Virus record (IMG/VR): IMGVR_UViG_3300020045_004605 | Span: 1-63,680 of that record | DNA from: a virus | Taxonomy: Duplodnaviria > Caudoviricetes | Direction: 5' to 3' (one strand) | Length of the DNA: 63,680 nucleotides | Part shown: positions 1 to 63,680 of the stretch, piece after piece | Numbering within the stretch: position 1 is the stretch's first letter | Layout of the letters: the number at the start of each line of letters is the position of its first letter | The notes under the pieces: generated by a model | Databases searched by the model: none | Seen by the model: the letters and a program-made list of their open reading frames with translations, nothing else | Told to the model about the DNA's origin: nothing | Made by a program: the position numbers and the translations under genes

Positions 1-2
1 AA

Positions 3-1268
3 CTCAAAAGCTGATGTAGCTGGTTCTACTGAATTAGTAACAGATTTAACGCCTGCGATAGTCTGATTAGTAGTTAGCTTAACAACATCCACATCATTTG
101 CAGGCGTATATCCTAAAGCTGCTACTATATTACTATAAGTCAATGCAATTGCCCCATTTCCAATAACATTACCAAACTTGTCAACTGGCACGAATAAAGC
201 CGTTCCCGCTGCTACTGCTGCCTGTAAATCAGTAGTTCCTTGCTTAATTATTAAATAAGCCCTAAATACTGCATTGTCAGCTATATTTTGCTCCGTAACA
301 AATGGGTCAGTCGGTAAGGCTGCCAAAGCTTCTGCGTAGCTATTATAAACTGTTTGCCCGTGTTGCGCACGTGTTAACCCTGATTGAAAGATATTAAAAT
401 GTTGAATAGTCCACTTATTACCAGCCGTCACTGCGGTTAATACTCCAGCGTTATCATAATTATTCGGGTCTACATTCTGAGTATCGGCGTATTCTGTTCC
501 ACCTCTTAAACGATATCTAAATGTAAGTGCTGTTTGAGCTGGTATTGTTAATTCGTGGGGATTTAAATAATCATTTGCGTTAATCCCTAAAGCAAAAATA
601 CGTCCTGCACTTTTATTAATTTGTAAGTTAGCACCGTTAGGACTATAAATATTGCCCTCCTCATTTAATGAACCTATCGCCTTCATAAAATCATGAAGTT
701 GATTTGTAGGCGCAACAATAGGGGCTTTTATCTCATTTACCGCATTAATATTTATGTTATTAGAGTGAATAACAGAGCCTATAATCGCAAGTGTTCTTCT
801 TTGAGCGTTTGTAAACGGTGTAGACTGCTGTATGATATTATGGTTTGTATCTAAAGCAATATAAGTGGCGTTCGAAGTCCCTAAATAAGTTGGTGTTATG
901 CCTGTTGCACCTACGTACTGTTCAATATGTACGTAAGGATTATTTAAGTCTGCAAAATTGGCAATAGTATAGTAGCCCGCGGCAATATTAAACTTTGTCG
1001 GGTCTGCATTTATTGATAATTGTAAACCCGTCAAGAATCCAGTTGGTAAATTTTGCTTCTTTTGAATAGAATCTATTACGGCATTCGAAATAGGTAGGTT
1101 TGCCGCATCAATGTAATTTAAATCATCTGTATCGGGTTGCTGAGAAACAATCTTTGTACTCGCAGCCGTTGCGGTATTTCCGCTTAATTTTATACCCTCG
1201 TCAAAAATGGATTGACCATAAGAGCTAAGCGAAATAAAGGATAGTAGTAGAAATAAAATCTTTTTCAT
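3..1268 (-). CDS. Tail fibre/adhesin-like protein with N-terminal signal peptide (partial, runs off window)
   Basis: Read by hand from ATG at 1268: MKKILFLLLSFISLSSYGQSIFDEG...ALGYTPANDVDVVKLTTNQTIAGVK; open to the window edge; LGYTP and QTIAGVK-type motifs are common in fibres. Confidence 0.7.
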   Translation of the reverse strand, partial: MKKILFLLLSFISLSSYGQSIFDEGIKLSGNTATAASTKIVSQQPDTDDLNYIDAANLPISNAVIDSIQKKQNLPTGFLTGLQLSINADPTKFNIAAGYYTIANFADLNNPYVHIEQYVGATGITPTYLGTSNATYIALDTNHNIIQQSTPFTNAQRRTLAIIGSVIHSNNININAVNEIKAPIVAPTNQLHDFMKAIGSLNEEGNIYSPNGANLQINKSAGRIFALGINANDYLNPHELTIPAQTALTFRYRLRGGTEYADTQNVDPNNYDNAGVLTAVTAGNKWTIQHFNIFQSGLTRAQHGQTVYNSYAEALAALPTDPFVTEQNIADNAVFRAYLIIKQGTTDLQAAVAAGTALFVPVDKFGNVIGNGAIALTYSNIVAALGYTPANDVDVVKLTTNQTIAGVKSVTNSVEPATSAFE

Positions 1269-1277
1269 GTTATTGAG

Positions 1278-1835
1278 TTATTGAGGTATTACGTAAATCG
1301 TGTTTCCGGAGTTAACCGATACTAGAATAGTTAAAAATTCGTCTGTTTGTTCCCACTCTGTCGTCTTATAAAGAAGTCCTCGAGACTTAAATACTAAATT
1401 TGCTTTAAAGCCTAACGTTAAAGTAAATTCCTGATTAGCTCCCGTAATAGGCGCCGTAAAAGATAAAGGCTCAAATTTAACGGGAGAGACTACAGCATAA
1501 TTATCTCTATTCGCAGGATCGCCACCTAAGTACTCCGCCGCTTCCCAGTAAACCCCCTCCTCAGCAAAGCCTCTGACTATGTCGCCTATTTCTAAAGAGT
1601 CGGCGACATTTGGCACACCTTCCTGAGAGCCTTTAGCGATAAGGTCTAAATCAAAGTAAGCTGTTACGTCTATGGCGTTTACTCTAGTAACCAACTGATT
1701 AAGTTTATCCTTAATTCCGTTAGCTTCTGCAGCGCTTAATTTATTTATAAGCGTTGGTACGTTGGGAACGATTACGGCCTCTTTGTCTCCGTTAATGTTG
1801 GCGCTATCAAATTCATATAATGCTATATCGCTCAT
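1278..1835 (-). CDS. Phage structural-region hypothetical protein
   Basis: 185 aa ORF between adaptor fragment and fibre-like gene. Confidence 0.7.
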   Translation of the reverse strand: MSDIALYEFDSANINGDKEAVIVPNVPTLINKLSAAEANGIKDKLNQLVTRVNAIDVTAYFDLDLIAKGSQEGVPNVADSLEIGDIVRGFAEEGVYWEAAEYLGGDPANRDNYAVVSPVKFEPLSFTAPITGANQEFTLTLGFKANLVFKSRGLLYKTTEWEQTDEFLTILVSVNSGNTIYVIPQ

Positions 1836-2020
1836 ACTCTATTTATTTTATATGAAAAATAGCCACCCCATGTCGGTACATTTTCGCAATTTGTCGAACC
1901 AACAACTTTAAGAGCCTCTCTATAATGCAAAGAAATAGTATTTTCAATGTCAATCAAAGTTATACTTTTTTGGTTGTTTGTAGGGTCCGTGGTACCTTGT
2001 CGACTTATTATTTTAGCCCA
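1832..2020 (-). pseudogene. C-terminal fragment of a head-tail adaptor-like protein
   Basis: AKIISRQGTTDP...YKINRV overlaps next gene by 4 nt; no plausible start; likely N-terminal half on + strand at 2329-2530. Confidence 0.45.
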
Positions 2021-2366
2021 AAATTTACTATTAGAGTATGAAGGTGACATCGACGACGTAACGAAATTACTTTCTAAAGTCTCGATTTCAAACGATGCAA
2101 ATGTTGATTTAATGAACGCCGTCGATGAGAAAGCAGAACAAAAGATTTGTACCGCTTGTTACGGATTCCCTAGAATTTTAATATCCCAAAGCGAAGGTAT
2201 TTTTGGAAATAGCGGTGAGGCTATTCAAGTAGCTACCGACTTATGGGCTAAAACCTGTCAAAAAGAGGCTCAGAATATTTTAGACGGCTTTAAAGAGGTC
2301 GGGCTTAACATCTTAAAAACACCAACAAATGGCAGCACTGATAACACCGACGATACCCCAACTTAA
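2021..2366 (+). pseudogene. C-terminal fragment of a portal protein
   Basis: QKICTACYGFPRILISQSEGIFGNSGEAIQ resembles portal C-terminal region; N-terminus of the ORF-track call is antisense of another gene. Confidence 0.5.
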
Positions 2367-2802
2367 AGAATTTTATCCGGTGGCTGAGTCTTTAGGCACC
2401 GATAAAATAACCGAGTTTTCAAACTACGTAAAAAGCCATTTATTTGTAAGAATGTTTGGTTTTGAAGCTGCTAGCAAAATACTTGCCGGAACTATAGCAG
2501 ATAGCGCAAGTGCCTCTTTTATAGGGTTTCAAAACTACTTAGATGACCAAGATATTATAGGCGGAGTTGAGCATTATTTCGCAAATATAGATAATAGATA
2601 TGCAGATTATATTGGTATCTGTTCACGTATTAAGCGAAATATTCAAGATGACCAAATAGCTGGTGGAATGGTAGGTATTTACAATCCAAGCATTACACAG
2701 CGTTTGAACCACCTAACAGATAACGTTGATGTGACTACAAAAGGAAACGAGATAGCAAACAAACCTATTCAAATTGAGATAGTAAGACCTGATAATAATT
2801 AA
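2329..2802 (+). pseudogene. Chimeric ORF: adaptor-like N-terminus fused to terminase small subunit C-terminus
   Basis: After ...FIGFQ the sequence becomes TerS-like (DQIAGGMVGIYNPSITQRLNHLTDNVDVTTKG), directly upstream of TerL. Confidence 0.7.
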
Positions 2803-4008
2803 ATGAAAGCAACCATAGTATTTGAGAAGATATGGAATGCTATTCACGAAAAGAATGAAGACGGTAGCCGTAAATATAAATACATTATAAACACTGGTTC
2901 ATCTCGTTCAAGTAAAACTCATTCAATACTTCAAACGCATTGGCTTTATTGTCTTAAAAATGCAAACTCAAGGGTTTCTATTTGGCGTGAAACAAAAGCC
3001 GATTGTAAGATGACTATATTAGCTGATTTAAAAAAAGCTATCCCTACTTTTCCAAATTACGAGTTTATAAACTTTAATAAAACAGAAAGTGTATATACTT
3101 TTCCTAACGGTAGTGTTATTGAGTTTATGGGTGGAGATGAAGAAAATAGAGTACATGGTTTTCAAGGTGATGTAGCTCATTTAAACGAGCCTTATAAGTT
3201 CAGTTTAGATGCTTTCAATCAAATAGACATGAGAACAAAAGATTATATTATAATTGATTGGAACCCTAAGTCAAGACATTGGATTGAAGAAATAAGTAAA
3301 CAAGACAATGCAATAGTAATACATTCAACTTTTAAAGACAATCCTTTTTGCCCTCCTGAACAGAAAAAGAAGATACTAAGTTACGAGCCTACAGAATTCA
3401 ATATACAACAAAACACGGCTTCTGATTACCTTTGGACGGTGTACGGATTAGGTTTGAAAGCTGAAAAGCCTAATAGAATATTTAAGAATTGGAAAGTTAT
3501 TGATAATATAGAGTTTGATAATTTAAAGTTCCCGAGTTACTATGGTATGGATTTTGGACTTTCCGCTCCGAGTACTTTAGTTGAAATGAAATTTAACGGT
3601 GACCAAACATTCTTTTTTAAAGAGTTGCTTTATAAGCCTATGAATATAATGAGTAGCACTTTATCCGATGAGTTATTTAACTTAGGTATTGACTTAAATA
3701 AAGAATTAATAGTAGACAGTAGCAACGAAATAAACAAAACAGAGGGTAATAAGTTAAAGAATAGCGGGTTTAACGTTATTTACGCTTTAAAGGGTAAAGG
3801 AAGCGTTGTTAGTGGGATTGAATTACTACAAAAGAAACAAGTGTATTACACAAAACAATCTACTAATTTGGAGCAAGAGTATGAAAATCATTCGTGGCGG
3901 GTTGTTCAAGGCGTACAGTTAGACGAACCAGAGCAAGGTAATGACCACGCTATTGATGCTTGTAAATACGTTAGTAGTTGGTTTGCAAGAACAAGATATT
4001 TAACATAA
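2803..4008 (+). CDS. terL: Terminase large subunit (PBSX-like)
   Basis: Walker A-like GSSRSSKT, HLNE, nuclease motifs YYGMDFG and NDHAIDA. Confidence 0.95.
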   Translation: MKATIVFEKIWNAIHEKNEDGSRKYKYIINTGSSRSSKTHSILQTHWLYCLKNANSRVSIWRETKADCKMTILADLKKAIPTFPNYEFINFNKTESVYTFPNGSVIEFMGGDEENRVHGFQGDVAHLNEPYKFSLDAFNQIDMRTKDYIIIDWNPKSRHWIEEISKQDNAIVIHSTFKDNPFCPPEQKKKILSYEPTEFNIQQNTASDYLWTVYGLGLKAEKPNRIFKNWKVIDNIEFDNLKFPSYYGMDFGLSAPSTLVEMKFNGDQTFFFKELLYKPMNIMSSTLSDELFNLGIDLNKELIVDSSNEINKTEGNKLKNSGFNVIYALKGKGSVVSGIELLQKKQVYYTKQSTNLEQEYENHSWRVVQGVQLDEPEQGNDHAIDACKYVSSWFARTRYLT

Positions 4009-4025
4009 AGTAAAAAAACATTACC

Positions 4026-4061
4026 TTATTTGTAATTATTCTAAATAATTGTTTATATTTG
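4026..4061 (+). promoter_or_regulatory. Fur-box-like palindrome plus Bacteroidota -7 box upstream of portal
   Basis: TTATTTGTAATTATTCTAAATAA (4026-4048) then TATATTTG (4054-4061). Confidence 0.6.
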
Positions 4062-4095
4062 TACAAATTAACGCCGTGAGGCAGAGATATTTTCA

Positions 4096-5307
4096 ATGGT
4101 AACTAAATCAGTTAGTTTATTTGGTAGGGAGCTATTGCGTGTGGAACGTAACCGAGCGGGTCAGTTTTCCTATTCTTTTTTAGACGGTGGCAATGACTTT
4201 GTTAATAACGAGAAGTACTTAGATTTATCTTTGTGCAATCCCGTATTAATGACAATAGTGGCATTACGCTCCCGTTTATATTCTCAAATGGAAATTAAGC
4301 ACGTTAACTCGAAAGGAGTGGTAATTGAGAATAGTCCATACGTTAATCTTTTAAATAGTCCTAATTACTTTCAGAGTAAAGAGGATTTCTTTTTCCAGCA
4401 AATGTGGTTTTTGTCTACTGCTGGAACTGATTATATTTATCAAAAGAAAGCGTTTGCGAATGATTTACCGAAAGCAATTTACAACCTTATTCCGAGTGAG
4501 ATTGAATTAAACAACGCTCATAAGGTAAATAAGTTTATCGTTACTGAAAAGGATAAAAAAGCATTCGGGGAGCGTAAGATTAAATACACTTTAGATAACA
4601 CAACTTATGAATTAAGTTTAGCAGAGTTAATTCCGCTTTACGACCTATCAAACGGACTAAGTAATAACTCATTCTTTCAATCACAAAGTAGAGTTAAAGG
4701 AATTGTAAAGATATTAAATAACATAGACCAAAACATTAAGTCTAAGAATATAAATTTACAGTTTAGTCAAAAGTATTTGTCTAAGAACGAAAGTACTGGA
4801 AACGAAGCACAAATACAACCTACAGACCGAACCGATATAGAGAGTAAACTTGACCGTAAAAACTTAATCGTAACTAATGCAAACATTGACGTTAAGCACT
4901 TAGTAAGCGATATGAAGCGTTTATATTTAGATGAGCAGTTTGCAGACGATGCTAACAAGTGTTTATTAGCGTTTGAAATGAATAAGAACGTTTTAAATTA
5001 CTTTGCTAAAGACAGTACATTCGATAATCAATCACAAGGCGTAATTAGTTACATTCAAAACTCTATCCAAACAACGGCTAAAAACACTATGAATAGTTTA
5101 AGCCAACAATGGGGATTGATGGAAAAAGGCGAAAAGTTAATAGCTTCTTACGACCATTTAGCATCAATGCAACCAGTCGTAAACGATAAGATTAAGTCTT
5201 TTGGTGAGATGCAAGATGCGTTAAAGGTGGCAATCGATAACCAAACCTTAACCAATGCCGAAGCTAAAAAAATGAGTGATGATTTTAAACTAAAATTGGG
5301 ATTATGA
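4096..5307 (+). CDS. Portal protein
   Basis: 403 aa after TerL; LLNSPNYFQSKEDF motif typical of HK97-type portals. Confidence 0.85.
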   Translation: MVTKSVSLFGRELLRVERNRAGQFSYSFLDGGNDFVNNEKYLDLSLCNPVLMTIVALRSRLYSQMEIKHVNSKGVVIENSPYVNLLNSPNYFQSKEDFFFQQMWFLSTAGTDYIYQKKAFANDLPKAIYNLIPSEIELNNAHKVNKFIVTEKDKKAFGERKIKYTLDNTTYELSLAELIPLYDLSNGLSNNSFFQSQSRVKGIVKILNNIDQNIKSKNINLQFSQKYLSKNESTGNEAQIQPTDRTDIESKLDRKNLIVTNANIDVKHLVSDMKRLYLDEQFADDANKCLLAFEMNKNVLNYFAKDSTFDNQSQGVISYIQNSIQTTAKNTMNSLSQQWGLMEKGEKLIASYDHLASMQPVVNDKIKSFGEMQDALKVAIDNQTLTNAEAKKMSDDFKLKLGL

Positions 5308-5423
5308 GTACGAGATTAAATTTACAGGATATTAATAAACAAGTTGAAAAGGAAAAAATAGCCAAAGCAAAAAAAGAGCTATTGAAACGTGAATTAAACA
5401 AAGATAAAGAGATTAAGAAATGA
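5304..5423 (+). CDS. Small basic protein (39 aa)
   Basis: MSTRLNLQDINK...; ATGA overlaps with both neighbours. Confidence 0.55.
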   Translation: MSTRLNLQDINKQVEKEKIAKAKKELLKRELNKDKEIKK

Positions 5424-6379
5424 TAAAGTCAATATACTTTCCCGATAAAACCTACTCAACAAAAGAAGAGTTATTCAAAGATTTAAAGGATAACTTAGAT
5501 TTTATTGTTGATGCTAAAAAGTCACAGATACAAAAGTCTTGTGATAAAGGCGTTTCTGTTACTTGTAAGTCTTTGGATTTATTAAAGTTTACAGACCAAC
5601 TAAAGGGGATTAAGATTGATGATAATTTCTATTACATAGCGGTTAATTCAACTAAAGTATTAGACAGCCATGATGATTTACATTTAGACGGAATATGGAC
5701 TAAATCAGTAAAAGAGCAACAAGGTAAAAACTATTTAGTTATCGACCACGAATTGGAAGTGGATAAGGTAATAGTTAGAAAAGAGCATATTGAAATGTTT
5801 GTGGCTAAAGTACCGTTTGCTTTATTAGGGAAACCTTACGAGGGAGATACACAAGCATTGATTTATAAAGTGCCTAAATCACAAGTAAAGCACCAAGCGG
5901 TTAAGGATTGGTTAGATAGTGGTGATGAGATAGAAGCGAGTGTGCGTATGCAGTATGTTACTTTCGTTTTATGCTTAGATAGTAACGACCCTGATGATGC
6001 AACTGCTAAAGCTAACTACGACCAATATTACCCACTTATAGCCAACAAAGATGAGTTTGAGTACATTTACTACTTCTTTGCAATAAAAGAAGCTAAAAAC
6101 GTAAGAGAAAGTAGTTTAGTAGTATTTGGCAGTAACGGAACAACGGGACAAATAGTAAATATAAAAGAAAAACACTTAGTAAAATGCCCTGAATGTAAGA
6201 CTGAATTTGATTATAATTCGGTAAACGAAAAAGGAATGGGTTATGTAGAATGCCCAAGTTGTAAACACGAGGTAACGCAAGCCGATAAAACACTTGCAAA
6301 ATCTATAGAAGAAGCCGAGAAATCACTTCAAACAGAGAAACAAAGAGAATTATTAAAAGGATTATTAAAGAAAATTTAA
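5420..6379 (+). CDS. Putative prohead protease with C-terminal Zn-ribbon
   Basis: Between portal and capsid; LDSHDD, DHE, ESSLV motifs; CPEC...CPSC. Confidence 0.65.
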   Translation: MIKSIYFPDKTYSTKEELFKDLKDNLDFIVDAKKSQIQKSCDKGVSVTCKSLDLLKFTDQLKGIKIDDNFYYIAVNSTKVLDSHDDLHLDGIWTKSVKEQQGKNYLVIDHELEVDKVIVRKEHIEMFVAKVPFALLGKPYEGDTQALIYKVPKSQVKHQAVKDWLDSGDEIEASVRMQYVTFVLCLDSNDPDDATAKANYDQYYPLIANKDEFEYIYYFFAIKEAKNVRESSLVVFGSNGTTGQIVNIKEKHLVKCPECKTEFDYNSVNEKGMGYVECPSCKHEVTQADKTLAKSIEEAEKSLQTEKQRELLKGLLKKI

Positions 6380-6380
6380 A

Positions 6381-7565
6381 ATGAACGAAGATTTAATTAA
6401 AGAGTTAGGCGATAAAATAGACGCCTTTAAAGAAAACTCTTGTACTAAAGCCGAACTTATAGAGTTAATGTCAAAAGTACAAGCGTTAGAAACAAGCGGA
6501 CAAGACGTAGCATCATTTAAAGCTAACGTAGAAGAAATCGCTTTGAGAGTATTGGATTTAGAAACTAAAGGGGCCACTAAAGAGGAAACTGCAAGTTTAA
6601 AATCTATCTTAGAAAGCAAAGCCGATGAGCTTTCAGCAATGAAAGATAAATCAGGCGCAAGTGTTAAATTCACATTGAAAGCCGCTGGCACAATGGCTGA
6701 AAGCACAAACATTACTGGTATTATCCCACAAGGAGAAAGAGAAGCGGGTATTACAAGAACTGTAAGACGTTCACCTTATTTACTTTCTTTGGTAAATGTA
6801 GGTACTATTATGTCAAACCTATGGGAATGGGTTGAGCAGAAAAACCCTGACGGTGGTGCTGGAATGACGGCAGAGGGTGCTTTGAAATCACAAGCGGATT
6901 TTGACTTAGTATTAGCTTCAGCTTCTGTTAAAAAAGTAACTGCCTATATCAAAGTAACCAAAGAGATGCTTGACGATGTACAGTTGTTGAAATCAGAAAT
7001 TGACCAAGAGTTAAGCGAGTTAATCAACTTGAAAATCGATGACCAAATCCTTTCTGGTGCTGGTACTGGCGCAAACTTAACGGGTATCACAACTAACGCT
7101 ACTGCTTGGGCGGCTGGTTCTTTTGCTTTGGCAATCCCTACACCAACAAACGCAGACGTTTTGAGAACTGCTATTAACCAAGTTAGAGTTAACTTATTTA
7201 ACCCTAATTATATTGTAATGCACCCAACAGACGTTACTAAAATGGAATTAGCAAAAGATAGTACAGGACAATATGTATTACCTCCGTTTACTTCTATTGA
7301 CGGTACAGTAGTTAGTGGGATTCCAGTTGTTTCAAATACTGGTATGACAATCGATAAATTCTTAGTAGGTGACTTTAACAAGTCAGGAGTAAGATTTAAA
7401 GAGGGATTAACTATCAATGTAGGTTACGAGAATGATGACTTTACTAAAAACTTAGTTACTATTTTGGCGGAAGCTCGTTTAGTACATAGAGTAAAATCTA
7501 ACCATTACGGTGCATTCGTTTACGGTGACTTTAGCGATGCTATTACTGCATTAACACAAGCGTAA
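6381..7565 (+). CDS. Major capsid protein (HK97 fold)
   Basis: Coiled-coil N-terminus; AEGALK, VMHPTD, GDF, FTKNLVTILAEAR motifs. Confidence 0.95.
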   Translation: MNEDLIKELGDKIDAFKENSCTKAELIELMSKVQALETSGQDVASFKANVEEIALRVLDLETKGATKEETASLKSILESKADELSAMKDKSGASVKFTLKAAGTMAESTNITGIIPQGEREAGITRTVRRSPYLLSLVNVGTIMSNLWEWVEQKNPDGGAGMTAEGALKSQADFDLVLASASVKKVTAYIKVTKEMLDDVQLLKSEIDQELSELINLKIDDQILSGAGTGANLTGITTNATAWAAGSFALAIPTPTNADVLRTAINQVRVNLFNPNYIVMHPTDVTKMELAKDSTGQYVLPPFTSIDGTVVSGIPVVSNTGMTIDKFLVGDFNKSGVRFKEGLTINVGYENDDFTKNLVTILAEARLVHRVKSNHYGAFVYGDFSDAITALTQA

Positions 7566-7569
7566 TAAA

Positions 7570-7695
7570 ATGGGTTTCTATCACGATACGACAGTAGAGG
7601 TTACCTATAACGGTAAAACTACAAGAGTAGCCAAAGAAGATGCTCATTTATATGAAAGTAAGAAAAAAGTAAAAGAAGTTAAAACAGATAAATAA
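7570..7695 (+). CDS. Small post-capsid protein (41 aa)
   Basis: MGFYHDTTVEVTYNG...; TAATG overlap with next gene. Confidence 0.55.
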   Translation: MGFYHDTTVEVTYNGKTTRVAKEDAHLYESKKKVKEVKTDK

Positions 7696-8333
7696 TGCCA
7701 CAGATAGTAACGGTTTCATATTTTCAAAACCCAAACGAGTTAAACATTCCTTTAGGTGTAGCTTTAGCGGTTGCAAACCCGACTTTAGCAACTCCAAATA
7801 GTGCGAGTGCTTTAAACTCTTTGTGTGTGAAAGTAGAGAAATCGATATTATTAAATGCTTTAGGTTTAACGACTTATAACACTTTACAATTAGCGTTAGC
7901 GGACATTAACAATCCGCTATACGCTTCTTATAAAAAGTTAGTTGAGGGCGATGAGTACGACGGTAAAGTATGGATAGGATTAGACAATGAGTATAGCCTT
8001 ATTGCCTACCGTATTTTCGAGCAGTACATTACCGAAACTAACGAACATCTTACGGGTGTTGGGAATACACAAGGGAAGACTGAAAAAGCCACTTTAGTAA
8101 GTCCAAAGTATAAGATAGCAAATGCAAATCAGCAGTTTATTGATAAGTACCAAAGCGGTTATTTAAACGAACCATTTATTTATAACGATGGCGAGTTTAT
8201 CGATTGGTATGGTAGTCAAGAAGCGATTGGAGTAAGTTTGTATCAATACTTATTGGATAAGAAATCAGACTTTACGGGATTTGATATTGAAACGTTTAAG
8301 ACTTACGAAACTAAAAACTCTTTCGGGATATGA
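7695..8333 (+). CDS. Head-tail adaptor-like protein
   Basis: Position after capsid; 212 aa. Confidence 0.55.
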   Translation: MPQIVTVSYFQNPNELNIPLGVALAVANPTLATPNSASALNSLCVKVEKSILLNALGLTTYNTLQLALADINNPLYASYKKLVEGDEYDGKVWIGLDNEYSLIAYRIFEQYITETNEHLTGVGNTQGKTEKATLVSPKYKIANANQQFIDKYQSGYLNEPFIYNDGEFIDWYGSQEAIGVSLYQYLLDKKSDFTGFDIETFKTYETKNSFGI

Positions 8334-8833
8334 TAGTTTTTGAAGACCAATTAGCAAGGATTGTTGAAGTATTACCTACTCCGACGATAAACGAAATTGC
8401 AAAGCCTATATTCTTTAATTGGGGGACGGAAACGGTTTTAGCTAATTACTTAACGCTTTCAAAAGGTAGTCAGTTTCCTTTAATTTGGTTAGCAGAGGGG
8501 CAAGACACAAACGATTTAAGAGAACCGAGCGTAAGCAGAAATGCACGAATAGTAATCTTATATCAAAGTCAAGCACCTGAGCAGTTTAACCCTTACCAAC
8601 ACGAATGGGATTACAATATTATTTTACAACCGATAGCAGATAATCTTTTAACAGCTTTAACACAAAGTGGGATAAGTAGATACGATGACAAAAGCGTTAG
8701 AGTTCAAAGAGTGAAAAACTACTCTATGAATACAACCGAAGATAGCTTAGTATTTATTTGCAACGCAATAGTTATAGACATTGATTTGATTTTTAGCGGG
8801 GTATCGAGTTGCATACAAACAATAAATTTTTAA
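8330..8833 (+). CDS. Tail terminator/neck-like protein
   Basis: Position before tail tube; FPLIWL motif. Confidence 0.5.
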   Translation: MIVFEDQLARIVEVLPTPTINEIAKPIFFNWGTETVLANYLTLSKGSQFPLIWLAEGQDTNDLREPSVSRNARIVILYQSQAPEQFNPYQHEWDYNIILQPIADNLLTALTQSGISRYDDKSVRVQRVKNYSMNTTEDSLVFICNAIVIDIDLIFSGVSSCIQTINF

Positions 8834-8852
8834 TAAATAAAATAAAAAAACT

Positions 8853-9785
8853 ATGGCAGTTTTAATAAATCAAAAGGATTGTAGTACAGTCCGCAAGAAC
8901 TTAGGTTTACCTGATTGCATTATACAAGAGGGAAGGCTAACGGGTTTTGTAATCGTGCCAAAAGGTTGGAATATCAACCTTTTAACCGATACATTCGATT
9001 TGGCGTATGTTAACGACCAAATCCAATTAGGTAACTTTGTGCCAGTACTTGGTGCAGTAGAAGCTACTAACAACACGCCTGAAGCTACTACTGAGGAGTA
9101 TCAAGGGGGTGTTATGTCAGTTGTTAGAAACGGATTACCACAATATACGTTTAAATTCCTTAAAGGTGGATGGAAATTTGCGAGTGCTTTGTACACTTAC
9201 AACTCATTCCAAGCGTTTGATGTGTTATTCGTATTCTCAAGCGGTGCAGTAGCGGGAGCAACTAACGGAACTACATTTAGTGGTTTTGACTTAGGAATGC
9301 TAAACAATGGTACTTATATGTTTACTGACGGAAGTGTAAGCGCAAGTGTTACTACTTCTATGCAGTTGATTAACGAGGTACAATTTAACAGAGATGTAGC
9401 TTTACTTGATGCTTCGGCTTTAGACTTTAATATCAATACCGATATTCAACCGATTACCGATATTTATATGACGGGTAGAGCGGATGTTTCAGAGCAGAAA
9501 GTGTATTTCAAAGCAAGTTTTGACATTAATAGAGCGGTTAACTTAGGCGGTATTGCTATTGCTAATTTGAGATACACTCAAGATGGTGTAGCTGATACGA
9601 TTATAGCTTTGTCTTTATCTTATAACTCTACTACAGAAGAGTGGGAATTTGAGCCTACAACGGCATTTACAACGGCAGAAGCGCAAGTAGTACAGTTGTA
9701 TGATGCGAGTGTACCGACTGATGTAGCTTTGATTGGTACACGTTACTACAAAGGGGCAACTGCAAGTTTTGTAGCAACAGCGTAA
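8853..9785 (+). CDS. Major tail (tube) protein
   Basis: 310 aa, beta-rich, syntenic position. Confidence 0.7.
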   Translation: MAVLINQKDCSTVRKNLGLPDCIIQEGRLTGFVIVPKGWNINLLTDTFDLAYVNDQIQLGNFVPVLGAVEATNNTPEATTEEYQGGVMSVVRNGLPQYTFKFLKGGWKFASALYTYNSFQAFDVLFVFSSGAVAGATNGTTFSGFDLGMLNNGTYMFTDGSVSASVTTSMQLINEVQFNRDVALLDASALDFNINTDIQPITDIYMTGRADVSEQKVYFKASFDINRAVNLGGIAIANLRYTQDGVADTIIALSLSYNSTTEEWEFEPTTAFTTAEAQVVQLYDASVPTDVALIGTRYYKGATASFVATA

Positions 9786-9908
9786 ATTTAATTTGGTTAT
9801 ATGAAAATACTTTTGTAAATTAGCTTTTTCATAAGGTTTAGGATTAATTATTAGGATGTAATGCAACTCATAATCGGGTTGCATTTTCCTTTTTAAATAC
9901 AATAGTAA

Positions 9909-10223
9909 ATGGAAATATTCGGAAAGCATATATTCGGTAAAGATGCCGAAGCGTGGTTAAAACTATGTAAAGAACAAAAAAAGGAATGGATTTTAAAACG
10001 CACAAAACAAACAAATGAAGCTTTAATAACCGAGTTTATAAACAACCCGAATATTAGTAAAGAGTGCAAGTGTTTAGATTGTGGTAAAGCAAATAAAAAT
10101 GAGTCTGTCAGCGTTGGAGTATCAAAAGAGGTTGCAACCGTTACTGAACCAATCGAAGTTGGAGCAGATAGTATCGGAGATAGTGTTAAGCGACAACCGA
10201 AATCTAAAAGACGAAAAGGTTAA
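9909..10223 (+). CDS. Hypothetical tail-region protein
   Basis: 104 aa ORF overlapping next gene by ~125 nt. Confidence 0.55.
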   Translation: MEIFGKHIFGKDAEAWLKLCKEQKKEWILKRTKQTNEALITEFINNPNISKECKCLDCGKANKNESVSVGVSKEVATVTEPIEVGADSIGDSVKRQPKSKRRKG

Positions 10224-10551
10224 CGAGTGGGAGCAAGGTATTAGACCGAGTGGCGATAAAATAGGAGCTTACCGTGACCCTGAATACGCTATTTTTAAAG
10301 ATAACATTAACCCAAGAGCAAACGGTTACGTCGATTTATTATTGACACGTCAAACGGCAAATAGTTTATTTGTACACCGAGCAAGTCAACCGAGAGAATT
10401 TATATTCGGTATGAATGATAGATACAACTTAGTTGGTAAATATGGTTTAGATATTTTAGGGTTAAACCAAGAAACATTCGATAAAAGACAAGCGGACATT
10501 TACCGTTATACATTGATTTACATTATTAAAAAAGACTATAAAATTGCCTAA
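10099..10551 (+). CDS. Tail completion/neck-like protein
   Basis: ATG at 10099 (MSLSALEY...); VDLLLT and KYGLDILGL motifs. Confidence 0.55.
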   Translation: MSLSALEYQKRLQPLLNQSKLEQIVSEIVLSDNRNLKDEKVNEWEQGIRPSGDKIGAYRDPEYAIFKDNINPRANGYVDLLLTRQTANSLFVHRASQPREFIFGMNDRYNLVGKYGLDILGLNQETFDKRQADIYRYTLIYIIKKDYKIA

Positions 10552-11143
10552 GTATAATTCAGTTGAAACAATCCCAGCTTCAATATTCTTTAAAACGTTA
10601 AAGGATAAGAACTACCAAAACCTAAAGCCTAAACCAAAGGAAAAGGGATTGGAAGCGGTTTTTATGGCTATACACGATGATTTTTTTATAAAGTCAGATA
10701 ATCACGAAGCGAACGAGTATTTACGTCTAATTAAAGATATAGCGTTTTTAGAGTATAAAACAGCTAACTTAAAGCAAGCTTTACACTTTTACTTTTACAA
10801 TAAGACTACTGAGCAAATGCGGTTAGATTTTATTGAAGCTTTAAAAAAAGGATATGGTATTGTAATAAACAAAGAAGTACCGTTTATTGAAGAAGTGCAT
10901 AGAGTTTTAACAACCGAAATAGGGATTATAAATAACGATTTGTCAATAGCTAAAATAGAGTTTGAAGCGATGACAAAAAAGAGTGAAAGCAAAGGTTTTG
11001 ATTACTATGAACAAATAGGAGTTTTATCTACTGTTTTGACTGGTAATAGTTTGCTTAAGGAAGATATGACTTTAGCGGTTTATATCGCTTTAGAAAAAGA
11101 AGCGAAAAGAGTTTCAGAATTAAATAACAAAAAGAAAGTATAA
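10544..11143 (+). CDS. Tail assembly chaperone-like protein
   Basis: Helical 199 aa protein immediately before tape measure. Confidence 0.5.
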   Translation: MPKYNSVETIPASIFFKTLKDKNYQNLKPKPKEKGLEAVFMAIHDDFFIKSDNHEANEYLRLIKDIAFLEYKTANLKQALHFYFYNKTTEQMRLDFIEALKKGYGIVINKEVPFIEEVHRVLTTEIGIINNDLSIAKIEFEAMTKKSESKGFDYYEQIGVLSTVLTGNSLLKEDMTLAVYIALEKEAKRVSELNNKKKV

Positions 11144-13791
11144 TGTCGGAATTTCTGGAAATTTTAAGCCCCTCGGCTTTAAAAGATTTACAATCGTTAA
11201 ACAACGAACTTGTTAAGACTGTATCTAACGTAAAAGAAGTAAATTCTAATATGATAGGCGCTAAAACCCCGAGCGGTTCAGATAGTGCAATAAAGGCTTT
11301 AAATGCTGAATTAGCAAAGCAACAAGAGTTGTATGCAAAGGTACAAATACAATTAGAACGTTACGCACAAGCGCAGAATAGAACTAAGATAAGCAACAAC
11401 GCTTTAGAGAAGTCAAATATTGCTTTAGAAGCTTCTATTATAAGAAAAAACAAAGCTTTAGAGCGTGAAGAAGCTAAGCAATCTATATTGTCAAATGTTT
11501 ACCAAAAAACACAAAGGCAGTTAAACTTAGTAACGGCAGAATATAATAATTTATCGGCTAAAAAAGAACGCTATAACAACCTAACCGAGAATGAAGAAAA
11601 GAGATTAATAACTTTAACTAATGTAAGTAAAAAATACCAACTTACTTTACAAGGTATTGATACGGCAGTTGGAAAATACAGCCGTAATGTAGGTAACTAT
11701 GCAAGTGGGTTTAATCCTTTATCTAATGCAATAGGGCAAATAAGCCGAGAATTACCAAACTTTGGGCAGTCTATGCAAATAGGTATAATGTCTATTACCA
11801 ATAATATTGGTGCTTTACAAGATGCGGTTAAGGGTATTGTTGCGCAAAATGCAATACTTAAAGCAGAGGGACAAGCCACAAGAAGTGTAATGTCACAAAT
11901 CGGAGCTTCTATTTTATCTTTCAATACTTTATTATATGTAGGCGTTGCGGTCCTAAGTGCTTATGGTAAAGAAATAGGTATTTGGGTTGAAAGTTTATTT
12001 CAAGGCGATAAAGCCTTAAAAGATTTAACTGACAGACAAAAAGAATTTAACAACGCAAGATTGGGTGGGCGTAAAGATGCACAAGCTGAAATATTAGAGT
12101 TAAGAAAATATTTAGCGGTAGTAAATGACAAAAAATTAAGTTTAGAACAACAAAAAATAGCACAAAATGCTTTATTGAAACAATATCCATATTACATTAA
12201 AAGCGTTAAAGACGCGATGCTTATTGATGGTCAATATTCTAAAGGTGTAAATGATTTAATAACGGCTTTAGAGAAAAGAAAAGAAGTTGAAAAGAAGTCA
12301 GAATTAAACGTATTAAATAGACAAAAATTAATTGATTTAAGTGCCGAATTAGATGTTCAAAAACGATTAGAAGAACAAGCTCAATTAAGTATTAAAACTG
12401 GTGTGAAAAATGGAGCTACCGCAAGGACTTTAGCTATTTATTCCGATGATTTAAGAAAGGCACAAGAAAAAAGAATATTAATACAGAATCAAATAGATGC
12501 TATTACAAAGCAAACTATTAAAAATGATGAAGATATTATTAAACTAAAAAAAGAAACTATTGGTTTAGAATATCAAGAGGAAAAAGCAAGTAAATCAAAA
12601 GTAGCACAAAAGAAAAAAGAAGCCGAGCAATTAAAGCAATTTACAGAGGATTGGTTTCAGTCTGAAATATCAAAGTTAGAAGCTATTAGGGGTAAAGTTG
12701 CGGAAACAACGGAGGAATATGCTTCTTATACAAATCAAATCAATGTTCTTAGAATGTTATTAGAACAACTTCAAGGAAAAGAAGTGCCTGATACATTAAG
12801 AAAAGAGCAGTTAGAAGCACTTGACGAGGGCATTAAGAAAATGAAATCGTATGAGGAAACGGTTGTTAAAACAAAAGAGGAAACAGATGAGTTAAGAAAA
12901 TCAACAGACGAATGGATTGAATCTTTTCGTGATGGTTTTTTTGCCGATGCTGGTTTACCTACTTTGTTAAAAGCACTTAAAGGGGATATTAAAGATTTTG
13001 GAGTAAGTTTTACAGAAACATTTTTAGGTATAACACAAATAGCGCAAGAAGCGTTTGCGTTTATTACAGAAGCGAGTAACGCCAATTTTGCAAATGAATA
13101 CGCTAATTTAGAACGCCAAAGAGATATCGCTTTAGCTTTTGCGGGGGATAGTGCAAGCGCAAGAGCAGAGATAGAAGCCGAAGCCGAAAGACGTAGACGT
13201 GATATTCAAAAAAGAGAATTTCAAGCAAAGAAACAACAAGCGTTGTTTAATATCGCAGTTGATACGGCACAAGCAATAGTAGCCGCTTTGCCTAATATTC
13301 CTTTATCTATTACAATCGGTTTAATTGGAGCGGTTCAAGCGGGTGTTGTAGCTTCTCAACAAATGCCACAGTTTTGGAAAGGAACGGACAACGCTCCTGA
13401 AGGACTTGCATTAACACAAGAGCGAGGGCGTGAGATTATCACAGATAAATACGGGCGTATTAAAAGCACGGGTTCAGATAAAGGAGCGCAAGTAACTTAT
13501 CTTAATAAAGGCGATAAGGTATTGAACAACGAAAAGACTATGGACTTCTTAATGTTTAATAATGACTTAAATAGTATTTTAACGGGCAACGGGATAAGCG
13601 CCCCGAAAGTTGATGTAAGCAATAGTGGAATGACAGATAGTCAAGTTAACGCTATTGTAAGCGCAATTAAGACTAAGGAAACCGCAAACATAAGCATTGA
13701 TAAAAAAGGAATTAAGGATTACGTTACAAACGGTAGACAAATAACCGAACGAATGAATAATAGAGTTGAATTTAAAGGACGTAGTATCTAA
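11143..13791 (+). CDS. Tail tape measure protein
   Basis: 882 aa, coiled-coil, RNVGNYAS motif, C-terminal ERGRE region. Confidence 0.9.
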   Translation: MSEFLEILSPSALKDLQSLNNELVKTVSNVKEVNSNMIGAKTPSGSDSAIKALNAELAKQQELYAKVQIQLERYAQAQNRTKISNNALEKSNIALEASIIRKNKALEREEAKQSILSNVYQKTQRQLNLVTAEYNNLSAKKERYNNLTENEEKRLITLTNVSKKYQLTLQGIDTAVGKYSRNVGNYASGFNPLSNAIGQISRELPNFGQSMQIGIMSITNNIGALQDAVKGIVAQNAILKAEGQATRSVMSQIGASILSFNTLLYVGVAVLSAYGKEIGIWVESLFQGDKALKDLTDRQKEFNNARLGGRKDAQAEILELRKYLAVVNDKKLSLEQQKIAQNALLKQYPYYIKSVKDAMLIDGQYSKGVNDLITALEKRKEVEKKSELNVLNRQKLIDLSAELDVQKRLEEQAQLSIKTGVKNGATARTLAIYSDDLRKAQEKRILIQNQIDAITKQTIKNDEDIIKLKKETIGLEYQEEKASKSKVAQKKKEAEQLKQFTEDWFQSEISKLEAIRGKVAETTEEYASYTNQINVLRMLLEQLQGKEVPDTLRKEQLEALDEGIKKMKSYEETVVKTKEETDELRKSTDEWIESFRDGFFADAGLPTLLKALKGDIKDFGVSFTETFLGITQIAQEAFAFITEASNANFANEYANLERQRDIALAFAGDSASARAEIEAEAERRRRDIQKREFQAKKQQALFNIAVDTAQAIVAALPNIPLSITIGLIGAVQAGVVASQQMPQFWKGTDNAPEGLALTQERGREIITDKYGRIKSTGSDKGAQVTYLNKGDKVLNNEKTMDFLMFNNDLNSILTGNGISAPKVDVSNSGMTDSQVNAIVSAIKTKETANISIDKKGIKDYVTNGRQITERMNNRVEFKGRSI

Positions 13792-16451
13792 TGAACAACC
13801 CGAACGACATTAACGGTTTTAAGCATTACTTAATCTTTACAAGTTTAGGGCGTACTGACTTATACGAAATTTCAGAGCCTATTGGTTTTGATTCAGCTAA
13901 TTTTGTAGTCAAACAAGAGGGCAAACGTTACGCTCGTTCTATTTCTTACGGTGCTATTGATAAATTAACGTTTATCGATGCAGTAGGGGAACAAACAACC
14001 GAACCGAGAATTATTAATCCACAAGGCGATGAGTCATATTTTATGGATTACGGGTTGCAATGGTTATTATCTATTTATAAATATTACGGTTTTGAAAGTA
14101 AAGTTGAGTATGTACTTGAAAAAGACGGTGTTCAATTTAGTTTAGGTTCTTTAGACTTTACCGATAAAGACATTACCGATAATTTCTCATTTGTTAGTTG
14201 CAAACTAATCCAAAAGAATAAAGTAGCTAATTTAAAGCGTAGGTTGACCGATAAATTCAATGCCTTTAGTGATAAAAACGTAAACCAAGAAACAATTACA
14301 CCCGCCCCAACTATTGATTTTTTATTAAAGGCTACGCCATTAACGCTTCAAAGTAAATTTATATTAAGCGCAAGTAAAAATTTGATAGCTGGTTACTTTG
14401 GTAGTTATAACAATTTCTCAGCCCAAATAACAGAGTCTTTAATACCAAACACGTTAACATTTTTTGAGTTAGACCTCGCTTCTGCAACATTTGTACAGGC
14501 TTGTAATAATTTTAGAGTTATTTCTGCACAAAACGACCTATCGCAAGTTACTGTAAAAATGAACTCAAATATTACATTTAATTATTCTACTGATGGGGGA
14601 AATAGTTCATCAAAAGCGGGTTCTCAATTAATAGGTATTGTTTTTCAGCACCCTTTAACTATTGGGGATTTAGAACCAAGCATGATAAATGTTTTAACTG
14701 ATAAGTATTTTACTGGCACTACAGACCAAAGTTATACTTTCCCAACTGAAATGACATTTAATTTACCTGATATACCAAGAGGGTACTCTATGGCTTTGTT
14801 TTGGGATTACTCTTGGATGAGTGAGCATATTGACGAAACATATTGGGATGTTAGTAATTGTGATTTTGAAATACAAGCAACATCAACAGCTATTAATACA
14901 GTCGCTAAAGGTATGCGCTGGATTGACTTAATAAAACAAGCATCAAAATTCACAAATGCAATCCCAGTAAATGCGACATCTTTTGATTTAATTGGAGAGC
15001 ATTATAATAATGTGTGTTTTAATCGTGGAATGATTAGCCAAAGAGTGGATAGTTTTACCTTAGAAACTAAAAAAGCCTTTGAAAGTATAGAAGAGGTTAA
15101 TTGCGATTATGAACCCGATGAAGATAATATTTTTATTGGGCATCAAAGAGATTATTATACTAATGATGAAATAGGGGTTTTTAATATCATACCAAGCGAA
15201 GATTTTACTATTGATGAAAATGACAGATGCCAAATAAATAATTTTAAATACGCATATAAAACATTTGAACAAGACAGAACAAGTCAAGGAACAAGCAACG
15301 CAATTCATACAGATAGCGAATGGACTTTGTTAAATGATAATGTAGAGAATGTAAAAGATGTTAAGGTAGAGTTTGTTCGTGACCCTTTAGCAATACAAGC
15401 GGTTGTAAATTTAGAAATAACGCAACCAACAACATCAACAAATGAGGATGATAAGGTTTATATAACAAATATAACGCCATTGTCACCGAGTAGTTTTAAT
15501 GAGTTTGGCGCAAGGCTTTTAATGAGAATAGTAGATGGTAAGGTTGAGGTTTTAAATAGAGATAGTGAGGGAGATAGTGGCGATGTGGTTATAAACTGGT
15601 TAATATTAGGTTTCGGGGCTGGTGCTTCTTTTGAAATAACAAGCGGGGAGAACGTGGGGAACTATACAGTTTTCAGTATAACTAATTCAGTACTTACTTT
15701 AACCCCAGTAGCTTTTATGCCTACATTTGAGGGCGATGCTTTTATAGCTGTTAAATATTTTTATACTAATGTACTTTGGACATCAAGAACGACAGAGGGT
15801 TTTGTTTCTAATCCATTAAGACTTCAAAACGTTGCTTATTCTATTAAAAGAAATATGCTAAGGTTTGGGGAATATTTATCAAGTTGTTTGTTGTATTCAC
15901 GTAAAAATATATTTAATGCTTACTTTAAATCAAATGGTGCTTATGAAAGCCAATTAAATACCGAAATAGAGCCGTTAATAGAAAACGCAACAATTACATA
16001 CGAAAGCCTACCAAGTCCACTTACAACGGCTAAAATGTATAACTTAACTTGTGTTGCTGAATTTAACCAAGTTTTAGACTATTTAGAAGCGTACAAAGTA
16101 AGTAGGGGTTTTATTAGATGCTACGATAGCAATGGTAGGGTAATTAAAGGGTATGTACAAAGTTTAGACCATACTTGGACATCAAACGAGTTGAAATTAA
16201 CTTTAGAAGAACGTTTTGAAACGGAATATTTGATTTTGAATTATGCAGACGGTGTATTAACAGTTAACGATGCGCAGTATAATTTAGGCGGTGTTTCTAA
16301 TTGGTGGAGGTTTGATAACGATTATATTAAACTTTATGACGAAAATAATATACCAATATGCAATTATTATAAATATAATTTTGTAAATTTGGACGGCATA
16401 GTTTATGAAACGAAAGCGGAACTTATAGAAGCACTATTATTGTTGGGATAA
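13791..16451 (+). CDS. Tail tip/baseplate protein
   Basis: 886 aa after tape measure. Confidence 0.7.
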   Translation: MNNPNDINGFKHYLIFTSLGRTDLYEISEPIGFDSANFVVKQEGKRYARSISYGAIDKLTFIDAVGEQTTEPRIINPQGDESYFMDYGLQWLLSIYKYYGFESKVEYVLEKDGVQFSLGSLDFTDKDITDNFSFVSCKLIQKNKVANLKRRLTDKFNAFSDKNVNQETITPAPTIDFLLKATPLTLQSKFILSASKNLIAGYFGSYNNFSAQITESLIPNTLTFFELDLASATFVQACNNFRVISAQNDLSQVTVKMNSNITFNYSTDGGNSSSKAGSQLIGIVFQHPLTIGDLEPSMINVLTDKYFTGTTDQSYTFPTEMTFNLPDIPRGYSMALFWDYSWMSEHIDETYWDVSNCDFEIQATSTAINTVAKGMRWIDLIKQASKFTNAIPVNATSFDLIGEHYNNVCFNRGMISQRVDSFTLETKKAFESIEEVNCDYEPDEDNIFIGHQRDYYTNDEIGVFNIIPSEDFTIDENDRCQINNFKYAYKTFEQDRTSQGTSNAIHTDSEWTLLNDNVENVKDVKVEFVRDPLAIQAVVNLEITQPTTSTNEDDKVYITNITPLSPSSFNEFGARLLMRIVDGKVEVLNRDSEGDSGDVVINWLILGFGAGASFEITSGENVGNYTVFSITNSVLTLTPVAFMPTFEGDAFIAVKYFYTNVLWTSRTTEGFVSNPLRLQNVAYSIKRNMLRFGEYLSSCLLYSRKNIFNAYFKSNGAYESQLNTEIEPLIENATITYESLPSPLTTAKMYNLTCVAEFNQVLDYLEAYKVSRGFIRCYDSNGRVIKGYVQSLDHTWTSNELKLTLEERFETEYLILNYADGVLTVNDAQYNLGGVSNWWRFDNDYIKLYDENNIPICNYYKYNFVNLDGIVYETKAELIEALLLLG

Positions 16452-16458
16452 CAAAGAT

Positions 16459-17619
16459 ATGACAGACTTTTCATTTATAAGATTAACTAAGAATGATTTT
16501 GCTTTAGCGAAACAAGCCGACAACCCTAATATAGCCACTTTGTTATATAATGGGTTTATTGTTATGCAACCAAATGAAACCTTTTTACAGATTAGCGCAA
16601 GCGATACACATATTGCTTTCGTTGGTGGAATACAAGTTGATTTAATCGACTGTAACGGTTTAGTTATTCAAAATATTGATAGTAATTTCTATTACGAGGG
16701 TTTTGTTGATGCAAACGGAATAAGCCAAATAGCTTTTGAGTTTGGTAATATCGGTGTAGATTATTGGACTAAGCCACTATATTTAAAAATTACCGATTTA
16801 GTAAATGATAATATTTACTTTTCAAATGGATTTTTAGTAACTAACTACCAAAGCGATTTAACAACTCGATTCGATTACACCAACGCTACAAAGATTTACG
16901 GGATAAGCTACGATTTAGCACCTTACACGCAATCGGTTAGATTATCGGGGTGTTATGATTATACACCTACAAATAAACGTGATGTAAAACAGTATGTAAC
17001 ATCTCAGGGTAAACAAGTCAATTATCGAAGTATAACTACTTTTTTAAGACAGTATAAAATCGATTCTTTAGACTACTTTGTTAACGATAGATTAGAAGTA
17101 TTATTTAGTCACGGTGCAATATATTGCAATAATCAAAGAGTTGTGGTAAGTGATTATAGTGTTGATGAGCGCAAAGGACTCAGTAACTTATTAAACGGGG
17201 AATTTACTATTAACCCACAAGGGCAGTCTTTTTCTTTTGCTTATCAATTATACGAGGGATTAGAAGTCGTTAGTAGACTACCTTTACATTTAGGCACTTA
17301 TACTGTAGCGAGTTTACCAGCGATTGAATTAACTTTTAATAGAAACATTACTTTAGTTGATGGGTTTGTAATTAAGTTGTATAAAGGCGGTGTTTTACAA
17401 ACTATTAACCCAACAACCTACACACCAACACTAAACGTTTTAAACATCACGCCTACTTATATATTTACAAATGGTGGTTACTCAATAGTAATTGAACCTA
17501 ATTTGGTTTACAACGGTTTAGATTATTGGCAAGGCTTCGGAGCAACCGAATGGACTTTTGATATAATCGATGGTGAATACAACAACACTCAATATAACAA
17601 TGAATATTTATTAAATTAA
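16459..17619 (+). CDS. Tail protein with C-terminal Ig-like domain
   Basis: IELTFNRNI...LNITPT...YSIVI...WTF pattern of bacterial Ig-like domains. Confidence 0.6.
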   Translation: MTDFSFIRLTKNDFALAKQADNPNIATLLYNGFIVMQPNETFLQISASDTHIAFVGGIQVDLIDCNGLVIQNIDSNFYYEGFVDANGISQIAFEFGNIGVDYWTKPLYLKITDLVNDNIYFSNGFLVTNYQSDLTTRFDYTNATKIYGISYDLAPYTQSVRLSGCYDYTPTNKRDVKQYVTSQGKQVNYRSITTFLRQYKIDSLDYFVNDRLEVLFSHGAIYCNNQRVVVSDYSVDERKGLSNLLNGEFTINPQGQSFSFAYQLYEGLEVVSRLPLHLGTYTVASLPAIELTFNRNITLVDGFVIKLYKGGVLQTINPTTYTPTLNVLNITPTYIFTNGGYSIVIEPNLVYNGLDYWQGFGATEWTFDIIDGEYNNTQYNNEYLLN

Positions 17620-17622
17620 GAT

Positions 17623-18075
17623 ATGGCAACAAAAACGGAAATATTAGCAACAATAAACGGTTTTATAACAGCCGTGATAACACAAGCAAAACATCGTAGT
17701 TCGATGTCAACAATTGTAGATGAACTTTACCCTACTGTAGTAACTGATAGTCAGTCAAGCGAAACATACACAACAAAAGCTGGTGCAAATCTTAACTATT
17801 CGATTACGTTACATAAAAGCGGTAATCAGATTTTAGTAAAAGGAACGATTACCAACAATACTACTTTAGCTTTAGACCCTCAAAATGTATTCACTTGGAA
17901 AGATACGGCTTTTAGACCTAAATCGGGAGATAACGATTTTACATTCAGGGCGATATTCGGAACTGGGGGAAATATTAACTTATTTATTAATAATAGTGTA
18001 TTAGCACTTACTTCATCAATACCCGCTTTAGGGAGTTATTCTTTTGATTATAAATTTTATATAGCACAAAATTAA
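17623..18075 (+). CDS. Tail-associated protein
   Basis: 150 aa in tail cluster. Confidence 0.6.
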   Translation: MATKTEILATINGFITAVITQAKHRSSMSTIVDELYPTVVTDSQSSETYTTKAGANLNYSITLHKSGNQILVKGTITNNTTLALDPQNVFTWKDTAFRPKSGDNDFTFRAIFGTGGNINLFINNSVLALTSSIPALGSYSFDYKFYIAQN

Positions 18076-18080
18076 AAATT

Positions 18081-18896
18081 ATGGCAACTACAATAAACGC
18101 AATATTAGCAGATATTTACGACCTAAGATATGGGGAGAATGTTTTAAATAAAAACCTAACTTTCTATAAGGCTTTTTCGGCGAATGTAGTAAGTGGAACG
18201 GGTTTAGCAAACGCGAGTTCAGATTTTACATTTTCAAACGGAAGAAGTTTATTTGTAAATAATCTATCTAACTCGGATACTTTGGCAATCAACTCAGGCG
18301 GTACGTTTTGGGAATCAGATATAAGTTCGTATAGGTCAAATCAAAATAGTGTTTTTCAGTTTTCAATATACAATAGTTCAGGAATATCAATAACAGGGCG
18401 TTTTAGATTGTTTTCTTTAGCGTTGGAGATATACACCGTTGAGTTTGAAGTATCGGACACGGGTAAATTTATAACCTTTTATCAAAATGTAACCATTCCA
18501 AATGGAACTTTTGATATTGTTTTTGAATTAGACAGCGACGCAATAAACTTTAACGAGTGTTATATTAGTGGTATAAAATTAGAATACGACCAAAACCAAA
18601 CTTACACACCTACAATTTATAGTGGATATATCCCTATTGAATTAGAAGAAACCCAAACAATAGACCTGCCAAGTATTGCGAGTTTAGCAACGCAAACGCA
18701 AACGGCAACTTTAACAGGCGCAGAAGTTGGAGATTATGTTCAAATGACTTATCCACCAGCCTTAATCACTTCGGGGTTAGTTGTTGGTTTTCCAATTGTT
18801 ACAGCTACTGATACAATAAGTTTTATTGTATATAATCCAACAGTAGGGGCGGTTGACCCCGCAAGTGCTAATTACACATTTAAAATCGTTAAATAA
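18081..18896 (+). CDS. Tail-associated protein (carbohydrate-binding-like)
   Basis: 271 aa beta-rich; C-terminal TGAEVGDYV...NPT..AVDPAS. Confidence 0.55.
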   Translation: MATTINAILADIYDLRYGENVLNKNLTFYKAFSANVVSGTGLANASSDFTFSNGRSLFVNNLSNSDTLAINSGGTFWESDISSYRSNQNSVFQFSIYNSSGISITGRFRLFSLALEIYTVEFEVSDTGKFITFYQNVTIPNGTFDIVFELDSDAINFNECYISGIKLEYDQNQTYTPTIYSGYIPIELEETQTIDLPSIASLATQTQTATLTGAEVGDYVQMTYPPALITSGLVVGFPIVTATDTISFIVYNPTVGAVDPASANYTFKIVK

Positions 18897-20584
18897 TGGC
18901 TATATTTTATATCATAAAAAGAGCGAGCGGATGGTGGCACTTATTCAATAACGGAAGTAAAGAAGTTAATATAAGCGACTTTCAAGCGGTTTTAGACGGT
19001 GTTAATCAAACTTTTATTATACAGAATTTAAACGGTGCAAACACGCCACAAATACCAGTTAGTATTTTAGATATAATCGTAATAGACGAAACCGATGCGA
19101 GTACAGAAGAAACATTTGCAAATGTAGAGTTATTAAAAGTTAGATTAACGGCTTTAGGGTATACGCCTTATTTGGGTGCTGGCAACGCTGATGCTATAAC
19201 TGGATTAATACAAGAGGGGACAAACATAACAATTACTGGTAGCGGTACTTTAGCAGACCCTTATATTATAAATTCAAGTGGCGGTGGTGCAACCCCCGAC
19301 CTTGAGGCTGTTTTAGGTGTTGGCGGTAGAGGAATAAAAATTGTAGATGTTGAAAGTGCCGAGACATTCAACTATAACTTTGAGTTAGAGGATAAAGGAA
19401 AATTATTGTACTTTGTAAACGATACAGAATTAACGGGAGCAACATTAACCGTTATTGCAGATTTATTTGAATTAGGAGACGAGTTGCAATTTTTCATAAA
19501 CGAATCTAATACTTTTGAATTAATAACACCAAGCTCAAGTCCGTTCCCTTTGCTTGGGATTCAAAGATATTCAGCAGTTAAAATTAATGATGGCGATGAT
19601 TTTCTTGCGAGATTTCAACTTTATCAAATGCCCTCGGGTGTCGCAACAAATCTGTCATATACTGCAAGTCCTACCGATGGAAAAGTAAACAGCGATACGG
19701 GAACTGATGCAACTTTACCCTTAGCCGATGCTACTAACGCAGGTCTTTTAAAACCCGATAAATACTCTGTTTTAGAAAATACAAGCGGAACGAATACTGG
19801 GGATAATTCAGCAAACACAAATAGTAATGCCTATGCCGATGCAAAAGTAACAAACGTAATCACAAATGGCGTAACGGACAAAGCACCAAGCGAAGATGCT
19901 GTATTTGATGCCTTAGCCTTAAAAGCCGATTTAGCATCGCCAACTTTTACAGGAACGCCTAACGCTCCAACACAATCAGCAAACGATAACACTACTAAAA
20001 TAGCTACAACTGCTTATGCAGATGCAAAAGTAGCTAACGCAATAACCGATGGCGTTACTACTATTGCGCCAAGTCAAAATGCTGTTTTTGATGCATTGGC
20101 AAAAATAGAAAATTTTATTTATTCAAAATCAGGAGGTAGTTATGGCACACACACGGGCAATACTACTGAAACGGTATTATTATCTATAGATATTAATGCA
20201 GGCGAATTTGTAGAAGGTGATTTGATGAGTTTTATGGCAACTGTTAATAAAACTGGAACGGCAGGAACATACCAAATTAGATTTAGAGCAGGAACAACCG
20301 GAACAATTGCAGACGCTTTAATAGCTACTGGTGTTAACTCTGCAAATACAGACCTAACGGCATCAAATAAAAGAGAAAGAATGCAGTTCCTGAGTGGAAA
20401 TATATTAGCAGGGATTAGAAATGTATCTGCGCTAACTACAGACGTTACTACAGCTTCGGTATACACACAAACATCATTAACCTATTCGAGTGCTTGGAAA
20501 TTCACTATTACTGGTCAATTAGGTAGTGGGGCGGATAGCATTACTCTTAATCAATATAGAATAGGAAAAACAAAAACTTTTTAA
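18896..20584 (+). CDS. Tail fibre protein
   Basis: KADLASPTFTGTPNAPT...TTKIATTAY fibre motif; two internal AYADAKV...APS..AVFDAL repeats. Confidence 0.85.
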   Translation: MAIFYIIKRASGWWHLFNNGSKEVNISDFQAVLDGVNQTFIIQNLNGANTPQIPVSILDIIVIDETDASTEETFANVELLKVRLTALGYTPYLGAGNADAITGLIQEGTNITITGSGTLADPYIINSSGGGATPDLEAVLGVGGRGIKIVDVESAETFNYNFELEDKGKLLYFVNDTELTGATLTVIADLFELGDELQFFINESNTFELITPSSSPFPLLGIQRYSAVKINDGDDFLARFQLYQMPSGVATNLSYTASPTDGKVNSDTGTDATLPLADATNAGLLKPDKYSVLENTSGTNTGDNSANTNSNAYADAKVTNVITNGVTDKAPSEDAVFDALALKADLASPTFTGTPNAPTQSANDNTTKIATTAYADAKVANAITDGVTTIAPSQNAVFDALAKIENFIYSKSGGSYGTHTGNTTETVLLSIDINAGEFVEGDLMSFMATVNKTGTAGTYQIRFRAGTTGTIADALIATGVNSANTDLTASNKRERMQFLSGNILAGIRNVSALTTDVTTASVYTQTSLTYSSAWKFTITGQLGSGADSITLNQYRIGKTKTF

Positions 20585-20839
20585 ATGAAAAATTCACTTC
20601 ACGTAATAATCGGCTTTATAGCAATGTTTTTAATCGGTTGGCTAACGGGATTTAACACTTATACTGACGACGCTAAATTAATTGGAGCGCCTTTACTTTC
20701 AATATTCTTAGGAAGTGTAATTGGATTTTGTTGGGAGTTATACCATTGGGTAAAAGTCGGTGCTTATATGGATAGAAACGACATCATTAGAACGGCAATA
20801 GGATTTTTAATTGGTGGTATTATAGCAACTTTAATATGA
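20585..20839 (+). CDS. Small membrane protein
   Basis: Three hydrophobic segments. Confidence 0.7.
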   Translation: MKNSLHVIIGFIAMFLIGWLTGFNTYTDDAKLIGAPLLSIFLGSVIGFCWELYHWVKVGAYMDRNDIIRTAIGFLIGGIIATLI

Positions 20840-21228
20840 AAAAACTAATCTTAGCCGTTTTAACGGTGTTTTTAATCGGATGCTCAAGTGAAAGTGTTGA
20901 AGTGGAAAATAAGACGGCAAATGCAACAGAATCTATTGTACAACCCGTTTATAATATGAACGGTCTTTATAATAAGATAAAAAACAAGCATTACGTAAAT
21001 ATTCAATGGTTAACGCCTTACGGATTTCCTTATCCTACAATTACACCGCATTACGTTACTATTAAAATGGATGGCGTTATAGTCGCAAATAACTATACCG
21101 AAACATACAATCGCTTTAGTATTCAAGTTTCGGCAAATTGGCAACAATCCACTTTTGAAGTAACACAAACATTAATAGGCGTTGGAGTTTCACAACCTAC
21201 TTATATAACAGTTTATAAATACAATTAA
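20836..21228 (+). CDS. Putative lipoprotein
   Basis: MKKLILAVLTVFLIGC lipobox; similar to 47901-48203. Confidence 0.7.
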   Translation: MKKLILAVLTVFLIGCSSESVEVENKTANATESIVQPVYNMNGLYNKIKNKHYVNIQWLTPYGFPYPTITPHYVTIKMDGVIVANNYTETYNRFSIQVSANWQQSTFEVTQTLIGVGVSQPTYITVYKYN

Positions 21229-21229
21229 A

Positions 21230-21343
21230 ATGACAGAAGAACAATTAAGAGTAATCGATGAGTGCTATGCATTATTAGCGGATGTAGATTTAAACGGATG
21301 CGTTATTGCTATTCCCGTTGGTACACCAAGACCCCCTAAGTAG
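21230..21343 (+). CDS. Conserved 37-aa peptide of the lysis cluster
   Basis: MTEEQLRVIDECYALLADVDLNGCVIAIPVGTPRPPK; orthologue at 56228-56341. Confidence 0.7.
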   Translation: MTEEQLRVIDECYALLADVDLNGCVIAIPVGTPRPPK

Positions 21344-21673
21344 ATGAATAAGGTTTTAGGATATTTGCCTATTGCGATTTGCGTTTGGTATGTATTGGCG
21401 TTGTTAATGCTTTTGTTTGGAATTGAGTTTTACAAAGACATTTACTATACTGCTGATACTATCGAAAGTTATTGTTGCTTTGTGGTTTTAATACACGGGT
21501 TATTCCATTGGAATAGCTATACTGACTTTACAAAAAGCAGTTGTGTTACAATCGTAGCTTTAGCAATTGTAAATATCATACAGCCTTATTTTAACAATCA
21601 AACGTATTTTTATTTTTACATTAACATATTAGCTGGTAATTTTATTTACGGCATTATTAAAAGCAGAGAGTAA
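21344..21673 (+). CDS. Membrane protein, possible holin
   Basis: Multiple TM segments; near-identical to 55901-56227; upstream of endolysin. Confidence 0.6.
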   Translation: MNKVLGYLPIAICVWYVLALLMLLFGIEFYKDIYYTADTIESYCCFVVLIHGLFHWNSYTDFTKSSCVTIVALAIVNIIQPYFNNQTYFYFYINILAGNFIYGIIKSRE

Positions 21674-22164
21674 TGAATTTTTTCATAGATAATTGGATAG
21701 CCCTTGTAGGGACTATTTTCGCACCTATATTAGCCTACATTTTAGGCGGTCGTAGACAGCAACAAATAACAAACAAAAAGGGCGATGTCGAGGTTAAAAA
21801 GGATGAGTTAGACTATGCAAACGAAACAAGGTTGTATTTTCTAAATAGAGAAGTTGACTATAAAACTGAAAAGGAAGAGTTGCGAGCCGAAATGAAATCA
21901 ATGCGAGAGGAATTTGTCGCAGAGAAAAACTACTATCGAGAGAAGCAAGGCGAACTTAGAACTGCAATAAGTGGACTTCAAGACAAGTTTGATAAAATGG
22001 CTCTTAATTATGCTTTAGAGGTCGAGAAGTCAGATTTATGGAAACAAAAATATTACGAATTAGATAAGAAGTACACCGATTTAAAAACCTATTGTACTGA
22101 ACTTGAAAATAAAATAGAAGCCTTAAATGAAAAGGTTAACGAATACGAAAGGACACACGAATGA
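21673..22164 (+). CDS. Membrane-anchored coiled-coil lysis-cluster protein
   Basis: N-terminal TM plus coiled coil; homologue 55483-55896. Confidence 0.6.
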   Translation: MNFFIDNWIALVGTIFAPILAYILGGRRQQQITNKKGDVEVKKDELDYANETRLYFLNREVDYKTEKEELRAEMKSMREEFVAEKNYYREKQGELRTAISGLQDKFDKMALNYALEVEKSDLWKQKYYELDKKYTDLKTYCTELENKIEALNEKVNEYERTHE

Positions 22165-22634
22165 TACACCAAAAATATAAATCACTTTTAAACGGATACC
22201 ATATTAACACACCTTTACGTTTAGCACACTTCTTAGCCCAAATAGAACACGAAAGCGGTGGTTTTAAGTACTTAACCGAATTAGGGGGTAAATCATACTT
22301 CGATAAATACGAGGGGCGTAAAGACTTAGGAAACACGCAACAAGGCGATGGCTATAAATTCAGAGGGCGTGGTTACATTCAAGTAACGGGGCGCTACAAC
22401 TATTTAGCACTTTCAAAAGATACGGGTATTGATTTTATAAACAATCCCGATTTATTAGCAACCGAAGTAAATGCTATTGTTTCAGCTTGTTGGTTTTGGA
22501 GCAAAAAGAATTTAAACGCTTTAGCCGATAAAAATGATATTGTAGGTATAACTAAACGTATTAACGGAGGTACTACGGGTTTAGAATATAGACGTAAAAA
22601 GTTTGCAAAATGGGAACAAATACTTGCGGTTTAA
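22161..22634 (+). CDS. Endolysin, glycoside hydrolase family 19
   Basis: AHFLAQIEHESGG, GDGYKFRGRGYIQVTGRYNY, ITKRINGG. Confidence 0.95.
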   Translation: MIHQKYKSLLNGYHINTPLRLAHFLAQIEHESGGFKYLTELGGKSYFDKYEGRKDLGNTQQGDGYKFRGRGYIQVTGRYNYLALSKDTGIDFINNPDLLATEVNAIVSACWFWSKKNLNALADKNDIVGITKRINGGTTGLEYRRKKFAKWEQILAV

Positions 22635-22658
22635 ATATATCATTATCACCACATAAAT

Positions 22659-22686
22659 AAAAAACCCCGACTATTAAATCGGGGCT
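22659..22686 (-). terminator. Intrinsic terminator between endolysin and tRNA
   Basis: CCCCGA/TCGGGG stem with A-run; same hairpin at 54162-54190. Confidence 0.7.
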
Positions 22687-22721
22687 TCTCAACTATAACC
22701 AAACATTATGAAAAAATCTTG

Positions 22722-22795
22722 AGCTTTCGAGAGGATTTGAACCCCTGACATCCTGAGTACAAAACAGGCATTCTAACCAACTGAATTACGAAAGC
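22722..22795 (-). tRNA. tRNA-Thr(UGU)
   Basis: GCTTTCG/CGAAAGC acceptor, ATTC/GAAT D-arm, CCTG-TTT-TGT-ACT-CAGG anticodon arm, GGTTCAAATCC T-arm; TAGATTTG -7 box upstream. Confidence 0.9.
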
Positions 22796-22845
22796 GTTTA
22801 CACAAATCTACACCTTTTTTTCATTCCCACAACACTAAATGCTAA

Positions 22846-23562
22846 TTATATTTTTAAATGCGTTAAATAAGCCTTACACGCTTTATAAACCGCTTCTATT
22901 TGTTTGAAATCTTCTGTACCTCTATCAGTTGAATAAACTTCTTTTGATTTAAAGAAAGCGTCCCACTCTTTAATTGTTTTTTCTTTACATCCTATTTGTA
23001 TTAAATCGCCTTTAATAGTAAATGGCCATTTGCAAAATAAAGGAATATAGGCGGTTTCTTTATTTTCGGCATAAAGCAAGTCGGCAGAACGCAAGTTGGC
23101 ATAACTCAAGTTGGCATAACTCAAGTCGGCAGAACTCAAGTTGGCATAACTCAAGTTGGCATAACTCAAGTTGGCATAACTCAAGTCGGCATAACTCAAG
23201 TCGGCATAAAGCAAGTCGGCATAACTCAAGTTGGCATAACGCAAGTTGGCATAACTCAAGTTGGCATAACTCAAGTCGGCATAAAGCAAGTCGGCATAAC
23301 TCAAGTTGGCATAACTCAAGTTGGCATAACTCAAGTCGGCATAACTCAAGTCGGCATAAAGCAAGTCGGCATAACGCAAGTCGGCAGAACGCAAGTTGGC
23401 ATAACTCAAGTTGGCATAACTCAAGTCGGCAGAAATTTTACCCGATGCTAATTCTTGTTTGATAAACTCTTTTACAGTTTCTTTCATTGTATTATTTTCT
23501 GATTCAAACTCAAAAATAACACTACCCGTAAATCTGTTTTTAATTTGGATTTTAATTTTCAT
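22846..23562 (-). CDS. Pentapeptide repeat protein
   Basis: A(D/N)L(S/R/L)(Y/S) repeats. Confidence 0.95.
   Translation of the reverse strand: MKIKIQIKNRFTGSVIFEFESENNTMKETVKEFIKQELASGKISADLSYANLSYANLRSADLRYADLLYADLSYADLSYANLSYANLSYADLLYADLSYANLSYANLRYANLSYADLLYADLSYADLSYANLSYANLSYANLSSADLSYANLSYANLRSADLLYAENKETAYIPLFCKWPFTIKGDLIQIGCKEKTIKEWDAFFKSKEVYSTDRGTEDFKQIEAVYKACKAYLTHLKI
23066..23433. repeat. 15-bp tandem repeat (~24 copies) encoding pentapeptide units
   Basis: T(T/C)GGCATAACTCAAG variants. Confidence 0.95.
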
Positions 23563-23625
23563 AATTTCAGTTTTAAATATTTATGCTAAATTAGTAATTA
23601 ATTTAATACTTACAACACATAAAGC

Positions 23626-23648
23626 TAATTTATATCAATTCTAAATAA
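23626..23648. promoter_or_regulatory. Fur-box-like palindrome
   Basis: TAATTTATATCAATTCTAAATAA in divergent promoter region. Confidence 0.5.
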
Positions 23649-23709
23649 CGGCGATTATCGCCGTAAATCAATTTTTTTCGTATTTTCGTATTAATTTAAA
23701 AACTAAATT

Positions 23710-24606
23710 ATGAAAAACGGAAACGAAAGATTTAGAATACAGCCGAGCCACGCAAAGTTATTGGGCTTAGAATTAAACCCAAACAACCGTTATAGGTTAG
23801 ATAAAGAAACTAAAGAACAATACTTTAAATTAAGGCGTAAATCGGAATCAGTTAAGCGTTTATTCTTTGATATCGAAACAAGCCCAAATGTTGTTTACAG
23901 TTGGCGAATTGGTTACAACTTAAATATTACACCCGAAAACATCATTAACGAACGTGCTATAATTTGCATCTCTTACAAGTGGGAAAACGAGGAAACTATA
24001 CATACTTTAGCGTGGGATAAAAACAAATGTGATAAGCAAATGTTAATTGACTTTATAAAAGTTGCAAACCAAGCCGATGAAATGATAGCCCACAATGGGG
24101 ATAGGTTTGATATTAAATGGATAAGAACCCGTTGTATTTATCACAGAATACCAATGTTTCCAAATTACAAAACCTTAGATACTTTAAAGAAGGCGAAAAG
24201 CGGGTTTAACTTTAACTCAAATAAGTTAGATTATATTGCTCAATATTTAGGTGTTGGCGCAAAGGTTAAGCATAGTGGTTTTGATATGTGGAAAGGCGTA
24301 ATGAATAACGATAAAAAAGCCTTAGATGAAATGGTTAACTATTGCGAGGGGGATATAATTGTTTTGGAAGATGTTTTTTTAACGATGCAAAACTACATTA
24401 AGCAAAACACTCACGCAGGTGTTTTAAACAACAATTTAAAGTATAGTTGTCCTTGTTGTTCAAATGAACAAATAACTCTTGTTAAAAACAATGTAACGGC
24501 TATGGGTACTATAAAAAGATTAATCGAGTGTAATGATTGTAATTACAATTACGAAATAAGTAACAGTAGCTACATGCTTTATTTAAAATTTAAAAACATT
24601 ATATAA
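23710..24606 (+). CDS. RNase H-like (DnaQ-type) 3'-5' exonuclease with Zn-ribbon
   Basis: FFDIETSP, AHNGDRFDIKW, YCEGDI; CPCC...CNDC; near-identical to 52070-52966. Confidence 0.85.
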   Translation: MKNGNERFRIQPSHAKLLGLELNPNNRYRLDKETKEQYFKLRRKSESVKRLFFDIETSPNVVYSWRIGYNLNITPENIINERAIICISYKWENEETIHTLAWDKNKCDKQMLIDFIKVANQADEMIAHNGDRFDIKWIRTRCIYHRIPMFPNYKTLDTLKKAKSGFNFNSNKLDYIAQYLGVGAKVKHSGFDMWKGVMNNDKKALDEMVNYCEGDIIVLEDVFLTMQNYIKQNTHAGVLNNNLKYSCPCCSNEQITLVKNNVTAMGTIKRLIECNDCNYNYEISNSSYMLYLKFKNII

Positions 24607-24624
24607 ATATTCCATATATTTGTA

Positions 24625-24719
24625 ATAAGCGAAAAAAGCGTTATAGTAGCGCCAATAAACCTGAACGCTCGAAAGACCCGAAACCGAAAGGTAGTGAAGC
24701 AGTTAGATTGGCTTTTTTT
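24625..24719 (+). ncRNA. Candidate small structured RNA
   Basis: TATATTTG box at 24615; GCCAAT/ATTGGC closing stem plus T7; two GAAA-capped hairpins. Confidence 0.4.
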
Positions 24720-24813
24720 AATTAAAAAATATAAATATGGTATTAGCACTTTTAGTATTATCTATTCTTTTAATAATAATATGGTTTACAGATAACGATA
24801 ACGATTTACAATT

Positions 24814-24981
24814 ATGACACCACTACAAAGAATTAACCGTATATTAGCTTGGAATTACAAGCGTGGAACTAACAAAGAATCGGTCAATAAAGTTTACAGA
24901 AATGTGTTAAAAATTAAATTCAAAGACGCAAAGTATTACGAAAATCAATTTAAACCGAAAGATTATGGCAGACATAACTAA
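24814..24981 (+). CDS. Hypothetical protein (55 aa)
   Basis: C-terminus FKDAKYYENQFK..DYGRH shared with 51247-51438. Confidence 0.65.
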   Translation: MTPLQRINRILAWNYKRGTNKESVNKVYRNVLKIKFKDAKYYENQFKPKDYGRHN

Positions 24982-25123
24982 ATGCGAGGGTAAAGATTGC
25001 CCTTTAAAAGAAAACTGTTACAGATATACGGCTGAACCAAGCGAATACAGTCAAGCGTATTTTACAGAACCACCAATTAAAGACGGCAAATGTGAGTATT
25101 ATTTAGAAATCAATTTAAAGTAA
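24965..25123 (+). CDS. Small Cys-rich protein (52 aa)
   Basis: MADITKCEGKDCPLKENCYRYTAEPSEY; homologue on - strand near 51100-51260. Confidence 0.65.
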   Translation: MADITKCEGKDCPLKENCYRYTAEPSEYSQAYFTEPPIKDGKCEYYLEINLK

Positions 25124-25128
25124 AAGAG

Positions 25129-25788
25129 ATGACATTTAAAGAAGTAGAAAAAACAGGGAATAGGATTTTAATATTTGCAGTATTGGTAATAACTGCTTTG
25201 GCTTTTCTTTGCAGTTGCTCAACTCGTAAAGTAAACAAAACCGAAGTAAAAGAAACAACGGAAGTTAAGGCGGTGGAAACCGAAACAGTAAAAGAGGAAG
25301 TTAAAAAAGAATCGGAAACAAACACAAAGGTTGTAACCGATATTAAAGTAGATACTGAAAAAAACGTAGTTTCAGAGGTTACAGAAATAACGCCCGATGA
25401 TAAAACTAAACCCGCTTCGGTTAAATTACCAAACGGTCAAACAATTGATATTACAAATGCAAAATACAGAAACGAGAAAACAACCGATTTAAGCAAAGAA
25501 AAAAAGAGTTACCTATCAGAATACCAACAAACGAAAAAAGACTTAGAAAACGCTTTAAAAACGATTAAAAAGGATAAAGAAACGATTGCTAAACTAAATA
25601 AGCAATTAAATGACAAACAAACCGAGCGTAAAGGAATGAGTTTTTGGGGTTGGTTTTGGATTATAGTTTGCTTAGTTTGCGCTTATTTAATTTATCGTAA
25701 TTTAAACAGTTCAAAAAAACAAAGTATAAATAACTTTTTATCGTTTGGTGCTAAAAAAGATATTGAAGATTTTAACAAAGATGTTTAG
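25129..25788 (+). CDS. Lipoprotein with C-terminal TM, candidate unimolecular spanin
   Basis: LCSC lipobox; C-terminal FWGWFWIIVCLVCAYLIY. Confidence 0.6.
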   Translation: MTFKEVEKTGNRILIFAVLVITALAFLCSCSTRKVNKTEVKETTEVKAVETETVKEEVKKESETNTKVVTDIKVDTEKNVVSEVTEITPDDKTKPASVKLPNGQTIDITNAKYRNEKTTDLSKEKKSYLSEYQQTKKDLENALKTIKKDKETIAKLNKQLNDKQTERKGMSFWGWFWIIVCLVCAYLIYRNLNSSKKQSINNFLSFGAKKDIEDFNKDV

Positions 25789-25834
25789 ATTTTAATACCG
25801 ATTTATTTTATTTATAAAAAGCTTAGGTAAAAAG

Positions 25835-25860
25835 AAACCCGCTTAGTTAGGCGGGTTTTT
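25835..25860. terminator. Bidirectional intrinsic terminator
   Basis: AAACCCGC/GCGGGTTT between convergent genes. Confidence 0.75.
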
Positions 25861-25863
25861 AAT

Positions 25864-26064
25864 TTAGTTAAATTTTCTGCTAATTTCTTTTTCCGATATT
25901 AGCATTTTATCGTCTGTGTTATTTGGGTTAACATCAAAAGTAAATTCTATTATTTTTGTGCCAACTTTTTTGATTTTGTAGTTTTTAGTTCCAAATTGCA
26001 TACCTGCCATTATAGGGAATTTTTTTCTTTCTTTAATTGTAATTCCGTAAATTTGATTTGTCAT
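25864..26064 (-). CDS. Hypothetical protein with own promoter (moron-like)
   Basis: TATCTTTG -7 box upstream, terminator downstream. Confidence 0.6.
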   Translation of the reverse strand: MTNQIYGITIKERKKFPIMAGMQFGTKNYKIKKVGTKIIEFTFDVNPNNTDDKMLISEKEISRKFN

Positions 26065-26405
26065 AATTTCTATTTGTTTTAGTTTGATAGGTCAAAGATA
26101 GTAATTAAAATAACACCACCAAATAAAAAAGCAATTATTTTTTAAACTTTAACATTTTTTGATTATATTGCATCGTTTTCATAATATTTAGTTTTGGTTG
26201 AAAAGAGAAAGCCCTTTCGAGTCTAAGCGACTGATTGGGCTTTTTTGATTGTTATTGGTTTAAATTATTTATAATAAAGCAAGTTAATGCCCCTAAAGAA
26301 AATCCAATAGCTATATAATTCCAATGCTTATGATTGTTATTTTTTCTAAGTGTATGAGGAATGTTTATCCCTAATACTACAAGGCAAATTATTATTACAC
26401 TCATC

Positions 26406-26753
26406 TTATTTCTGTTTTTCGTTGTAAATGTTTACTGCAACTTCAATCGCTTTTTCTGTGGCTTCTTGGCGGGTTGAAAATTGTTCAAAATCTTCTGTGG
26501 TAAATTCTGTTTCTACGCAAAAAGTATTTGGCTCAAAAGCTATTCCGTTTTTTTCTGACAATCTCGGTATAACATCAACTGTAACCCCAACACTATCTAT
26601 CCACTCGATTATAAATGCGTTTTTAATATTGCTTGGCAAATCCTCAAATAATATTTTACCCATAAACACAATTTTACGAGTGTATTTGTTATAAATGAAG
26701 TTAGGCTGTTTTCTTAACCAACTCTCAAAATCTTCTTTAGCTTTCCCGTTCAT
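26406..26753 (-). CDS. Hypothetical phage protein
   Basis: 115 aa, TRQEATEKAIE C-terminus. Confidence 0.7.
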   Translation of the reverse strand: MNGKAKEDFESWLRKQPNFIYNKYTRKIVFMGKILFEDLPSNIKNAFIIEWIDSVGVTVDVIPRLSEKNGIAFEPNTFCVETEFTTEDFEQFSTRQEATEKAIEVAVNIYNEKQK

Positions 26754-26776
26754 AATTTCTTTGCTTTAGGATTTGG

Positions 26777-26986
26777 TTAGTATAAAGGCTTTAAAGGTTT
26801 TTGTATTGGTTGGTAGTGGGTTATATTTTTCGTTTCATTATGTCTATCTCTCAAGAACATAACGCCAGTCCAAACAATACAATATATTTTTTGGTCATTT
26901 GTAAATACATAATATTGCCCACTTTCTTCAGGCAAATCCTTTTCGCTTTCAATACGAATCCATCCGTTGTTATCTTGCTTTTCCAT
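26777..26986 (-). CDS. DUF551-like small protein
   Basis: GWIRIESEKDLP...ITHYQPI. Confidence 0.65.
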   Translation of the reverse strand: MEKQDNNGWIRIESEKDLPEESGQYYVFTNDQKIYCIVWTGVMFLRDRHNETKNITHYQPIQKPLKPLY

Positions 26987-26993
26987 TTCTATT

Positions 26994-27206
26994 TTATTTG
27001 GTTAAAAGTCCCTTAATCCGTTCAACTACCAAATCAGTTAATTGAGCATCTGTAAGACCGAGTTTTTTCCCGAAGTCAACGTACTGCTCAATTTTGAATT
27101 TAGTAGCTTTCTCGTATTGTATGCGCTCCGTGTGACAGATTTCCAAACGTCGGCATATTTCACCGTTTGATAAATCCGATTCGTTAAATAGTTCTTTGTA
27201 TATCAT
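26994..27206 (-). CDS. HTH (XRE/Cro-like) regulator
   Basis: LSNGEICRRLEI...YEK; orthologue 46987-47214. Confidence 0.6.
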   Translation of the reverse strand: MIYKELFNESDLSNGEICRRLEICHTERIQYEKATKFKIEQYVDFGKKLGLTDAQLTDLVVERIKGLLTK

Positions 27207-27262
27207 AGTTTAATTGTTTTTATAAAAGTAGTAATAATTCCAATACGTTTAACAAACTAACG

Positions 27263-27285
27263 TTATTTAGAATGAGTTTAAATAG
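27263..27285. promoter_or_regulatory. Fur-box-like palindrome
   Basis: TTATTTAGAATGAGTTTAAATAG. Confidence 0.6.
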
Positions 27286-27939
27286 TCAGAATAGTTGTGT
27301 TTGTTTTGAATTTGATTTTTTTATAATTCCTAAAGCGGTTTCGAAAATTGTTTTACCCGCTTCATAGTCTACTAAATTACGAGCCATTTTTTGTACTGAT
27401 TGAGTGCCTTTGTATTTTCTAAAATCGTAATTATGAAATTCGCACCATTTATTTAATTCATCTTTACTTTCCATAATAGAGTGTTTCCTTTCGTTTAAAT
27501 TATTAGGTAAATTAAAATTTGTCCAATATAAATGACGTCCTATTTTTTTACCATATATTAAAGGCTTGTAATATGGTATTACGTTTTCAACGCAATATTT
27601 GCCATCAAAATAATTCTCTAAAAATAAAACTTCTTCGTATAGTTTTAAGTCTGGATAAATTGGTATAGTTGTATTTTTTCGTGCAAATCTTGCTCTTGAA
27701 TGACTTGGACAAGGAGGTGAACTCCAAATGAAATCAAATCCTTTAAAATGGTCAAGTAAATATTGGTGCGCATCTGCTACAATTACTTTATCTTTCGGAA
27801 ATCGCTCTTGGTACAATCTCGCAGCTTCGGGGTCTAATTCAACTGCGGTTACCCTTAATTCTATCCCCGCTTCTTTTGCTACTTCATCCCACTTATATCT
27901 ATTTCCACCCAAACAGTCGTAAAGGTTTAATACTTTCAT
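27286..27939 (-). CDS. DNA cytosine-C5 methyltransferase-like protein
   Basis: VLNLY..LGG, WSSPPC and ENV motifs. Confidence 0.8.
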   Translation of the reverse strand: MKVLNLYDCLGGNRYKWDEVAKEAGIELRVTAVELDPEAARLYQERFPKDKVIVADAHQYLLDHFKGFDFIWSSPPCPSHSRARFARKNTTIPIYPDLKLYEEVLFLENYFDGKYCVENVIPYYKPLIYGKKIGRHLYWTNFNLPNNLNERKHSIMESKDELNKWCEFHNYDFRKYKGTQSVQKMARNLVDYEAGKTIFETALGIIKKSNSKQTQLF

Positions 27940-28253
27940 ATACTTCTACTTCTAATCGTTAAAAATTCATTGTTTAGTATTTCATCAATCGTATGCTGTG
28001 AAACGCTTAAAATAAAGCTAATCTCCTCGTTGCTCATATACGGGTGCTCTTCTTTAAAAGCGTAAACCAATAGAGGTTTAATAGGTTTTACCAAAGTCTT
28101 TTTCGGTCTTAAGCTGTCCTGAGTTATAAGCGTTTCAGTTTTATGGTCTACTAAAACGCTGTCAGTAATTTTCCTTAATCGGCTTCTTAATGTGCTTCTC
28201 GGTATTGCGTACTCTTGTGATATTTGCATGATTGTTTTCATAATTCTAAACAT
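27936..28253 (-). CDS. HTH-like hypothetical protein flanking cassette array
   Basis: ISQEYAIPRSTLRSRL; orthologue 46192-46497. Confidence 0.7.
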   Translation of the reverse strand: MFRIMKTIMQISQEYAIPRSTLRSRLRKITDSVLVDHKTETLITQDSLRPKKTLVKPIKPLLVYAFKEEHPYMSNEEISFILSVSQHTIDEILNNEFLTIRSRSI

Positions 28254-28299
28254 TTTTGTTTACTGATTTTTTTCATACTTTGTTTACGTTTTTGTTGAT

Positions 28300-28333
28300 T
28301 TAGTATTATGAAATCATACATATCGGTAAGTTA
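28300..28333 (-). other. attI-like terminal site of array A1
   Basis: TAACTTACCGATATGTATGATTTCATA on - strand; related to 46135, 50030, 53889. Confidence 0.6.
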
Positions 28334-28337
28334 TAGC

Positions 28338-28727
28338 TTATGGCTGTATTTCGTTTTCATCAGGAACTAATCTCAAATCAGAATCTAAAAACCACCACTT
28401 TTTTTGATTATAAACCTCATTCATTTTAGAAACAAATTCTTCTATAATATCTGTTTTTTCTTTGAAGCATAATTCCATATCGTGACTGTCATCATCAGGA
28501 TTACCTTCTGTATCGTAATATCTATCAGTAAGCCATTCAATTACTTCTTCGGATGATATTGAAGCGGAATTAGACTGTTTGTTTGCCACGCATAAATAAC
28601 CGTGATGTGGTTCAAAATCTTCTTCATCTAAATTATCAATGTTTTTTAATCCTTGCATTTCTAAATCTTCATATCCACAAAGAGTATAACCTTGTTTTAA
28701 TGCTTCTTTTACTGTGATTGTTTTCAT
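28338..28727 (-). CDS. Cassette ORF, acidic hypothetical protein
   Basis: Bounded by GTTATAGCTTGTGG / CCATAAGCTATAAC. Confidence 0.75.
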   Translation of the reverse strand: MKTITVKEALKQGYTLCGYEDLEMQGLKNIDNLDEEDFEPHHGYLCVANKQSNSASISSEEVIEWLTDRYYDTEGNPDDDSHDMELCFKEKTDIIEEFVSKMNEVYNQKKWWFLDSDLRLVPDENEIQP

Positions 28728-28762
28728 AATTACGTTTTGTTTTAGTTAACCACCACAAGCTA

Positions 28763-28890
28763 TAACAGCAATTTGTGGTAATTTGGGCATTAGTTATTAA
28801 TTTAATTTTCAGTCTGTATTTTTGTAATCTATCTTAACTCCGAAGTTCAGGTATTTTTTACCCCAAACTACCACAAGTTGCAGTGCGTTA
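28763..28890 (-). repeat. attC-like hairpin
   Basis: GCAATTTGTGGTAATTTGGG / CCCAAACTACCACAAGTTGC inside TAAC...GTTA. Confidence 0.8.
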
Positions 28891-28901
28891 TGCCTCAGCT
28901 A

Positions 28902-29075
28902 CTAAGCAACCGCCAAAGAAACTCGTTTCAAATCGTTTTTAACGTCTAACCAAAAATCAATTTTACTTTGATTAAATTCAGGTAAATTTTCATCTAACAT
29001 TGTATCGATGATTGAATTTGCAATTTCAAATCCGTGTTTTTCGAATAACTCTTGTGCTTTTTTCTTTGAGTTCAT
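28902..29075 (-). CDS. Cassette ORF, hypothetical protein
   Basis: Likely start MNSKKKAQELF at 29075; resembles 51769-51987 family. Confidence 0.65.
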   Translation of the reverse strand: MNSKKKAQELFEKHGFEIANSIIDTMLDENLPEFNQSKIDFWLDVKNDLKRVSLAVA

Positions 29076-29102
29076 AATTTGTGGAATAAAAAGCCGAAGG
29101 CA

Positions 29103-29228
29103 TAACAATATATTGTAGCAATTAAGGCTTTGGTTATTAATTTATTTACTGTTTTGTACTTTTAAGTTTGGGTGTTTAATCGAAGCATAAGGTGTACTTT
29201 TTCTTAACTGCTACAATAATGAACGTTA
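29103..29228 (-). repeat. attC-like hairpin
   Basis: TATTGTAGCAATTAAG / CTTAACTGCTACAATA inside TAAC...GTTA. Confidence 0.8.
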
Positions 29229-29299
29229 TAGGCAATAGGGCATACGTTCTTCGTTTCAACATTTGTGGAAGAAAAAAAAGAAAAAAGCCCACCGCGCTT

Positions 29300-30100
29300 T
29301 TAGAACAGTTGTGGTTGCGATATTCTAATATTAAGTCGTTTCTCTGCATATTTACATTGTTCCTCTGATAATTCACTTCCTAAATAATTTCGTTTCTCAA
29401 TGATACAAGCATTGGCAGTTGTGCCAGTTCCCATAAAGCTATCGTAAATCAAATCGTTTTCTTTTGTATAAAGTAACAATAGTTTTCTAACTAATTCAGT
29501 TGAATAAGTTGCTTTATTCAAATCATTACTTCCATCGTTATTTGATGCTTCAATATAGTTGTAAAAAACATCGTAAAAATCTTGTCCTTTATTTGATGTG
29601 GTTGTAACTTTCTTATTTGTGTTAAAGGTTAGGTATTCAGTTTTTCTTACAAACACAAAAACAAATTCACAAATTCGAGTTAGTTTATTTTTACTTGTTG
29701 TGTTTGGCAAAGCGGTTGTTTTTTTCCAACTAATACAATCAGCAACAGTAAATTCAGTTCGTTTTATTATTTCAGCAATCAGCAACCACATTGTTTCAAC
29801 ACTTTCATTTCCGTATGAAATATTATAAAGCACACAACCATCTTTTTCTAAAATAGTATTGTAGGCATCAAATAACTCAATAGTCCAATCAATGTATTCA
29901 TCACTTGATTTTGTGTCTAAATACTTATCGTATCGCTTATCTTGGCTATAAACACGAACACCATTTACTATTTTGTTGCTCCAATACTCAATTCTACCAC
30001 CTGTATTATAAGGCGGTGAAGTTATTACTGCATTTACTTTACCATCTAATCTTTTCATAGTTAGTAAGCAATCTTCGTTATATATTTTATTTATTTCCAT
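29300..30100 (-). CDS. Cassette ORF: DNA N4-C/N6-A methyltransferase (beta class)
   Basis: ITSPPY catalytic and DSFMGTGTT SAM-binding motifs. Confidence 0.9.
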   Translation of the reverse strand: MEINKIYNEDCLLTMKRLDGKVNAVITSPPYNTGGRIEYWSNKIVNGVRVYSQDKRYDKYLDTKSSDEYIDWTIELFDAYNTILEKDGCVLYNISYGNESVETMWLLIAEIIKRTEFTVADCISWKKTTALPNTTSKNKLTRICEFVFVFVRKTEYLTFNTNKKVTTTSNKGQDFYDVFYNYIEASNNDGSNDLNKATYSTELVRKLLLLYTKENDLIYDSFMGTGTTANACIIEKRNYLGSELSEEQCKYAEKRLNIRISQPQLF

Positions 30101-30167
30101 CTCTCTTTTTTTCTTTTTTTTCTTTAGTGCTTCGATTAAACATTCTGCTAAAAATCCCTACTGCCCA

Positions 30168-30215
30168 TAACACGTGCTATACGCCATTAAAACGAGCGTA
30201 TAGCACCATCCGTTA
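30168..30215 (-). repeat. attC-like hairpin (48 bp)
   Basis: GTGCTATACGC / GCGTATAGCAC perfect arms inside TAAC...GTTA. Confidence 0.8.
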
Positions 30216-30238
30216 TAAAACAGTTTCTAAACTGCTTT

Positions 30239-30376
30239 TTAAAACCTAAGTTCATCAGGTTTATACTCAGTTTTGCAGTCTGAAAAGTCAATCCAAGTAT
30301 CTCTAAGTTTTGACTTGTATACTACTACTTTTTTACCGTTTGCAACAACAGTTGCGTTTTTTGTTCCTTGTTCCAT
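30239..30376 (-). CDS. Cassette ORF (45 aa)
   Basis: MEQGTKNATVVANGKKVVVYKSKLRDTWIDF...; below ORF-track cutoff. Confidence 0.65.
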   Translation of the reverse strand: MEQGTKNATVVANGKKVVVYKSKLRDTWIDFSDCKTEYKPDELRF

Positions 30377-30409
30377 AATTTAAAATATTTAGTGTTTAAA
30401 CCGATTTTA

Positions 30410-30529
30410 TAACATCATGTTGTTTTCAGTCTACGGCTTGGGTTATATCCGAAATGTGTCGGCTCACTTGTTTTTAATTTGTTGTGTTCAGTCTTTAATC
30501 ACGCCCGAAAAGCAACACGCAAGGCGTTA
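30410..30529 (-). repeat. attC-like hairpin (first in array A1)
   Basis: CATGTTGTTTTC / GAAAAGCAACACG arms; 5' end identical to 53099. Confidence 0.75.
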
Positions 30530-30544
30530 TAAATAACTTTACTC

Positions 30545-30606
30545 AAATTTAGTAATTATTTCAATACAAAATACATTTAGGCGTTATTTAGAATGTTTAC
30601 AAATAA
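30545..30606 (-). promoter_or_regulatory. Array promoter with Fur-box-like palindrome
   Basis: TAAATTTG -7 box (30545-30552, -) and TTATTTAGAATGTTTACAAATAA (30584-30606). Confidence 0.6.
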
Positions 30607-30829
30607 ACTTATTGTGTGGGTCAAATTCAAAAGAGAAAAAACCGCCCTCGCTATCAAGGTAACGGAAAATATATTCAGTACCGTGTGTTAACCGTTTGTC
30701 AATCCATACAGCGGGTTTATCCAATACCAAACTTACACCGCTTAATCTGAATGGTCTGCCGTTCTTTGATATTTGCGTATCAAAGTGATTTACATCTATA
30801 TCAAACCCTTGTATCGAAATCTTGTTCAT
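30584..30829 (-). CDS. Conserved hypothetical protein upstream of array
   Basis: Orthologue of 43808-44053 (NGRPFRLSG...FEFDP.NKFICKHSK). Confidence 0.75.
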   Translation of the reverse strand: MNKISIQGFDIDVNHFDTQISKNGRPFRLSGVSLVLDKPAVWIDKRLTHGTEYIFRYLDSEGGFFSFEFDPHNKFICKHSK

Positions 30830-31082
30830 AGTCTGTCCAAATTTTACATTCAAATCCTAATCGTTCTAATTCTTTTATCCTTACTTTCTGTAATTCTGAA
30901 AGTTTGCCATTCGGTTGTTTAACTTCTATAAATATCGTCTTACCGTCTTTTAAACACATTAAGTCTGGTATTCCATTCTTATTTGTCTTAATCAGTTTTA
31001 TACAAAGCCAACCCTCTTTTGTTAGTTGGTTTATTATTTTGGTTTGTCTTTTTGATTCCAAAATCTCTTTTAAATATGTCAT
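30801..31082 (-). CDS. VRR-NUC domain nuclease
   Basis: GIPDLMCL...FIEVKQPNGKLSELQ. Confidence 0.9.
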   Translation of the reverse strand: MTYLKEILESKRQTKIINQLTKEGWLCIKLIKTNKNGIPDLMCLKDGKTIFIEVKQPNGKLSELQKVRIKELERLGFECKIWTDYEQDFDTRV

Positions 31083-32280
31083 TTGTATAATCTTTTTTGG
31101 TTAGTACTGTTCTATAAATTTTTTCTTCTATGCCGTCTTTTCCGAATATCCAATAAACATCGTTTGACTTTCTATCCATCGAAGTTAATCGGTCACGGCT
31201 TTGCCAATAGCTAACTGCCGAAAAGTCTATATTATAATAAACTAAGTATTTGGCTTTACTTAAACTTATACCTTCTCGACCGCTTACAATTTGCAAAGCT
31301 ATGCATTTATCGGTTGTATTGAACTCTTCTAAATCGTTTGTTAAACGGTCTTTAAATATATCTTTTAAGGCGTTAAACTCTTCCACAAACTTATAAAATA
31401 TTGCTATCTTTTCGCTTTTAAAATGGTTTTGAATAAAGATAGCTTTTGAGTAATCTATAACTTTGCTTGTGCCGTCCTCAAACTTACAAGTGCCACTATA
31501 AAGCTGGTGCAATTTCTGTTGTAGCTTTACACCAGTATCAGCTAAAATCATTTGACCTTGTTTGTTTTCAACTACTAAATCGTTTTTTAATTTGTCTGCA
31601 ATTTTATAGGTTATTGCATCCATATCGCAATATAAAACGTTTTCGTGTACTTGCGTTTCAAAACCCGCTTCTACTTGCGTAAAGGTTAAAATGTAATATC
31701 TTATCCTATGCCAAAAGTCTTTTTTACGTGCGTCCGAATAGTCTTTAACTTGTGCATAACCTAAGTACTTTAATTTAATATTGACGTACTCGTTTGCCCA
31801 TTTATAAAAGTTTGCAAAGTCATTAAAAGGCGAATTATTGCTTACCCAAAATTGATGATACCATTGAGAATGACTTTCGGGTGTTGGTGTTCCGCTTAAA
31901 AATATCATTGGTAAATCACCAAACTTCTCTTTAAATATTTTAGCGGTTACATTTGGCTTTGGATATGCTCCAAATCTATGATGTTCATCGTGTATCACTA
32001 AATCAAAATCCTTTAAAAGTATCTTATGTATGCTTTCATCATTCCAAACCAATAAATCAAAGGTATAACCAAAATCATTATAATCGTCTTGAATTGATTT
32101 TATCGCTCGTTTCTTTGTTAGAAATAAAACCTTTTTAGCGCCGTATAATTTAGCAATTTCTAAGGCTGTAGCTGACTTGCCAGTTCTTACTTCCATCGCT
32201 AAATAAACTATCTTTTTACGTTGCAATATTTCGCAACCATCAGTAGCTAATTTCGTTTGATAATTTCGTAGTTGTTTCAT
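30988..32280 (-). CDS. SF2 (SNF2-like) helicase
   Basis: LRNYQ, TGKS, DEHH, SGTP, GREGISL. Confidence 0.9.
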   Translation of the reverse strand: MKQLRNYQTKLATDGCEILQRKKIVYLAMEVRTGKSATALEIAKLYGAKKVLFLTKKRAIKSIQDDYNDFGYTFDLLVWNDESIHKILLKDFDLVIHDEHHRFGAYPKPNVTAKIFKEKFGDLPMIFLSGTPTPESHSQWYHQFWVSNNSPFNDFANFYKWANEYVNIKLKYLGYAQVKDYSDARKKDFWHRIRYYILTFTQVEAGFETQVHENVLYCDMDAITYKIADKLKNDLVVENKQGQMILADTGVKLQQKLHQLYSGTCKFEDGTSKVIDYSKAIFIQNHFKSEKIAIFYKFVEEFNALKDIFKDRLTNDLEEFNTTDKCIALQIVSGREGISLSKAKYLVYYNIDFSAVSYWQSRDRLTSMDRKSNDVYWIFGKDGIEEKIYRTVLTKKDYTNDIFKRDFGIKKTNQNNKPTNKRGLALYKTD

Positions 32281-32282
32281 AA

Positions 32283-34637
32283 TTAAAAATCAATATCATC
32301 GTTAATAATTTCTTTATCTACTCCATTCTCAAACAAAGCAAACCATTTTAAACCATTGCTTTGACCTTGTTCAAATCTAAAGCCTTTGTAACTTGCATAT
32401 TTCTGAATCCAAATATTAAAACGATTTCTTTTTAACCACTTATCATAATCTTTATTATCGTTAATAAATGCGTTAAAATATTGACTTTTGTCGTTACGTC
32501 TATTTATAGGGAAGTTTTCAACATCAATTATCCACTCGTAAAAATCCATATTTGTTTCCGCTATGAATTTTCTAAGTTTAATGTTTTTGGCGTTTTGATT
32601 AACAAGACCTGTCTTTAAATACATTTGTAAACAATAAACCATGTAATTATCAAATTTTTGATATTCTTCTAAATCCCACTCATCAAATAATTGTTTTCCA
32701 AATTCTTCATCAGGTGTTAAATCTTTACCATAGTATTGAGCTATTTCTATTTCGTGTCTTCTACGATTATGACTGTTACCTTCACCTTTAATAGCGTAAT
32801 TTGTACTCATTACAATCTTTGGACTATCGTGTACATTTAACTTAATAGCATCCTTATTTTTACGCTCCAAAGTCATACCTTCAGTAACTATACTAAACTT
32901 ATCCTCAAAGTCAAAGTTCTTTTTAACGTCATCAAATACCAAAATTTTTGTATCAAGTGAAACGGTTTGATATGCAAATGATTTTTTACTATCAAACATT
33001 TTTCCGTCTATAATTGAAGTGTTTCTTATTTGGCTTAAACCTTGTACAAATAATCCTTTTCCAGTCCCGCCCTCAGGGTTGTCGCTTATAACCTCATCAT
33101 TTAAAATTACAGCTTTATTATTACTTCTGTTTTTATAAGTGCTTAATAAATAACCGATTGTACACTCAATTGGAAAAGGCTCTTTTGAAGATATGTTATT
33201 TATAAATTTTTTATAATCATTTTCAAAGTCTTCTAATTCTAAATAATCTCTTTGGAGAATATGGCTTTCCCAAATATAACCATCTACATCAATGTAATCT
33301 ATTAACTCGGTTTTGTCTTTTGTTATCTCTAATATTCCATTTTTAAAAGCTAAATAAGATTTAAAACGTGTATCTGTTAACATAATTAAATCAATGCTTT
33401 CCAACATCAAAAGAAACTGCTCATTAAATAGATTTTGATAATTTGCACAATAGTTCCAAACATCTAATTCTTTTCTATCCATTAGATATTCAAGAACAAA
33501 ATCCTTAATTTTTGAAACACTTGTTAATTTTACCTTATTTGAGTTAATAGAAACAAATTGCGGTTTATCACTTTCGTTTGGAAAATGTTTTTTAAAACCG
33601 TTTCTCTCTAAAAAAAACTTATACTTTAGTGGATTTACTGATATTTTATTTTTATCGTTTAAAAACCAAAAGTCTTCTATTTCTGAGGCTTCCTTTATTT
33701 CATCATAAACACCCTCCTCGATGTTGTATTTTTCAATAACGTTTTTCTTTCCTTTTTTTAAATCTGATTTTATCCTATCTATTTGTTGATAGTTTTCAAA
33801 ATACTTTGAGCCAAATGTTCTTTTTTTATACGCTGAACGAATTGTATTTTTTGTTTCTTGTTCTGAAAAATTACCGTAAACAACGTTATTAAAAATATAA
33901 CCTTCGGCAGTATTTTGACTTACACCATACTCACAAAACGCACCAGCCAAATCAAAAATAAATGAATTTCTTTCGCCTTCTACAAAGTCTTTTTTCCAAT
34001 TAAATTTCATTATTCTATCAATAATAACATCCTCGTCATTAATTGGAATCAATGGAACTTTATCCTTTATATCAAAACCATCATCTACTAAATCAGGAGA
34101 AAAGCAATCAGCTTCGTAATTTATATAAATGTCAGGGTCATAGCTTTCAAAACAAACCCTATCAACATTGCAATTTGATTTATCAAAATACTCGTATTGA
34201 TATTCTAAATTAAAAGCCTTAAAATATTTAGCGTGTTCAATTTTATTACATTTAGGAATTTTAACAACACCCTTTATGCCTTTACCACTTGGGCTAATAA
34301 ATAAAGAAACAAAGTGATTATTTTTTTTAAGTTCGTGTAAATGGTCATACATTACCTCATCGCTTGGATATTTATCAAAATCAACAATCATTAAGCCTGA
34401 GTGATTAATTAAACCATCCCCATTTCTCTCTTTAAATACACCCCCAAACATTATACAAGGTAAAGTTGATTTTATATCATCCGCCTTGTCTTTGTCTTTT
34501 TCTTGACGTACTTTGTTTATAATATCTAAAGACTTTCCTAATTTTATTCTGTCAAAAACTTTCCATATAGGAACATCATAAGGAACATTTTTAGTTTTGT
34601 AAAGTTCCTTAAAAACTGATATAACTGTATCTTTCAT
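32283..34637 (-). CDS. Primase/helicase (BT4734/VirE-N-like + PriCT + SF3-like NTPase)
   Basis: HSGLMIVDFD, FISPSGKGIK, EGERNS, GGTGKG, FDD. Confidence 0.85.
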   Translation of the reverse strand: MKDTVISVFKELYKTKNVPYDVPIWKVFDRIKLGKSLDIINKVRQEKDKDKADDIKSTLPCIMFGGVFKERNGDGLINHSGLMIVDFDKYPSDEVMYDHLHELKKNNHFVSLFISPSGKGIKGVVKIPKCNKIEHAKYFKAFNLEYQYEYFDKSNCNVDRVCFESYDPDIYINYEADCFSPDLVDDGFDIKDKVPLIPINDEDVIIDRIMKFNWKKDFVEGERNSFIFDLAGAFCEYGVSQNTAEGYIFNNVVYGNFSEQETKNTIRSAYKKRTFGSKYFENYQQIDRIKSDLKKGKKNVIEKYNIEEGVYDEIKEASEIEDFWFLNDKNKISVNPLKYKFFLERNGFKKHFPNESDKPQFVSINSNKVKLTSVSKIKDFVLEYLMDRKELDVWNYCANYQNLFNEQFLLMLESIDLIMLTDTRFKSYLAFKNGILEITKDKTELIDYIDVDGYIWESHILQRDYLELEDFENDYKKFINNISSKEPFPIECTIGYLLSTYKNRSNNKAVILNDEVISDNPEGGTGKGLFVQGLSQIRNTSIIDGKMFDSKKSFAYQTVSLDTKILVFDDVKKNFDFEDKFSIVTEGMTLERKNKDAIKLNVHDSPKIVMSTNYAIKGEGNSHNRRRHEIEIAQYYGKDLTPDEEFGKQLFDEWDLEEYQKFDNYMVYCLQMYLKTGLVNQNAKNIKLRKFIAETNMDFYEWIIDVENFPINRRNDKSQYFNAFINDNKDYDKWLKRNRFNIWIQKYASYKGFRFEQGQSNGLKWFALFENGVDKEIINDDIDF

Positions 34638-34639
34638 AA

Positions 34640-34888
34640 TTAAGAGGCTGTTGTTTCAAATCTATAAAAATAAATATTATCCTTTTTATTCACGAAGTCT
34701 AAAAGACAAACTCCGTCATCTTTATAAGATGGCATTAATAATAAAGGAATTGAATTATAAGCCTTAATAGATAACTCTAATTCTTGAAAAGCCTCTTGAT
34801 GAATTTCTTTTGCGCTACGATAACGAGTGTTACCATTCTCAGGAAACCTTTCATCTAATTCTTTTTTGTTTGTGATAAATAATTTCAT
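34640..34888 (-). CDS. Hypothetical protein
   Basis: 82 aa leading the primase operon. Confidence 0.6.
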   Translation of the reverse strand: MKLFITNKKELDERFPENGNTRYRSAKEIHQEAFQELELSIKAYNSIPLLLMPSYKDDGVCLLDFVNKKDNIYFYRFETTAS

Positions 34889-35034
34889 AAATTAAATAAA
34901 TTAAAAAAGGGATAAATCCACCAACTGCAACACTGGTTTCATTATCCCTTTTAGATTAATGTCTTTTTAAATGTTGCAGTTATACAAATGTAGTGAATTT
35001 ATTTTAATTAAAACAAAATAATTTTAACTTTTTT

Positions 35035-35201
35035 AAGTACGAAGTTTTTTGTCTTTATATACCCCCCTTAAATGTAAATTTAAAAAATGATAGGGGGGGG
35101 GTGTTTTTTAAAAAAACTTCGTACTTTCGTTCTTTTTTATAAAAATCTTAATAAACATAGTATATAAGAAAGGGCGAAGTTGTAAATTAACTTCGCCCTT
35201 T
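35035..35201. other. Putative replication origin of phage A
   Basis: Perfect IR AAGTACGAAGTTTTTT/AAAAAACTTCGTACTT with C6/G9 inside; second IR AAAGGGCGAAGTT/AACTTCGCCCTTT. Confidence 0.45.
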
Positions 35202-35224
35202 TTAACATTAGTAATGGGTATTTT

Positions 35225-35890
35225 CTAAAAGTCTAAATCGTCTTTTATTTCCTCTTCTTCAACTTCAATATCTTCTACTGGTTTAGATAGATAAGTTTTA
35301 AGATAGGCTTCTAAGATACCGAATACCTCATCGGCTTGTTCAACCTCTGAATCTGATAAAGATTTGTCAAATGCAAACTCTGGCATCGAATATTTAACAG
35401 CTCCCTTTTTACCCTCTTTGGCGGATTTAACTACAACCCACTCATCAGGTAAACGTTTTCTTGTTTTTTGTGTAAAGTTACCCCACTCTTGTACTGAACT
35501 TCCTTTAAGTTGTAAGTTGGCTAAAGTACCATCCTCTAACATAATGTAAATAGACTTCACATAGTGACCACCAGCAGACTGAACTTTCTCTTTGATGTCT
35601 TTATAAAGACCTTTAGCAATTTCGTTTCCTTTAAATGGTTTAACAGTCATTACCTCTTTTGAGATATACTTTACCTCGTTTGAAAATATACCGCTTTGTG
35701 TAGCATCATTCCATCCCTTAACGGCGTGTAGTTCGTCTAAAACTAAAAACTTAAAAGGTAAAGGAATTTGTACTTTAGTTTGTGCTTCTTTGTCGTAGTA
35801 CTCAAAGCATTTGTCATTTGACTTCCAATCGATAAACTTTGTAGCTGGGTTCGATTGCGGTTGATTAAAAGCATTTCTTCTATTGCTCAT
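35225..35890 (-). CDS. Putative ssDNA-binding/recombination protein
   Basis: Likely start MSNRR at 35890; acidic tail ending DDLDF. Confidence 0.6.
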   Translation of the reverse strand: MSNRRNAFNQPQSNPATKFIDWKSNDKCFEYYDKEAQTKVQIPLPFKFLVLDELHAVKGWNDATQSGIFSNEVKYISKEVMTVKPFKGNEIAKGLYKDIKEKVQSAGGHYVKSIYIMLEDGTLANLQLKGSSVQEWGNFTQKTRKRLPDEWVVVKSAKEGKKGAVKYSMPEFAFDKSLSDSEVEQADEVFGILEAYLKTYLSKPVEDIEVEEEEIKDDLDF

Positions 35891-35965
35891 CTTAAAAATG
35901 TATTTATGGATTGAAATTATAATGCCCAATCCTTGCATCCGTTATACAAATATAGTGTTTAATTT

Positions 35966-36097
35966 TTAAATAACAACCTTTTTAGCCACCCCTTTACTAA
36001 TATACACAAAGGAATTATGCTTAGTTTCTTTTGCCGTTTTGATTGCTAATTGTCTTAACCTATACGTTTGCTCTTGGATTGTTTCAGAGTGTTTCAT
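35966..36097 (-). CDS. Hypothetical protein (43 aa)
   Basis: MKHSETIQEQTYRLRQLAIKTAKETKH...; homologue fragment at 37548-37664. Confidence 0.65.
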   Translation of the reverse strand: MKHSETIQEQTYRLRQLAIKTAKETKHNSFVYISKGVAKKVVI

Positions 36098-36376
36098 AAT
36101 CTACAACTTCTATTTGGTTAATCTCATTTTGTTGCACCTTTTCGTATGCTTCGGTCATAGCTTTGTTATCGCTAAAGTGGATTGACTTAACCGTGTTAAT
36201 CATCCAGTTGTTAAAATCTTCCATTAGTTTTGAATTGTTTTACTGTTAATAATTGGTTCGTTGAATACTTGACTGTGGACGATAAGATAAACCCTATCAA
36301 CGTGGTTAGGCAAATCTTTTACCATTGCTTTAATACGGTTGTTGTCCGCTTGTTTGAATAGTTGGTGGGTTGTCAT
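36084..36376 (-). CDS. Two small coupled ORFs (36224-36376, 36084-36224)
   Basis: MTTHQLFKQ... (50 aa) and MEDFNNWM... (46 aa) with overlapping start/stop codons. Confidence 0.5.
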
Positions 36377-36654
36377 AATATATTAATTTGATAAATTGAT
36401 GTTTTTTTATTTAGCTTGTTAGGTGTTAAATCTTTTTTAAGAATAACTCCAGTGTAAACACAACTTGGATTGTTATTATACCCCCAATCAAAACCTATAT
36501 TTTCTATTTTAATTGTATCACTGTGGTCTGATATTATATCCCCAATTTTATAAGGGTTATTTGCTTGAGCATATCTAACAGCTAATTTTCTTCTTTCTTT
36601 GTTAAAATCATTTTCTAAATCTTTTAACATTTGTAAATATTGTTCGTGTATCAT
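36373..36654 (-). CDS. Hypothetical phage protein
   Basis: 93 aa, NNPYKIGDII motif. Confidence 0.7.
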   Translation of the reverse strand: MIHEQYLQMLKDLENDFNKERRKLAVRYAQANNPYKIGDIISDHSDTIKIENIGFDWGYNNNPSCVYTGVILKKDLTPNKLNKKTSIYQINIL

Positions 36655-36830
36655 ATCTGATTTAATAGTTTATACAATTTATTTTCTTTGTTAGTTAGTT
36701 TAAGTTGTTGCTTAGGTGTTAAGCCGTCTATTGCACCGAATATAACCTTTAACTCTCTTAAACTTTGTATTTCTCTGTTTAGCTTTTTAATCTTAGCTAT
36801 TGTTTGCGGGGGGATAACTGTTGAGTTCAT
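36651..36830 (-). CDS. Hypothetical protein (59 aa)
   Basis: MNSTVIPPQT...; fills gap in - strand operon. Confidence 0.55.
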   Translation of the reverse strand: MNSTVIPPQTIAKIKKLNREIQSLRELKVIFGAIDGLTPKQQLKLTNKENKLYKLLNQI

Positions 36831-36841
36831 ATTGCTGATTT

Positions 36842-37051
36842 TTAATCGTTATAAAGCATTTCGTAAATAGTATCTTCAAACTGCTCTAATAAAGGCATTA
36901 AATCAATCCAACTATCAACCGCTGTTACTTTTATAATTTCGGGTTCAGGATTTTCTTCAGGTGTTTCACGTGTTTCGGGATAGTGTTTACCAATCCATTT
37001 AAACTCTACGTTTAATCGTACTCCGAATAAATTGATTTCTGTTGTTTCCAT
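36842..37051 (-). CDS. Hypothetical protein, first early gene
   Basis: 69 aa downstream of TACATTTG box. Confidence 0.65.
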   Translation of the reverse strand: METTEINLFGVRLNVEFKWIGKHYPETRETPEENPEPEIIKVTAVDSWIDLMPLLEQFEDTIYEMLYND

Positions 37052-37127
37052 AATGTTTTAGTTTTAATTCGTTTGTCAAATGTAGTATTAATTTAATTAC
37101 TAACCAAACATTTTCAAACTTTTCTTG

Positions 37128-37166
37128 TAATTTATAGTCATTCTAAATAACTTTTTACTATCTTTG
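37128..37166 (+). promoter_or_regulatory. Fur-box-like palindrome plus -7 box at the early/late divergence
   Basis: TAATTTATAGTCATTCTAAATAA then TATCTTTG. Confidence 0.55.
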
Positions 37167-37170
37167 ATTT

Positions 37171-37383
37171 ATGATAACAGCCAAACTATTAATTGAAGAG
37201 GAAAACGGACAGGAATTTCGCATTTTCTATTTCGCTCCAAGTAGCGTAAACGGGATTTATGTAATCGATAGCGAGTTAATGGGTGTAATCATACAAGGGC
37301 AAGACTATATTTTACAATTCGATAATAAAATATTTGAAGAGATAAAAGCAATATTAAAGTTAAAGACTTTAGGGATTAACTAA
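37171..37383 (+). CDS. Hypothetical protein
   Basis: 70 aa before TerS. Confidence 0.6.
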   Translation: MITAKLLIEEENGQEFRIFYFAPSSVNGIYVIDSELMGVIIQGQDYILQFDNKIFEEIKAILKLKTLGIN

Positions 37384-37462
37384 CATACGGCAGTCGCAAT
37401 TTAAACAGACTGTTTACCCGATATAGTATATATTCGGGTTTAACGTATTTATATAAAGTAAT

Positions 37463-37555
37463 ATGGCAAGACCAAGTGGAACTAAAAACATAGAAACACC
37501 CGAAAAGATGTGGGATTACTTTTTAGCGTATAAAAAAAACGTTAAAGACAATCCA
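37463..37555 (+). pseudogene. Terminase small subunit N-terminal fragment
   Basis: MARPSGTKNIETPEKMWDYFLAYKKNVKDNP, then sequence switches to phage B. Confidence 0.75.
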
Positions 37556-37656
37556 AGAGCAAAATTGGAGATTACGTCAATTAGCAATCAAAACGGCAAA
37601 AGAAACTAAGCATTTATCTTTTACTTACATTGCAAAAGGAGTAGCTAAAAAAGTTG

Positions 37657-37696
37657 TTATTTAGTTTGTTTCTAAACAGTTAAATGACTAAATTTG
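37657..37696 (+). promoter_or_regulatory. Fur-box-like palindrome plus -7 box
   Basis: TTATTTAGTTTGTTTCTAAACAG then TAAATTTG. Confidence 0.5.
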
Positions 37697-37718
37697 AAGT
37701 AATTAAAAACTAAATATT

Positions 37719-38249
37719 ATGAAAACACACATTGACAAATTACGCAACCCAAACTATTTAGGTGGTTGGGATTTATTAGACGAGAACGGAAAAACAGTTG
37801 ACCGTATCGTAACTATAAAAGAAATTAAAAACGAGTCTGTTTTTAATCAGAAATCACAAGACGAGCAACAAGTAATTACACTTTTCTTTAATGAGTGTAA
37901 ACCAATTATCTTAAATGCAACTAACCGTAAGACGTTAAAAAAAGTAACGGAAACGGAATACATTGAGGATATGGTAGGTAAACGCATTCAGTTAACTACT
38001 AAAAAAATTAAGGCGTTTGGTGAAATGCACGACGCAATTAGAATTGTAGCTACTAAGGTTGGAGCTGGTTCGGGTTCGGTTGATGTTAAGCCTGTAGATG
38101 CTAAAATTTGTATTGATAAATTAGAAGCGAGCCAAACATTAGCCGACTTACAAACTAATTGGCTTGCTCTTACAAGCGCGGAACAAAACAACGCGGAAGT
38201 ATTAGCTTGTAAAGACCGATTGAAAACAACACTAACCGCTACGAAATAA
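37719..38249 (+). CDS. Recombination-associated protein
   Basis: NPNYLGGWDL, KPIILNATN; adjacent to YqaJ exonuclease. Confidence 0.6.
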   Translation: MKTHIDKLRNPNYLGGWDLLDENGKTVDRIVTIKEIKNESVFNQKSQDEQQVITLFFNECKPIILNATNRKTLKKVTETEYIEDMVGKRIQLTTKKIKAFGEMHDAIRIVATKVGAGSGSVDVKPVDAKICIDKLEASQTLADLQTNWLALTSAEQNNAEVLACKDRLKTTLTATK

Positions 38250-38902
38250 TGAAAGTACACTTTGAAGTTGAACAAGGTAGCCTTGATTGGTTTCTATTAA
38301 AACACGGTAAAGTTGGAGGAACGCGCGCCAAAGGATTGTATTTAAAAACAGATACCCTCTTTTATGACTTGTTATCGGAACACACGGAACGATACGACGA
38401 GGATAACGAGGACGAGGGTTATACTTCCGACGCAATGGAACGCGGTAAGTACTTAGAACCACAAGCGCGGTTGGAGTTAAACGCATACACGGGGTTAGAG
38501 TTTTTAGAATGCGGTTGGATACAGTCAGATATTGAATTATTAGGAATTAGTCCCGATGGTATTACGGCAGACTTAACCGCTCAATGTGAAATTAAGTGTT
38601 TAGGAGCAAAGAACCATTTACGCGCCTGTTTAGGTGGAGAAATCCCACTTGAATATATCCCGCAATGTGTACACGCGTTTACAGTTAACAGTCGTTTGGC
38701 GCGTCTTTTTTTCCTTGCCTACAGACCTGAAAGTCCAAAAGCTATGTTTGTACGCGAGCTGAAAAGGGTTAGTGAGGTTAACATCGGGACACTTGCAAGA
38801 CCTGTGATTAAAACAGTTACAGAGTGTGTAGAATTAAGTAAAGCGGAAGCCTTACGACTTGAAACAGAATTAAAGGAAACAATTAATAATTTAAATTTTT
38901 AG
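38249..38902 (+). CDS. YqaJ/lambda-type exonuclease
   Basis: EQGSLDW, AMERG..LEP, GISPDG, EIKC. Confidence 0.9.
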   Translation: MKVHFEVEQGSLDWFLLKHGKVGGTRAKGLYLKTDTLFYDLLSEHTERYDEDNEDEGYTSDAMERGKYLEPQARLELNAYTGLEFLECGWIQSDIELLGISPDGITADLTAQCEIKCLGAKNHLRACLGGEIPLEYIPQCVHAFTVNSRLARLFFLAYRPESPKAMFVRELKRVSEVNIGTLARPVIKTVTECVELSKAEALRLETELKETINNLNF

Positions 38903-38905
38903 AAA

Positions 38906-39187
38906 ATGGAAGTAATCGGTAAGATTAAAGTATTGAACGCGACACAAGATGTTAGCTCATCATTTAAAAAACGCGAGGTAGTAATTACAACTTCAGAGGA
39001 ATACCCTCAACATATTAGTATTAACTTTGTTCAGGATAAGACCGCGTTACTTGACGCGTTCAATGTTGGCGACGATGTTAAAGTTGGTGTAAATTTACGA
39101 GGTCGTGAATGGGTTAGTCCAAGCGGTGAGGAAAAGTACTTCAACGACATTCAGGGTTGGAAGATTGAAAAAACTTCTACTTTTTAA
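38906..39187 (+). CDS. DUF3127 family (SSB-like) protein
   Basis: FKKREVVI, YPQ, NLRGREW, YFNDIQGWKI. Confidence 0.85.
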   Translation: MEVIGKIKVLNATQDVSSSFKKREVVITTSEEYPQHISINFVQDKTALLDAFNVGDDVKVGVNLRGREWVSPSGEEKYFNDIQGWKIEKTSTF

Positions 39188-39362
39188 GTAAAATAAACGC
39201 ATCATTTGTTTGGCGCGTTGTTTTTTTTGTTATATTTGTGGCTACTAGTGAAGTGGAACGCATTAGGTAAAACGAAAGATATTTAGTTTAAGCCCTATTC
39301 GGGAGGTACGTTCCACAATACTACCAAACGAATTAGGGCTTTTTAATTTAAAATAATTTAAA

Positions 39363-39542
39363 ATGGAACACACTCAAAGGTTAGAAACCTACGTTGAACA
39401 ATCAATTACTATAATTGAGGACGGAAATTTAATTACGATTAAAGTATACAATAATACATTAATAGAATCCGTTACACTTACAAAAAAAGAACTCCATTCA
39501 TTTATTGGAACATTACTTCACGTTCAGCAAAAAATGAAATAA
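39363..39542 (+). CDS. Hypothetical protein (59 aa)
   Basis: MEHTQRLETY...ELHSFIGTLLHVQQKMK before primase. Confidence 0.55.
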   Translation: MEHTQRLETYVEQSITIIEDGNLITIKVYNNTLIESVTLTKKELHSFIGTLLHVQQKMK

Positions 39543-39543
39543 T

Positions 39544-41769
39544 ATGGAGAAATCATTTTTAAGAAAATTAGTAGACTGCGGTTTATCTATTATTCCTGTT
39601 GACGACAAAAAAACACCTATTGGAGCTTGGAAAAAATACCAAACAGAAGCTAGAACAAAAGACGAGATTGACGCGTTAAATAGTCCTATGTATGGTTTAA
39701 TAACAGGGTATAAAAATTTAGAGGTTATTGATATTGACTGTAAAGTTTTTGCAACACTTCAGGAACAAAACGATTTTTGGAATGAATTACATTCGTTCTT
39801 AAAAGACAACATTGACGACTTTGATAAAAAGTTTGTTATCTATAAAACCAAAAATCAGGGGTATCATATTTTATACCGTTGTGAAATAATACAAGGTAAT
39901 ACAAAAATAGCTCGGTTAAAAGACCACAAAGAAGCTATTATTGAAAGTAGGGGTATTGGCGGAATGGTTGTGATTTACGATAACAAAATTTCTAAATTAG
40001 CATACTACGAAATTCAAACTATAACCGAACGCGACAGGGAGATACTATGGTCTATTTGCAAAGGATATAATCACGTCGAGGATATTACTATTGAACAACC
40101 TAAACAAGTAGAGTTTGAAAGTAATACTATAAAACCTTGGGACGATTACAATCAAAAAGTTTCTATTTTTGATATAGTACAAGACGATTTTAAAATAGTA
40201 CGCCAACTAAACGATAGATACGTTATTAAAAGAAACGGCTCAGAAAATCCAACTTCAGGTAGTATTTTTAAAAGTAACGGCTGTATGTATCTTTTTACTA
40301 CAGGGACTATTTACCCACACGAAAAACTAATTACTCCGTTTATCGCATACACTTATAAAAACCATAACGGCAACTTTACAGAATCTAGTAAAGCTATTTA
40401 TAGTTTAGGATTTGGAACGCGCGCGGTTAAGCCTTTAAAAGAAAAACGCGAATTACCAAAGATAGATAAAAAAGATTTGGTATTTCCTATTGATATTTTT
40501 CCAAAACCGATACAGTCTTATATTTTAGAGTGTAATGAAACCTTAGATAGTAGTATTGATTATATGGGTTGTTCTATGCTCTGGTTAATTTCTGTTTGTA
40601 TTGGAAATTCTATTCAGATTGAAGTAAAAAAAGGTTGGAATGAAACCGCAACAATTTGGTTAGCGGTTGTAGGTAAAGCGGGTTTAGGTAAAACCCCGTC
40701 AATACACAATATAATTAAGCCTTTACTTAGTGCAAATAACAAAGAGATTAGGAATTATATTAAGCAAAGCGAAAAATACGAGTTTTATGAAAGCTTAAGT
40801 AAAAAAGAAAAACAAGAACACGAAGAGGTTTTTAAGCCTATTAAATCTCAGTTTATCGCAAATGATATTACCATTGAAGCGTTAGTTGAATTACATCAAG
40901 AAAACAAAAATAGTATTGGTGTATTTAAAGATGAGTTAGCGGGTTGGTTTAAGGATATGAATAAATATCGCGAGGGTTCGGATTTAGAATTTTGGCTATC
41001 TACTTGGAGCGGTAAAGCAATATCTTTAAACCGTAAGACTTCAAAAAGTAGCTTTGTAGATAAACCGCTTATTTCTGTACTTGGAGGAATACAACCATCA
41101 ATTTTAAATTCATTCTATACAGACGATAATAAAGATAACGGTTTTGTGGATAGGATGCTATTATCTTACCCTGAATTAAATATCGATAAGTGGAATGATA
41201 AGGAAATGAATTACGATACTATTCAATGGTATAACGACGCGATAATTAGCTTTTATGAAACTATTAAACACAAAGTAATTGAGTTTGATGCGGACGGGGA
41301 TATTCTACCAAAGACGGCTACAATCCCAAAAGAAAGCAAAAAAGAATGGATAAGGGTTTTTAATGAATATACTTCTATTCAAAATAGCGACGATGAAAAC
41401 GAATATATGAAATCGATGCTACCAAAACAAAAATCATACTTACCTAGATTTGCGTTATTGATTAATGCCTTTGATAGTTTCTTTGATTTAGATTGTAAAA
41501 GCGATGCTTTGGTAATTAGTAAGGAATCAATTTTAAAGGCTGAGAAACTATCTAAGTACTTTATTGCTATGGCTAAAAAGATTAAAGTTAATAGTATAGA
41601 GAAAAACGAGATTAAAAACATTTTAATACAAAACAAAAACAAAAGCATTAAAGAGCAATTTACAGAAATGTATAAACAAAACCCTGACTTAAACAAAAAA
41701 GAAGTAGCGGAAACGTTAGGGGTTAGCTTACAAATGATATATAAATATGTTAAGGAATTAAAGGTTTAA
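39544..41769 (+). CDS. Prim-Pol N-terminal domain + DUF3987-like helicase replication protein
   Basis: VIDIDCK, GYHILY, GKAGLGKT, FKDELAGW, GGIQP, C-terminal HTH. Confidence 0.85.
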   Translation: MEKSFLRKLVDCGLSIIPVDDKKTPIGAWKKYQTEARTKDEIDALNSPMYGLITGYKNLEVIDIDCKVFATLQEQNDFWNELHSFLKDNIDDFDKKFVIYKTKNQGYHILYRCEIIQGNTKIARLKDHKEAIIESRGIGGMVVIYDNKISKLAYYEIQTITERDREILWSICKGYNHVEDITIEQPKQVEFESNTIKPWDDYNQKVSIFDIVQDDFKIVRQLNDRYVIKRNGSENPTSGSIFKSNGCMYLFTTGTIYPHEKLITPFIAYTYKNHNGNFTESSKAIYSLGFGTRAVKPLKEKRELPKIDKKDLVFPIDIFPKPIQSYILECNETLDSSIDYMGCSMLWLISVCIGNSIQIEVKKGWNETATIWLAVVGKAGLGKTPSIHNIIKPLLSANNKEIRNYIKQSEKYEFYESLSKKEKQEHEEVFKPIKSQFIANDITIEALVELHQENKNSIGVFKDELAGWFKDMNKYREGSDLEFWLSTWSGKAISLNRKTSKSSFVDKPLISVLGGIQPSILNSFYTDDNKDNGFVDRMLLSYPELNIDKWNDKEMNYDTIQWYNDAIISFYETIKHKVIEFDADGDILPKTATIPKESKKEWIRVFNEYTSIQNSDDENEYMKSMLPKQKSYLPRFALLINAFDSFFDLDCKSDALVISKESILKAEKLSKYFIAMAKKIKVNSIEKNEIKNILIQNKNKSIKEQFTEMYKQNPDLNKKEVAETLGVSLQMIYKYVKELKV

Positions 41770-42040
41770 ACCGTTTAAAATTTTAAACTAATTTTAAACC
41801 TAGTTTAAAATGGTTTAAAGATTTGATTATCAACAACTTATATCAAAAAACGCGTTTTGTAACTATTTGTAAATCAATACTTTAAACTTTTAAACTAAAT
41901 TTAGTTTAAAATTTAAAAAAAAAAAACCAAAAATAAAAAAAAATTTTTTTATTAAAACGATGTTTAAAAGTTTAAAATGGTTTAAAGTCTAGTAAAATAA
42001 GGCGTTAACAACTTTAAACTAAGTTTAAAAGTTTAAAATT
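41762..42040. repeat. AT-rich iteron-like region, putative origin of phage B
   Basis: Many GTTTAAA/TTTAAAC; GTTTAAAATGGTTTAAAG at 41803 and 41970. Confidence 0.55.
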
Positions 42041-42043
42041 AAT

Positions 42044-43465
42044 ATGAAAAAACTACGACCATATCAGGAAAACACAATAAATGCGATTAGAAACCTATTA
42101 ATAGTAGGTAGTAAACGCGTTATTATGTGCGCTCCTACAGGCTCAGGAAAAACTGTAATGTTTTCCTTTATGCTACAACGCGCTATTGATAAGGGTAAAA
42201 AGTGTATGGTTTTAACCCATAGAACCGAATTACTTACACAAGCGGGAGGAACATTAAACGGTTTAGGGTGTGAAGTTGTGAATTTAGACGCTAAGGCTAA
42301 GATAATACCTGAAGCGCAAATGTATGTAGCTATGACTCAAACATTGATTAGACGCGTTAAAAATGAGTCTTACGCACAGTTACTAAGTAGTCTTGACCTG
42401 TTGATTATCGACGAAAGTCATTTACAGTCTTTTAACTCGCTATTTCCATACCTAAACCCCGATACAATTGTTATCGGAGCGACCGCGACACCAACGCGCT
42501 CAGGAAACCAAACTTCTTTAGATGAGTTTTACACGTCGATAGTTGAAGAGGTTACAATTTCCGACTTAATAAAAGACGGTTACTTATCTAAACCTAATTA
42601 TTACGGGTTAAAACTTGACCTTACTCCGGTTAAAGTTAAAGGTGGTGATTATGACGGGGATAGCTTAGGGGATTTTTTAACACGGAATAAAGTATTTGAG
42701 GGTGTGTACGAGAATTACACCCGCTTAACTCCGAATAAAAAAGCTTTGATTTTCGCGCCAAACGTTGAAAGCTCAAAAACATTAGTTACAAATTTAAGTG
42801 CGCGCGGTTTACCGATTAAACACTTAGACGGTAATACACCCATATCCGAACGCGCTCAAATACTTAATTGGTTCGAGTCAACACCAAACGCGTTACTTTC
42901 AAACGTAGGTATATTAACAGCGGGTTACGACCACGCGTTAATTGAAGTAGTAATACTTTACAGGGCAACAAAATCCCTCCCTCTTTACTTGCAAATGGTT
43001 GGCCGCGGTTCACGTACTGCTGAGGGTAAAAACGAGTTTACAATATTAGATTTTGGTAACAATATCTATACGCATAACTTTTGGCATATTGACCGCGTTT
43101 GGAGTTTAGAAAAAGAAGTCAAAGATAAAGGCGTTGCACCTGTAAAAGACTGTCCTAATTGTGGCGCGATATTACCCGCTTCTTTACAAGTTTGTGACTA
43201 TTGCGGTGCTGAGTTACCAAAGACAGCGCAAGAGTTACGCGAGGCTTTAGAGATTGAGTTGTCAAAAATAACGGCTGAGGACGTAGCTCGGTATTTTAAA
43301 TTGCAGTCATTTGATAAGTTAGAACAGTACGCAGAGTTTAAAGGCTACAAGCGTTCTTGGATTCACTATAAAATACCATACGCAGACTTGGAGGCATACG
43401 CGGAATATAAAGGATACAACCCCGCGTGGGTTAATAGAATTAAAACTTTACGAAATTTTAAATAG
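42044..43465 (+). CDS. SF2 DEAD/DEAH-box helicase with Zn finger
   Basis: LRPYQ, PTGSGKT, DESH, TAT, QMVGRGSR, CPNC...CDYC. Confidence 0.95.
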   Translation: MKKLRPYQENTINAIRNLLIVGSKRVIMCAPTGSGKTVMFSFMLQRAIDKGKKCMVLTHRTELLTQAGGTLNGLGCEVVNLDAKAKIIPEAQMYVAMTQTLIRRVKNESYAQLLSSLDLLIIDESHLQSFNSLFPYLNPDTIVIGATATPTRSGNQTSLDEFYTSIVEEVTISDLIKDGYLSKPNYYGLKLDLTPVKVKGGDYDGDSLGDFLTRNKVFEGVYENYTRLTPNKKALIFAPNVESSKTLVTNLSARGLPIKHLDGNTPISERAQILNWFESTPNALLSNVGILTAGYDHALIEVVILYRATKSLPLYLQMVGRGSRTAEGKNEFTILDFGNNIYTHNFWHIDRVWSLEKEVKDKGVAPVKDCPNCGAILPASLQVCDYCGAELPKTAQELREALEIELSKITAEDVARYFKLQSFDKLEQYAEFKGYKRSWIHYKIPYADLEAYAEYKGYNPAWVNRIKTLRNFK

Positions 43466-43472
43466 ACCCAAT

Positions 43473-43826
43473 ATGAAAAACGACGAAGCATTAATACAAT
43501 CGGAATGTGTAAAATGGTACACTAACACGTATTGCCTTAAACATCATAACCCGCGTGGTCTTATATTTTCAGTCCCTAACGAATTAGGGAAAACAAACGC
43601 TTTACAAACTATGTTAGCCAAAGCTACAGGGTTACTAAGTGGTGTAAGTGATTTAGTTGTAATACACCCGAACAAAGGGCAACTTTTTTTTGTTGAGTTA
43701 AAAACAGCTACAGGCGTACAAAGTGATGCACAAATAGAATTTGAAGAGCGAGTTAACGCGCTCGGTTATGAATATAAACTAATACGCTCATTTGATGAGT
43801 TTAAATTATGGATAAATTTACAGTAG
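43473..43826 (+). CDS. VRR-NUC domain nuclease
   Basis: GVSDL, FVELKT, QSDAQ. Confidence 0.9.
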   Translation: MKNDEALIQSECVKWYTNTYCLKHHNPRGLIFSVPNELGKTNALQTMLAKATGLLSGVSDLVVIHPNKGQLFFVELKTATGVQSDAQIEFEERVNALGYEYKLIRSFDEFKLWINLQ

Positions 43827-44053
43827 AAAAACACTTATATGAGGTTAATCATTTTAACCAACAAACACACGAAAACGGCAGACCATTCAGATTAAGCGGG
43901 ATAAGTTTGGTATTAAATAAACCCGCAGTATGGATTGACAAAAGATTAACACACGGCACCGAGTACATTTTTAGATATTTGGATAAAGAGGGCGGTTTCT
44001 TTTCTTTTGAATTCGACCCAAACAACAAGTTTATTTGTAAACATTCTAAATAA
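43808..44053 (+). CDS. Conserved hypothetical protein upstream of array
   Basis: Orthologue of 30584-30829. Confidence 0.75.
   Translation: MDKFTVEKHLYEVNHFNQQTHENGRPFRLSGISLVLNKPAVWIDKRLTHGTEYIFRYLDKEGGFFSFEFDPNNKFICKHSK
44031..44053. promoter_or_regulatory. Fur-box-like palindrome in gene 3' end
   Basis: TTATTTGTAAACATTCTAAATAA. Confidence 0.6.
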
Positions 44054-44107
44054 CGCCTTGATGTTTTTTATATTAAAATAATTACTATTTTTGATTAAAG
44101 TTATTTA

Positions 44108-44237
44108 TAACGTCCTGTGGCTTTGTCGTCGTTGTGGCGAGTGAACCTAAATCTTAACAAATAATAACTAAATTTTAAAATTATGACTGAACTTTCAAAA
44201 AATGCCCAAGTGCCACAATGCGACAAAACCGCTGTTA
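44108..44237 (+). repeat. attC-like hairpin
   Basis: GTGGCTTTGTCGTCGTTGTGGC / GCCACAATGCGACAAAACCGC. Confidence 0.8.
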
Positions 44238-44866
44238 CAAGCAGTCCTTGTTCTGTTGATTGTTTGGATTTAATTAAAGATTTACTCGTTTTTGAATCCG
44301 AAGATGATTTTTATTTCCTTCAAATTCTCCAACGTAAAAAAGAAAATGCAGAATTAGGAAGTAATTCTCGTGTAATTAAAAATTATTACATAAAATCACT
44401 TCAAAACTTATTAGATAGATATGATGAGATAAAAGCATTATGCAATTTGTTTAATGCAAGAGCATCTTTAAGATTGAATAAAAGAAGTTTTGAAAAGGTG
44501 GGTTTTAAGTCTCTTGAAAATATTGCGAATACAATGCAAAACCGAGAGTACAAACATTTAATGAACTCATACGATAGGGCTTGTGGCTTGCTTAATAACG
44601 AGAAAACTAAAAAATGGATAATTGATATTGATAAGGATGAAGTTATATGGTTAGAACAAATTATAAACGCTGTTCAACCTTGTGAGCCAAATGGAAATAA
44701 GATATTAAAGCAATTGCCTACAAAAAGTGGCATCCATTTAATTACAACTCCGTTTAATGTAATGCAATTCAAAGAGAATTTTAAAAAAGAATTAGAAGCC
44801 TACAAAATGGGCGAAATAAATATTGATATTCATAAAGATAATCCTATCAACTTATACGTTCCGTAG
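44183..44866 (+). CDS. Cassette ORF, possible AEP-fold protein
   Basis: WIIDIDKD and TKSGIHLI resemble AEP motifs I and II; starts within hairpin. Confidence 0.6.
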   Translation: MTELSKNAQVPQCDKTAVTSSPCSVDCLDLIKDLLVFESEDDFYFLQILQRKKENAELGSNSRVIKNYYIKSLQNLLDRYDEIKALCNLFNARASLRLNKRSFEKVGFKSLENIANTMQNREYKHLMNSYDRACGLLNNEKTKKWIIDIDKDEVIWLEQIINAVQPCEPNGNKILKQLPTKSGIHLITTPFNVMQFKENFKKELEAYKMGEINIDIHKDNPINLYVP

Positions 44867-44875
44867 GATTGCTTG

Positions 44876-45002
44876 TAACGTTGAGCATAACGCTAGTTAC
44901 GAGCTAAATAAGCCGAAACTTTCAGATTAAAAACCATCTTAAAAGACACAAAACTAAGTGTAAATTCAAGACCGAAGCCGTAATTAGTGTTATGCATTGT
45001 TA
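44876..45002 (+). repeat. attC-like hairpin
   Basis: GCATAACGCTAGTTACG / CGTAATTAGTGTTATGC. Confidence 0.85.
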
Positions 45003-45047
45003 CAAGCTGGTTATTCTAATTAAAACTAATTTTAAATATAAATAAAA

Positions 45048-45683
45048 ATGAATAAGTATTATCAAACATTACAAAACATCCTTGAAAAAGGTAAAACACA
45101 ATTAAATAAAAAAGGTAATATAAAATACCTTATTAACGAAGTTTTATCTATGGATAAAAAAGACTTATTAAAAATATTTGATGAGCATAAAATAGCAAAA
45201 TATAAATTACAAAAAGAGATTGATTTGTATTTTAAAGGCATTACAGAAATTAAAGAATATAACGAGGCAGGTATTTTTTGGTGGGATTATTGCGCTCCTG
45301 CTTTAATAAATAGCTACCCCACTTATTTTAAAAAGTTACCATTCTTAATCGAAAAAATAAATAAAGAAAAAAGACCATCAAAAAATTACGTTCTATTTAT
45401 AGGGGAGACGGGAGTAAAAACAAATCAATTGCCTTGTTTAAGTTTAATACAGTTTCAAATCAGCGATGACGAACTTTATATAACTGTTTATCAAAGGAGT
45501 GCAGATAGTAATTTAGGGTTACCCTCTGATATTTATCAAATATTTTTAATAAGCGAATTAATAGATATACCATTAGCTAATATTACATTTTTTATAGGGA
45601 ATGCACATATTTATGAAAACAATATTGATAATACTTATGAGTTACTAAAAGGGAACAACCCTAAATTTGAGCTCAATGTTTAA
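45048..45683 (+). CDS. Cassette ORF: thymidylate synthase-superfamily enzyme
   Basis: LPC catalytic Cys, YQRSADSNLGLPSD, GNAHIYEN. Confidence 0.85.
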   Translation: MNKYYQTLQNILEKGKTQLNKKGNIKYLINEVLSMDKKDLLKIFDEHKIAKYKLQKEIDLYFKGITEIKEYNEAGIFWWDYCAPALINSYPTYFKKLPFLIEKINKEKRPSKNYVLFIGETGVKTNQLPCLSLIQFQISDDELYITVYQRSADSNLGLPSDIYQIFLISELIDIPLANITFFIGNAHIYENNIDNTYELLKGNNPKFELNV

Positions 45684-45691
45684 CTTGCTTG

Positions 45692-45761
45692 TAACGTTAA
45701 AAATAAACGATGGTGGCGTATGTGGTTAGTAGATTCCGCCACTATTGTTTATTGATTGTTA
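45692..45761 (+). repeat. attC-like hairpin (70 bp)
   Basis: AATAAACGATGGTGGCG / CGCCACTATTGTTTATT. Confidence 0.85.
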
Positions 45762-45813
45762 GCACTTCGCCTTTTTATTTACAAACAAATATTAATTTTT
45801 AAAACAAAATATA

Positions 45814-46125
45814 ATGACAGGAAAATATTTAATTACCACAGATGCGTGGTTTTATGGAGCAGACGGCAAACAATATAAATCCGTTTGGGGAGAAGTTGAA
45901 ATTGTTAGCGATGCAATTTTAGGAATAAAAACAAATGTTAGAAGTTCTAATTGGTTTGCAAAAGTTAGCGGAGAAAAAAATCACGTTATAATAGCTGGTT
46001 GCCAAATCCATTATGCTGTAAAAACAGAAGAAAAACCACATACAGAATTAACTGCCGATTATACAATTGAAGTAGGAGAAGTCAAAAATTATAATCGTCC
46101 GACTTCTATTTATGTTGTTGAGTAA
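45814..46125 (+). CDS. Cassette ORF, hypothetical protein
   Basis: 103 aa bounded by GTTAGCACTTCGCCTT / AAGGTGAGTGCTAAC. Confidence 0.75.
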   Translation: MTGKYLITTDAWFYGADGKQYKSVWGEVEIVSDAILGIKTNVRSSNWFAKVSGEKNHVIIAGCQIHYAVKTEEKPHTELTADYTIEVGEVKNYNRPTSIYVVE

Positions 46126-46134
46126 GGTGAGTGC

Positions 46135-46174
46135 TAACTACCTGATAGGTATGATTTTGTCATACCTATCGGTA
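46135..46174 (+). other. attI-like terminal site of array B1
   Basis: TAACTACCTGATAGGTATGATTTTGTCATACCTATCGGT, identical at 53889. Confidence 0.65.
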
Positions 46175-46191
46175 AAAAATGTAAATAAAGC

Positions 46192-46497
46192 ATGAAAACA
46201 ATCCCACAAATATCAAAAGAGTACGGAATCCCGAGAAGTACTTTAAGAAACCGTTTAAGGAAAATAACAGATAGCGTTTTAGTAGACTATAAAACCGAAA
46301 CGCTTATAACTCAGGATAGCTTAAGACCTAAAAAGACTTTGGTAAAACCTATTAAACCGCTTTTAGTTTACGCATTTAAAGAAGAACATCCATATATGAG
46401 TAACGAAGAGATTAGCTTTATTTTAAGCGTACCACGTCATACGATTGATGAAATACTAAACAATGAATTTTTAACGATTAGAAGTCGCACTATTTAA
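46192..46497 (+). CDS. HTH-like hypothetical protein
   Basis: Orthologue of 27936-28253. Confidence 0.7.
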   Translation: MKTIPQISKEYGIPRSTLRNRLRKITDSVLVDYKTETLITQDSLRPKKTLVKPIKPLLVYAFKEEHPYMSNEEISFILSVPRHTIDEILNNEFLTIRSRTI

Positions 46498-46552
46498 ACT
46501 CATTCTAAATAACGTTAGTTTGTTAAACGTATTGGAATTATTACTAAATTTG
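46490..46552 (+). promoter_or_regulatory. Fur-box-like palindrome plus -7 box
   Basis: CTATTTAAACTCATTCTAAATAA; TAAATTTG at 46545. Confidence 0.6.
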
Positions 46553-46572
46553 ATTTTTAAAACTATAAGATT

Positions 46573-46983
46573 ATGGGAGAACTAAAATTTAGAGCGTGGG
46601 ATGTTTTTTATAAAAAAATGACTTACGAACCAATTGTGTCAGATGGAACTGATGGTGGAGAAACATCATGTGTTAGAATAAATGATGCAATTGATTGTTT
46701 TGATGGTGTATTAATGCAATATACGGGATTAAAAGACAAAAATGGTAAAGACATCTATGATGGGGATATTATAATTGTTTATGAAAATGGAAATGGAAAA
46801 ATAAAGTCTTGGGAAAACACTGTTTGCTTTAAATCAGGAGCATTTTGTTTATACAATCCTGATTGTTGTGATACTTGTAAAAATGGATTTGGCATAACTT
46901 GTACACTTATGGAAGCAAGATATTACGGAGAATTAGAAATAATCGGAAACATTTACGAAAACCCTGAACTAATAAACAATTAA
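46573..46983 (+). CDS. YopX family protein
   Basis: KFRAWD, MQYTGLKDKNGKDIYDGDI, EIIGNIYENPEL. Confidence 0.9.
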   Translation: MGELKFRAWDVFYKKMTYEPIVSDGTDGGETSCVRINDAIDCFDGVLMQYTGLKDKNGKDIYDGDIIIVYENGNGKIKSWENTVCFKSGAFCLYNPDCCDTCKNGFGITCTLMEARYYGELEIIGNIYENPELINN

Positions 46984-46986
46984 ACT

Positions 46987-47214
46987 ATGATTTACAAAAC
47001 ACTTTTTAACCTATCCAATTTATCAAACGGGGAAATATGCAGACGTTTGGAAATAGGACATACCGCAAGAATTCAGTACGAAAGAGCGACAAAGTTTAAT
47101 ATCAATCAATACGTTGACTTCGGTAAAAAACTCGGTCTTGCAGATGCTCAATTAACAGGGTTGGTAGTTGAACGGATTAAGGAACTTTTAAAAAACTATA
47201 ACGATGGAAGATAA
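46987..47214 (+). CDS. HTH (XRE/Cro-like) regulator
   Basis: Orthologue of 26994-27206. Confidence 0.6.
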   Translation: MIYKTLFNLSNLSNGEICRRLEIGHTARIQYERATKFNINQYVDFGKKLGLADAQLTGLVVERIKELLKNYNDGR

Positions 47215-47425
47215 AGCATTAGAGTTGGTTAATGAATATCAGACCGATTTAAGAGGGTTTATACTCAGTAAATACGAAGCTACTCAATGCGCCAAACTCG
47301 ATTTACAACACTCTATTGAGTTGTTGGAGGAAATTGAAAACAGTTGTATAGGTAATTTTGTTATTTTTATTCATCAAGAAATCGAATCCCTCCGAAACCA
47401 ACTTGAACATTTAAATAGTATTTAG
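47204..47425 (+). CDS. Hypothetical protein
   Basis: KALELV...ATQCA, resembles 51769-51987. Confidence 0.6.
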   Translation: MEDKALELVNEYQTDLRGFILSKYEATQCAKLDLQHSIELLEEIENSCIGNFVIFIHQEIESLRNQLEHLNSI

Positions 47426-47427
47426 TT

Positions 47428-47616
47428 ATGATAGCACTAATCAAAAAAATAATTAAAAGACAAAAGCTTTTAAGAAAATATAAAAAAGGTAAAAATGAAC
47501 TGTCAGATTTAACTTTTTTACTTAGTAATTTTGACTGGAGTTATGATGATAAACATTTTTTTATACATCACTATAATTGCGAGAACCGTTGTTACAACAG
47601 AATTAAAAAACTTTAA
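47428..47616 (+). CDS. Hypothetical protein
   Basis: 62 aa in operon. Confidence 0.5.
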   Translation: MIALIKKIIKRQKLLRKYKKGKNELSDLTFLLSNFDWSYDDKHFFIHHYNCENRCYNRIKKL

Positions 47617-47697
47617 CCAACCCAATTAACCCAATAAAATAGAAATGGAAAAGCAAAGAAACTCAGTAAACATTTTCAACGAAAAACAATAAATAAG

Positions 47698-47898
47698 ATG
47701 AAAGCAAAAGTAATTATTGAAAACGGAATAACAACTATCGAATTAAAAGCCGATAATGATTTTGAAAAAGACGTTATTGAAAAATTTGTAGATAGAAGAA
47801 AAGACTATAATTTAAACACGGAAATAACAACTAAGTACGCTTATGGTCAACACTCTGAACATAAAATAACAATAACAGTAGAAACTTTAAAACAATAA
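47698..47898 (+). CDS. Hypothetical protein
   Basis: 66 aa in operon. Confidence 0.6.
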   Translation: MKAKVIIENGITTIELKADNDFEKDVIEKFVDRRKDYNLNTEITTKYAYGQHSEHKITITVETLKQ

Positions 47899-47900
47899 AT

Positions 47901-48203
47901 ATGAAAACATTATTATTACTCGTGCTACTATGCACAACGACAATCGAACCGCCATTTAATTTTAATGGCGTATTCTATGGAAATCAAAATATAAAACTTG
48001 TTAATCTTGGATGGAACACAAGGCACATCGGGGCAAATTATACGATAAAGCGTAACGGTGCGATAGTTAGAACGGGCGTAACACAACAAGTTAATGTAGT
48101 TTCTATTCCGGTTGAAAGCAATTTCAAACGAGCGACTTTTAGTATTAGTCAGAGTTTGGATGGTGAAACGAGTGCGGAAGTGTACACTGTCGTTAGGAAA
48201 TAG
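47901..48203 (+). CDS. Exported protein similar to lipoprotein 20836-21228
   Basis: Hydrophobic N-terminus; PPFNFNG...VNLGW...TIKRNG. Confidence 0.6.
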   Translation: MKTLLLLVLLCTTTIEPPFNFNGVFYGNQNIKLVNLGWNTRHIGANYTIKRNGAIVRTGVTQQVNVVSIPVESNFKRATFSISQSLDGETSAEVYTVVRK

Positions 48204-48207
48204 CTTA

Positions 48208-48323
48208 TAACGTTCTACGGCTACACGTCCGTTGCGTTCAAAGAACTGAGTACTCTCGGCTAAGCTAAAACGTGAAAGTTAAACTAATATAAACAAAATA
48301 GCAATGGCGTGTAACCGTTGTTA
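48208..48323 (+). repeat. attC-like hairpin
   Basis: ACGGCTACACGTCCGTTGC / GCAATGGCGTGTAACCGT. Confidence 0.8.
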
Positions 48324-48339
48324 TAAGCAGTAGCGGATT

Positions 48340-48570
48340 ATGAAAAATTTAAAATTATTTGTCAAATTATTTTTTGCTTTACTATTAGCGGAATTAATTG
48401 TTTTTTTATTTGTAGTATTAATGGTTTCATTTGCTAATTGGCAAATTATAGAATTACCTGAATTTAACGAACAAACTTTTAAAAATATAAGGATAATATT
48501 AGCCTGTAATTTATTTGGAACGATATGTTATTTTCCATTATTGATAATGATGAATAGTCGTCTTAAATAA
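48340..48570 (+). CDS. Cassette ORF, two-TM membrane protein
   Basis: Bounded by GTTATAAGCAGTAGC / GCTATTGCTTATAAC. Confidence 0.7.
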   Translation: MKNLKLFVKLFFALLLAELIVFLFVVLMVSFANWQIIELPEFNEQTFKNIRIILACNLFGTICYFPLLIMMNSRLK

Positions 48571-48591
48571 ATCTAACGTAGCTATTGCTTA

Positions 48592-48689
48592 TAACAGGCG
48601 CGCTTTGCGAAGGCTTTGGAGCTTGCTCAAAGCGTTAGTTAAGGGAAGTGCGCCTGTTAAGGAAAAGGCGTTTGCGCATTTTCCTTAAC
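48592..48689 (+). repeat. Atypical GC-rich hairpin plus ORF-less mini-cassette
   Basis: TAACAGGCGCGCTT/AAGTGCGCCTGTTA then GTTAAGGAAAAGGCG-TTTG-CGCATTTTCCTTAAC. Confidence 0.7.
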
Positions 48690-48813
48690 GTTATCAGGCT
48701 TTGTGTCTGTTGCGTAAAAGAAAACCAAAACATTAATTAAACACTAAACATTACAGATTATGACTAAACATTCAGAAAACACCGAGCCAAGCAATAGCAC
48801 AAAACCTGTGTTA
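48686..48813 (+). repeat. attC-like hairpin
   Basis: CAGGCTTTGTGTCTGTTGC / GCAATAGCACAAAACCTG. Confidence 0.8.
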
Positions 48814-49188
48814 GCAAATCGGCTTTTTAAATTCCGTGCTTGGGTAAAATAACAAAATAGAATGATTAAAGTTTTTGGATTTAACGAACATTTAGTTTTT
48901 GAACAAACTTGGGATTCTCCAAGTATTAAAGAAAATATCTTTGAAATTGAAGATTGCCATATAATGCAGTTTACAGGATCAATTGATAATAAAGGAAATG
49001 AAATTTTTGAAGGTGATATAGTTAGATTGCCTGATAGTTTTTTCCCAAGAGATAGACCAATTATTTTCACAGATTATGGCAGTTGGTACATTGGAAAAAT
49101 TGGAATAGGGTTTGACCAAATGAAAGCTGACGGATTTGTAGAATGCGAAGTTATTGGAAATGTTTTTGAAAATCCTGATTATTTATAA
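48760..49188 (+). pseudogene. Cassette ORF: YopX family protein with in-frame stop
   Basis: ATG 48760...FKFRAWVK-TAA(48850)-QNRMIK...MQFTG...EVIGNVFENP in one frame. Confidence 0.75.
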
Positions 49189-49209
49189 TGTACGTCATAA
49201 GCTGTTTGC

Positions 49210-49337
49210 TAACGTTTCGTGGCTTTATTTAGTAGCGGAATTGTACAAAATAAAGTTTACATAAAAATTAAAGATTACCGACTAAAAACAACTATTAAAT
49301 TAAAAAACAATCCCGCTATTGAATAAAACCATTGTTA
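49210..49337 (+). repeat. attC-like hairpin
   Basis: GTGGCTTTATTTAGTAGCGG / CCGCTATTGAATAAAACCAT. Confidence 0.8.
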
Positions 49338-49369
49338 GCATTAGTGCGGATATTTAAAACTAAAACGTA

Positions 49370-49654
49370 ATGAGAAAAAACATGATTTTAACATCACTAG
49401 CAATGATGATGGCGGCACAAGAACAAGGATTGAGATTTGATAGAGAGGAAGAAATAGAAAGAATGAAATCTAAAAAAGAACCTAAAAAGATAATCCCTAA
49501 CGGTTGCAAAGAATATCATTTTACAAGAAGTGGAAGATTTGACACAACAGAAAATATGTGGAACGATATTGATTATATTTTTACTTGTGTTGCTTCAAAC
49601 GATAAAAATGCGGTTAAGAAGTTCGATAAATTTTCTTATGAGAACAATTTGTAG
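49370..49654 (+). CDS. Cassette ORF, hypothetical protein
   Basis: Bounded by GTTAGCATTAGTGC / GCATTGATGCTAAC. Confidence 0.75.
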   Translation: MRKNMILTSLAMMMAAQEQGLRFDREEEIERMKSKKEPKKIIPNGCKEYHFTRSGRFDTTENMWNDIDYIFTCVASNDKNAVKKFDKFSYENNL

Positions 49655-49663
49655 CATTGATGC

Positions 49664-49752
49664 TAACGTTTTGCGTATATGTGCAATACGCTAATAAACA
49701 TTTGTTATTAATTTAAAGTTTCTTTCCTGCGTATTGCACATATACGCTGTTA
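49664..49752 (+). repeat. attC-like hairpin with perfect 19-bp arms
   Basis: GCGTATATGTGCAATACGC / GCGTATTGCACATATACGC. Confidence 0.85.
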
Positions 49753-49775
49753 TAAGCTGATAAAAATTACAGATT

Positions 49776-50015
49776 ATGGAACGAAAATATTTGATTACAC
49801 AAGAACAGTTAGAGCAAATTGAGCATTACAAAAGAATGTTTGAATTAAATGCGGATTTGGTTAGAGATTTATGTAACTCTGAAAAAGATGATGTTGTTTA
49901 TGGATTTGAGTTAGGCAAGATGCACTCGCATTTAAGAGATTGCTTTATAGAAATGATGGAGTTGGAAGGCGAAATTAGAAACCAAAAAGTTGTTGATGAA
50001 CCGAAAAGCGAGTAA
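49776..50015 (+). CDS. Cassette ORF, hypothetical protein
   Basis: Bounded by GTTATAAGCTGATAAAAATTAC / GTAATTTTTATTTGCTTATAAC. Confidence 0.75.
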   Translation: MERKYLITQEQLEQIEHYKRMFELNADLVRDLCNSEKDDVVYGFELGKMHSHLRDCFIEMMELEGEIRNQKVVDEPKSE

Positions 50016-50029
50016 TTTTTATTTGCTTA

Positions 50030-50065
50030 TAACTATCTAATAAATATGATTTTGTCATACATTAT
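50030..50065 (+). other. attI-like terminal site of array B2
   Basis: TAACTATCTAATAAATATGATTTTGTCATAC. Confidence 0.55.
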
Positions 50066-50094
50066 AAACAAAAAGTAAAATAAAGTATGAAATT

Positions 50095-50295
50095 ATGAGT
50101 TTTTTATATAAACCAATAGAGGAACAAAAACTGTCTTACGAAATAAAAGTAGGTGACGGAAAAATAGAAATTAACTTTTATTCAGACTGCGGTAAATTCG
50201 GTTGTGATGAAATGCTACAAGGCTATATTTTAACACCCGAAAGATTAATGCAAATACTATCTGAAAGAGAAGATTTAACAGACGATGAGATTTAA
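50095..50295 (+). CDS. Hypothetical protein
   Basis: 66 aa after terminal site. Confidence 0.6.
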   Translation: MSFLYKPIEEQKLSYEIKVGDGKIEINFYSDCGKFGCDEMLQGYILTPERLMQILSEREDLTDDEI

Positions 50296-50480
50296 ATCAA
50301 AAATCCCCTCCATTACCAATAATGCGAGGGGATTTTCTTTTTAACCAAAAAACTAATTATGAAAACATTGCTAAGATAATTAAAAAATGTTAAAGTTTAA
50401 AAAATAATTGCTTTTTTATTTGGTGGTGTTATTTTAATTACTATCTTTGAATATTATTAATAACTAAATAATCAGAAATT

Positions 50481-50630
50481 ATGGAAAATAAAATTGAATC
50501 ACTTACTAAAATGGAATTAAAAAAAATAATTAGAAATAGCACAACTAAAGTTTATAATGGACTATTTGCAATGCAAAAACACGAATTAGTAAAATTAGCT
50601 AAAAGTATTTTAAATCAGAAACCCGCTTAA
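50481..50630 (+). CDS. Small moron-like ORF (49 aa)
   Basis: MENKIESLTKMELKK...; same promoter as 25864-26064 in A. Confidence 0.55.
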   Translation: MENKIESLTKMELKKIIRNSTTKVYNGLFAMQKHELVKLAKSILNQKPA

Positions 50631-50651
50631 TAACTAAGCGGGTTTCTTTTT
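50617..50651. terminator. Bidirectional terminator
   Basis: AGAAACCCGCTTA/TAAGCGGGTTTCT. Confidence 0.75.
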
Positions 50652-50653
50652 AA

Positions 50654-51103
50654 CTACCTAAACTTTTTATAAATAAAATAAATCGGGATAAGTAACAAAA
50701 TCCACAACCACCAAAGAGGAACACTTTTACGCTCGGTTTGTTTTACTTCTGTTTCAATTACTTGTTTACTACCTACAGAAACGCCTTTACTTTCGATTTG
50801 TGACGTTTTCTCATCAATCTCAACTACTTTATTAACTTTAGTCGTTTTAAGTCTTAAGATACCGTTTAAAACTGTTTTACCGTTATAAGTTATCGGTTTA
50901 GTAATATCAATCGGCACTATCTCTATTTCGTTAATAGTTGAAGTATCGACTGAACGCTCAAACTTTTGCGTATTGGTAACGGTCTTTGTAGTATCAATTG
51001 CCTTAACTTCGGTTGTTTCTTTAACTTCAGTCTTTTGGACTTTGCGGGTGCTACAACTTACCAAACTTATAGAGAGTATTAATATTGTTATTTTATTTTT
51101 CAT
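50654..51103 (-). CDS. Lipoprotein with C-terminal TM, candidate unimolecular spanin
   Basis: LVSC lipobox; PLWWLWILLLIPIYFIY. Confidence 0.6.
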   Translation of the reverse strand: MKNKITILILSISLVSCSTRKVQKTEVKETTEVKAIDTTKTVTNTQKFERSVDTSTINEIEIVPIDITKPITYNGKTVLNGILRLKTTKVNKVVEIDEKTSQIESKGVSVGSKQVIETEVKQTERKSVPLWWLWILLLIPIYFIYKKFR

Positions 51104-51246
51104 CTTTTATTTTCCAATACATTAAACATTTTTTTGATATAAAAGAATAAGGCGAACTTGCAAAATACGCTTGTCTGTATTCGCTTGGTTCAGCCGTATA
51201 TCTGTAACAGCTATCTTTTAAAGGACAATCTTTGCCCGAGCACATA

Positions 51247-51438
51247 CTAATGTCTGCCATAATCTTTTACTTTAAATTGATTTTCGTAATACTTTGCGTC
51301 TTTGAATACCTCTCGGTATCTTGTGTTTGTCCTTTCGCAATTTTGCCCTCTTTCGAGTTGCCGTTGCATCCATCGTTTAATTATTTCTAAACGTTCTTGT
51401 TTAGTTTTCATAGGTCTAATATAATAAATAACCAACAT
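51247..51438 (-). CDS. Hypothetical protein
   Basis: Homologue of 24814-24981. Confidence 0.6.
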   Translation of the reverse strand: MLVIYYIRPMKTKQERLEIIKRWMQRQLERGQNCERTNTRYREVFKDAKYYENQFKVKDYGRH

Positions 51439-51768
51439 AAAACCAAAGTATCATACAAAACCAACTATAAGCCACATCAGTACTTTCTTTAAATACTTTA
51501 TTCGGTTTTTTTAAATGCCCAATATAATCACTAATACTTGTTATTAAAGGATAAAACAACATCCATAATACAAAATCTAAGTTTTCCATAATCTATTCTT
51601 TTAATTTATTTAATTCGTTCTTACTGTTTTCTAAGGCATCTAAAAGGCTTTTACACTCGGTTATATACTTTGTGCTTTTTAAGTCATTATCATTGTTTAA
51701 ATCTAAGAATTTAACGTATAACTCAGCTTTAATGCCTTTTATGATATAAATTAACTCTTGCGCTCGGT

Positions 51769-51987
51769 TCATAGTTTTTCAATTTCGGCTTTAACTTGTT
51801 GCCAATATTCATCAATGTAAACAAATTTACCTACATTACCACTTGGTGATAATTTAATAGTAGATGCACTCAATATCTCATCAACACAAATTAAAGCGCA
51901 TTGTTTGGCTTGTTCTATATTAAATCCAAGTTCTTGAAACCTTATAACTAATTCTAAGGCTTTGTTTTTATATTTTAATTCTATCAT
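51769..51987 (-). CDS. Hypothetical phage protein
   Basis: AKQCALICVDEIL...YWQQVKAEI. Confidence 0.7.
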   Translation of the reverse strand: MIELKYKNKALELVIRFQELGFNIEQAKQCALICVDEILSASTIKLSPSGNVGKFVYIDEYWQQVKAEIEKL

Positions 51988-52069
51988 AATTAAAAATCGT
52001 TATCGTTATCCGTAAACCATATTATCATTAAGCCTACGACATATGCTAATGTAAATACTAATGTCATAT

Positions 52070-52966
52070 TTATATAATGTTTTTAAATTTTAAATAAAGT
52101 ATGTAACTACTGTTACTTATTTCGTAGTTGTAATTACAATCATCACATTCGATTAATCTTTTTATAGTTCCCATAGCAGTTACATTGTTTTTAACGAGCG
52201 TTATTTGTTCACTTGAACAACAAGGACAACTATATTTAAGATTGTTGTTTAAAACGCCAGCGTGTGTGTTTTGCTTAATGTAGTTTTGCATAGTTAAAAA
52301 AACATCTTCCAAAACAATTATATCCCCCTCACAATAGTTAACCATTTCGCTTAAGGCGGTTTTATCGTTATTCATTACGCCTTTCCACATATCAAAACCA
52401 CTATGCTTAACTTTTGCACCAACACCTAAATATTGCGCAATGTAATCTAATTTATTCGAGTTGAAATTAAACCCGCTTTTAGCTTTCTTTAAAGTATCTA
52501 AGGTTTTATAATTTGGGAACATTGGTATTCTGTGATAAATACAACGGGTTCTTATCCATTTAATATCAAACCTATCCCCATTATGCGCTATCATTTCATC
52601 GGCTTGGTTTGCAACTTTTATAAAGTCTATTAACATTTGCTTATCGCATTTGTTTTTATCCCACGCTAAGGTATGTATTGTTTCCTCGTTTTCCCACTTG
52701 TAAGATATACAAATTATAGCACGTTCATTAATGATGTTTTCGGGCGTGATATTTAAGTTGTAACCAATACGCCAACTATAAACAACGTTAGGGCTTGTTT
52801 CAATGTCAAAGAATAAACGTTTAACTGATTCTGATTTACGCCTTAATTTAACGTACTTTTCTTTGGTTTCTTTGTTTAATCTGTAACGGTTGTTTTTATT
52901 TAATTCTAAGCCTAATAACTTTGCGTGGCTCGGCTGTATTCTAAATCTTTCGTTTCCGTTTTTCAT
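52070..52966 (-). CDS. RNase H-like exonuclease with Zn-ribbon
   Basis: Near-identical to 23710-24606. Confidence 0.85.
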   Translation of the reverse strand: MKNGNERFRIQPSHAKLLGLELNKNNRYRLNKETKEKYVKLRRKSESVKRLFFDIETSPNVVYSWRIGYNLNITPENIINERAIICISYKWENEETIHTLAWDKNKCDKQMLIDFIKVANQADEMIAHNGDRFDIKWIRTRCIYHRIPMFPNYKTLDTLKKAKSGFNFNSNKLDYIAQYLGVGAKVKHSGFDMWKGVMNNDKTALSEMVNYCEGDIIVLEDVFLTMQNYIKQNTHAGVLNNNLKYSCPCCSSEQITLVKNNVTAMGTIKRLIECDDCNYNYEISNSSYILYLKFKNII

Positions 52967-53027
52967 AATTTAGTTTTTAAATTAATACGAAAATACGAAA
53001 AAAATTGATAGTTAGTCAGTTAGTTGG

Positions 53028-53090
53028 TTATTTAGAATGATTTTAAATTAATGATAAATGTAATTAGTATTGAAAATATTATTAAATTTG
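53028..53090 (+). promoter_or_regulatory. Array promoter with Fur-box-like palindrome
   Basis: TTATTTAGAATGATTTTAAATTA; TAAATTTG at 53083. Confidence 0.6.
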
Positions 53091-53181
53091 TGTTTAAATA
53101 ACGCCTTGCGTGTTGCTTTTCGGCTTGGACTGAAACAAAACCACGCTTCGGATATAAATTAACCTTAACAAATATAAAACA

Positions 53182-53451
53182 ATGGATAAATTAAAGACTA
53201 CAGAAAAAGCTGAAAACAACATGCTGTTAGCGACTGTTTATTTCAAGACTTATAATGTAAAATCATTATGGGCGGGAAAATACGCTCATACAAAACACGG
53301 ATTTACAAGTTCAATCTTAACCGCTATTTGGTGGTTTATTACTTGGTCTATTATTGAAGCTATTAGAGTTTTGAGGCTTAATAAATATCATTACGGAAAT
53401 ATATTCGGGATTGGCAAAAAGAAAACCGATTGTTACGGACGTTTACTATAA
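53182..53451 (+). CDS. Cassette ORF, membrane-associated hypothetical protein
   Basis: Starts inside hairpin loop. Confidence 0.65.
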   Translation: MDKLKTTEKAENNMLLATVYFKTYNVKSLWAGKYAHTKHGFTSSILTAIWWFITWSIIEAIRVLRLNKYHYGNIFGIGKKKTDCYGRLL

Positions 53452-53458
53452 TAGTTTA

Positions 53459-53583
53459 TAACGTTTCGCTTGTATGGTTAGTGCGGAAAAATACGCCGAA
53501 ACATTTCATATATAACTGACCACACAAGTACAAAATCATATTAAAATTTAAAACTAATACCGCATTAATTATACAAGCTGTTA
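53459..53583 (+). repeat. attC-like hairpin
   Basis: GCTTGTATGGTTAGTGCGG / CCGCATTAATTATACAAGC. Confidence 0.85.
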
Positions 53584-53615
53584 GCATTAGTGCGGTTCTT
53601 AAAACTAAAATTATT

Positions 53616-53873
53616 ATGCAAAATTACATTAGATTATTAAGCTACGAAAATGCTGAAAAAGTAATAAAATTTGTTAATTCTTTAAATAACTACGATGATT
53701 ACGCTTGTATAACTAGTGGTGGTGTTAGTTTGAAATCAACTGAAGAAAATCATCCTAAAATATTAGATTATATAAAATCATTAAATGTTAGGTTTGAATT
53801 AACTTCAAAACATCCCGAAGCAGTAAATAAAGAAATCGTTTCTAATTTACGAAATGCTGGTATTATAGAATAA
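53616..53873 (+). CDS. Cassette ORF, hypothetical protein
   Basis: Same cassette ends as 49370-49654. Confidence 0.75.
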   Translation: MQNYIRLLSYENAEKVIKFVNSLNNYDDYACITSGGVSLKSTEENHPKILDYIKSLNVRFELTSKHPEAVNKEIVSNLRNAGIIE

Positions 53874-53949
53874 ACGTAGCATTGATGCTAACTACCTGAT
53901 AGGTATGATTTTGTCATACCTATCGGTTTTTCTATCATACATTATCTAC

Positions 53950-53972
53950 TTATTTAGAAACAATATAAATAA
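53950..53972. promoter_or_regulatory. Fur-box-like palindrome
   Basis: TTATTTAGAAACAATATAAATAA. Confidence 0.6.
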
Positions 53973-54310
53973 CAGTTTAATGTTGTGGGAATGAAAAAAA
54001 GGCGTAATTTAGCCTTAACAACAGAAATGATTTTCGTTAGGGCTAAGCGAAAATAAAAAATGGTATAGGCGCAATAACTTCCAATTTCAATAGAACGCAT
54101 TAACCCTCTTTAATCGGAGGGTTTTTAAAAAGTTTTTTCATGATGTTTGGTTATAGTTGAGAAACCCCGATTTAATAGTCGGGGTTTTTTGTTGTAACAT
54201 AGACATCGTGTCTATGTTCATGTCTATGTTTTAATTTTCCAACAATTATATTAAAAATGTTTGTTATTGCCATTATTTATTCGTATATTTAGTTTTTAAT
54301 TATTAGATAT

Positions 54311-54868
54311 ATGACAACAAATCTTATTTACGCCCTTAGAGATTCAAGAAATGACGCTTATTTTTATGTAGGTAAAACTACTGTAGGTATTAAAAGACCC
54401 TTAAAACATTTAACAAAATCACACAATAAAGAAGTAAACAACCATGTTAAGCTTTTAAAAGATTTAGGGCATAAAACATTCGTTGATATTTTAGAGGAAA
54501 ACATAGATTTAAATTCCCTTTGCGAAAGAGAAAAACATTGGATAAATTACTATTCTGAAATATATGATTTATGCAATAAAAAAGATTTTTATAGCGAAAG
54601 GGAAAATAGCGTTATTGATATTCAAAACATAGATACTGAAGAAACAAATAAAATACTATTTCTATTAAAAAACATACCTAAAATAGTTTCTAATAAACGA
54701 AAATATTTATCAATAACTCAATCTAATTTAGCTTCTGAAAGTGGTTTAAATAGAAGCACAATAACTCAAATAGAAAAAGGACAAACTATAACAATATCGT
54801 CTTTAATAAAAGTTTTAGAGGTTTTATCTAATAGTGAAATTAAAAACGAAAAAGTTAGATTAAAATGA
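54311..54868 (+). CDS. GIY-YIG nuclease domain + XRE HTH protein
   Basis: LIYAL...FYVGKT...R...H, EREKHWI; ITQSNLASESGLNRSTITQIEKG. Confidence 0.75.
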   Translation: MTTNLIYALRDSRNDAYFYVGKTTVGIKRPLKHLTKSHNKEVNNHVKLLKDLGHKTFVDILEENIDLNSLCEREKHWINYYSEIYDLCNKKDFYSERENSVIDIQNIDTEETNKILFLLKNIPKIVSNKRKYLSITQSNLASESGLNRSTITQIEKGQTITISSLIKVLEVLSNSEIKNEKVRLK

Positions 54869-55098
54869 TACAGTTAACAGAAACAGAATTAAAGCAAATT
54901 ATAATCGACGCCTTTAACGAGGGTTTAATTTACGATTTAAACTTAGATAGCCCCGCTAATAAGTACGCTGAGTATATTCTATTAACGCACAAAAGCGGTG
55001 TTTATGATAGATTTAAACCGCAAGTAACTGTTTCCATTTGGCTAACTTCTTGCATCTATCTTCTAAACCATTCGTACCACCGTTTATACGTTTTGTAA
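54865..55098 (+). CDS. Hypothetical protein running into endolysin antisense
   Basis: Coupled to previous gene; last ~28 codons overlap the endolysin gene. Confidence 0.4.
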   Translation: MIQLTETELKQIIIDAFNEGLIYDLNLDSPANKYAEYILLTHKSGVYDRFKPQVTVSIWLTSCIYLLNHSYHRLYVL

Positions 55099-55486
55099 TA
55101 CCTATTAAATCGTCTTTGTCGGCTAAAACGTTTAAATTCTTTTTGCTCCAAAACCAACAAGCGGAAACGATAGCATTTACTTCTGTAGCTAATAAATCGG
55201 GGTTGTTTATAAAATCAATTCCAGTATCTTTTGAAAGTGATAAATAGTTATAACGACCCGTTACTTGAATATATCCACGCCCCCTAAATTTATAGCCGTC
55301 GCCTTTTTGAGTATTACCTAAGTCTTTGCGCCCATCGTATTTATCAAAGTATGATTTACCACCTAATTCGGTTAAGTACTTAAAACCACCGCTTTCGTGT
55401 TCTATTTGCGATAAGAAGTGCGCTAAACGTAAAGGCGTGTTTATATGATAGCCGTTTAGTAAAGACTTATATTTTAGGTGTATCAT
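55013..55486 (-). CDS. Endolysin, GH19
   Basis: Near-identical to 22161-22634. Confidence 0.95.
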   Translation of the reverse strand: MIHLKYKSLLNGYHINTPLRLAHFLSQIEHESGGFKYLTELGGKSYFDKYDGRKDLGNTQKGDGYKFRGRGYIQVTGRYNYLSLSKDTGIDFINNPDLLATEVNAIVSACWFWSKKNLNVLADKDDLIGITKRINGGTNGLEDRCKKLAKWKQLLAV

Positions 55487-55896
55487 TTATGCGATTTTTT
55501 ATAAGTTTCAAATTGTTTTTTAAGTTCTTCGTGGTCTTTTTCTAACTGAATGTATTTAGTTTCCAACTCCGCAAACTTCTCTTTCCAAAACGTAGAAGCT
55601 TCAACTTCTTTTGCATAACTTAAATACAAGTCGTTAAACTGTTTTTGCAAACTCCTAACGTCATTTCTTAAATCTTTAATGTTTTGGTCTTGTTCAATAT
55701 TACAAGCCTTTAATTCGTCCCTATCGGTTTTTAAGTCGTCTACTAAACTATCGTAAATAGTTTGCACCTTATTTAAAAAGTCCCCATTTGAGTTTTTAAT
55801 CTCTACTTTCTTTGCTTGACGTCCTCCAAAAATCCACGCCAAAGGGATACCCAATACTGTTACAATATTAAACCAATTGTTAAAAATAAAATCCAT
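55483..55896 (-). CDS. Membrane-anchored coiled-coil lysis-cluster protein
   Basis: N-terminal TM plus coiled coil. Confidence 0.65.
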   Translation of the reverse strand: MDFIFNNWFNIVTVLGIPLAWIFGGRQAKKVEIKNSNGDFLNKVQTIYDSLVDDLKTDRDELKACNIEQDQNIKDLRNDVRSLQKQFNDLYLSYAKEVEASTFWKEKFAELETKYIQLEKDHEELKKQFETYKKSHK

Positions 55897-55900
55897 TCTG

Positions 55901-56227
55901 TTATCTGCTTTTAATAATGCCGTAAATAAAATTACCAGCTAATATGTTAACGTAAAAATAAAAATAAACTTGATTGTTAGTGTAAGGTTGTAGGATATTC
56001 AATAACGCCAAAGCTACTATTGTAATGCAACTACTTTTTGCAAAGTCAGTATAGCTATTCCAATTAAATAACCCGTGTATTAAAACCACAAAGCAAAGAT
56101 AACTTTCGATTGTATCAGCGGTTAAATAAATGTCTTTGTAAAAGTCTAATCTAAACAAAAGCATTAATAAAGCCAATACATACCAAACGCAAATTGCAAT
56201 AGGCAAATATCCTAAAACCTTATTCAT
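55901..56227 (-). CDS. Membrane protein, possible holin
   Basis: Orthologue of 21344-21673. Confidence 0.6.
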   Translation of the reverse strand: MNKVLGYLPIAICVWYVLALLMLLFRLDFYKDIYLTADTIESYLCFVVLIHGLFNWNSYTDFAKSSCITIVALALLNILQPYTNNQVYFYFYVNILAGNFIYGIIKSR

Positions 56228-56341
56228 CTACTTTGGCGGTCTTGGTGTACCAACGGGAATAGCTATAACGCATCCGTCTAAATCTACACTTGCTAACTTT
56301 TCGTAGCACTCTTCCAAAACTCTTAATTGTTCTTCTGTCAT
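56228..56341 (-). CDS. Conserved 37-aa peptide
   Basis: MTEEQLRVLEECYEKLASVDLDGCVIAIPVGTPRPPK. Confidence 0.7.
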   Translation of the reverse strand: MTEEQLRVLEECYEKLASVDLDGCVIAIPVGTPRPPK

Positions 56342-56812
56342 TTGTATTGTGTTAATAATGTGTGATTTTTATATTGCATAAAGGACGTTCCTATATGCGT
56401 TCTTGTTTTATGTTCTAAGGCTTCTCTGTGACCCTCTGTGCTTCCCATATACCCATTAAATAATCCTGCACCGCTACTGTATTGATTAGCACAAATATGA
56501 CTACAATTGTCTACGTTAACTTTTGCGTCTATTCTCATTTGTTGCCAATGTTCGTGCGTTGCATCTTCATCGTTTAATATATCCGCTACCGTTTGATTGT
56601 AACAAACTTCACTTGCTAACTTCTCAGGGATTAAAGCGTGTAACCCTAAGCCTTTACGATGGTCGTTATACCAACTGTATAAATATCTTTTCCTCAACGC
56701 TTAAATCATAGTAGGGTGTCGGAGCGTAATTGTACGTAACATTTTGACGTATTTTAGCCGTAACGCCAATTATTATAAAGACTATTATTGCTAAAGAAAA
56801 GATATAGACCAT
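56338..56812 (-). pseudogene. Membrane-anchored CAP/SCP-like protein, frameshifted near 56670
   Basis: MVYIFSLAIIVFIIIG...EEKIFIQL then, in another frame, NDHRKGLGL...YMGSTEGHREAL...THIG. Confidence 0.6.
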
Positions 56813-58345
56813 TTATGAAACGGGATATTCGATTGTCATTCTAAAAACTCTCCAATTTGCAGAACCCATACTAAACACAAATTCAAAATCTGTGTCTGCT
56901 GAATTTCTACGGATAAAGAATGGCATATCGGAAGCATTAGCCGCATTAGCCGTTAAGTTTATCCCCGCAAAACCCGAACCGCTATATAATACAACACTTG
57001 CACCTGTAAATCCAGTAGGTACTTTTGGGTCAGGTAAATCACTTGGCATAGGAAAAACCATTTGAGTTACAGCAGTCCCTGTATTTGCATAAGCAAAATT
57101 AAATGAAACGTTACACCAATTGTCTAAATGTCTAAAATTATAGCTTTTATCTTCTGTACCGCTAGGGTCTGTTGTTGATGTAAACGTAGGCGTTCCTGTA
57201 TATGCTTGCTCTCCTATTGACTTATATGTTTTTTCAAGTTCATCTGCCGTTGCGTTTGTATTGTTTACTTTAATTGAATGTGCGCTTGTTGACTTAATAG
57301 CCTTTGCGTCTAACTGCGTTTGTATAGCACTTGTAACCCCGTCTAAATAATCAAATTCGGTATTGCTTACGTTTCCGCTTGAAATCTTAACCGCATCAAT
57401 CCCACTCGCTACTTTTGCGTTGTTTACTACACCGTTATCGATAGTCCAAACAGTACCCGAACCACTTACGGTAATATCGCCTTTGTCCCCGTCTGAAACG
57501 CCACCGCTTGAAACCTCAGACGGTATTAATTGAATTAACCAAAGTTCGTTTGTGCTAATTGTTTGTAATGTTAAAATCGCTAAATAACCATCAGGTATAG
57601 TTTTATTACCCGTAACAGTGTCTTGTATTAAAACATCGGTTCCTTGCACAATAGTAAAACTTCCTGAGCCACTTACATTTCTTACCTTTAAAACGCTACC
57701 TAAAGGAAATACACCAGCGTTTAAAGTCATATTTATACTATCAGCTACTTGTGTAATAAATTTGTATCTATCCTCAGCTATAAAATCATAATCTGAAAAG
57801 TCGTTTAAATCTTTTACACCTCTATCACCCTCAGTCAATACGCTTTCTAAGTCTACTACTACTGCGCCCGTATCTCCGTTTACAGAGGTTACTGCACCGC
57901 CCCCCGTACTATTAATTACAGGGTTTAAAGGGTCTGTATTATCTACCGCAGAACCCGTTACGGTTTGAACGCCTACAGGTGCGGTAATTGGAATCTCAAC
58001 AGCGATTTCCCAATGGTCTGTTAAACTCATTATAGCGTTTAACTCTTCAGTACAAACGATGTCAGGGTAACCGTTTAAATTTCCAAAAGTACCAACGCCA
58101 ACTAATATAAAACTCGGGTTGTCAGGTATTGCAGGGAGTGTTTGACCGTCTGTTACAGAAACAGGTAAATAACCTACTCCGATACCGCCCTCAATAGCCG
58201 AAGCCACTAAAGTAACAAAATCAGTAACAGGCGACGAGTTTAGTTCCGTTCCGTTTGTGTGCGGGATTAAACTGTCTAAAGTTATACCTAAGTCAGGTAA
58301 TTGGTCGACTCTAATTGTCGTAATATTATCGGGATTTATAGCCAT
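56813..58345 (-). CDS. Tail fibre protein
   Basis: GAVTSVNGDTG, DGDKGDITVSGSG, EFDYLDGVTSAIQTQLD fibre motifs. Confidence 0.85.
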   Translation of the reverse strand: MAINPDNITTIRVDQLPDLGITLDSLIPHTNGTELNSSPVTDFVTLVASAIEGGIGVGYLPVSVTDGQTLPAIPDNPSFILVGVGTFGNLNGYPDIVCTEELNAIMSLTDHWEIAVEIPITAPVGVQTVTGSAVDNTDPLNPVINSTGGGAVTSVNGDTGAVVVDLESVLTEGDRGVKDLNDFSDYDFIAEDRYKFITQVADSINMTLNAGVFPLGSVLKVRNVSGSGSFTIVQGTDVLIQDTVTGNKTIPDGYLAILTLQTISTNELWLIQLIPSEVSSGGVSDGDKGDITVSGSGTVWTIDNGVVNNAKVASGIDAVKISSGNVSNTEFDYLDGVTSAIQTQLDAKAIKSTSAHSIKVNNTNATADELEKTYKSIGEQAYTGTPTFTSTTDPSGTEDKSYNFRHLDNWCNVSFNFAYANTGTAVTQMVFPMPSDLPDPKVPTGFTGASVVLYSGSGFAGINLTANAANASDMPFFIRRNSADTDFEFVFSMGSANWRVFRMTIEYPVS

Positions 58346-58352
58346 AATTTAT

Positions 58353-58901
58353 TTATAATTTCATTATTTTTAAAAGGACAATATAAGGCTGTAAGTTCTT
58401 ACCAATACCGCTTACGCCTGTTGTGCTTAAAGATGTTTGTACACCCGTCGAACCATCGTCATTTGTACAAATGTAACTACCAGGTTCGGGTGTATTATCT
58501 TCTGAGCCTATAAACGTGTGAGTATGTTCTACCACAACCGCATCCTTAGACCCACCAAAAGCACCGATAACACCGTAGTTAGTACCGTACCCAATACTTA
58601 CCAATCCATCCATAGGTGGCGTACCGTTTTGTCCGTTACATATTGCCCAACCGTCCATTAATAAGATACCTAAACCCGTGCCGTCGAAATTAGTATCGAT
58701 ATATGCTTGGTTAACCCATAAATCCCTAACTTCAAATTGAAAGGCATTAGAATTAACGTTTATAAAATCTACTACGTCTTGACCTGTTACTTGTTCTAAA
58801 TCAGTACCGTTTTCGACTGCTAATTTAGAAGTTAAAGTAATCGAGCCTACAGGTAATTCACCTACTCGTATGGTCGTTATTTCTGCTGGATTTATTGCCA
58901 T
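58353..58901 (-). CDS. Tail collar/short fibre-like protein
   Basis: GWAICNGQNGTP, HTH, NLQPYIVL. Confidence 0.8.
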   Translation of the reverse strand: MAINPAEITTIRVGELPVGSITLTSKLAVENGTDLEQVTGQDVVDFINVNSNAFQFEVRDLWVNQAYIDTNFDGTGLGILLMDGWAICNGQNGTPPMDGLVSIGYGTNYGVIGAFGGSKDAVVVEHTHTFIGSEDNTPEPGSYICTNDDGSTGVQTSLSTTGVSGIGKNLQPYIVLLKIMKL

Positions 58902-59434
58902 TAGTCTTTTGTCTTAATTATAAAGTTTGCATCTTCTGTAGTTACTAAAATCACTTCAGGGTCACCATCATTCAATACAAATTCACCTAAAGTTCGTGTT
59001 AAAGGAATACCGTAACCAACCATAGAACCCGAAAAGGTTAAATATTCGCCTACGTTTGAAGCCTCTGACAAATCGTTAATATACGCTTTGCCATAATCAA
59101 CTACAGGAAATATAGACCCCTGTATTTTCCAATCCAATAGTATTTTATCTCGTTTTAATTGCTTTAACTTATCGTAACTAACAACAGTAAATGTACCACC
59201 GTTAACACTTGAATTTACTTGCAAGCCACTAAATGAAATATTATAACTTTGCATCATAGGTCGCGATGTTGTCCAACCTTGATTATCACGTGTCGTTGTA
59301 TCGATAAATTCGCTTGTTTCGCTAAATGGATTGTCAGTAAGGCAAGCAATCGGTAAGTAACTGCCTAGTACTTTTATGTATAAAATTCTACTTTCTCCTT
59401 TGTAAAAATCCATATTATGATAATATTTATTCAA
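58901..59434 (-). CDS. Tail tube-like protein (TP901-1 MTP-like)
   Basis: IDTTTRDNQGW, YNISFSGL, TFSGSMVGYG. Confidence 0.65.
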   Translation of the reverse strand: MNKYYHNMDFYKGESRILYIKVLGSYLPIACLTDNPFSETSEFIDTTTRDNQGWTTSRPMMQSYNISFSGLQVNSSVNGGTFTVVSYDKLKQLKRDKILLDWKIQGSIFPVVDYGKAYINDLSEASNVGEYLTFSGSMVGYGIPLTRTLGEFVLNDGDPEVILVTTEDANFIIKTKD

Positions 59435-59541
59435 AGATAATAAAAAATTTGTATATTTGTAATTCTAATTGCAGTTAGATTTTAAAAAATTAATTTAAAG
59501 AATCCCGATATGCTGCAACATTGACGGATTCTTTTTATATT

Positions 59542-60072
59542 ATGGAAGTTTGGAAAAATATTGAAGGATTTGAAAACTATCAAGTTAGCGATTTAGGAAG
59601 CGTTAGAAATGTTAGAAAAAACAAATTGCTAAAAGGATGTAAGGATAAAGATGGTTATTTAATTTCTACTTTTAGAAATAATAATGTAAAAAAAGTATTA
59701 AAATTTCATAGATTAGTTGCATTACATTTTATTCCAAATCCTGAAAATAAACCGCAAGTAAATCATAAAAAAGGAATAAAAATAGATAATAGAGCAACTG
59801 AACTAGAATGGTGTACTAATTCAGAAAATCAAATACATGCATATGTAATTGGTTTAAAAACAGGTAGAAAAGGCGAAAAATGTAATTTTTATAATTTAAA
59901 AGGTAAATTAAATTTTAATACAAAAAAAGTCGTAAACATTAAAACTAATCAAGTTTACGACTGTGCAAAAGATGTTTCTGATTTTTTAGAGTACTCTCAC
60001 GTTTCTTTTATAAAACAACTAAATGGAAACAATATAAATAAGACAGATTTTAGATATTTACCCTCTGATTGA
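59542..60072 (+). CDS. NUMOD4-HNH homing endonuclease
   Basis: EVWKNIEGFENYQVSDLG, HRLVA, VNHKKG..DNR...LEWCT..EN. Confidence 0.9.
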   Translation: MEVWKNIEGFENYQVSDLGSVRNVRKNKLLKGCKDKDGYLISTFRNNNVKKVLKFHRLVALHFIPNPENKPQVNHKKGIKIDNRATELEWCTNSENQIHAYVIGLKTGRKGEKCNFYNLKGKLNFNTKKVVNIKTNQVYDCAKDVSDFLEYSHVSFIKQLNGNNINKTDFRYLPSD

Positions 60073-61848
60073 TGGCTTAACAACTGATCCGTAGTCGAAC
60101 GTCAAACTATAATTTAAGTCAGCAACTTCGCTTGTAAAAAATTGCTGTAATTTGCCGCGCGTAATGTTAGAATCAGTATCATAACTATATTCAATAAACA
60201 TAAATAGTCCTGATATGTTATTTATTTCGATTATAGATAAGTATGGAACGTATCCATAAATATCGCCTGTAAATGTTTTAATTGGCTTTTGTTGGATGCG
60301 CATATCGTCCTCTGCGCTTATTTGTAAAATGCTTTTTTCTTCTAGTTTATTTTTACGTGTCCAAATCGTTGTAAGTGTTGTTTTATCACTTTTATAAATC
60401 GCACCTATAAATATATCGTCAATACTGTCTCCATTATAAACTTCTTGGTTTTCTTTAATTAATGAACTAGGTGCGTTATCCCTTTGTACTGTATAAAAAC
60501 CGCCTATTTTACCATCATAATTATAATTATTTATAAGTTCGCATTTCTGAACTTCAACAACTCCTAACGATGGATTTAATGCCCCCCATATTGTTACTGA
60601 TATGCCGCAATTACTCGGAACTGGCGCGCATTTCAAAGTCCATTGAGATGTTGAAAATGCAGCCGTTGAAGTACTCGCAACTGTTAATGAATTTATCCAG
60701 TCACCATTATTATTAGCCCAATAACCATCGGATCGTTTAACTTCAAAACCAAAAAAAGTATTTCCACTTGTTTCTGAACTTAATTCTACCCTTAAATCGA
60801 TTTGACTGCCTGCCAATACTGGCGATACTTGTGAATGTAAAATAGGATAATCGGGTGTTAATGGATGTATCGCCATCATTTTTAACCCCATTGTATCATC
60901 TAAATCATTAACTAAAACTATCCCGTGTAAATCAGCTTCTTTAGTCCAGTCGTAAAATATTAATGCGCTATCATGATGTAATGTGGTATTTGCGTTCATC
61001 GCAGTCTTAAATCCATATTTATAATTCAATCTATACGCACTAATTGCGCCTTTTGTTTGTATTTGTTGATTTCCTCCACAATGGTGAGGGTAAAAATTAT
61101 CAATTTGAGAGCCTATTTTTTTGTACAGGCTTTTTGTAAAGGCTATATTTAATGTGTTGTCTATAAACGAAACGTTATTTATAAATTCATTTGGCCTATA
61201 CACCCACCATTGGCCGTCTTGCTGTGTAATGCAAGCAGAAAATATATTAAGTACTGAATTTAAAACTTCTTCGCACGTCATAATTGTGTCAGAATCTACT
61301 TTGACAAAACGTTCAGAATTAATATAAGTGTCTTTTAAAATATTAGTTCCAGCATATCCAATATAGTAGACATCAACAAAGCTATTAATTGTCATTACTA
61401 AGCCAGTTCTGGACAAACATGCTTCGATAACTTCAAACATCGATAATTTACCCGTAAATGTAAATCCATTACTTTTTACAAATGATAAATCCTTTAAAGA
61501 CCCCAAACCGTCTATAAAATCTAAATCAACTACCCATAAGTCACGCACAAAAGATTGAGTTACACCATCTGGCTTAAGAAATCCATTAAATACAGTTCCG
61601 GTGCTATTTGTTACTTTTACCGTATAAGTTTTCTCGTCCGCTTCTGAAAATTCGTCAAAAGTTAATAACGGATTTGCTTCTAATCTTAAATTTATTCCGG
61701 TTCCTCGAATGGTATCTAAAATATTATTTACACTTCCTTTGTCAAATGATAATTTGCCAAATATTTCAGTTGAAACACCGCTAAAATTAGCGTCAAATAT
61801 TTGAACTAAATAACCTGTTGTGTCGTTTTGTATAAAATATTTTTCCAT
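60058..61848 (-). CDS. Tail tip/hub protein
   Basis: 596 aa after tape measure; DGLGSLKD motif. Confidence 0.7.
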   Translation of the reverse strand: MEKYFIQNDTTGYLVQIFDANFSGVSTEIFGKLSFDKGSVNNILDTIRGTGINLRLEANPLLTFDEFSEADEKTYTVKVTNSTGTVFNGFLKPDGVTQSFVRDLWVVDLDFIDGLGSLKDLSFVKSNGFTFTGKLSMFEVIEACLSRTGLVMTINSFVDVYYIGYAGTNILKDTYINSERFVKVDSDTIMTCEEVLNSVLNIFSACITQQDGQWWVYRPNEFINNVSFIDNTLNIAFTKSLYKKIGSQIDNFYPHHCGGNQQIQTKGAISAYRLNYKYGFKTAMNANTTLHHDSALIFYDWTKEADLHGIVLVNDLDDTMGLKMMAIHPLTPDYPILHSQVSPVLAGSQIDLRVELSSETSGNTFFGFEVKRSDGYWANNNGDWINSLTVASTSTAAFSTSQWTLKCAPVPSNCGISVTIWGALNPSLGVVEVQKCELINNYNYDGKIGGFYTVQRDNAPSSLIKENQEVYNGDSIDDIFIGAIYKSDKTTLTTIWTRKNKLEEKSILQISAEDDMRIQQKPIKTFTGDIYGYVPYLSIIEINNISGLFMFIEYSYDTDSNITRGKLQQFFTSEVADLNYSLTFDYGSVVKPSIRG

Positions 61849-63630
61849 TTATCTTCCTCCAATTCTTAAGTTACGTTCAGTCGTATTGTTTAAAACACCA
61901 ATTAAAGAAGTTCCAGCTATTTCGAATACTACCGTTCCATTTGTCCCACCGCTCCAACCTGTGCCGCCTGATGTAGTTGATGTATTGTTTGCGGTTGAAC
62001 CTGTTGACATCGATGTAGAACCTCCGCCTCCACCACTATCTCCTAATCCTTTTACGCTAGAAGACACGGCCGAACCCAAAGCAACCAAAGCTACACCTGC
62101 TGCAATTGCTACGTATGGATTTAGCGATTTTAAAGCTATTTTAATCGCTAAAATACCGACCCCTGTTTTTATTGCCATTTTACCTAATTCAACTAAAACA
62201 CTGCCTAAACTGCTTAATAAACTTTTGCCAGCCGCTTCTAAAATATTACCCCCACTTGCCATTGTATTTCCAATAATCGCACCTAAATTTTCAAATGTAG
62301 ATGCTATACTGTCATTTATAATATTGCTTGCATTTTCATTAAACGACAACAATGCTTCTTGCGCCCTTACTGATTCTTCTGAAATAATACCAGAAATCAA
62401 CTTCATTGAAGTTCTAACTTTTGAAACATCAATAACTGGGGTTAATTCTAATGGTGTTATGAAACTTTGTAACGCGTCTACTTGTGGAGTTTCAAAAACT
62501 TTGGGTGCCGCTTTGGCTTTGCCGCCTGTTGACTGACTTAATTTTATACTTGAAGCCGTTAACGTATTTATTACATTTTGCCGTCTTTCAAGTGCTTTTG
62601 TTCCTGATAAAATTTCTTGCCTATATTCATTTTCAGCATCTTTTGAATTTCTAATTAATCCATTTAAGTTTGTTACATTTATAAATTTTTGATTATCAGC
62701 ATATAACTCGTCATTTGTTGCGCCAGCTCTTAATGCTATTAATTGCTGTTCAAGTTTTAATGTTTCATTTTTTTGTTTAACTAATTTTGCATTTGCGGCA
62801 AAAACTTTTAATTGAATATCCGCACTTGCACTAGCTAATTTTTCAGCAATAGCGCGATTTAATAAAGCTGCTGTAAGTTCGTTTACGACTCCAGTTAAAT
62901 TAGAAGTCATTATTTGTTCTTTGGACAAATTGCCAAAATATCCGGGGTATTGTTTCTGTAAATCCTCAACGGCCAATAATCTTTCTTTATCGGATAACGC
63001 TTTATTTTGTGACGCGCTAACTAAGGCTTTTAAACCAAATATTTCCCCCGCTGTTGATTTAACCGCCTCTTCACTTGCTTTTTTTATCGCGCCTCCAAAC
63101 TCATCAAATTTGCCAGTAACTTTATCGATAATATCCCCAACACTTAACCCTGATTGTGATAACAAAGTAAGTCCAGTAGTCAATAAGGATATTCCCAACA
63201 AAATACCACCTGTACCCATTAAAGAACTCGCTAAAGCTTTTAATGCGCCACCCGTTGACCCTGTTTGTTGTTTTAAATATGAAAAGCTTTCGGCTGTTGC
63301 AGTGATATTATTCCCAATACCTATAATACCATATGGAGCATCTTGTGCAATACGGGAAAATTGCATTAATGCATTAGAACCGTTTGCGGTACTTTTAGTA
63401 AATCCTCCCATCGATGTAGAAGTAGACGAAACCTGTTTTTGCAATCCTGCTAAATTAGTTTTTGCAGTTGCGATTTGAGTATTTAAAGTAGAAACATCTA
63501 AGCCAACTTTTAAGTTAGCTGATTTTTGTTGTCGTAATTTTTCTAAAGCAATAACGGCCTCGGTAATTCCTTTCTTTAAATCGGATGTATCTGCACCGAT
63601 TTGAACCTCTAGTTTGTTTCCTGTTGCCAT
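61849..63630 (-). CDS. Tail tape measure protein
   Basis: LEVQIGADT start; RIAQDAPYG; Ala/Gly-rich helices. Confidence 0.85.
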   Translation of the reverse strand: MATGNKLEVQIGADTSDLKKGITEAVIALEKLRQQKSANLKVGLDVSTLNTQIATAKTNLAGLQKQVSSTSTSMGGFTKSTANGSNALMQFSRIAQDAPYGIIGIGNNITATAESFSYLKQQTGSTGGALKALASSLMGTGGILLGISLLTTGLTLLSQSGLSVGDIIDKVTGKFDEFGGAIKKASEEAVKSTAGEIFGLKALVSASQNKALSDKERLLAVEDLQKQYPGYFGNLSKEQIMTSNLTGVVNELTAALLNRAIAEKLASASADIQLKVFAANAKLVKQKNETLKLEQQLIALRAGATNDELYADNQKFINVTNLNGLIRNSKDAENEYRQEILSGTKALERRQNVINTLTASSIKLSQSTGGKAKAAPKVFETPQVDALQSFITPLELTPVIDVSKVRTSMKLISGIISEESVRAQEALLSFNENASNIINDSIASTFENLGAIIGNTMASGGNILEAAGKSLLSSLGSVLVELGKMAIKTGVGILAIKIALKSLNPYVAIAAGVALVALGSAVSSSVKGLGDSGGGGGSTSMSTGSTANNTSTTSGGTGWSGGTNGTVVFEIAGTSLIGVLNNTTERNLRIGGR

Positions 63631-63680
63631 TTTTGGAATGCTTTTATAAAATTATCTTTATGCTCCTGCGTAACACCTGC

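Follow-up and report, generated by a model that had tools for sequence, protein, structure and literature searches.

Qi et al. (2023; PMC9892861) previously reported attC clusters that lack an integrase in virulent phages, among them a Flavobacteriaceae phage, and found one site of Polaribacter phage P12002L to recombine with attI1 under IntI1 (section 3.4). Integrons as such are reported to be rare in Bacteroidetes in the cited part of PMC9024848. An earlier note on this DNA, which knew of no description of such an arrangement in phages, has to be amended on this point. The window analysed (the whole 63,680-nt stretch of DNA) contains two related Flavobacterium-type phages (A and B) with rows of single genes, each gene bounded by a folded site. 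Here, we consider it probable, at roughly 80%, that the four arrays they form belong to an integron-type, site-specific gene-cassette system of Flavobacteriaceae/Bacteroidota phages and lack an integrase of their own.

The 14 sites of the window, which run from TAAC through a hairpin to GTTA and measure 48-131 nt with both motifs included, are distributed over four arrays, each confined to one strand and located where the earlier note had put it. A strict scan that demands TAACG at one end, TGTTA at the other and a fold of -15 kcal/mol or lower between the two 26-nt arms recovers 13 of the 14, against 0-2 strict sites (mean 0.4) in 30 dinucleotide shuffles of the window; the remaining one, at 48592, reads TAACA. 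Moreover, the shared geometry claimed for the hairpins holds, the commonest spacers in the pooled set of window and relatives (635 unique sites) being 5 nt after TAAC (387 sites) and 1 nt before GTTA (399 sites). The arm sequences, in contrast, are not unrelated as had been proposed: many have a common consensus, TAACG and TGTTA are invariant across 33 aligned sites, and compensatory (double) changes occur at 15 of 21 consensus pairs, so that structure is kept by covariation. These counts demonstrate the site set, its geometry and its covariation. When whole sites were folded as DNA, seven of the 14 were more stable than all 200 shuffles, and the other seven (z from +0.49 to -1.73) were not stabler than shuffles because of their long loops; the sense fold was better than the antisense fold in only 10 of 14.

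Array A1 of phage A (28330..30586, - strand) comprises a leader with a promoter-like motif, four hairpin sites, four cassettes and a terminal TAAC. The motif, TAAATTTG (30544..30551, -), is read from the sequence just upstream of the first site and presumably represents the Bacteroidota -7 promoter motif TAnnTTTG. Site A1a (30410..30529, -; TAACG..hairpin..TGTTA, arms at -16.6, CM 57.9 bits) is followed by a cassette ORF of ~45 aa (30239..30376, -), likewise found by inspection. Site A1b (30168..30215, -; z -4.91) is of a short type, 48 nt with loop TCGTTTTAATG, and both type and loop are also seen in P12002L. It precedes an N6/N4 DNA methyltransferase gene identified by family searches (29300..30100, -), in whose cassette the 5' and 3' untranslated parts are complementary far past the R boxes. 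Sites A1c (29103..29228, -; strict scan, CM 95.3 bits) and A1d (28763..28890, -; strict scan and CM, z -3.61) are each associated with an entry of the ORF list that had no match in family searches (28902..29108 and 28338..28727, respectively, both -). At the end of the array (28290..28333, -), the terminal TAAC (28333-28330) is followed by TTACCGATATGTATGATTTC..., which, as judged by eye, resembles the conserved integrase-proximal site of relatives.

Phage B carries the other arrays, all on the + strand. Array B1 (44051..46173, +) occupies the same locus as A1, with entirely different cassettes. In its leader, a promoter-like -7 motif read by eye, TATTTTTG (44086..44093), is placed between the first TAAC (44051-44054) and GTTA. 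Site B1a (44108..44237), ~89% identical to a site located ahead of another gene in sniff9-1, contains in its loop the ATG of the next ORF (44183..44866; PHROG 14949, unknown function), where homology starts at residue 25 and the first 24 residues are encoded in the hairpin 3' arm. Site B1b (44876..45002; strict scan, z -3.75) precedes a thymidylate-synthase-family ORF (45048..45683; family searches), and B1c (45692..45761; strict scan, z -4.98) precedes an ORF matching PHROG 22562, of unknown function (45814..46125). The array ends with a terminal TAAC and a conserved hairpin (46135..46173), identical at 53886-53927.

Array B2 (48208..50033, +), with no counterpart in phage A, has five sites and five cassettes. 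Site B2a (48208..48323; strict scan, CM) is followed by a listed ORF that is hydrophobic by eye (48340..48570), and B2b (48592..48659; z -4.36), the TAACA variant missed by both the strict scan and the CM at E<=0.01, by an empty mini-cassette of 34 nt from GTTA to TAAC (48656..48689) that has complementary ends and no ORF. Site B2c (48686..48813; strict scan, CM) has an ATG in its loop and is associated with a YopX-family gene (48761..49188) split into two pieces (48761-48852 and 48862-49188). Site B2d (49210..49337; strict scan, CM) precedes an ORF with a weak match to PHROG 37413 (49370..49654), and B2e (49664..49752; strict scan, z -7.82) one without a match in family searches (49776..50015), after which the array ends in TAAC and TATCTAATAAATATGATTTTG... 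(50030..50075). Array B3 (53083..53927, +) has two sites and two cassettes behind a promoter-like TAAATTTG (53083-53090). The loop of B3a (53099..53229) contains the ATG of the ORF at 53182-53451, B3b (53459..53583; strict scan, CM) precedes the listed ORF at 53616..53873, and the terminal TAAC (53889-53892) is followed by a hairpin and then a T run, up to 53927. Where phages A and B differ at loci B2 and B3, the breakpoints do not fall on TAAC, which speaks against the cassette reading.

In 450 unique cassettes, the median length over which cognate ends are complementary is 15 bp, as opposed to 5 bp for the two flanks of one site (n=730) and likewise 5 bp for random or non-cognate ends. The examples of such pairing given in the earlier note are correct, and this complementarity, an integron hallmark, is demonstrated for the phage cassettes. 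Among stem pairs, we counted 1242 G·T pairs (1101 G·T and 141 T·G) and 292 A/C 1x1 mismatches, 269 of the latter representing a single conserved C x A in positions 2-5 of the stem; the great excess of G·T over the ~23 non-conserved A/C mismatches points to the ORF-sense strand as the one that would fold. As evidence against a cassette system, the same hairpin is found before different ORFs, with similarity stopping at GTTA, while the cassettes at 49370-49654 and 53616-53873 have identical end boxes and unrelated ORFs. Neither arrangement is explained by a simple one-point cassette exchange.

Six-frame searches of the window at E<=1 gave no match to PF00589, PF01797, PF00239 or the profile of the array-linked recombinase described below, in line with the earlier note, which saw no tyrosine recombinase; two complete Lillamyvirus genomes likewise have no recombinase of any searched family, so any rearrangement in these phages would be catalysed in trans. 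An IntI- or Xer-like enzyme, which the note proposed to look for beside such sites in hosts, is found at the array end in related phages. Of 120 loci, 40 array-bearing viral records were searched for PF00589; eight have it, and in six of these eight the gene directly follows the array on the same strand. In the reverse search, 80 contigs were found by recombinase homology alone, and in 49 of them the sequence upstream extends to 2 kb or more; sites lie upstream on the same strand in 46 of the 49, and three have no site upstream. In total, 216 sites were upstream on the same strand, 4 downstream on the same strand, 0 upstream on the opposite strand and 3 downstream on the opposite strand. A conserved terminal site, TAAC followed by TACTATATGTA.., ends at a constant 51-52 nt before the recombinase ATG (43 or 36 in subclades), and array, terminal site and recombinase are thus demonstrably linked. 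Judged by its sequence, the enzyme (265-289 aa) looks like an active Xer/IntI-like tyrosine recombinase, with invariant catalytic R, K, HxxR, H and Y positions. Its best family matches are XerA and 'integron integrase', with a Phage_int_SAM_4 N-terminal domain and scores under every curated cut-off, and among solved structures XerA is its nearest neighbour, followed by IntI4. In Flavobacterium urumqiense, its gene is flanked by phage genes on either side. In Cellulophaga phage Ingeline, a further integrase gene of 1197 nt is present. In line with these two observations, the array-linked recombinase is probably not the lysogeny integrase. Against this, the paper describing Freya and Ingeline, in its portion cited here, takes their integrases as a sign of lysogeny (PMC8776804).

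Alternatively, the arrays could be ordinary integron debris, that is, CALINs acquired from the integrons of bacteria, on which a canonical IntI of the host would act if any enzyme did, as the cited sections of Qi et al. (2023) read the clusters of other phages. The AAC/GTT core, the attC-like geometry, the short sites of the same kind in P12002L with the attI1 recombination mentioned above, and the large chromosomal arrays of related sites in Flavobacteriaceae all fit such an origin. However, phage cassettes have site and ORF on one strand, whereas in the chromosomal arrays the ORF is opposite to the site, so that cassettes could not simply pass from one pool to the other. Moreover, the phage-array recombinases form their own clade (phage layout in 50 of 53 rows; split SH-aLRT 99 in a quick tree), no recombinase in this analysis reaches the integron-integrase cut-off, the IntI insertion is absent, and the reported rarity of Bacteroidetes integrons also argues against a debris origin, which we regard as unlikely.

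A phage cassette system is supported by the mobility seen among six near-identical cultured Lillamyvirus genomes, in which cassettes are present, absent, swapped or moved precisely after TAAC. Between lillamy9-1 and lillamy9-7, a 444-bp unit (hairpin and ORF), 100% identical, sits in two different places, having been relocated to the array end, with the break directly after ATAAC in the empty donor, in the empty target and at the two filled junctions alike. Four more polymorphisms (presence or absence of one cassette, replacement of another, presence or absence of a pair, and replacement of the terminal pair) break after TAAC as well, the junctions confining the crossover to (A)TAAC(G) and no finer. 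In addition, Polaribacter phage Freya_10 equals Freya_1 plus a 4921-bp insertion exactly between ..AAC and the 46-nt segment preceding the integrase ATG. Cassette polymorphism exactly after (T)AAC is thus demonstrated in cultured phages, and gain, loss, replacement and relocation in Lillamyvirus are what the earlier note expected of related phages if its proposal was right.

T4-type phages have promoter-stem-loop cassettes, and the hairpins might similarly be RNA-level elements (stems for mRNA processing, stability or termination) shuffled by homologous recombination between repeated stems. This would suit the sense-strand structure with its many G·U-compatible pairs, the promoter-like motifs before arrays, the B3 terminal hairpin and T run, the start codon inside some loops, and the hairpin modules common to several contigs without their ORFs. 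Yet junctions with just 5-7 bp in common are too short for homologous recombination, one unit was relocated to a hairpin-less site, no Rfam family matched, and RNA function offers no rationale for cognate-end complementarity, a fixed terminal site or a linked tyrosine recombinase; we find this quite improbable, though the hairpins may also have a role at the RNA level. Replication errors are known to cause deletions between short direct repeats on either side of a palindrome, and the 5-7 bp junction microhomology would also accord with enzyme-free template switching (slipped mispairing) at hairpin bases via short TAAC(G) repeats. This is very improbable, as it leaves unexplained the transfer of a complete unit to the end of the array, the 4.9 kb insertion exactly beside the integrase, the conserved spacer geometry and mismatch, and the recombinase linkage. 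Least credible is single-strand transposition by an HUH enzyme (IS200/IS605-type Y1 or IS91-type) that recognizes hairpins and inserts 3' of a tetranucleotide: units do insert 3' of TAAC, hairpin first, strand-specifically and without target duplication, as IS608 does, but no Y1 transposase is found in the window, sniff9-1 or lillamy9-1, no HUH gene was seen at the six array ends inspected, the array-linked gene is of the Xer/IntI kind, and the right end, itself hairpin-less, pairs with the left box.

In the site-specific cassette system that we favour, the mobile unit, on the ORF-sense strand, would consist of the hairpin, a T-GTTA box, the ORF and a box ending in TAAC, with TAAC at either side. 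The recombination site would be made up of an R box (..TAAC / GTTA..), a spacer that stays unpaired and differs in length between the two sides (5 nt versus 1 nt), a long stem with imperfections, frequently including the conserved C x A mismatch, and a variable loop, and would fold from the single-stranded sense strand. The recombinase, encoded directly 3' of the arrays on the same strand in related phages, would presumably cut at or beside the bond between TAA and C. Cassettes may be excised as circles, their complementary ends closing the site, and re-inserted preferentially at the conserved terminal site beside the recombinase's own gene; a co-infecting phage, a prophage or the host could supply the enzyme in trans.

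Every test run supported the attC-type recombination, integrase-less arrays and inverted ORFs that the earlier note had put forward. With a dedicated recombinase beside the arrays in related phages, these phages seem to own a gene-shuffling system. It is of the integron kind, with the AAC/GTT core and attC-like geometry of integron attC sites, and is set apart from known integrons by ORFs inverted relative to the integron convention and, in comparison with IntI, by a recombinase that lacks the IntI-specific insertion.

The arrays reported in the earlier note are all present, namely A1 on the minus strand of phage A and B1, B2, and B3 on the plus strand of phage B (the two related phages within the window), and their 14 hairpin sites span 48–131 nt from TAAC to GTTA. 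We defined a strict site as TAACG and TGTTA enclosing two 26-nt arms that fold at −15 kcal/mol or better, and 13 of the 14 conform to it, as against 0–2 (mean 0.4) in 30 dinucleotide shuffles of the window. TAACG and TGTTA do not vary across 33 aligned sites of the window and Lillamyvirus and form an inverted AAC/GTT core as in integron attC sites (NAAC/GTT in the Polaribacter phage Freya), and compensatory double changes are seen in 15 of the 21 pairs of the consensus fold. Since a common consensus runs through many of the arms, their earlier description as unrelated in sequence holds only in part. Moreover, among 635 unique sites from the window and the collected loci, TAAC is followed by a 5-nt spacer in 387 and GTTA preceded by a 1-nt spacer in 399, with a C × A mismatch at about stem position 4–5 in 201. 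The traits by which attC sites are recognized (an imperfect hairpin, an unpaired spacer, conserved imperfections, and structure kept over sequence) are thereby all found in these sites.

Two looser scans were discarded, one pairing TAAC with GTTA through an end-closing minimum-energy fold, which matched about 95 times per strand everywhere and was useless, and the other folding only the arms at −9 kcal/mol, which was too loose (92 real matches versus 46–70 in shuffles). When folded whole as DNA, seven of the 14 sites in the window were more stable than every one of 200 shuffles (z of −3.6 to −7.8) and the other seven did no better than shuffles (z of +0.49 to −1.73) because of their costly 70–100 nt loops, and these z-scores, weak in half of the sites, were not taken as a significance test. 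Rfam matched none of the window's sites at the gathering threshold (a single tRNA was its one match), and gave two chance-level matches at E ≤ 1. A covariance model trained on the window's own sites recovers these by construction, as they were its training set, and misses the window site at 48592 as well as the short sites of Polaribacter phage P12002L.

With regard to the strand that folds, the 635 sites contain 1101 wobble pairs of the G·T orientation (with G on the 5′ side of the stem) and 141 of the reverse T·G orientation, along with 292 A/C 1 × 1 mismatches, 269 of which are the single conserved C × A. Such wobble pairs would be mismatches on the opposite strand, and selection therefore keeps the structure on the TAACG..TGTTA strand, the coding strand of these phages. 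The sense strand also folds better than the antisense strand in 10 of the 14 window sites (DNA parameters). The one-sidedness of the wobble pairs could reflect a mutational bias of exposed single-stranded DNA, or else a weakening of the hairpin on the complementary strand.

A cassette here runs from GTTA through an end box, an ORF, and a second box to the next TAAC. In 450 unique cassettes, the two cognate ends pair over a median of 15 bp, with 85% pairing over at least 10 bp, versus a median of 5 bp for the flanks of a single site, which is equal to random ends, and so the complementarity that the earlier note had taken as an integron hallmark is confirmed. By analogy with integrons, this is how a site split by the linear insertion of a circle would be expected to look. 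The window's 14 cassettes comprise 12 with a single ORF, one that is empty (48656–48689), and one with a YopX-family gene in two pieces (48761–49188), where a 30-codon piece ends in KFRAWVK at a TAA stop and the rest restarts 9 nt on; an intact YopX paralogue is located outside the arrays (46573–46983). Apart from YopX, the cargo that could be named consists of an N6/N4 DNA methyltransferase and a thymidylate-synthase-family protein, the other cassettes being without known function. None of the window's cassettes was found whole in the other collected loci, the common parts being hairpin modules and one ORF fragment. Hairpin modules recur before unrelated ORFs, and ORFs that have no relation to one another are also enclosed by identical end boxes.

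Several further details of the cassettes were noticed. Some ORFs begin at an ATG inside the hairpin loop (44183, 48761, and 53182 in the window, and 3764 in the related phage sniff9-1) and are translated across the 3′ arm and the GTTA box. One such hairpin (~89% identical) encodes the first residues of two unrelated proteins, and the ORF at 44183–44866 shows PHROG homology from residue 25 onward only; cassettes that have no start codon may obtain one from the hairpin module. The cassettes at 49325–49663 and 53580–53892 hold unrelated ORFs between identical end boxes (GTTAGCATTAGTGCGG ... TAGCATTGATGCTAAC) and have a 5′ untranslated part in common, and this replacement of an ORF inside a constant frame is not accounted for by one-point cassette exchange. 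In the methyltransferase cassette (minus strand), the untranslated parts at 29240–29300 and 30100–30165 are complementary over ~60 nt, a long A-rich/T-rich run among them, which far exceeds the usual 15-bp boxes.

The movement of cassettes can be seen in Lillamyvirus, where six genomes that are elsewhere 98–100% identical differ in whole cassettes. One case is a 444-bp unit (100% identical) that lies mid-array in one and at the array end in the other of the cultured phages lillamy9-1 and lillamy9-7, with the filled donor, empty donor, empty target, and filled target all breaking at ATAAC|. Its order is hairpin, GTTA box, ORF, and box-TAAC, and as the unit begins with the hairpin, the hairpin travels ahead of its ORF. 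Four further polymorphisms (cassette 10 present or absent; 14 versus 11; 15 and 16 present or absent; 9 and 13 versus 17 and 18) all break at TAAC|, the identity at the junctions amounts to 5–7 bp only, and two differing terminal cassettes adjoin identical terminal sequence. The earlier note had offered the lack of any cassette change exactly at TAA|C in related phages as grounds against its reading, and the Lillamyvirus changes are all of just that kind. Likewise, the inverted ORF polarity it had proposed stands, given that the mobile unit reads hairpin and then ORF on the coding strand, where the G·T excess also places the fold. In its available text, the Lillamyvirus description mentions neither hairpins, cassettes, nor an integrase (PMC7077304). 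We conclude that the arrays are a real integron-type cassette system, for which the cleaved bond, a circular intermediate, and the folding of single-stranded DNA are inferred by analogy.

Self-comparison of the window, a 63,680-bp IMG/VR virus record, shows that genomes or segments of two related phages meet in it head to head, with 21.2–36.1 kb (phage A, minus strand) in inverted synteny with 37.5–56.4 kb (phage B, plus strand) at ~77–100% identity per segment, mostly 82–91%. The stretch at 21200–56400, with its pivot near 36800, resembles an assembly chimera of two strains rather than a single genome, and CheckV rates this chimera-like record as 100% complete. Among cultured phages, the closest to it are those of Flavobacterium in the genus Lillamyvirus and those of Nonlabens. 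Phages A and B differ at B2 and B3 without breaks at TAAC, and this comparison therefore lends no support to cassette exchange. In place of array B3, phage A has a gene for a pentapeptide-repeat protein (22846–23562, minus strand), which is made up of 15-nt units in long tandem array (23066–23435). About 400 nt downstream of B3, phage B encodes a GIY-YIG nuclease with a C-terminal helix-turn-helix (54311–54868, plus strand), probably a homing-type endonuclease.

Six-frame searches at E ≤ 1 found no tyrosine recombinase (PF00589), Y1 transposase, or serine recombinase in the window, sniff9-1, or lillamy9-1, which for the window agrees with the earlier reading, and a profile of the array-linked recombinase of relatives had no match in any of the three. 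A site-derived pattern search of IMG/VR gave at least 120 loci, at least 58 of which have at least three strict sites, always on a single strand. Among 40 array records searched (at least three strict sites), PF00589 is found in eight, and in six of these the protein (265–289 aa) is encoded immediately 3′ of the array on the same strand. A protein-first search returned 190 viral contigs with a relative of this recombinase. Among the best 80 of the 190, sites lie upstream on the recombinase strand in 46 of the 49 contigs with at least 2 kb of upstream sequence, and 39 have at least two sites. The sites total 216 upstream on the same strand, four downstream on the same strand, none upstream on the opposite strand, and three downstream on the opposite strand, the downstream sequence available having exceeded the upstream.

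Between the array and the gene is a terminal site, in which a conserved TACTATATGTA-like segment comes after the last TAAC and ends 51–52 nt before the recombinase ATG in most loci and 43 or 36 nt before it in subclades. The window's array ends resemble this terminal site by eye only, there being no recombinase gene in the window. The Polaribacter phages Freya_1 to Freya_10 (MT732463–MT732472) are 43,978 to 48,920 bp in size, and comparison of Freya_1 and Freya_10 reveals that the latter is the former enlarged by a block of 4921 bp, in which 12 small ORFs are annotated and at least four sites occur. This block, which ends in ..CTAAC|, is inserted exactly between ..ACAAC| and a 46-nt segment before the integrase ATG, and so a terminal site 36–52 nt before the ATG, with the Freya insertion there, is an attI-like trait of the relatives. 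The ten Freya isolates come from one host and are graded in size, and their variable block adjoins the integrase upstream. For the window phages, the recombinase would presumably be supplied in trans.

As for the identity of the array-linked recombinase, its catalytic positions are all invariant in the alignment, and Pfam assigns it Phage_integrase and Phage_int_SAM_4. The best NCBIfam model is NF040815 ("site-specific tyrosine recombinase/integron integrase", XerA type) with 172–207 bits for a cut-off of 220, though one chromosomal relative reaches 241.5 bits. The phage-type proteins score 146–171 bits on the XerC and XerD models (cut-offs of about 330), and they thus fall below the curated equivalog cut-offs of XerC, XerD, and XerA alike. 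The integron-integrase model TIGR02249 aligns in two stretches that leave the middle of the profile unmatched (136–165 bits versus a cut-off of 265), and an intI gene with the IntI-specific additional domain, as a complete integron carries, was found neither in the window nor among the recombinases of the relatives. The closest solved structures are XerA (181.9 and 160 bits), IntI4 (147.7 bits, two stretches), and then XerD, and the relatives are publicly named only "tyrosine-type recombinase/integrase" or "XerD". In Flavobacterium urumqiense, the recombinase is flanked by phage genes (primase upstream, protease and terminase downstream) with no tRNA near. In Cellulophaga phage Ingeline, another integrase gene, 1197 nt long, lies next to a helix-turn-helix regulator; in Ingeline_1, this is positioned at 11729–12925 of the record, with the 263-aa integrase of the array-linked kind at 21703–22494, after the primase and small ORFs. 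The array-linked recombinase is probably not simply a lysogeny integrase, but it may have a double role. In the Freya and Ingeline paper, the integrases are taken as signs of a temperate lifestyle, and its available text mentions no integron, cassette, or hairpin (PMC8776804).

Bacterial genomes also carry close relatives of the recombinase in the phage layout, and these loci are probably prophages. Other bacterial recombinases are 39–49% identical and 350–550 aa long, with the array downstream, the sites on the opposite strand, and the ORFs co-directed with the recombinase gene. When 80 bacterial loci were scanned with a covariance model derived from phage sites, as the earlier note had suggested for hosts, all 73 matches lay either upstream on the same strand or downstream on the opposite one; in both layouts, the 3′ end of the array adjoins the recombinase gene (73/73). 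Flavobacterium sp. SM15 has at least 41 matches and a Flaviramulus genome has 21, with 19 inside one 36-kb stretch, and at least one match at E ≤ 1e-6 occurs in 88 of 151 genomes sampled from the latter's family, these counts being floors because 20 candidates were scored per genome. In SM15 and Flaviramulus, a 356–380 aa Xer/IntI-like recombinase precedes these large chromosomal arrays, whose ORFs run counter to the site strand. In a quick midpoint-rooted tree, 53 rows, of which 50 have the phage layout, are separated from 50 bacterial ones (SH-aLRT 99); the IntI, XerC, and XerD references were left out of it, and placement relative to IntI thus comes from profile scores only.

We give a probability of roughly 0.6 to the reading that Bacteroidota and their phages possess another branch of integron-type systems, not described so far, in which long TAACG..TGTTA sites would be served by an Xer-like recombinase that lacks the IntI insertion. 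Here, phages would run their own version, with cassettes in sense and entry beside the recombinase gene, and many lytic phages would keep arrays alone that are rearranged in trans. If so, phage accessory genes such as orphan methyltransferases would belong to a common pool of mobile cassettes traded in co-infection. Integrons are regarded as bacterial devices, and phage examples have so far been taken as borrowed fragments. If phages own a cassette system together with its recombinase, it would account for the clean gain and loss of single genes in hypervariable phage regions, offer a route between phages for anti-restriction methyltransferases and similar genes, and widen the integron family by an enzyme without the domain thought to set strand choice. 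Polaribacter phage Freya, Cellulophaga phage Ingeline, and the Flavobacterium Lillamyvirus isolates, together with their hosts, make this directly testable, and the site model also marks large unannotated arrays in many Flavobacteriaceae genomes.

Among known systems, IS200/IS605 elements do not fit, as PF01797 was not found in the window and the right end is without a hairpin of its own. The promoter-stem-loop (PeSL) cassettes of T4-type phages likewise place stem-loops among the small accessory genes of hyperplastic regions and are linked to gene shuffling. They carry promoters and presumably work by homologous recombination, but the junctions here have 5–7 bp of identity and a tyrosine recombinase and terminal site are linked to the arrays. 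CTX phage integration, where Xer acts on folded single-stranded DNA, and the Xer-dependent pdif modules of Acinetobacter plasmids share with the arrays an Xer-type enzyme, whose hairpin substrate imitates a two-arm site, as well as modules bounded by inverted sites. Those systems use host XerC/D and dif-like 28-bp sites, whereas a dedicated array-linked enzyme, long stems, and a TAAC/GTTA core are found here.

The chromosomal arrays of Flavobacteriaceae belong to the same site family (up to 84.6 bits with the phage-site model), have related Xer/IntI-like recombinases, and likewise adjoin the gene by their array end. In contrast to the phage system, their recombinase is of 350–550 aa with an N-terminal extension and forms a separate clade, and the array follows the gene, its sites occupying the other strand and its ORFs running against the site strand, a layout that resembles the "reverse integrons" of Treponema.

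CALINs, which are groups of at least two neighboring attC sites that have no integron-integrase nearby, are known from phages. Qi et al. (2023) described 17 of them, among which is one with methyltransferase cargo in P12002L, a virulent Polaribacter phage; IntI1 recombined one predicted P12002L site in E. coli (PMC9892861). The window's arrays hold 4, 3, 5, and 2 sites, and no recombinase was found across its 63.7 kb. It would also qualify, though only if its sites count as attC, and it shares with P12002L the integrase-less attC-like clusters, lytic phages, and DNA methyltransferase cargo. In fact, our scan found four short strict sites in P12002L, at least one with the loop of the window site at 30215–30168. 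The available text of that study reports two to three predicted sites per phage, treats them as bacterial integron components, includes no phage recombinase, terminal site, cassette polymorphism, or inverted polarity, and lacks the terms Flavobacter*, Bacteroid*, and Xer (PMC9892861). The earlier note knew of no description of its arrangement in phages, which needs correcting for CALINs in virulent phages. Within the texts available to us, we found no description of the recombinase-array system in phages, of its inverted polarity or terminal site, or of native Flavobacteriaceae arrays. Integrons are said to be rare in Bacteroidetes in the available text on IntegronFinder 2.0 (PMC9024848).

The likeness to integrons themselves comprises the AAC/GTT core, the folded imperfect hairpin with its asymmetric unpaired spacer and conserved imperfection, structure kept over sequence, complementary cognate ends, mostly one ORF per cassette, the order on the folding strand of array, terminal site, and recombinase in sense, and entry beside the recombinase. 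Unlike in integrons, the phage-type recombinase is of 265–289 aa, has no IntI-specific insertion, and scores under integron-integrase cut-offs; the boxes are 13–22 bp rather than 7, the sites mostly 115–130 nt, and the loops large enough for a start codon inside; and the carrier is a phage. Moreover, where an integron has its ORF upstream of attC and a recombinogenic non-coding strand, the cassette ORFs here are on the folding strand, so that the unit reads hairpin and then ORF on the coding strand.

Follow-up and report, generated by a model that had tools for sequence, protein, structure and literature searches.

The stretch of DNA analysed here (the window) is the whole of IMG/VR record IMGVR_UViG_3300020045_004605, 63,680 bases made up of two related genome segments of Flavobacterium-type phages, A and B, in mirror orientation with a junction at 37.1 kb. 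In segment B an array of variable genes, B1, lies on the plus strand between an 81-aa backbone gene without a Pfam or PHROG family (43808-44053; orthologue 30584-30829, minus strand) and a 101-aa HTH gene with weak HTH Pfam matches (46192-46497; orthologue 27936-28241, minus strand). The leader or promoter module (44041-44107) contains TCTAAATAAC followed by a G, then a TAnnTTTG box at 44086-44093 and then AAAGTTATTTA, and has homologues in segment A (approximately 30596-30530, minus strand) and upstream of a further array, B2 (53028-53098). It leads into an attC-like hairpin of 130 nt (44108-44237; CM R1 score 89.9 bits, as a training sequence), which includes the ATG (44183) of the first cassette ORF and is 87% identical to the phage sniff9-1 hairpin, the homology stopping at GTTA; metagenome contigs start here at 44107-44109 and end at 44237/44238. 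The first cassette ORF (44183-44866, 227 aa) is of unknown function and is flanked by GTTACAAGC (44234-44242) and GCTTGTAAC (44871-44879), which are complementary at 6/6 positions, and one metagenome contig stops at 44879, the final C of the TAAC that ends the cassette. The second hairpin (44876-45002, 127 nt; CM score 84.4 bits, again a training sequence; DNA fold -26.6 kcal/mol), behind the 3' edge of which, at 45002, lies a loose contig end, precedes a thymidylate-synthase-like ORF of 211 aa (45048-45683; PF00303, E 6e-19; phrog_160) with flanks GTTACAAGC and GCTTGTAAC that match at 5/6. The third is a short form of 70 nt (45692-45761), found by the CM at 27.8 bits (E 0.004) as a non-training sequence, with loose contig ends next to it before 45685 and 45691. 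It is followed by a 103-aa ORF of unknown function (45814-46125; phrog_22562, E 4e-43) with flanks GTTAGCACT and AGTGCTAAC and DNA homologues in F. columnare and Cellulophaga phages. The array closes with a putative attI-like site (46135-46173) in which TAAC/T (the slash marking the boundary) is followed by about 35 conserved nt (..ATA..TATGATTT..T.ATAC), and of which there is a 100% identical copy at 53886-53927; in metagenome run X1 the end of the third cassette is followed by dissimilar sequence past 46138, immediately after this TAAC.

The counterpart locus in segment A (28254-30583, minus strand; terminal TAAC at 28333-28330) contains hairpins at 30410-30529, 30168-30215, 29103-29228 and 28763-28890, a 45-aa ORF (30239-30376), an N6/N4 DNA methylase (29300-30100; PF01555, E 1.6e-35) and two ORFs without a family (28902-29075, 57 aa, and 28338-28727, 129 aa), a composition that agrees with the preliminary description of this DNA. 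For B1 that description also listed a thymidylate-synthase-like enzyme and a hypothetical protein, both of which were recovered, but the AEP-like label that it attached to the 227-aa ORF has been dropped, as there is no Pfam support and the PHROG match, phrog_14949 (residues 25-227 only), is of unknown function. It had proposed that orthologous genes flank the two loci, that an identical leader follows the promoter box in each, and that the cassettes between them are completely different. The flanking 81-aa ORFs share 77% and the HTH ORFs 92% amino acid identity, AAAGTTATTTATAACG occurs just 3' of the TAnnTTTG box at both loci (44098-44113 on the plus strand after the box at 44086, and 30540-30525 on the minus strand after that at 30551), and a self-BLAST of the window gave no HSP joining the interior of array A to that of B1, so that all of these proposals are borne out. 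The homologous flanks are 30525-30763 with 44112-43874 (86.6% over 239 nt) and 27940-28241 with 46493-46192 (89.1% over 302 nt). On the left the boundary is exact, the HSP breaking off at the G that follows TAAC (44112). On the right BLAST homology restarts at the HTH start codon, but when the ends of all four arrays of the window are aligned, conservation sets in precisely at TAAC (in B 46135-46138, in A 28333-28330) with none upstream, as expected from the earlier statement that homology ends at the first TAAC and resumes at the terminal site. The segments had been taken to belong to two phages; they are two related genome segments, but both stand in one record, possibly an assembly chimera. 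The A-B comparison is unaffected by whether this is so. No relatives of the backbone locus were found in viral contigs with the HTH protein alone, nor in two scans of metagenome contigs, and a search with the 81-aa alignment led only to two distant loci, L085 and L086, that have the same promoter and variable genes without hairpins. The A-B comparison thus had no extension on this backbone, and cultured relatives carrying the same element family were used instead.

Two further arrays are present on the plus strand of segment B. B2 (53028-53927; terminal site 53889-53927) has hairpins at 53099-53229 and 53459-53583 and ORFs at 53182-53451 and 53616-53873, and B3 (48208-50070; terminal TAAC at 50030-50033) has hairpins at 48208-48323, 48592-48660 (a variant), 48686-48813, 49210-49337 and 49664-49752 together with an 'empty' cassette at 48656-48691. 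The separators are imperfect hairpins of the form TAACG...TGTTA, mostly of about 126 nt. In 1.14 Mb comprising the window and related loci the detector found 108 such elements, compared with 8 after shuffling, and counting hairpins as distinct when they differed by at least 10% gave 47, ranging from 48 to 194 nt with a median of 126 nt. A single 38-kb phage may have up to about 15 sites, and several arrays per genome are possible. In an alignment of 33 hairpin sequences the terminal TAAC and GTTA were invariant (33/33), compensatory changes were found at 15 of the 21 predicted pairs, and two G.T wobbles were kept on one strand in 33/33 and 30/33 hairpins; judged by this comparison, the hairpin structure is under selection. 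The hairpins also have an asymmetric 4-nt 5' bulge which, with the two conserved G.T pairs, has not been established as equivalent to the extrahelical bases of integron sites. Mismatches on the TAACG strand (67 G.T versus 39 A.C) are dominated in both classes by conserved positions and are thus indecisive as to the strand. In a search of the window with Rfam only a tRNA passed the gathering threshold and no family matched the hairpins; one sub-threshold match in the arrays, to a plant miRNA, was taken as chance. Most of the 80 IMG/VR loci with an exonuclease homologue were without hairpin elements, and a generic listing of inverted repeats in seven exonuclease loci contained nothing comparable.

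All four arrays in the window and those of the cultured phages are closed by the non-hairpin TAAC/T element. This phage terminal element is similar to what lies between the array and the recombinase gene at eight bacterial loci, with AAC/T-N5-ATA in common, and it is on this likeness in sequence alone, in the absence of functional data, that the end site is called attI-like. TAnnTTTG boxes, which match the Bacteroidetes promoter consensus (-7 box), stand ahead of arrays at 44086, 53083 and 30551 (minus strand) and inside none of the 13 hairpins of the window. Judged by this motif, the leader box at 44086-44093 would be the sole promoter box serving array B1.

The same hairpin family is widespread in bacteria. 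With E<=1e-5 as the threshold, CM R1 has matches in 123 of 151 Flavobacterium genomes, and an exact-pattern scan gave at least 120 genome loci, nearly all of them in Bacteroidota. In four of five genomes examined the best TIGR02249 match directly adjoins an array, the fifth lying at a contig end, and a homologue was present in 10 of 80 loci found by pattern, of which a stretch of no more than 8 kb each was considered. The array-adjacent enzyme, which is encoded co-directionally with the bacterial cassettes, scores 202 bits against TIGR02249, below the cut-off (265), and the match is split in two, leaving out model positions 185-237; at the IntI-specific insertion it has 23 aa compared with 66 in VchIntIA (2a3v), and it aligns unbroken with XerA (5hxy). 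By these alignments it is a Xer-like tyrosine recombinase without the IntI-specific domain. PF00589, the tyrosine recombinase family, was not detected in the window or in the complete genomes of four related phages (0/5; control 14/14), the bacterial recombinase used as a tblastn query had no match in the phage sequences, and neither Pfam on 30 ORFs of the window nor PHROGs on 10 revealed an integrase, resolvase or transposase, the only candidate enzymes being a GIY-YIG/HTH ORF, an HNH ORF, a VRR-NUC ORF and a YqaJ ORF. With no tyrosine recombinase in the phages, action of a recombinase in trans is assumed rather than shown. When 39 phage cassette proteins were compared with bacterial array loci totalling 0.62 Mb, the sole matches were partial ones to methylases, on two MAG contigs, and because shared cassette proteins are nearly absent and the ORFs have opposite polarity, direct cassette traffic between host and phage has not been shown.

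A further feature of the arrays is that every ORF sits between GTTA-y and y'-TAAC, y being complementary to y' and the pair peculiar to that cassette. We scored the 6 nt that follow GTTA in one hairpin against the reverse complement of the 6 nt preceding the TAAC of the next; 59 phage pairs gave a mean match of 5.22/6, 35 being perfect, compared with 1.99/6 for the two flanks of the same hairpin (n=67) and a permutation mean of 2.31 (maximum 2.92; 0/2000 permutations reached the observed value). With duplicates removed the 39 unique phage cassettes had a mean of 4.79/6, with 20 perfect and 30 matching at 5/6 or better (permutation mean 2.16, maximum 2.82). The bacterial arrays yielded 5.06/6 over 87 pairs, 45 of them perfect (permutation maximum 2.71), and 2.43/6 for flanks of the same hairpin. 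By analogy with integrons, paired y/y' flanks are the mark of a circular cassette opened within its own hairpin.

The preliminary description regarded the locus as site-specifically variable and allowed that breakpoints falling at random positions in other genomes, rather than at TAAC cores, would refute this. In seven cultured Flavobacterium phage arrays, with junction zones defined as lying between HSPs of at least 90% identity, TAAC[GT] was found at the expected offset in 63 of 87 zones, whereas with random placement the count averaged 12.1 and never exceeded 22; the refuting outcome thus did not materialise. Contigs from four public metagenome runs placed on 43800-46500 gave a similar picture, in that 10 of the 24 loose ends listed lay no more than 3 nt from one of seven hairpin or terminal boundaries, where about 0.4 would be expected by our own arithmetic; no sequencing run contained more than 10% of the sampled words, contigs only were used, and uncovered stretches are uninformative. 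Among these contigs neither a circular cassette nor an excision joint was observed. Phages sniff and lillamy share 99% identity, and the differences between them are whole units with overlaps of TAACGTT or TAACGTyCGAGTGCTT at their boundaries; one crossover between sniff and L019 could be narrowed to ATAACG. From junction overlaps of 7-16 nt alone, site-specific events are indistinguishable from microhomology-mediated ones. Eight of the 24 off-core zones sit at the 3' hairpin end, immediately after ...TTGTTA, and others fall inside hairpins or in the backbone. Several homologous hairpins precede unrelated ORFs, so that exchange also takes place at the 3' end or by homologous recombination.

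A rival explanation is that the hairpins are regulatory repeats, acting as terminator or leader, and that the genes are shuffled by homologous or microhomology recombination using phage genes and no site-specific enzyme. There is a precedent in the PeSLs, mobile regulatory cassettes of T4-type phages, for which two accounts (Arbiol et al. 2010, PMC2839356; Comeau et al. 2014, PMC4122927) describe promoter-stem-loop repeats that flank variable ORFs and drive indels. As at the loci described here, repeated stem-loops lie beside small and variable early genes, for the most part of unknown function, close relatives differ by indels and replacements that stop at the repeats, and mini-circles of one ORF and one repeat are invoked. 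The junction overlaps consist of conserved hairpin sequence, some breakpoints lie inside hairpins or at their 3' end, and the window itself encodes a YqaJ-type exonuclease (38249-38902). However, according to those accounts a PeSL is a promoter plus a terminator and recombines by sequence homology, whereas the present hairpins lack the promoter box and have diverged in sequence whilst keeping their fold. Homologous exchange does not explain why each ORF has its own complementary flanks, junctions at terminal sites have only TAAC in common, breakpoints at the 5' core far outnumber those at the 3' end (63 versus 8 zones), and in bacteria the same hairpin family adjoins a tyrosine recombinase. 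We consider this explanation unlikely.

It could also be argued that the hairpins act in the transcript, in processing, stability or the start of translation, with GUUA-y/y'-UAAC pairing looping out the ORF and the variability reflecting ordinary mosaicism. The phage sense strand is indeed the strand with the conserved G.U-compatible wobbles (50 of 57 phage ORFs are on the same strand as the hairpin, none opposite and seven ambiguous), the hairpins are located in 5' leaders, and 9 of 46 distinct hairpins include the ATG that opens the downstream ORF. In bacteria, however, 82 of 87 spacers carry the same structure on the strand antisense to the ORFs, and a fold conserved independently of the message strand indicates a role at the level of DNA; furthermore, cores and breakpoints coincide and no Rfam family matches. 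A role confined to RNA is accordingly given little weight. Least credible of all is 'peel and paste' by an HUH/Y1 transposase of the IS200/IS605 kind, with a single-stranded circle inserting 3' of TAAC under a GTTA guide, which would resemble the insertion of IS608 3' of a fixed tetranucleotide (TTAC) beside a subterminal hairpin and with which the strand asymmetry of the hairpins is compatible, but the window phages and lillamy share only structural genes, an SSB-like protein, a 59-aa protein and methylases (no dedicated Y1 family search was made) and the consistent neighbour of the bacterial arrays is the Xer-type tyrosine recombinase.

The interpretation that we favour, and hold to be likely, is that a locus of the B1 type is a phage-borne cluster of attC-type sites (a CALIN) that ends in an attI-like site and on which a host recombinase probably acts. 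It is built on the observed anatomy of the arrays, the flank rule, the positions of the breakpoints and the homology of the sites to recombinase-adjacent bacterial arrays. An array would consist of one promoter-bearing leader, serial promoterless cassettes and the attI-like end site, and a cassette of one attC-like hairpin with the ORF 3' of it, closing in y'-TAAC. Gain, loss and exchange of cassettes would occur by site-specific recombination within the invariant TAAC/G at the hairpin's 5' base (to use the integron nomenclature, the R' box of the bottom strand when folded), although the exact cut is an inference. In the circular intermediate, likewise inferred, y'-TAAC and GTTA-y would come together and lengthen the hairpin stem. 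The recombinase would most likely be supplied in trans by a Flavobacterium host, whose chromosome carries the same hairpin family beside the Xer-like enzyme; both the identity of the recombinase and the occurrence of recombination during infection are inferred.

The likeness of such a cluster to integrons and CALINs extends to imperfect-palindrome sites with invariant AAC...GTT ends in which fold is kept rather than sequence, asymmetric features confined to one strand, a cassette start complementary to the inverse core of its own site with the crossover at one site end, apparently promoterless cassettes behind a single predicted promoter (recognised here by the box motif), and an array closed by a non-palindromic primary site, the attI role of which is functionally unproven here. 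attC sites are 57-141 nt long, a range that takes in the typical hairpin, although here the length is tightly centred on 126 nt. Methylase cargo is also found in the CALIN of Polaribacter phage P12002L. The differences are that there is no IntI, the enzyme beside the homologous bacterial arrays lacking the IntI-specific domain and being co-directional with the cassettes; that phage polarity is inverted, the ORF following the hairpin on the equivalent of the integron bottom strand with some starts inside the hairpin; and that the phage arrays are long. Xer-dependent elements of the CTX phage type also use folded single-stranded DNA, the whole phage genome integrating at chromosomal dif. A host Xer-type recombinase acting in trans on a phage DNA hairpin would be common to both, but here gene-sized cassettes would be swapped within phage arrays rather than a whole genome inserted into dif.

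Integrons are held to be rare in Bacteroidetes. According to the IntegronFinder 2.0 preprint, Bacteroidetes had earlier yielded only integrase-only In0 elements, with one complete integron, in Salinibacter. CALINs in virulent phages are already known, the main text of Qi et al. (2023, PMC9892861) reporting attC clusters without an integrase in only 17 cases among 10,705 phage genomes screened and not mentioning Flavobacterium. The hairpin family described here is apparently undescribed: no account of it was found in literature on Flavobacterium phages, phage stem-loop cassettes or Bacteroidota integrons, and the paper describing the cultured Flavobacterium phages makes no mention of a hairpin, palindrome, indel or variable region. 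A wider proposal, still short of probable, is that Bacteroidota, most Flavobacterium species among them, have a large integron-like system, all but overlooked by integron surveys, with TAAC...GTTA hairpins of about 126 nt and a Xer-type enzyme that has no IntI domain, and that their virulent phages, with arrays of mirror polarity and an attI-like site, borrow the host enzyme during infection to swap counter-defence genes, orphan methylases for example, with one another. The cargo of DNA methylases, a thymidylate-synthase-like enzyme and small unknown proteins fits counter-defence or accessory roles early in infection.

Most of the early accessory genes in a whole group of virulent Flavobacterium phages, all in culture, are organised by one hairpin family. 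Should the sites function as inferred, integron-type recombination would be extended to a recombinase without the IntI hallmark, and the hosts and phages, being in culture, would provide a ready experimental system. The arrays would then represent a mechanism for the gene-by-gene exchange of anti-restriction and accessory genes, in which methylase cassettes would be swappable protection against host restriction.

In segments A and B of the window, which are related to one another, the arrays at 28254-30583 (minus strand; array A) and 44108-46173 (array B1) are set between orthologous flanks with 86.6% and 89.1% DNA identity, the encoded proteins being 77% (an 81-aa protein) and 92% (an HTH protein) identical, and self-BLAST of the window gave no HSP between the interiors (28254-30524 and 44113-46191). 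As claimed in the preliminary description, the identical 16-mer AAAGTTATTTATAACG occurs in both segments directly 3' of a TAnnTTTG box, homology stops at the first TAAC (the last base of the left HSP is 44112, the G following it) and it resumes at the terminal site. An alignment of all four array ends in the window (46120-, 28345-, 50014- and 53874-) has no conservation upstream of TAAC; invariant positions start precisely with the TAAC itself, after which come T and ..ATA..TATGATTT..T.ATAC. Array A carries a 45-aa ORF, a PF01555 methylase, a 57-aa ORF and a 129-aa ORF, and array B1 a 227-aa ORF, a PF00303 thymidylate-synthase-like ORF and a 103-aa ORF. All the ORFs previously claimed are thus present, but the label "AEP-like" for the 227-aa ORF is not supported, as this ORF has no primase-polymerase signature and its sole match is phrog_14949, of unknown function. 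The original observation is confirmed, and its interpretation as a site-specific variable locus is supported and can be sharpened. A 58-bp stretch (27229-27286 and 46489-46546) is 100% identical between A and B where neighbouring genes are just 82-89% identical; it contains ..TCTAAATAAC followed by G and a TAnnTTTG box, making it a second copy of the leader/promoter module, and it sits 3' of the HTH gene and, in B, ahead of a YopX gene. In two other viral loci (L085 4590-4650 and L086 5420-5480) genes distantly related to that for the 81-aa protein retain the same promoter, which is followed by different, contig-specific genes without hairpins, so the locus is variable even without the cassette system.

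The window corresponds to an IMG/VR virus record in its entirety (63,680 bases). Self-BLAST divides it into two related phage-like segments that mirror each other across a point near 37.1 kb. Segment A, which extends from position 1 to about that point, has structural genes at about 2.3-22.6 kb (plus strand) and early genes at 25.9-37.1 kb (minus strand), and the mirrored segment B (about 37.1-63.7 kb), which appears partial, has early genes at 37.2-50.6 kb (plus strand) followed by leftward genes. A short inverted match (82%) joins 35967-36082 to 37663-37548, and the head-to-head join near 36.8-37.2 kb may be an assembly artefact or chimera of two co-occurring phages; the comparison of the two loci does not depend on whether the junction is real. 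Among named phages the closest belong to Lillamyvirus and Muminvirus, genera of Flavobacterium siphoviruses; they are virulent and in culture. Elsewhere in the record a pentapeptide-repeat protein gene (22846-23562, minus strand) with internal tandem DNA repeats (23066-23435) adjoins a tRNA-Thr gene (22721-22795), and two homing-endonuclease-like ORFs, GIY-YIG/HTH (54311-54868, plus strand) and HNH/NUMOD4 (59542-60072, plus strand), are inserted opposite to the direction of neighbouring genes.

Each spacer between cassettes contains a long imperfect hairpin that starts with TAACG and ends with TGTTA. A detector built for this layout, applied to the window and 84 loci (1.14 Mb in all), picked out 108 elements, compared with 8 after shuffling, and the elements cluster in the window (12), the cultured Flavobacterium phages sniff (15) and lillamy (14), and the related viral loci L016 (10), L019 (9) and L014 (7). 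Collapsing near-duplicates left 47 distinct hairpins; their median length is 126 nt, and a small group measures 48-74 nt. RNAalifold predicted 21 pairs for 33 hairpins, 15 of them with compensatory double changes; TAAC and GTTA are invariant, two G.T wobbles are kept on the strand bearing TAACG (in 33/33 and 30/33), and there is a 4-nt bulge 3' of TAACG. The covariance model built from this alignment recovered 13 elements in the window (E<=0.023), four of which were outside the training set, and all are oriented like the local ORFs; they form array A and, in segment B, the arrays at 44108-46173, 48208-50070 and 53099-53927. An "empty cassette" lies between two hairpins at 48656-48691, where GTTAAGGAAAA and TTTTCCTTAAC form an 11-bp perfect inverted repeat about 12 nt apart.

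In sniff9-1 and the window, reverse-complementing the bases 3' of one hairpin's GTTA yields those 5' of the next hairpin's TAAC, so that each ORF is bracketed by GTTA-y ... y'-TAAC, where y varies between cassettes. Over 6 flanking bases, 59 pairs of consecutive phage hairpins matched at a mean of 5.22/6 (35 perfect), as against 1.99/6 for the two flanks of a single hairpin (n=67, 2 perfect) and 2.31 (maximum 2.92) for permuted partners, the observed mean being reached in none of 2000 permutations. For unique cassettes (n=39) the mean was 4.79/6, with 20 perfect and 30 matching at 5 or more bases, and 2000 permutations gave a mean of 2.16 and a maximum of 2.82. Failures of the rule were mostly pairs spanning an undetected hairpin or an array end. 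Flank complementarity historically served to place the crossover in integron cassettes. The rule would be expected if, in a circular cassette, y'-TAAC and GTTA-y extended the hairpin stem and the circle were opened at one end of the site.

In near-identical cultured phages homology ends at hairpin bases. Compared with sniff, lillamy has one extra unit of hairpin and ORF with TAACGTT at both borders; sniff in turn carries two that lillamy lacks, of which one is a methylase, with borders within TAACGTyCGAGTGCTT. Positions 6175-10496 of sniff are missing from L019, the junction falling within ATAACG, and one block is translocated in L016 with its junction at a 3' ..TTGTTA. Across seven arrays there were 146 HSP ends. 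Of these, 77 fell no more than 24 nt into a detected hairpin from its TAACG end, a zone making up 4.7% of positions; 11 were at a 3' base, 13 lay further inside hairpins and the remaining 45 were in other places, many of the last being terminal sites (TAAC then T) or hairpins missed by the detector. Breakpoints mostly lie at TAAC cores, as had been proposed, and not at random: after merging of the HSP ends, 63 of 87 junction zones had TAAC[GT] at the expected offset, with 12.1 (maximum 22) for random positions, and 8 of the 24 that missed lie at the end of a 3' TTGTTA. Independent support for breakpoints at hairpin bases comes from metagenome contigs of four public runs (four studies) compared with window 43800-46500. 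Among the contig ends listed (there were 25 more besides), 10 of 24 loose ends were at boundaries, namely the 5' cores at 44107-44109 (four contigs), 44879, 45691 and 46138 and the hairpin 3' ends at 44237/44238 and 45002. In one run the 103-aa cassette was followed by unlike sequence right after its TAAC, in place of the terminal site, and in another contigs spanned hairpin 1 and the 227-aa ORF and stopped after TAAC at 44879. Taken together, the junction zones, phage pairs and contig ends indicate a moving unit of hairpin, downstream ORF and y'-TAAC, cut between TAAC and G; the left backbone ends in ..GTTATTTATAAC and the right begins T-ACCTGATAGG... Hairpin 1 and a hairpin of sniff share 87% identity, yet different ORFs follow them and homology stops at GTTA; judging from such alignments, exchange at the hairpin 3' end happens too. 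Ordinary homologous recombination inside hairpins probably contributes to the mosaic.

By analogy, the TAAC-T element would hold the attI position in integron orientation. At eight bacterial loci the interval from the last cassette to the recombinase gene reads AAC, then T-N5-ATA.., e.g. TTACTTATATGTA, and phage array ends include TTACCGATATGTA, TACCTGATAGG, TATCTAATAAATATGA and TACAATATTACATGA, a resemblance to the bacterial recombinase-proximal ends that is not proof. The motif TAnnTTTG, the consensus of the Bacteroidetes -7 box, lies directly 5' of arrays A, B1 and B2 (53099-53927) and in no hairpin, so the cassettes appear promoterless. The downstream ORF starts at an ATG within the loop for 9 of 46 distinct hairpins (e.g. 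at 44183 and 53182 in the window and 4078, 6222 and 9510 in the viral locus L001), in which case the 3' arm and GTTA core would be translated. The family profile of the 227-aa ORF starts only at residue 25, and thus its start codon and ~20 residues seem to be supplied by the hairpin; a hairpin-encoded N-terminal peptide is common to this ORF and a lillamy methylase (18/21 residues). The ATG in hairpin 48686-48813 opens a 30-codon frame (48760-48852) ending ..FKFRAW, the usual start of a YopX protein, and a YopX-like ORF (48862-49188) follows in another frame; the two may be a frameshifted fusion.

An exact pattern from the hairpin consensus (21 specified bases), run on 596 Gb of bacterial genome contigs, matched at least 120 stretches, where a rough calculation gives ~8-9 by chance. 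Among the matches listed nearly all were Bacteroidota (Flavobacterium, Pedobacter, Chitinophagaceae, Chryseobacterium, Riemerella and others), including Flavobacterium sp. LMO8, a strain from the work in which the related phages were isolated. In 80 such loci hairpins of 126 nt greatly outnumbered those of any other length (75 elements), and the flank rule held, with 87 pairs at 5.06/6 (45 perfect) as against 2.43/6 within a hairpin (n=170) and a permutation maximum of 2.71. The bacterial ORFs lie opposite the strand read from TAACG to TGTTA in 82/87 spacers, the classical integron layout of ORF then attC, by which the TAACG strand corresponds to the integron bottom strand and the TAAC-G step to the R' crossover; in phage arrays the ORF is on the TAACG strand in 50/57 spacers and opposite in 0/57. 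Of 151 Flavobacterium genomes sampled, 123 were also positive with the covariance model at E<=1e-5, and in several the matches succeed one another over 20-28 kb.

An integron-integrase model gave one best match (345-385 aa) in each of five pattern-positive genomes, and in the four where the contig continues this gene is directly beside the array and co-directional with the cassette ORFs. These arrays, beside an Xer-like recombinase in Flavobacterium and Chitinophagaceae chromosomes, are at G003:C12 275623-284569, G006:C2 60493-70855, G004:C1 276204-285190 and G007:C32 13072-23045, the last with 16 hairpins (13072-21622) adjoining the recombinase gene (22227-23045). Homologues were also found within 10 of the 80 loci and in 5/5 further Flavobacterium genomes (40-74% identity, one just an 89-aa fragment). 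A canonical integron integrase was rejected: on TIGR02249 the protein reached 202 bits (cut-off 265), its match split in two and skipping model positions 185-237, and it has 23 residues where VchIntIA has 66, whilst its alignment to XerA is unbroken, so it is without the IntI-specific domain; on NF040815 (XerA/'integron integrase') it scored 213-228 bits (cut-off 220). No tyrosine recombinase was found in five phage genomes (control 14/14), nor any homologue of the bacterial recombinase in phage sequences, and the window phages and lillamy have in common only structural proteins, an SSB-like protein, a 59-aa protein and methylases. The simplest hypothesis, an inference from these absences, is therefore that a host recombinase acts in trans on the phage sites.

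PMC9892861 describes a screen of 10,705 genomes with 17 attC clusters in virulent phages, one a CALIN (an attC cluster lacking integrase) in a Polaribacter phage with two methylases, and shows IntI1-dependent recombination; its main text does not mention Flavobacterium. Integron surveys report almost nothing in Bacteroidetes, and no description of this hairpin family or its Xer-like partner was found in searches of the literature on Flavobacterium-phage cassettes, Bacteroidota integrons and CALINs. The closest phage-specific analogue, the PeSLs (stem-loop repeats) of T4-type phages, differs from these hairpins. A circular cassette intermediate, the acting enzyme and recombination during infection remain unproven. 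The phage arrays differ from described integrons and CALINs in recombinase type, site length and inverted ORF polarity. Cassette cargo in the cultured phages includes many DNA methylases, four or five per array, which matches the anti-restriction reading of phage CALINs in PMC9892861. An integron-type cassette array borne by phages is the best description of the locus.

Follow-up and report, generated by a model that had tools for sequence, protein, structure and literature searches.

A candidate attI-like end site of gene-cassette arrays in a tailed-phage genome record

Do phages that carry integron-like gene cassettes, but in which no integrase is found, possess a fixed site that plays the part of attI? 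Integrons, the textbook system of gene capture, have three defining parts: an integrase, an attI site, and cassettes bounded by attC sites. They are rare in Bacteroidetes, with one complete integron in the phylum named in the IntegronFinder 2 preprint. Clusters of attC sites lacking an integrase (CALINs) are found in virulent phages including Polaribacter phage P12002L, an attC of which was recombined into attI1 by IntI1 in E. coli, as reported by Qi et al. 2023 (PMC9892861). The window studied here is a whole virus record of 63.7 kb, from a phage of Flavobacterium type, and holds four chains of hairpin-bounded cassettes, arrays of a kind already known in outline as phage CALINs. Each chain stops at a copy of one short motif, such as that at 46135 to 46174. 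A sequence-only reading had proposed that this motif is the primary insertion site of the arrays, and we have weighed that proposal against three other explanations.

Cassette arrays and their terminal joints

A script joined the hairpins (TAAC and stem ... stem and GTTA) into chains through the complementary flank that follows each gene. It returned exactly four chains, named A to D, and all four end at TAAC followed by the motif in place of a hairpin; one link of array A (45692 to 46135) was read by eye and contains a 1-nt bulge. The arrays, their boundaries, and the motif copies are as follows, with joints marked by a slash here and below:

44054..44111, plus strand: edge of array A on the promoter side, with a putative -7 box of Bacteroidetes type, TATTTTTG, and then ..AAAGTTATTTATAAC/G
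44108..46138, plus strand: array A, three cassettes (227-aa protein, thymidylate-synthase-like protein, 103-aa protein)
45696..46138, plus strand: cassette adjoining copy 1, composed of a hairpin, the 103-aa gene, and ..GTGCTAAC
46135..46174, plus strand: motif copy 1, ending array A; TAAC (46135-46138), spacer TACCTG (46139-44), box ATAGGTATGA (46145-54), TTTTG (46155-59), inverted box TCATACCTAT (46160-69), CGGTA
48208..50033, plus strand: array B, five chained hairpin joints and then copy 3
50030..50066, plus strand: motif copy 3, ending array B; TAAC TATCTA ATAAATATGA TTTTG TCATACATTAT
53099..53892, plus strand: array C, two cassettes and then copy 2
53889..53928, plus strand: motif copy 2, ending array C and followed by TTTTTCT
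28330..30529, minus strand: array D, four cassettes including an N6/N4 DNA methylase (29300-30100)
28297..28333, minus strand: motif copy 4, ending array D; TAAC TTACCG ATATGTATGA TTTCATAATAC

Every cassette consists of an imperfect hairpin, GTTA-Y, a gene, and Y'-TAAC, where Y and Y' are complementary. These GTTA-Y and Y'-TAAC flanks pair at 11-12 of 12 positions in 12 links, and the 14 hairpins of the window (..TAAC ... GTTA..) measure 48-131 nt by the script's count. The hairpins are thus of the type expected for an integron-like array or CALIN, with the fit to the strict consensus (RYYYAAC ... GTTRRRY) confined to its AAC/GTT part, and the crossover falls in or just after ..ATAAC. The Bacteroidetes promoter consensus is TTTG at -33 and TAnnTTTG at -7. 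Boundaries homologous to the promoter side of array A include 30583-30526 (minus strand) and a weaker one at 53060-53102. The array promoters lie at the far end, and the phage cassette genes point towards the motif.

The terminal TAAC of the last cassette is found at 46135-46138, 53889-53892, and 50030-50033 on the plus strand and at 28333-28330 on the minus strand, and T plus related sequence comes next in all four cases; at copy 1 it is joined directly to T, five further nucleotides, and the box ATAGGTATGA. The coordinates and letters given in the sequence-only reading were exact in this respect, and its observation that no closing GTTA follows is correct for all four window copies. The base after TAAC further separates terminal joints (T in 4/4) from internal ones (G in 13/14, A in 1/14). 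Copies 1 and 2 are identical over 42 nt (TGCTAAC..CGGT; 46132-46173 and 53886-53927) between unrelated flanks, and blastn aligns them over 46 nt (E 8e-15). The 15-mer ATGATTTTGTCATAC occurs exactly three times, and the minus-strand copy differs from it by three mismatches. Two more copies lie outside the window, one on a viral contig (L059) and one on a bacterial contig (L203). An nhmmer profile of all six copies, hence built in part from these same window copies, matched the window at the four sites only (E 1e-10 to 3e-17), followed by reverse matches of the palindrome and then by a match at E 0.33, so that no fifth copy was found there. Within the window, the motif is therefore confined to the four array ends.

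All six copies align in one register, AAC/T N5 ATA NN TATGA N5 nCATAC, and the motif starts at the same base after TAAC in 5/5 phage copies. It had been suggested that the motif is conserved in sequence where the hairpins are diverse, and this holds to a moderate degree: pairwise identity among motif copies averages 74% (64-97%), compared with 56% (maximum 83%) among the first 36 nt of the 14 hairpins and 51% between hairpins and motif. A stable hairpin can be formed by only three of the six copies, i.e., copies 1, 2, and L203 (z -5.7 to -8.6; for copy 1, the DNA hairpin at 46139-46174 has -12 kcal/mol and z -6.5, and copy 2 has z -8.6), and not by copy 3 (z -0.24), copy 4 (z -2.2), or the L059 copy. 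For this reason, we regard the motif as conserved by sequence and not by fold.

These folds also bear on the view of the motif as what is left of a cassette hairpin after truncation or degeneration, half of an attC-like site without its closing GTTA, which caps the array without being a preferred target and perhaps serves as a weak terminator or RNA-stabilizing 3' hairpin. The layout of TAAC, 6 nt, and stem does match the 5' half of ordinary hairpins, three copies fold well, and copy 2 was flagged as terminator-like (53896-53926, 14 pairs and then TTTTTCT); PMC9892861 ascribes weak terminator activity to attC sites. However, the other three copies do not fold, and a T run follows only one of the four window copies. 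By the criteria for intrinsic terminators, only this one was flagged; copy 1 is followed by A6, and copies 3 and 4 are unfolded. A search of the whole window against Rfam 15 (E up to 1) returned a tRNA and three chance-level matches, none of them for the hairpins or the motif. It also speaks against a decayed hairpin that the same sequence stands at array ends in three window contexts, in L059, and in a bacterium, while cassette hairpins are diverse, and that the terminal joint is recombination-active in relatives (see below). Altogether, we consider this explanation improbable.

Cassette exchange in related phages

The 443-nt cassette next to copy 1 (45696-46138) is also present in the viral contig L221, as a 455-nt match of 98.5% identity between unrelated flanks. 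In L221, the shared cassette is followed by TGCTAAC/GGGTTCGGGC.., an ordinary hairpin. Because the same cassette precedes an ordinary hairpin there, the junction of TAAC and motif is, from the comparison of both contigs, a true cassette boundary.

In cultured Lillamyvirus relatives, one cassette occupies two different joints. In lillamy9-1, the internal joint reads ..ACATAAC/X..GTTATAAC/GTTAAAG and the terminal joint is empty (..GCTTATAAC/TACAATATT), whereas in lillamy9-7 the internal joint is empty and the same 439-nt X sits at the terminal joint. Comparison of these genomes shows a precise relocation of the 439-nt cassette, which left an internal joint and now occupies the terminal one, on the promoter-distal side; the joints exchanged share only 5-7 nt (ATAAC / TTATAAC). 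X is carried by six of the nine strains examined, and the terminal placement is the derived one because X is internal in four of these carriers and terminal in two. With this move and the sharing of the 443-nt cassette between the window and L221, the cassettes qualify as discrete mobile units. They can be numerous, with up to 15 mapped cassettes in the arrays of sniff9-1.

Where along an array does variation concentrate? Among 34 genomes with the same terminal backbone, the terminal joint exists in at least nine configurations and the promoter end in two. The expectation that cassettes at the terminal site are the most variable is thus borne out in relatives, whose terminal sequence is different from the motif. 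Gains and losses of cassettes are also seen in these relatives inside the arrays and at the first joint, next to the promoter. At the motif itself, we found neither an empty site nor a polymorphism, and the two contigs related by their helicase (82% amino acid identity; L200 and L201) have no array at that place. The motif is lineage-specific, and the arrays of other genera end otherwise: those of Lillamyvirus at TAAC/TACAATATTACATGAT, that of L221 at TAAC/TAATCAATAACAGC, and that of P12002L at TAAC/AACGGATAAAAC.

Copies of the motif within and beyond the window

The four window copies do not all have separate histories. The region from 21.2 to 30.8 kb is an inverted homologue of 56.4 to 43.9 kb (78-100% identity, mostly 85-92%), and copies 1 and 4 are positional homologues in these two diverged inverted arms, so the four copies are not four independent loci. 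The genes that follow these two copies are paralogues:

46175..46191, plus strand: A-rich leader AAAAATGTAAATAAAGC preceding the ATG, common to copies 3 and 4 as AAAAAnGTAAAnAAAGnATGA
46192..46497, plus strand: gene of a 101-aa HTH protein, directly 3' of copy 1
27936-28253, minus strand: HTH paralogue following copy 4, 90% nucleotide identity

Relatives of the 101-aa HTH protein were not found in viral contigs, and a large protein collection holds only two. Copy 4 is 69% identical to copy 1, i.e., less than the 90% of the adjoining HTH genes. The promoter regions are likewise homologous between the arms (30522-30763 and 44116-43874, 86%), and between promoter and motif plus HTH gene the arms hold different cassettes, three and four, with none in common.

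Such an architecture could suggest a functionless pattern, created by segmental duplication or by chimeric assembly of two related phages of ~38 kb and the chance survival of a short repeat. Besides the inverted homologous arms themselves, the record contains exonuclease, helicase, and primase genes in pairs, the two primase genes being non-homologous, and is classed as linear without end repeats. Yet the other arm lacks counterparts of copies 2 and 3, whose flanks are unrelated, 42 bases are identical between unrelated flanks, and independent copies exist in L059 and L203, which makes an absence of function very improbable in our view. Where the other arm corresponds to array C (23626 to 22855, minus strand), it carries a pentapeptide-repeat gene and neither array nor motif; therefore, the motif goes with the arrays and not with the backbone.

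Beyond the window, true copies are few. A scan of IMG/VR with a 16-mer core gave 85 loci and, among them, L059 as the single true copy, in a one-cassette array that ends at TAAC/T plus motif; a degenerate pattern of the left arm yielded no true copies among the 114 IMG/VR matches listed, as judged by inspection of flanks. Scanning of metagenomes gave a single locus, L203. When 507 kb of loci were scanned with up to six mismatches, the real copies added were again only L059 and L203, the other rows being reverse reads of the palindrome, L204-L213 (Firmicutes and other genomes fetched by the same core), and coding DNA with six mismatches. Against 50,697 cultured phage records, blastn returned chance-level matches only (E >= 2). 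In a genome scan, the 19-nt palindrome matched 10 loci from unrelated phyla, roughly as many as a coarse estimate predicts; several of them are ordinary terminators, and these loci count neither for nor against the proposal.

In L203, the identical 25-nt palindrome is located 6 nt from the AAC/ boundary of a cassette flanked by GTTGGCTGCAAGGC / GCCCAGCAGCCAAC. Its cassette genes point away from the palindrome, which is the classical position of attI, and the palindrome loop is inverted relative to the crossover. Recognition of an array in L203 is based on just two clear flank pairs and two hairpins. In the 4 kb upstream of the copy, where we noted GT2, AraC-type, and other genes, no integrase was found among the ORFs scanned (all except 563-1654). 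The gene downstream is a C5 methylase. A motif that travels with a methylase gene was considered and ruled out, as the C5 methylases of L203 and the window are unrelated.

The placement of most phage copies ahead of a gene also invites a regulatory explanation: it could be a backbone element such as an operator, a promoter for a phage factor, or the 5' leader of the next gene, and not a recombination site. Arrays would then abut it because a first cassette once landed at TAAC, and the copies would be alike through arm duplication and gene conversion. A start codon does follow ~20-85 nt past the motif in 4/5 phage copies, the leader AAAAAnGTAAAnAAAGnATGA accompanies three copies, and copies 1 and 4 precede paralogous HTH genes in homologous arms, where TATGA-N5-TCATA would be a typical dyad for a dimeric HTH protein. 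All six copies have one orientation relative to the flanking genes, and this constancy also fits a transcription-linked role. In addition, TGATTTTG, found in three of the four window copies, is one mismatch from the -7 box TAnnTTTG. However, no -33 TTTG lies at the right distance, copy 4 is devoid of a -7-like box, and a regular-expression search for both boxes of the Bacteroidetes promoter consensus (spacing 16-22 nt) matched 17 window sites, all elsewhere and none at a motif copy. A sigma-70 scan of the window was uninformative (61 sites vs 60.8 expected). What lies downstream varies, from two HTH paralogues and a 66-aa ORF through no gene at all to small ORFs in L059 and the C5 methylase in L203; these genes are unrelated in four contexts, and 3' of copy 2 there is no gene for 380 nt. 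The dyad is broken in copies 3, 4, and L059, and the missing motif at the homologous place of array C is not what a backbone element would predict. Regulation would moreover leave unexplained the constant start base after TAAC in 5/5 phage copies and the 6-nt register of L203. We thus regard a purely regulatory motif as unlikely, though it is the strongest of the three competitors.

A possible anchor and its counterparts in known systems

Taken together, we see about an even chance that the motif is an attI-like anchor, i.e., a fixed partner site at the promoter-distal end of integrase-less integron-like arrays. The crossover in integrons is G/TTRRRY, equivalent to AA/C on the other strand (PMC9892861), and the motif abuts a cassette exactly there in 4/4 window arrays and in L059, with the same register in L203. 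Like attI sites such as attI1, it lies at the array boundary and keeps its sequence, whereas in the cassette sites it is the fold that is kept; the genes of L203 point away from it, and an excised cassette of relatives was re-inserted at the equivalent terminal joint. Unlike attI, it has no intI adjoining it or found elsewhere in the phage, and no Pc reads from it into the cassettes, since the array promoters of the phage are at the opposite end with genes directed towards the site and only L203 has the classical geometry. The likeness is one of position and layout, and the palindromic box has no described counterpart. As to the proposal of a primary insertion site, its support is the exact location at the last crossover and the relocated cassette accepted by the terminal joint of relatives, and it is weakened by the missing recombinase and the limited distribution of the motif.

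Which enzyme might act here? No member of the tyrosine recombinase family PF00589 was found in the window, in sniff9-1, or in the L059 phage; controls were positive in 14/14 genomes. Searches with PF00239, PF01797, and PF00665 were equally negative in these three array-bearing phages, and HUH/Y1, serine, and DDE enzymes were set aside as candidates encoded by them. The only protein common to the three is a DUF3127 protein. A tyrosine-recombinase-type enzyme, encoded by the host or an unrecognized phage protein, could bind both the Y'-TAAC arm and, at a distance of 6 nt, the box in double-stranded form and exchange one strand with a folded, single-stranded cassette hairpin, giving TAAC/cassette..TAAC/motif as product. 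The coding strand would be used, which folds better than its complement in 13/14 window hairpins and 12/15 sniff9-1 hairpins (25/29) by fold energies, the sole basis for assigning the strand. A separate argument from G.T wobbles lost weight because nearly every flank pair has one wobble (ATT../..AGT) at a fixed place. Cassettes that are new or re-shuffled would thus be inserted beside the motif, at the end remote from the array promoter, and in integron terms their genes would be on the "bottom" strand, directed at the site. Owing to the complementarity of Y and Y', a single long attC-like hairpin would be present on an excised circle.

Other known systems share parts of this layout. Phages of the Xer/dif, CTX-phi type (IMEX) need no integrase of their own; their substrate for a tyrosine recombinase of the host is a forked hairpin, which imitates a site with two arms and an unpaired center. 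The 12-bp arm, TAAC/, unpaired stretch of 6 nt, and stem seen here resemble this in layout alone, and whole phages enter chromosomes there while cassettes enter arrays here. In IS200/IS605 and REP/RAYT elements, a Y1 enzyme of the HUH type cuts a fixed tetranucleotide beside a hairpin, much as the fixed TAAC at a hairpin's single-strand foot forms the joint in our arrays. Unlike IS200/IS605, however, a Y1 transposase (PF01797) is absent in 3/3 array-bearing phages, and the cargo consists of single genes in ordered arrays. For the mobile regulatory (PeSL) cassettes of T4-type phages, the presumed basis of exchange is homology between motif repeats of ~50-70 bp. They are similar in that conserved intergenic promoter/stem-loop motifs flank small accessory genes and mediate insertion, deletion, and replacement between close relatives (PMC2839356, PMC4122927) but different in that the exchange partners here share only 5-7 nt and have diverse hairpins.

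There is also likeness to the phage CALINs, which likewise occur in Flavobacteriia phages with hairpin-bounded cassettes, many DNA methylases, and no integrase. The P12002L hairpins have the same layout (..AAC / 5-6 nt / stem ... stem / 2-3 nt / GTT..) with complementary flanks, and from its position the attC tested in E. coli is probably among those we analyzed. PMC9892861 describes two to a few predicted attC per phage and does not report an attI-like end site, whereas up to 15 cassettes (sniff9-1), a defined terminal joint, and natural cassette relocation are found here. A broader proposal, to which we assign a little less than an even chance, is that Flavobacteriia phages and some Bacteroidota chromosomes share an integrase-less mode of capture, similar to integrons, in which excised circles with an attC-like hairpin, largely of anti-restriction DNA methylases, are re-inserted at a sequence-specific, promoter-distal anchor by a recombinase of the host or of an unrecognized family. 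The motif at 46135 would then be the anchor of one lineage, shared between phages and bacteria.

Virulent-type Bacteroidetes phages thus carry long, actively reshuffled cassette arrays for which an integrase was not found, and these arrays have a defined end site in the position of attI with gene polarity reversed. Differences in methylases have been linked to plating efficiency on different hosts in the original isolate paper (PMC7077304). If the motif is indeed an anchor, it would explain the swapping of methylase genes in these phages, offer a concrete sequence with which to fish out the missing recombinase, and mean that phage and bacterial arrays have the same docking site in common.

Array design and the terminal motif

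The window, 63,680 bp at 28-38% G+C, is a complete IMG/VR virus record whose structural genes resemble those of Lillamyvirus, cultured Flavobacterium phages, at ca. 27-60% amino acid identity. In four stretches of it, small genes are parted by imperfect hairpins of one design, i.e., X-TAAC, ca. 6 unpaired nt (mostly GTTnnG), a stem-loop, 2-4 nt, and GTTA-Y. The 12 nt after GTTA pair across the gene with the 12 nt ending in the next TAAC (12 links, each with 11 or 12 of 12 positions paired), so that, as in integron arrays, the outer boxes of a hairpin combine sequence from two neighbouring cassettes. Our chaining script found exactly four chains:

Array A, 44108 to 46135, plus strand, ending at motif copy 1
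Array B, 48208 to 50030, plus strand, ending at copy 3
Array C, 53099 to 53889, plus strand, ending at copy 2
Array D, 30529 to 28333, minus strand, ending at copy 4

All four end without a hairpin at TAAC followed by T and the motif. This confirms the conserved site at array ends noted in the sequence-only reading, whose coordinates and letters were exact. Internal joints, 14 in all, continue after TAAC with G (13) or A (one), and all four terminal joints with T (joints are marked by a slash below). A profile of the motif copies found no further copy in the window (next match at E 0.33).

Copy 1 reads TAAC, TACCTG, ATAGGTATGA, TTTTG, TCATACCTAT, CGGTA. In single-stranded form, its first 36 nt past TAAC fold into a 15-bp hairpin that has a single bulged T (-12 kcal/mol, z -6.5), and copy 2, which has 42 bases identical to copy 1 between unrelated flanks, folds alike (z -8.6). 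For copies 3 and 4 and for the one in the viral contig L059, folding is no better than that of shuffles (z -0.2, -2.2, and -0.75). What all six copies keep in alignment, including the one in the bacterial metagenome contig L203, is sequence in a fixed register, AAC/T N5 ATA NN TATGA N5 nCATAC. That the motif is a truncated capping hairpin, as the folds of copies 1 and 2 might suggest, seems improbable to us. The proposed contrast between a conserved motif and diverse hairpins is real but moderate, with pairwise identities of 64-97% (mean 74%) among motif copies against a mean of 56% for the first 36 nt of 14 hairpins.

Extra direct copies of the box (TCATACATTAT and GTCATACATATAC) lie near the palindrome at window 53920-53945 (copy 2) and L203 4108-4123; they may be akin to the accessory direct repeats that attI1 carries. 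The 19-nt core GGTATGATTTTGTCATACC also tops longer palindromes with T runs in Firmicutes genomes (L204, L205, L209, and L210), which we rejected as motif copies because they are ordinary terminators matching by chance, a caution for any pattern scan with this core.

The flank boxes are constrained as well, nearly all reading ATTG-NNNN-TAAC or GTTA-NNNN-CAGT in the window arrays and at 3500-11126 of the cultured-phage locus L202, and the T.G wobble that they place consistently 10-11 nt from the joint may serve in recognition. In several cassettes, the start codon lies within the loop of the first hairpin, with the 3' arm and GTTA-Y coding. The hairpin thus supplies unrelated genes with a common N-terminal peptide (e.g., 86% identity over 21 aa between window 44183 and the Lillamyvirus sniff9-1). 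Inverse core and core also adjoin without a hairpin (AAATAAC/GTTAG or AAATAAC/GTTGC) just upstream of consensus promoters, perhaps as scars or minimal sites. Among the annotated small ORFs of the cultured phages, several (e.g., sniff9-1 gp024, gp015, and gp010) fall inside hairpins (L202, L214-L219) and are probably not genes.

Window 44108-44242, 48686-48815, and 53099-53231, start codon in hairpin loop
L202 8936-9065, start codon in hairpin loop
Window 46512-46520, plus strand, hairpin-less joint
Window 27270-27262, minus strand, hairpin-less joint
L202 3233-3243, hairpin-less joint

Homologous places and cassette boundaries

By self-comparison, 21.2-30.8 kb is an inverted, diverged homologue of 56.4-43.9 kb (78-100% identity, mostly 85-92%).

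21213-30763 versus 56358-43874, opposite strands, inverted homologous arms
22722-22795, minus strand, tRNA gene (Rfam, 63 bits)
22846-23562, minus strand, pentapeptide-repeat protein gene (238 aa, internal 15-nt periodic repeats) at array C's place in the other arm
54311-54868, GIY-YIG and HTH_3 protein gene, separated from motif copy 2 upstream by 400 nt that include two strong terminators

Arrays A and D occupy homologous places in the two arms. Their promoter sides are alike at 86% up to TTATTTATAAC and the HTH genes after copies 1 and 4 are 90% alike; none of D's four cassettes resembles any of A's three. Such conserved ends around a wholly replaced interior are the pattern of a capture platform, which is silent on which end is active. 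Because of their homologous places, copies 1 and 4 are not independent, and at 69% they are more divergent than the neighbouring genes. At the homologous place of array C, the other arm has the pentapeptide-repeat gene and neither array nor motif, i.e., the motif here accompanies the array rather than the backbone. That the motif pattern is an artefact of duplication is, in our judgement, very improbable.

Exonuclease genes (23710-24606, plus; 52070-52966, minus) and helicase genes each occur twice, and the two primase genes are non-homologous to each other. The record, rated 100% complete by CheckV, may be chimeric or a head-to-head assembly of two related ca. 38 kb phages rather than one genome. 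The position homologous to the tRNA gene (ca. 54010-54130) holds a different sequence, and the GIY-YIG protein is probably a homing endonuclease.

Relatives of the 103-aa gene adjoining copy 1 occur in 33 viral loci, and the viral contig L221 carries a 455-nt stretch 98.5% identical to window 45685-46138. Identity begins right after a TAAC and ends at TGCTAAC; the left flanks differ, and to the right an ordinary hairpin (/GGGTTCGGGC..GTTAGGCGAAGG) in L221 takes the place of the window's motif. The motif therefore lies outside that cassette, and TAAC/T is a recombination joint and true cassette boundary. When two array A cassettes were compared with their closest outside relatives, the motif-adjacent one stood at 99% and the thymidylate-synthase-like one at 91% amino acid identity, a single observation.

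The motif's 25-nt palindrome recurs unchanged in one bacterial contig, L203 (97 kb, 10 kb examined), with a G+C-rich glycosyltransferase gene on one side and an A+T-rich island on the other. Six nt after it stands GTTGGCTGCAAGGC, with its partner GCCCAGCAGCCAAC 2.8 kb further, past methylase and ATPase genes and before a hairpin and GTTGTGC. On the other strand, GCAGCCAAC/TCCGTT/ATAGGTATGA reproduces the phage register of AAC/T, 5 nt, and box. The genes point away from the palindrome, and the one clear hairpin has its spacer asymmetry turned round relative to the phage coding strand. With two clear flank pairs and two hairpins to go by, this is classical integron geometry with the motif in the place of attI. 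The palindrome's loop is inverted relative to the crossover, and the 4 kb upstream of it hold no integrase.

Cassette movement in cultured relatives

Phage sniff9-1 has 15 mapped cassettes of the window design and the array end GCTTATAAC/TACAATATTACATGAT. Nine strains with backbones 99.5-100% identical differ by whole cassettes. In lillamy9-1, where nothing occupies the terminal joint, a 439-nt cassette, X, is flanked by ACATAAC/ and /GTTAAAG; in lillamy9-7, the internal joint is precisely closed (ACATAAC/GTTAAAG) and X sits at the terminal joint, between GCTTATAAC/ and /TACAATATT. The exchange partners have only 5-7 nt in common, which speaks for site-specific and against homologous exchange. 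X occupies an internal place in lillamy9-1, lillamy9-6, morran9-1, and sniff9-1 and the terminal one in lillamy9-3 and lillamy9-7, and the other three of the nine strains lack it. From this distribution the terminal place is therefore derived, and X would have been excised and then re-inserted at the promoter-distal end.

Among 34 distinct genomes with a shared backbone (at least 97%) after the terminal joint, alignment extents revealed at least nine configurations just before it.

Configurations before the terminal joint
O last, 10 genomes
O + X, 2 genomes
O missing, 10 genomes
filifjonk type, 1 genome
snusmum9-1 type, 1 genome
tooticki type, 2 genomes
hattifnatt type, 1 genome
hemulen / stinky type, 4 genomes
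snusmum6 type, 3 genomes

Promoter-end cassettes A and B are present in all 34. The expectation that the terminal end varies most is borne out in these relatives, with the qualification that their internal joints also vary and that 27 genomes have, and 7 lack, a 469-nt cassette at the very first joint. The Lillamyvirus terminal sequence and the window motif have only TAAC/TA and ATGAT ca. 15 nt on in common.

Regulation, recombination, and precedent

Bacteroidetes promoters follow the consensus TTTG-N16-22-TAnnTTTG. Seventeen window sites fit it, including those directly upstream of 37719 and 46573, and none of the 17 is at a motif copy; three of the four copies are promoter-like only in TGATTTTG, with no -33 box. 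One of four is terminator-like (53896-53926); a run of A6 comes after copy 1. An A-rich leader is common to three copies, each with an ATG ca. 20-40 nt downstream, and the 380 nt past copy 2 are free of genes. The motif is followed by two paralogous HTH proteins (101/105 aa), a 66-aa ORF, or, in one context, no gene in the window, by small ORFs in L059, and by a C5 methylase unrelated to the window's methylase in L203. Because these downstream genes are unrelated across contexts, a gene-specific operator is unlikely. All six copies share their orientation relative to flanking genes, so the motif could still have a generic transcription-linked role, and we regard a regulatory element of the downstream DNA as a doubtful but serious alternative.

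Searches for tyrosine recombinase, serine recombinase, Y1 HUH transposase, and rve integrase families, positive in control genomes for each, found none in the window, the L059 phage, or sniff9-1, and the only protein common to these three is a DUF3127 protein. By analogy to integron and Xer systems, the layout suits a tyrosine recombinase at the arm/spacer border, where a 12-bp arm ending in TAAC would be followed by the crossover, ca. 6 unpaired nt, and a second duplex. In 25 of 29 hairpins, the fold of the coding strand is more favourable than that of its complement. Polaribacter phage P12002L has hairpins of the window design around methylase genes and the array end GTGCCTAAC/AACGGATAAAAC. 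Qi et al. 2023 (PMC9892861) describe recombination of an attC of this phage into attI1 by IntI1, with bottom strands of phage sites more active than top strands and no recombinants from the top strand of the P12002L site. Complete integrons are rare in Bacteroidetes (IntegronFinder 2 preprint).

Integrase-less attC clusters in virulent phages have already been described (PMC9892861), and the arrays are thus of a known kind. A paper on Baltic phages ties methylase differences to plating efficiency (PMC7077304), and "hairpin", "cassette", and "integrase" are absent from its main text. Our full-text search found no paper on Flavobacterium phage hairpins, and the literature searched held no description of the array end site. 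An attI-like primary insertion site is the best supported reading of the motif, ahead of regulation, a capping hairpin, and duplication; for the window motif it has, in our view, about an even chance of being right. Within the literature searched, there seems to be no precedent for the anchor site, the reversed polarity, or the natural relocation event.
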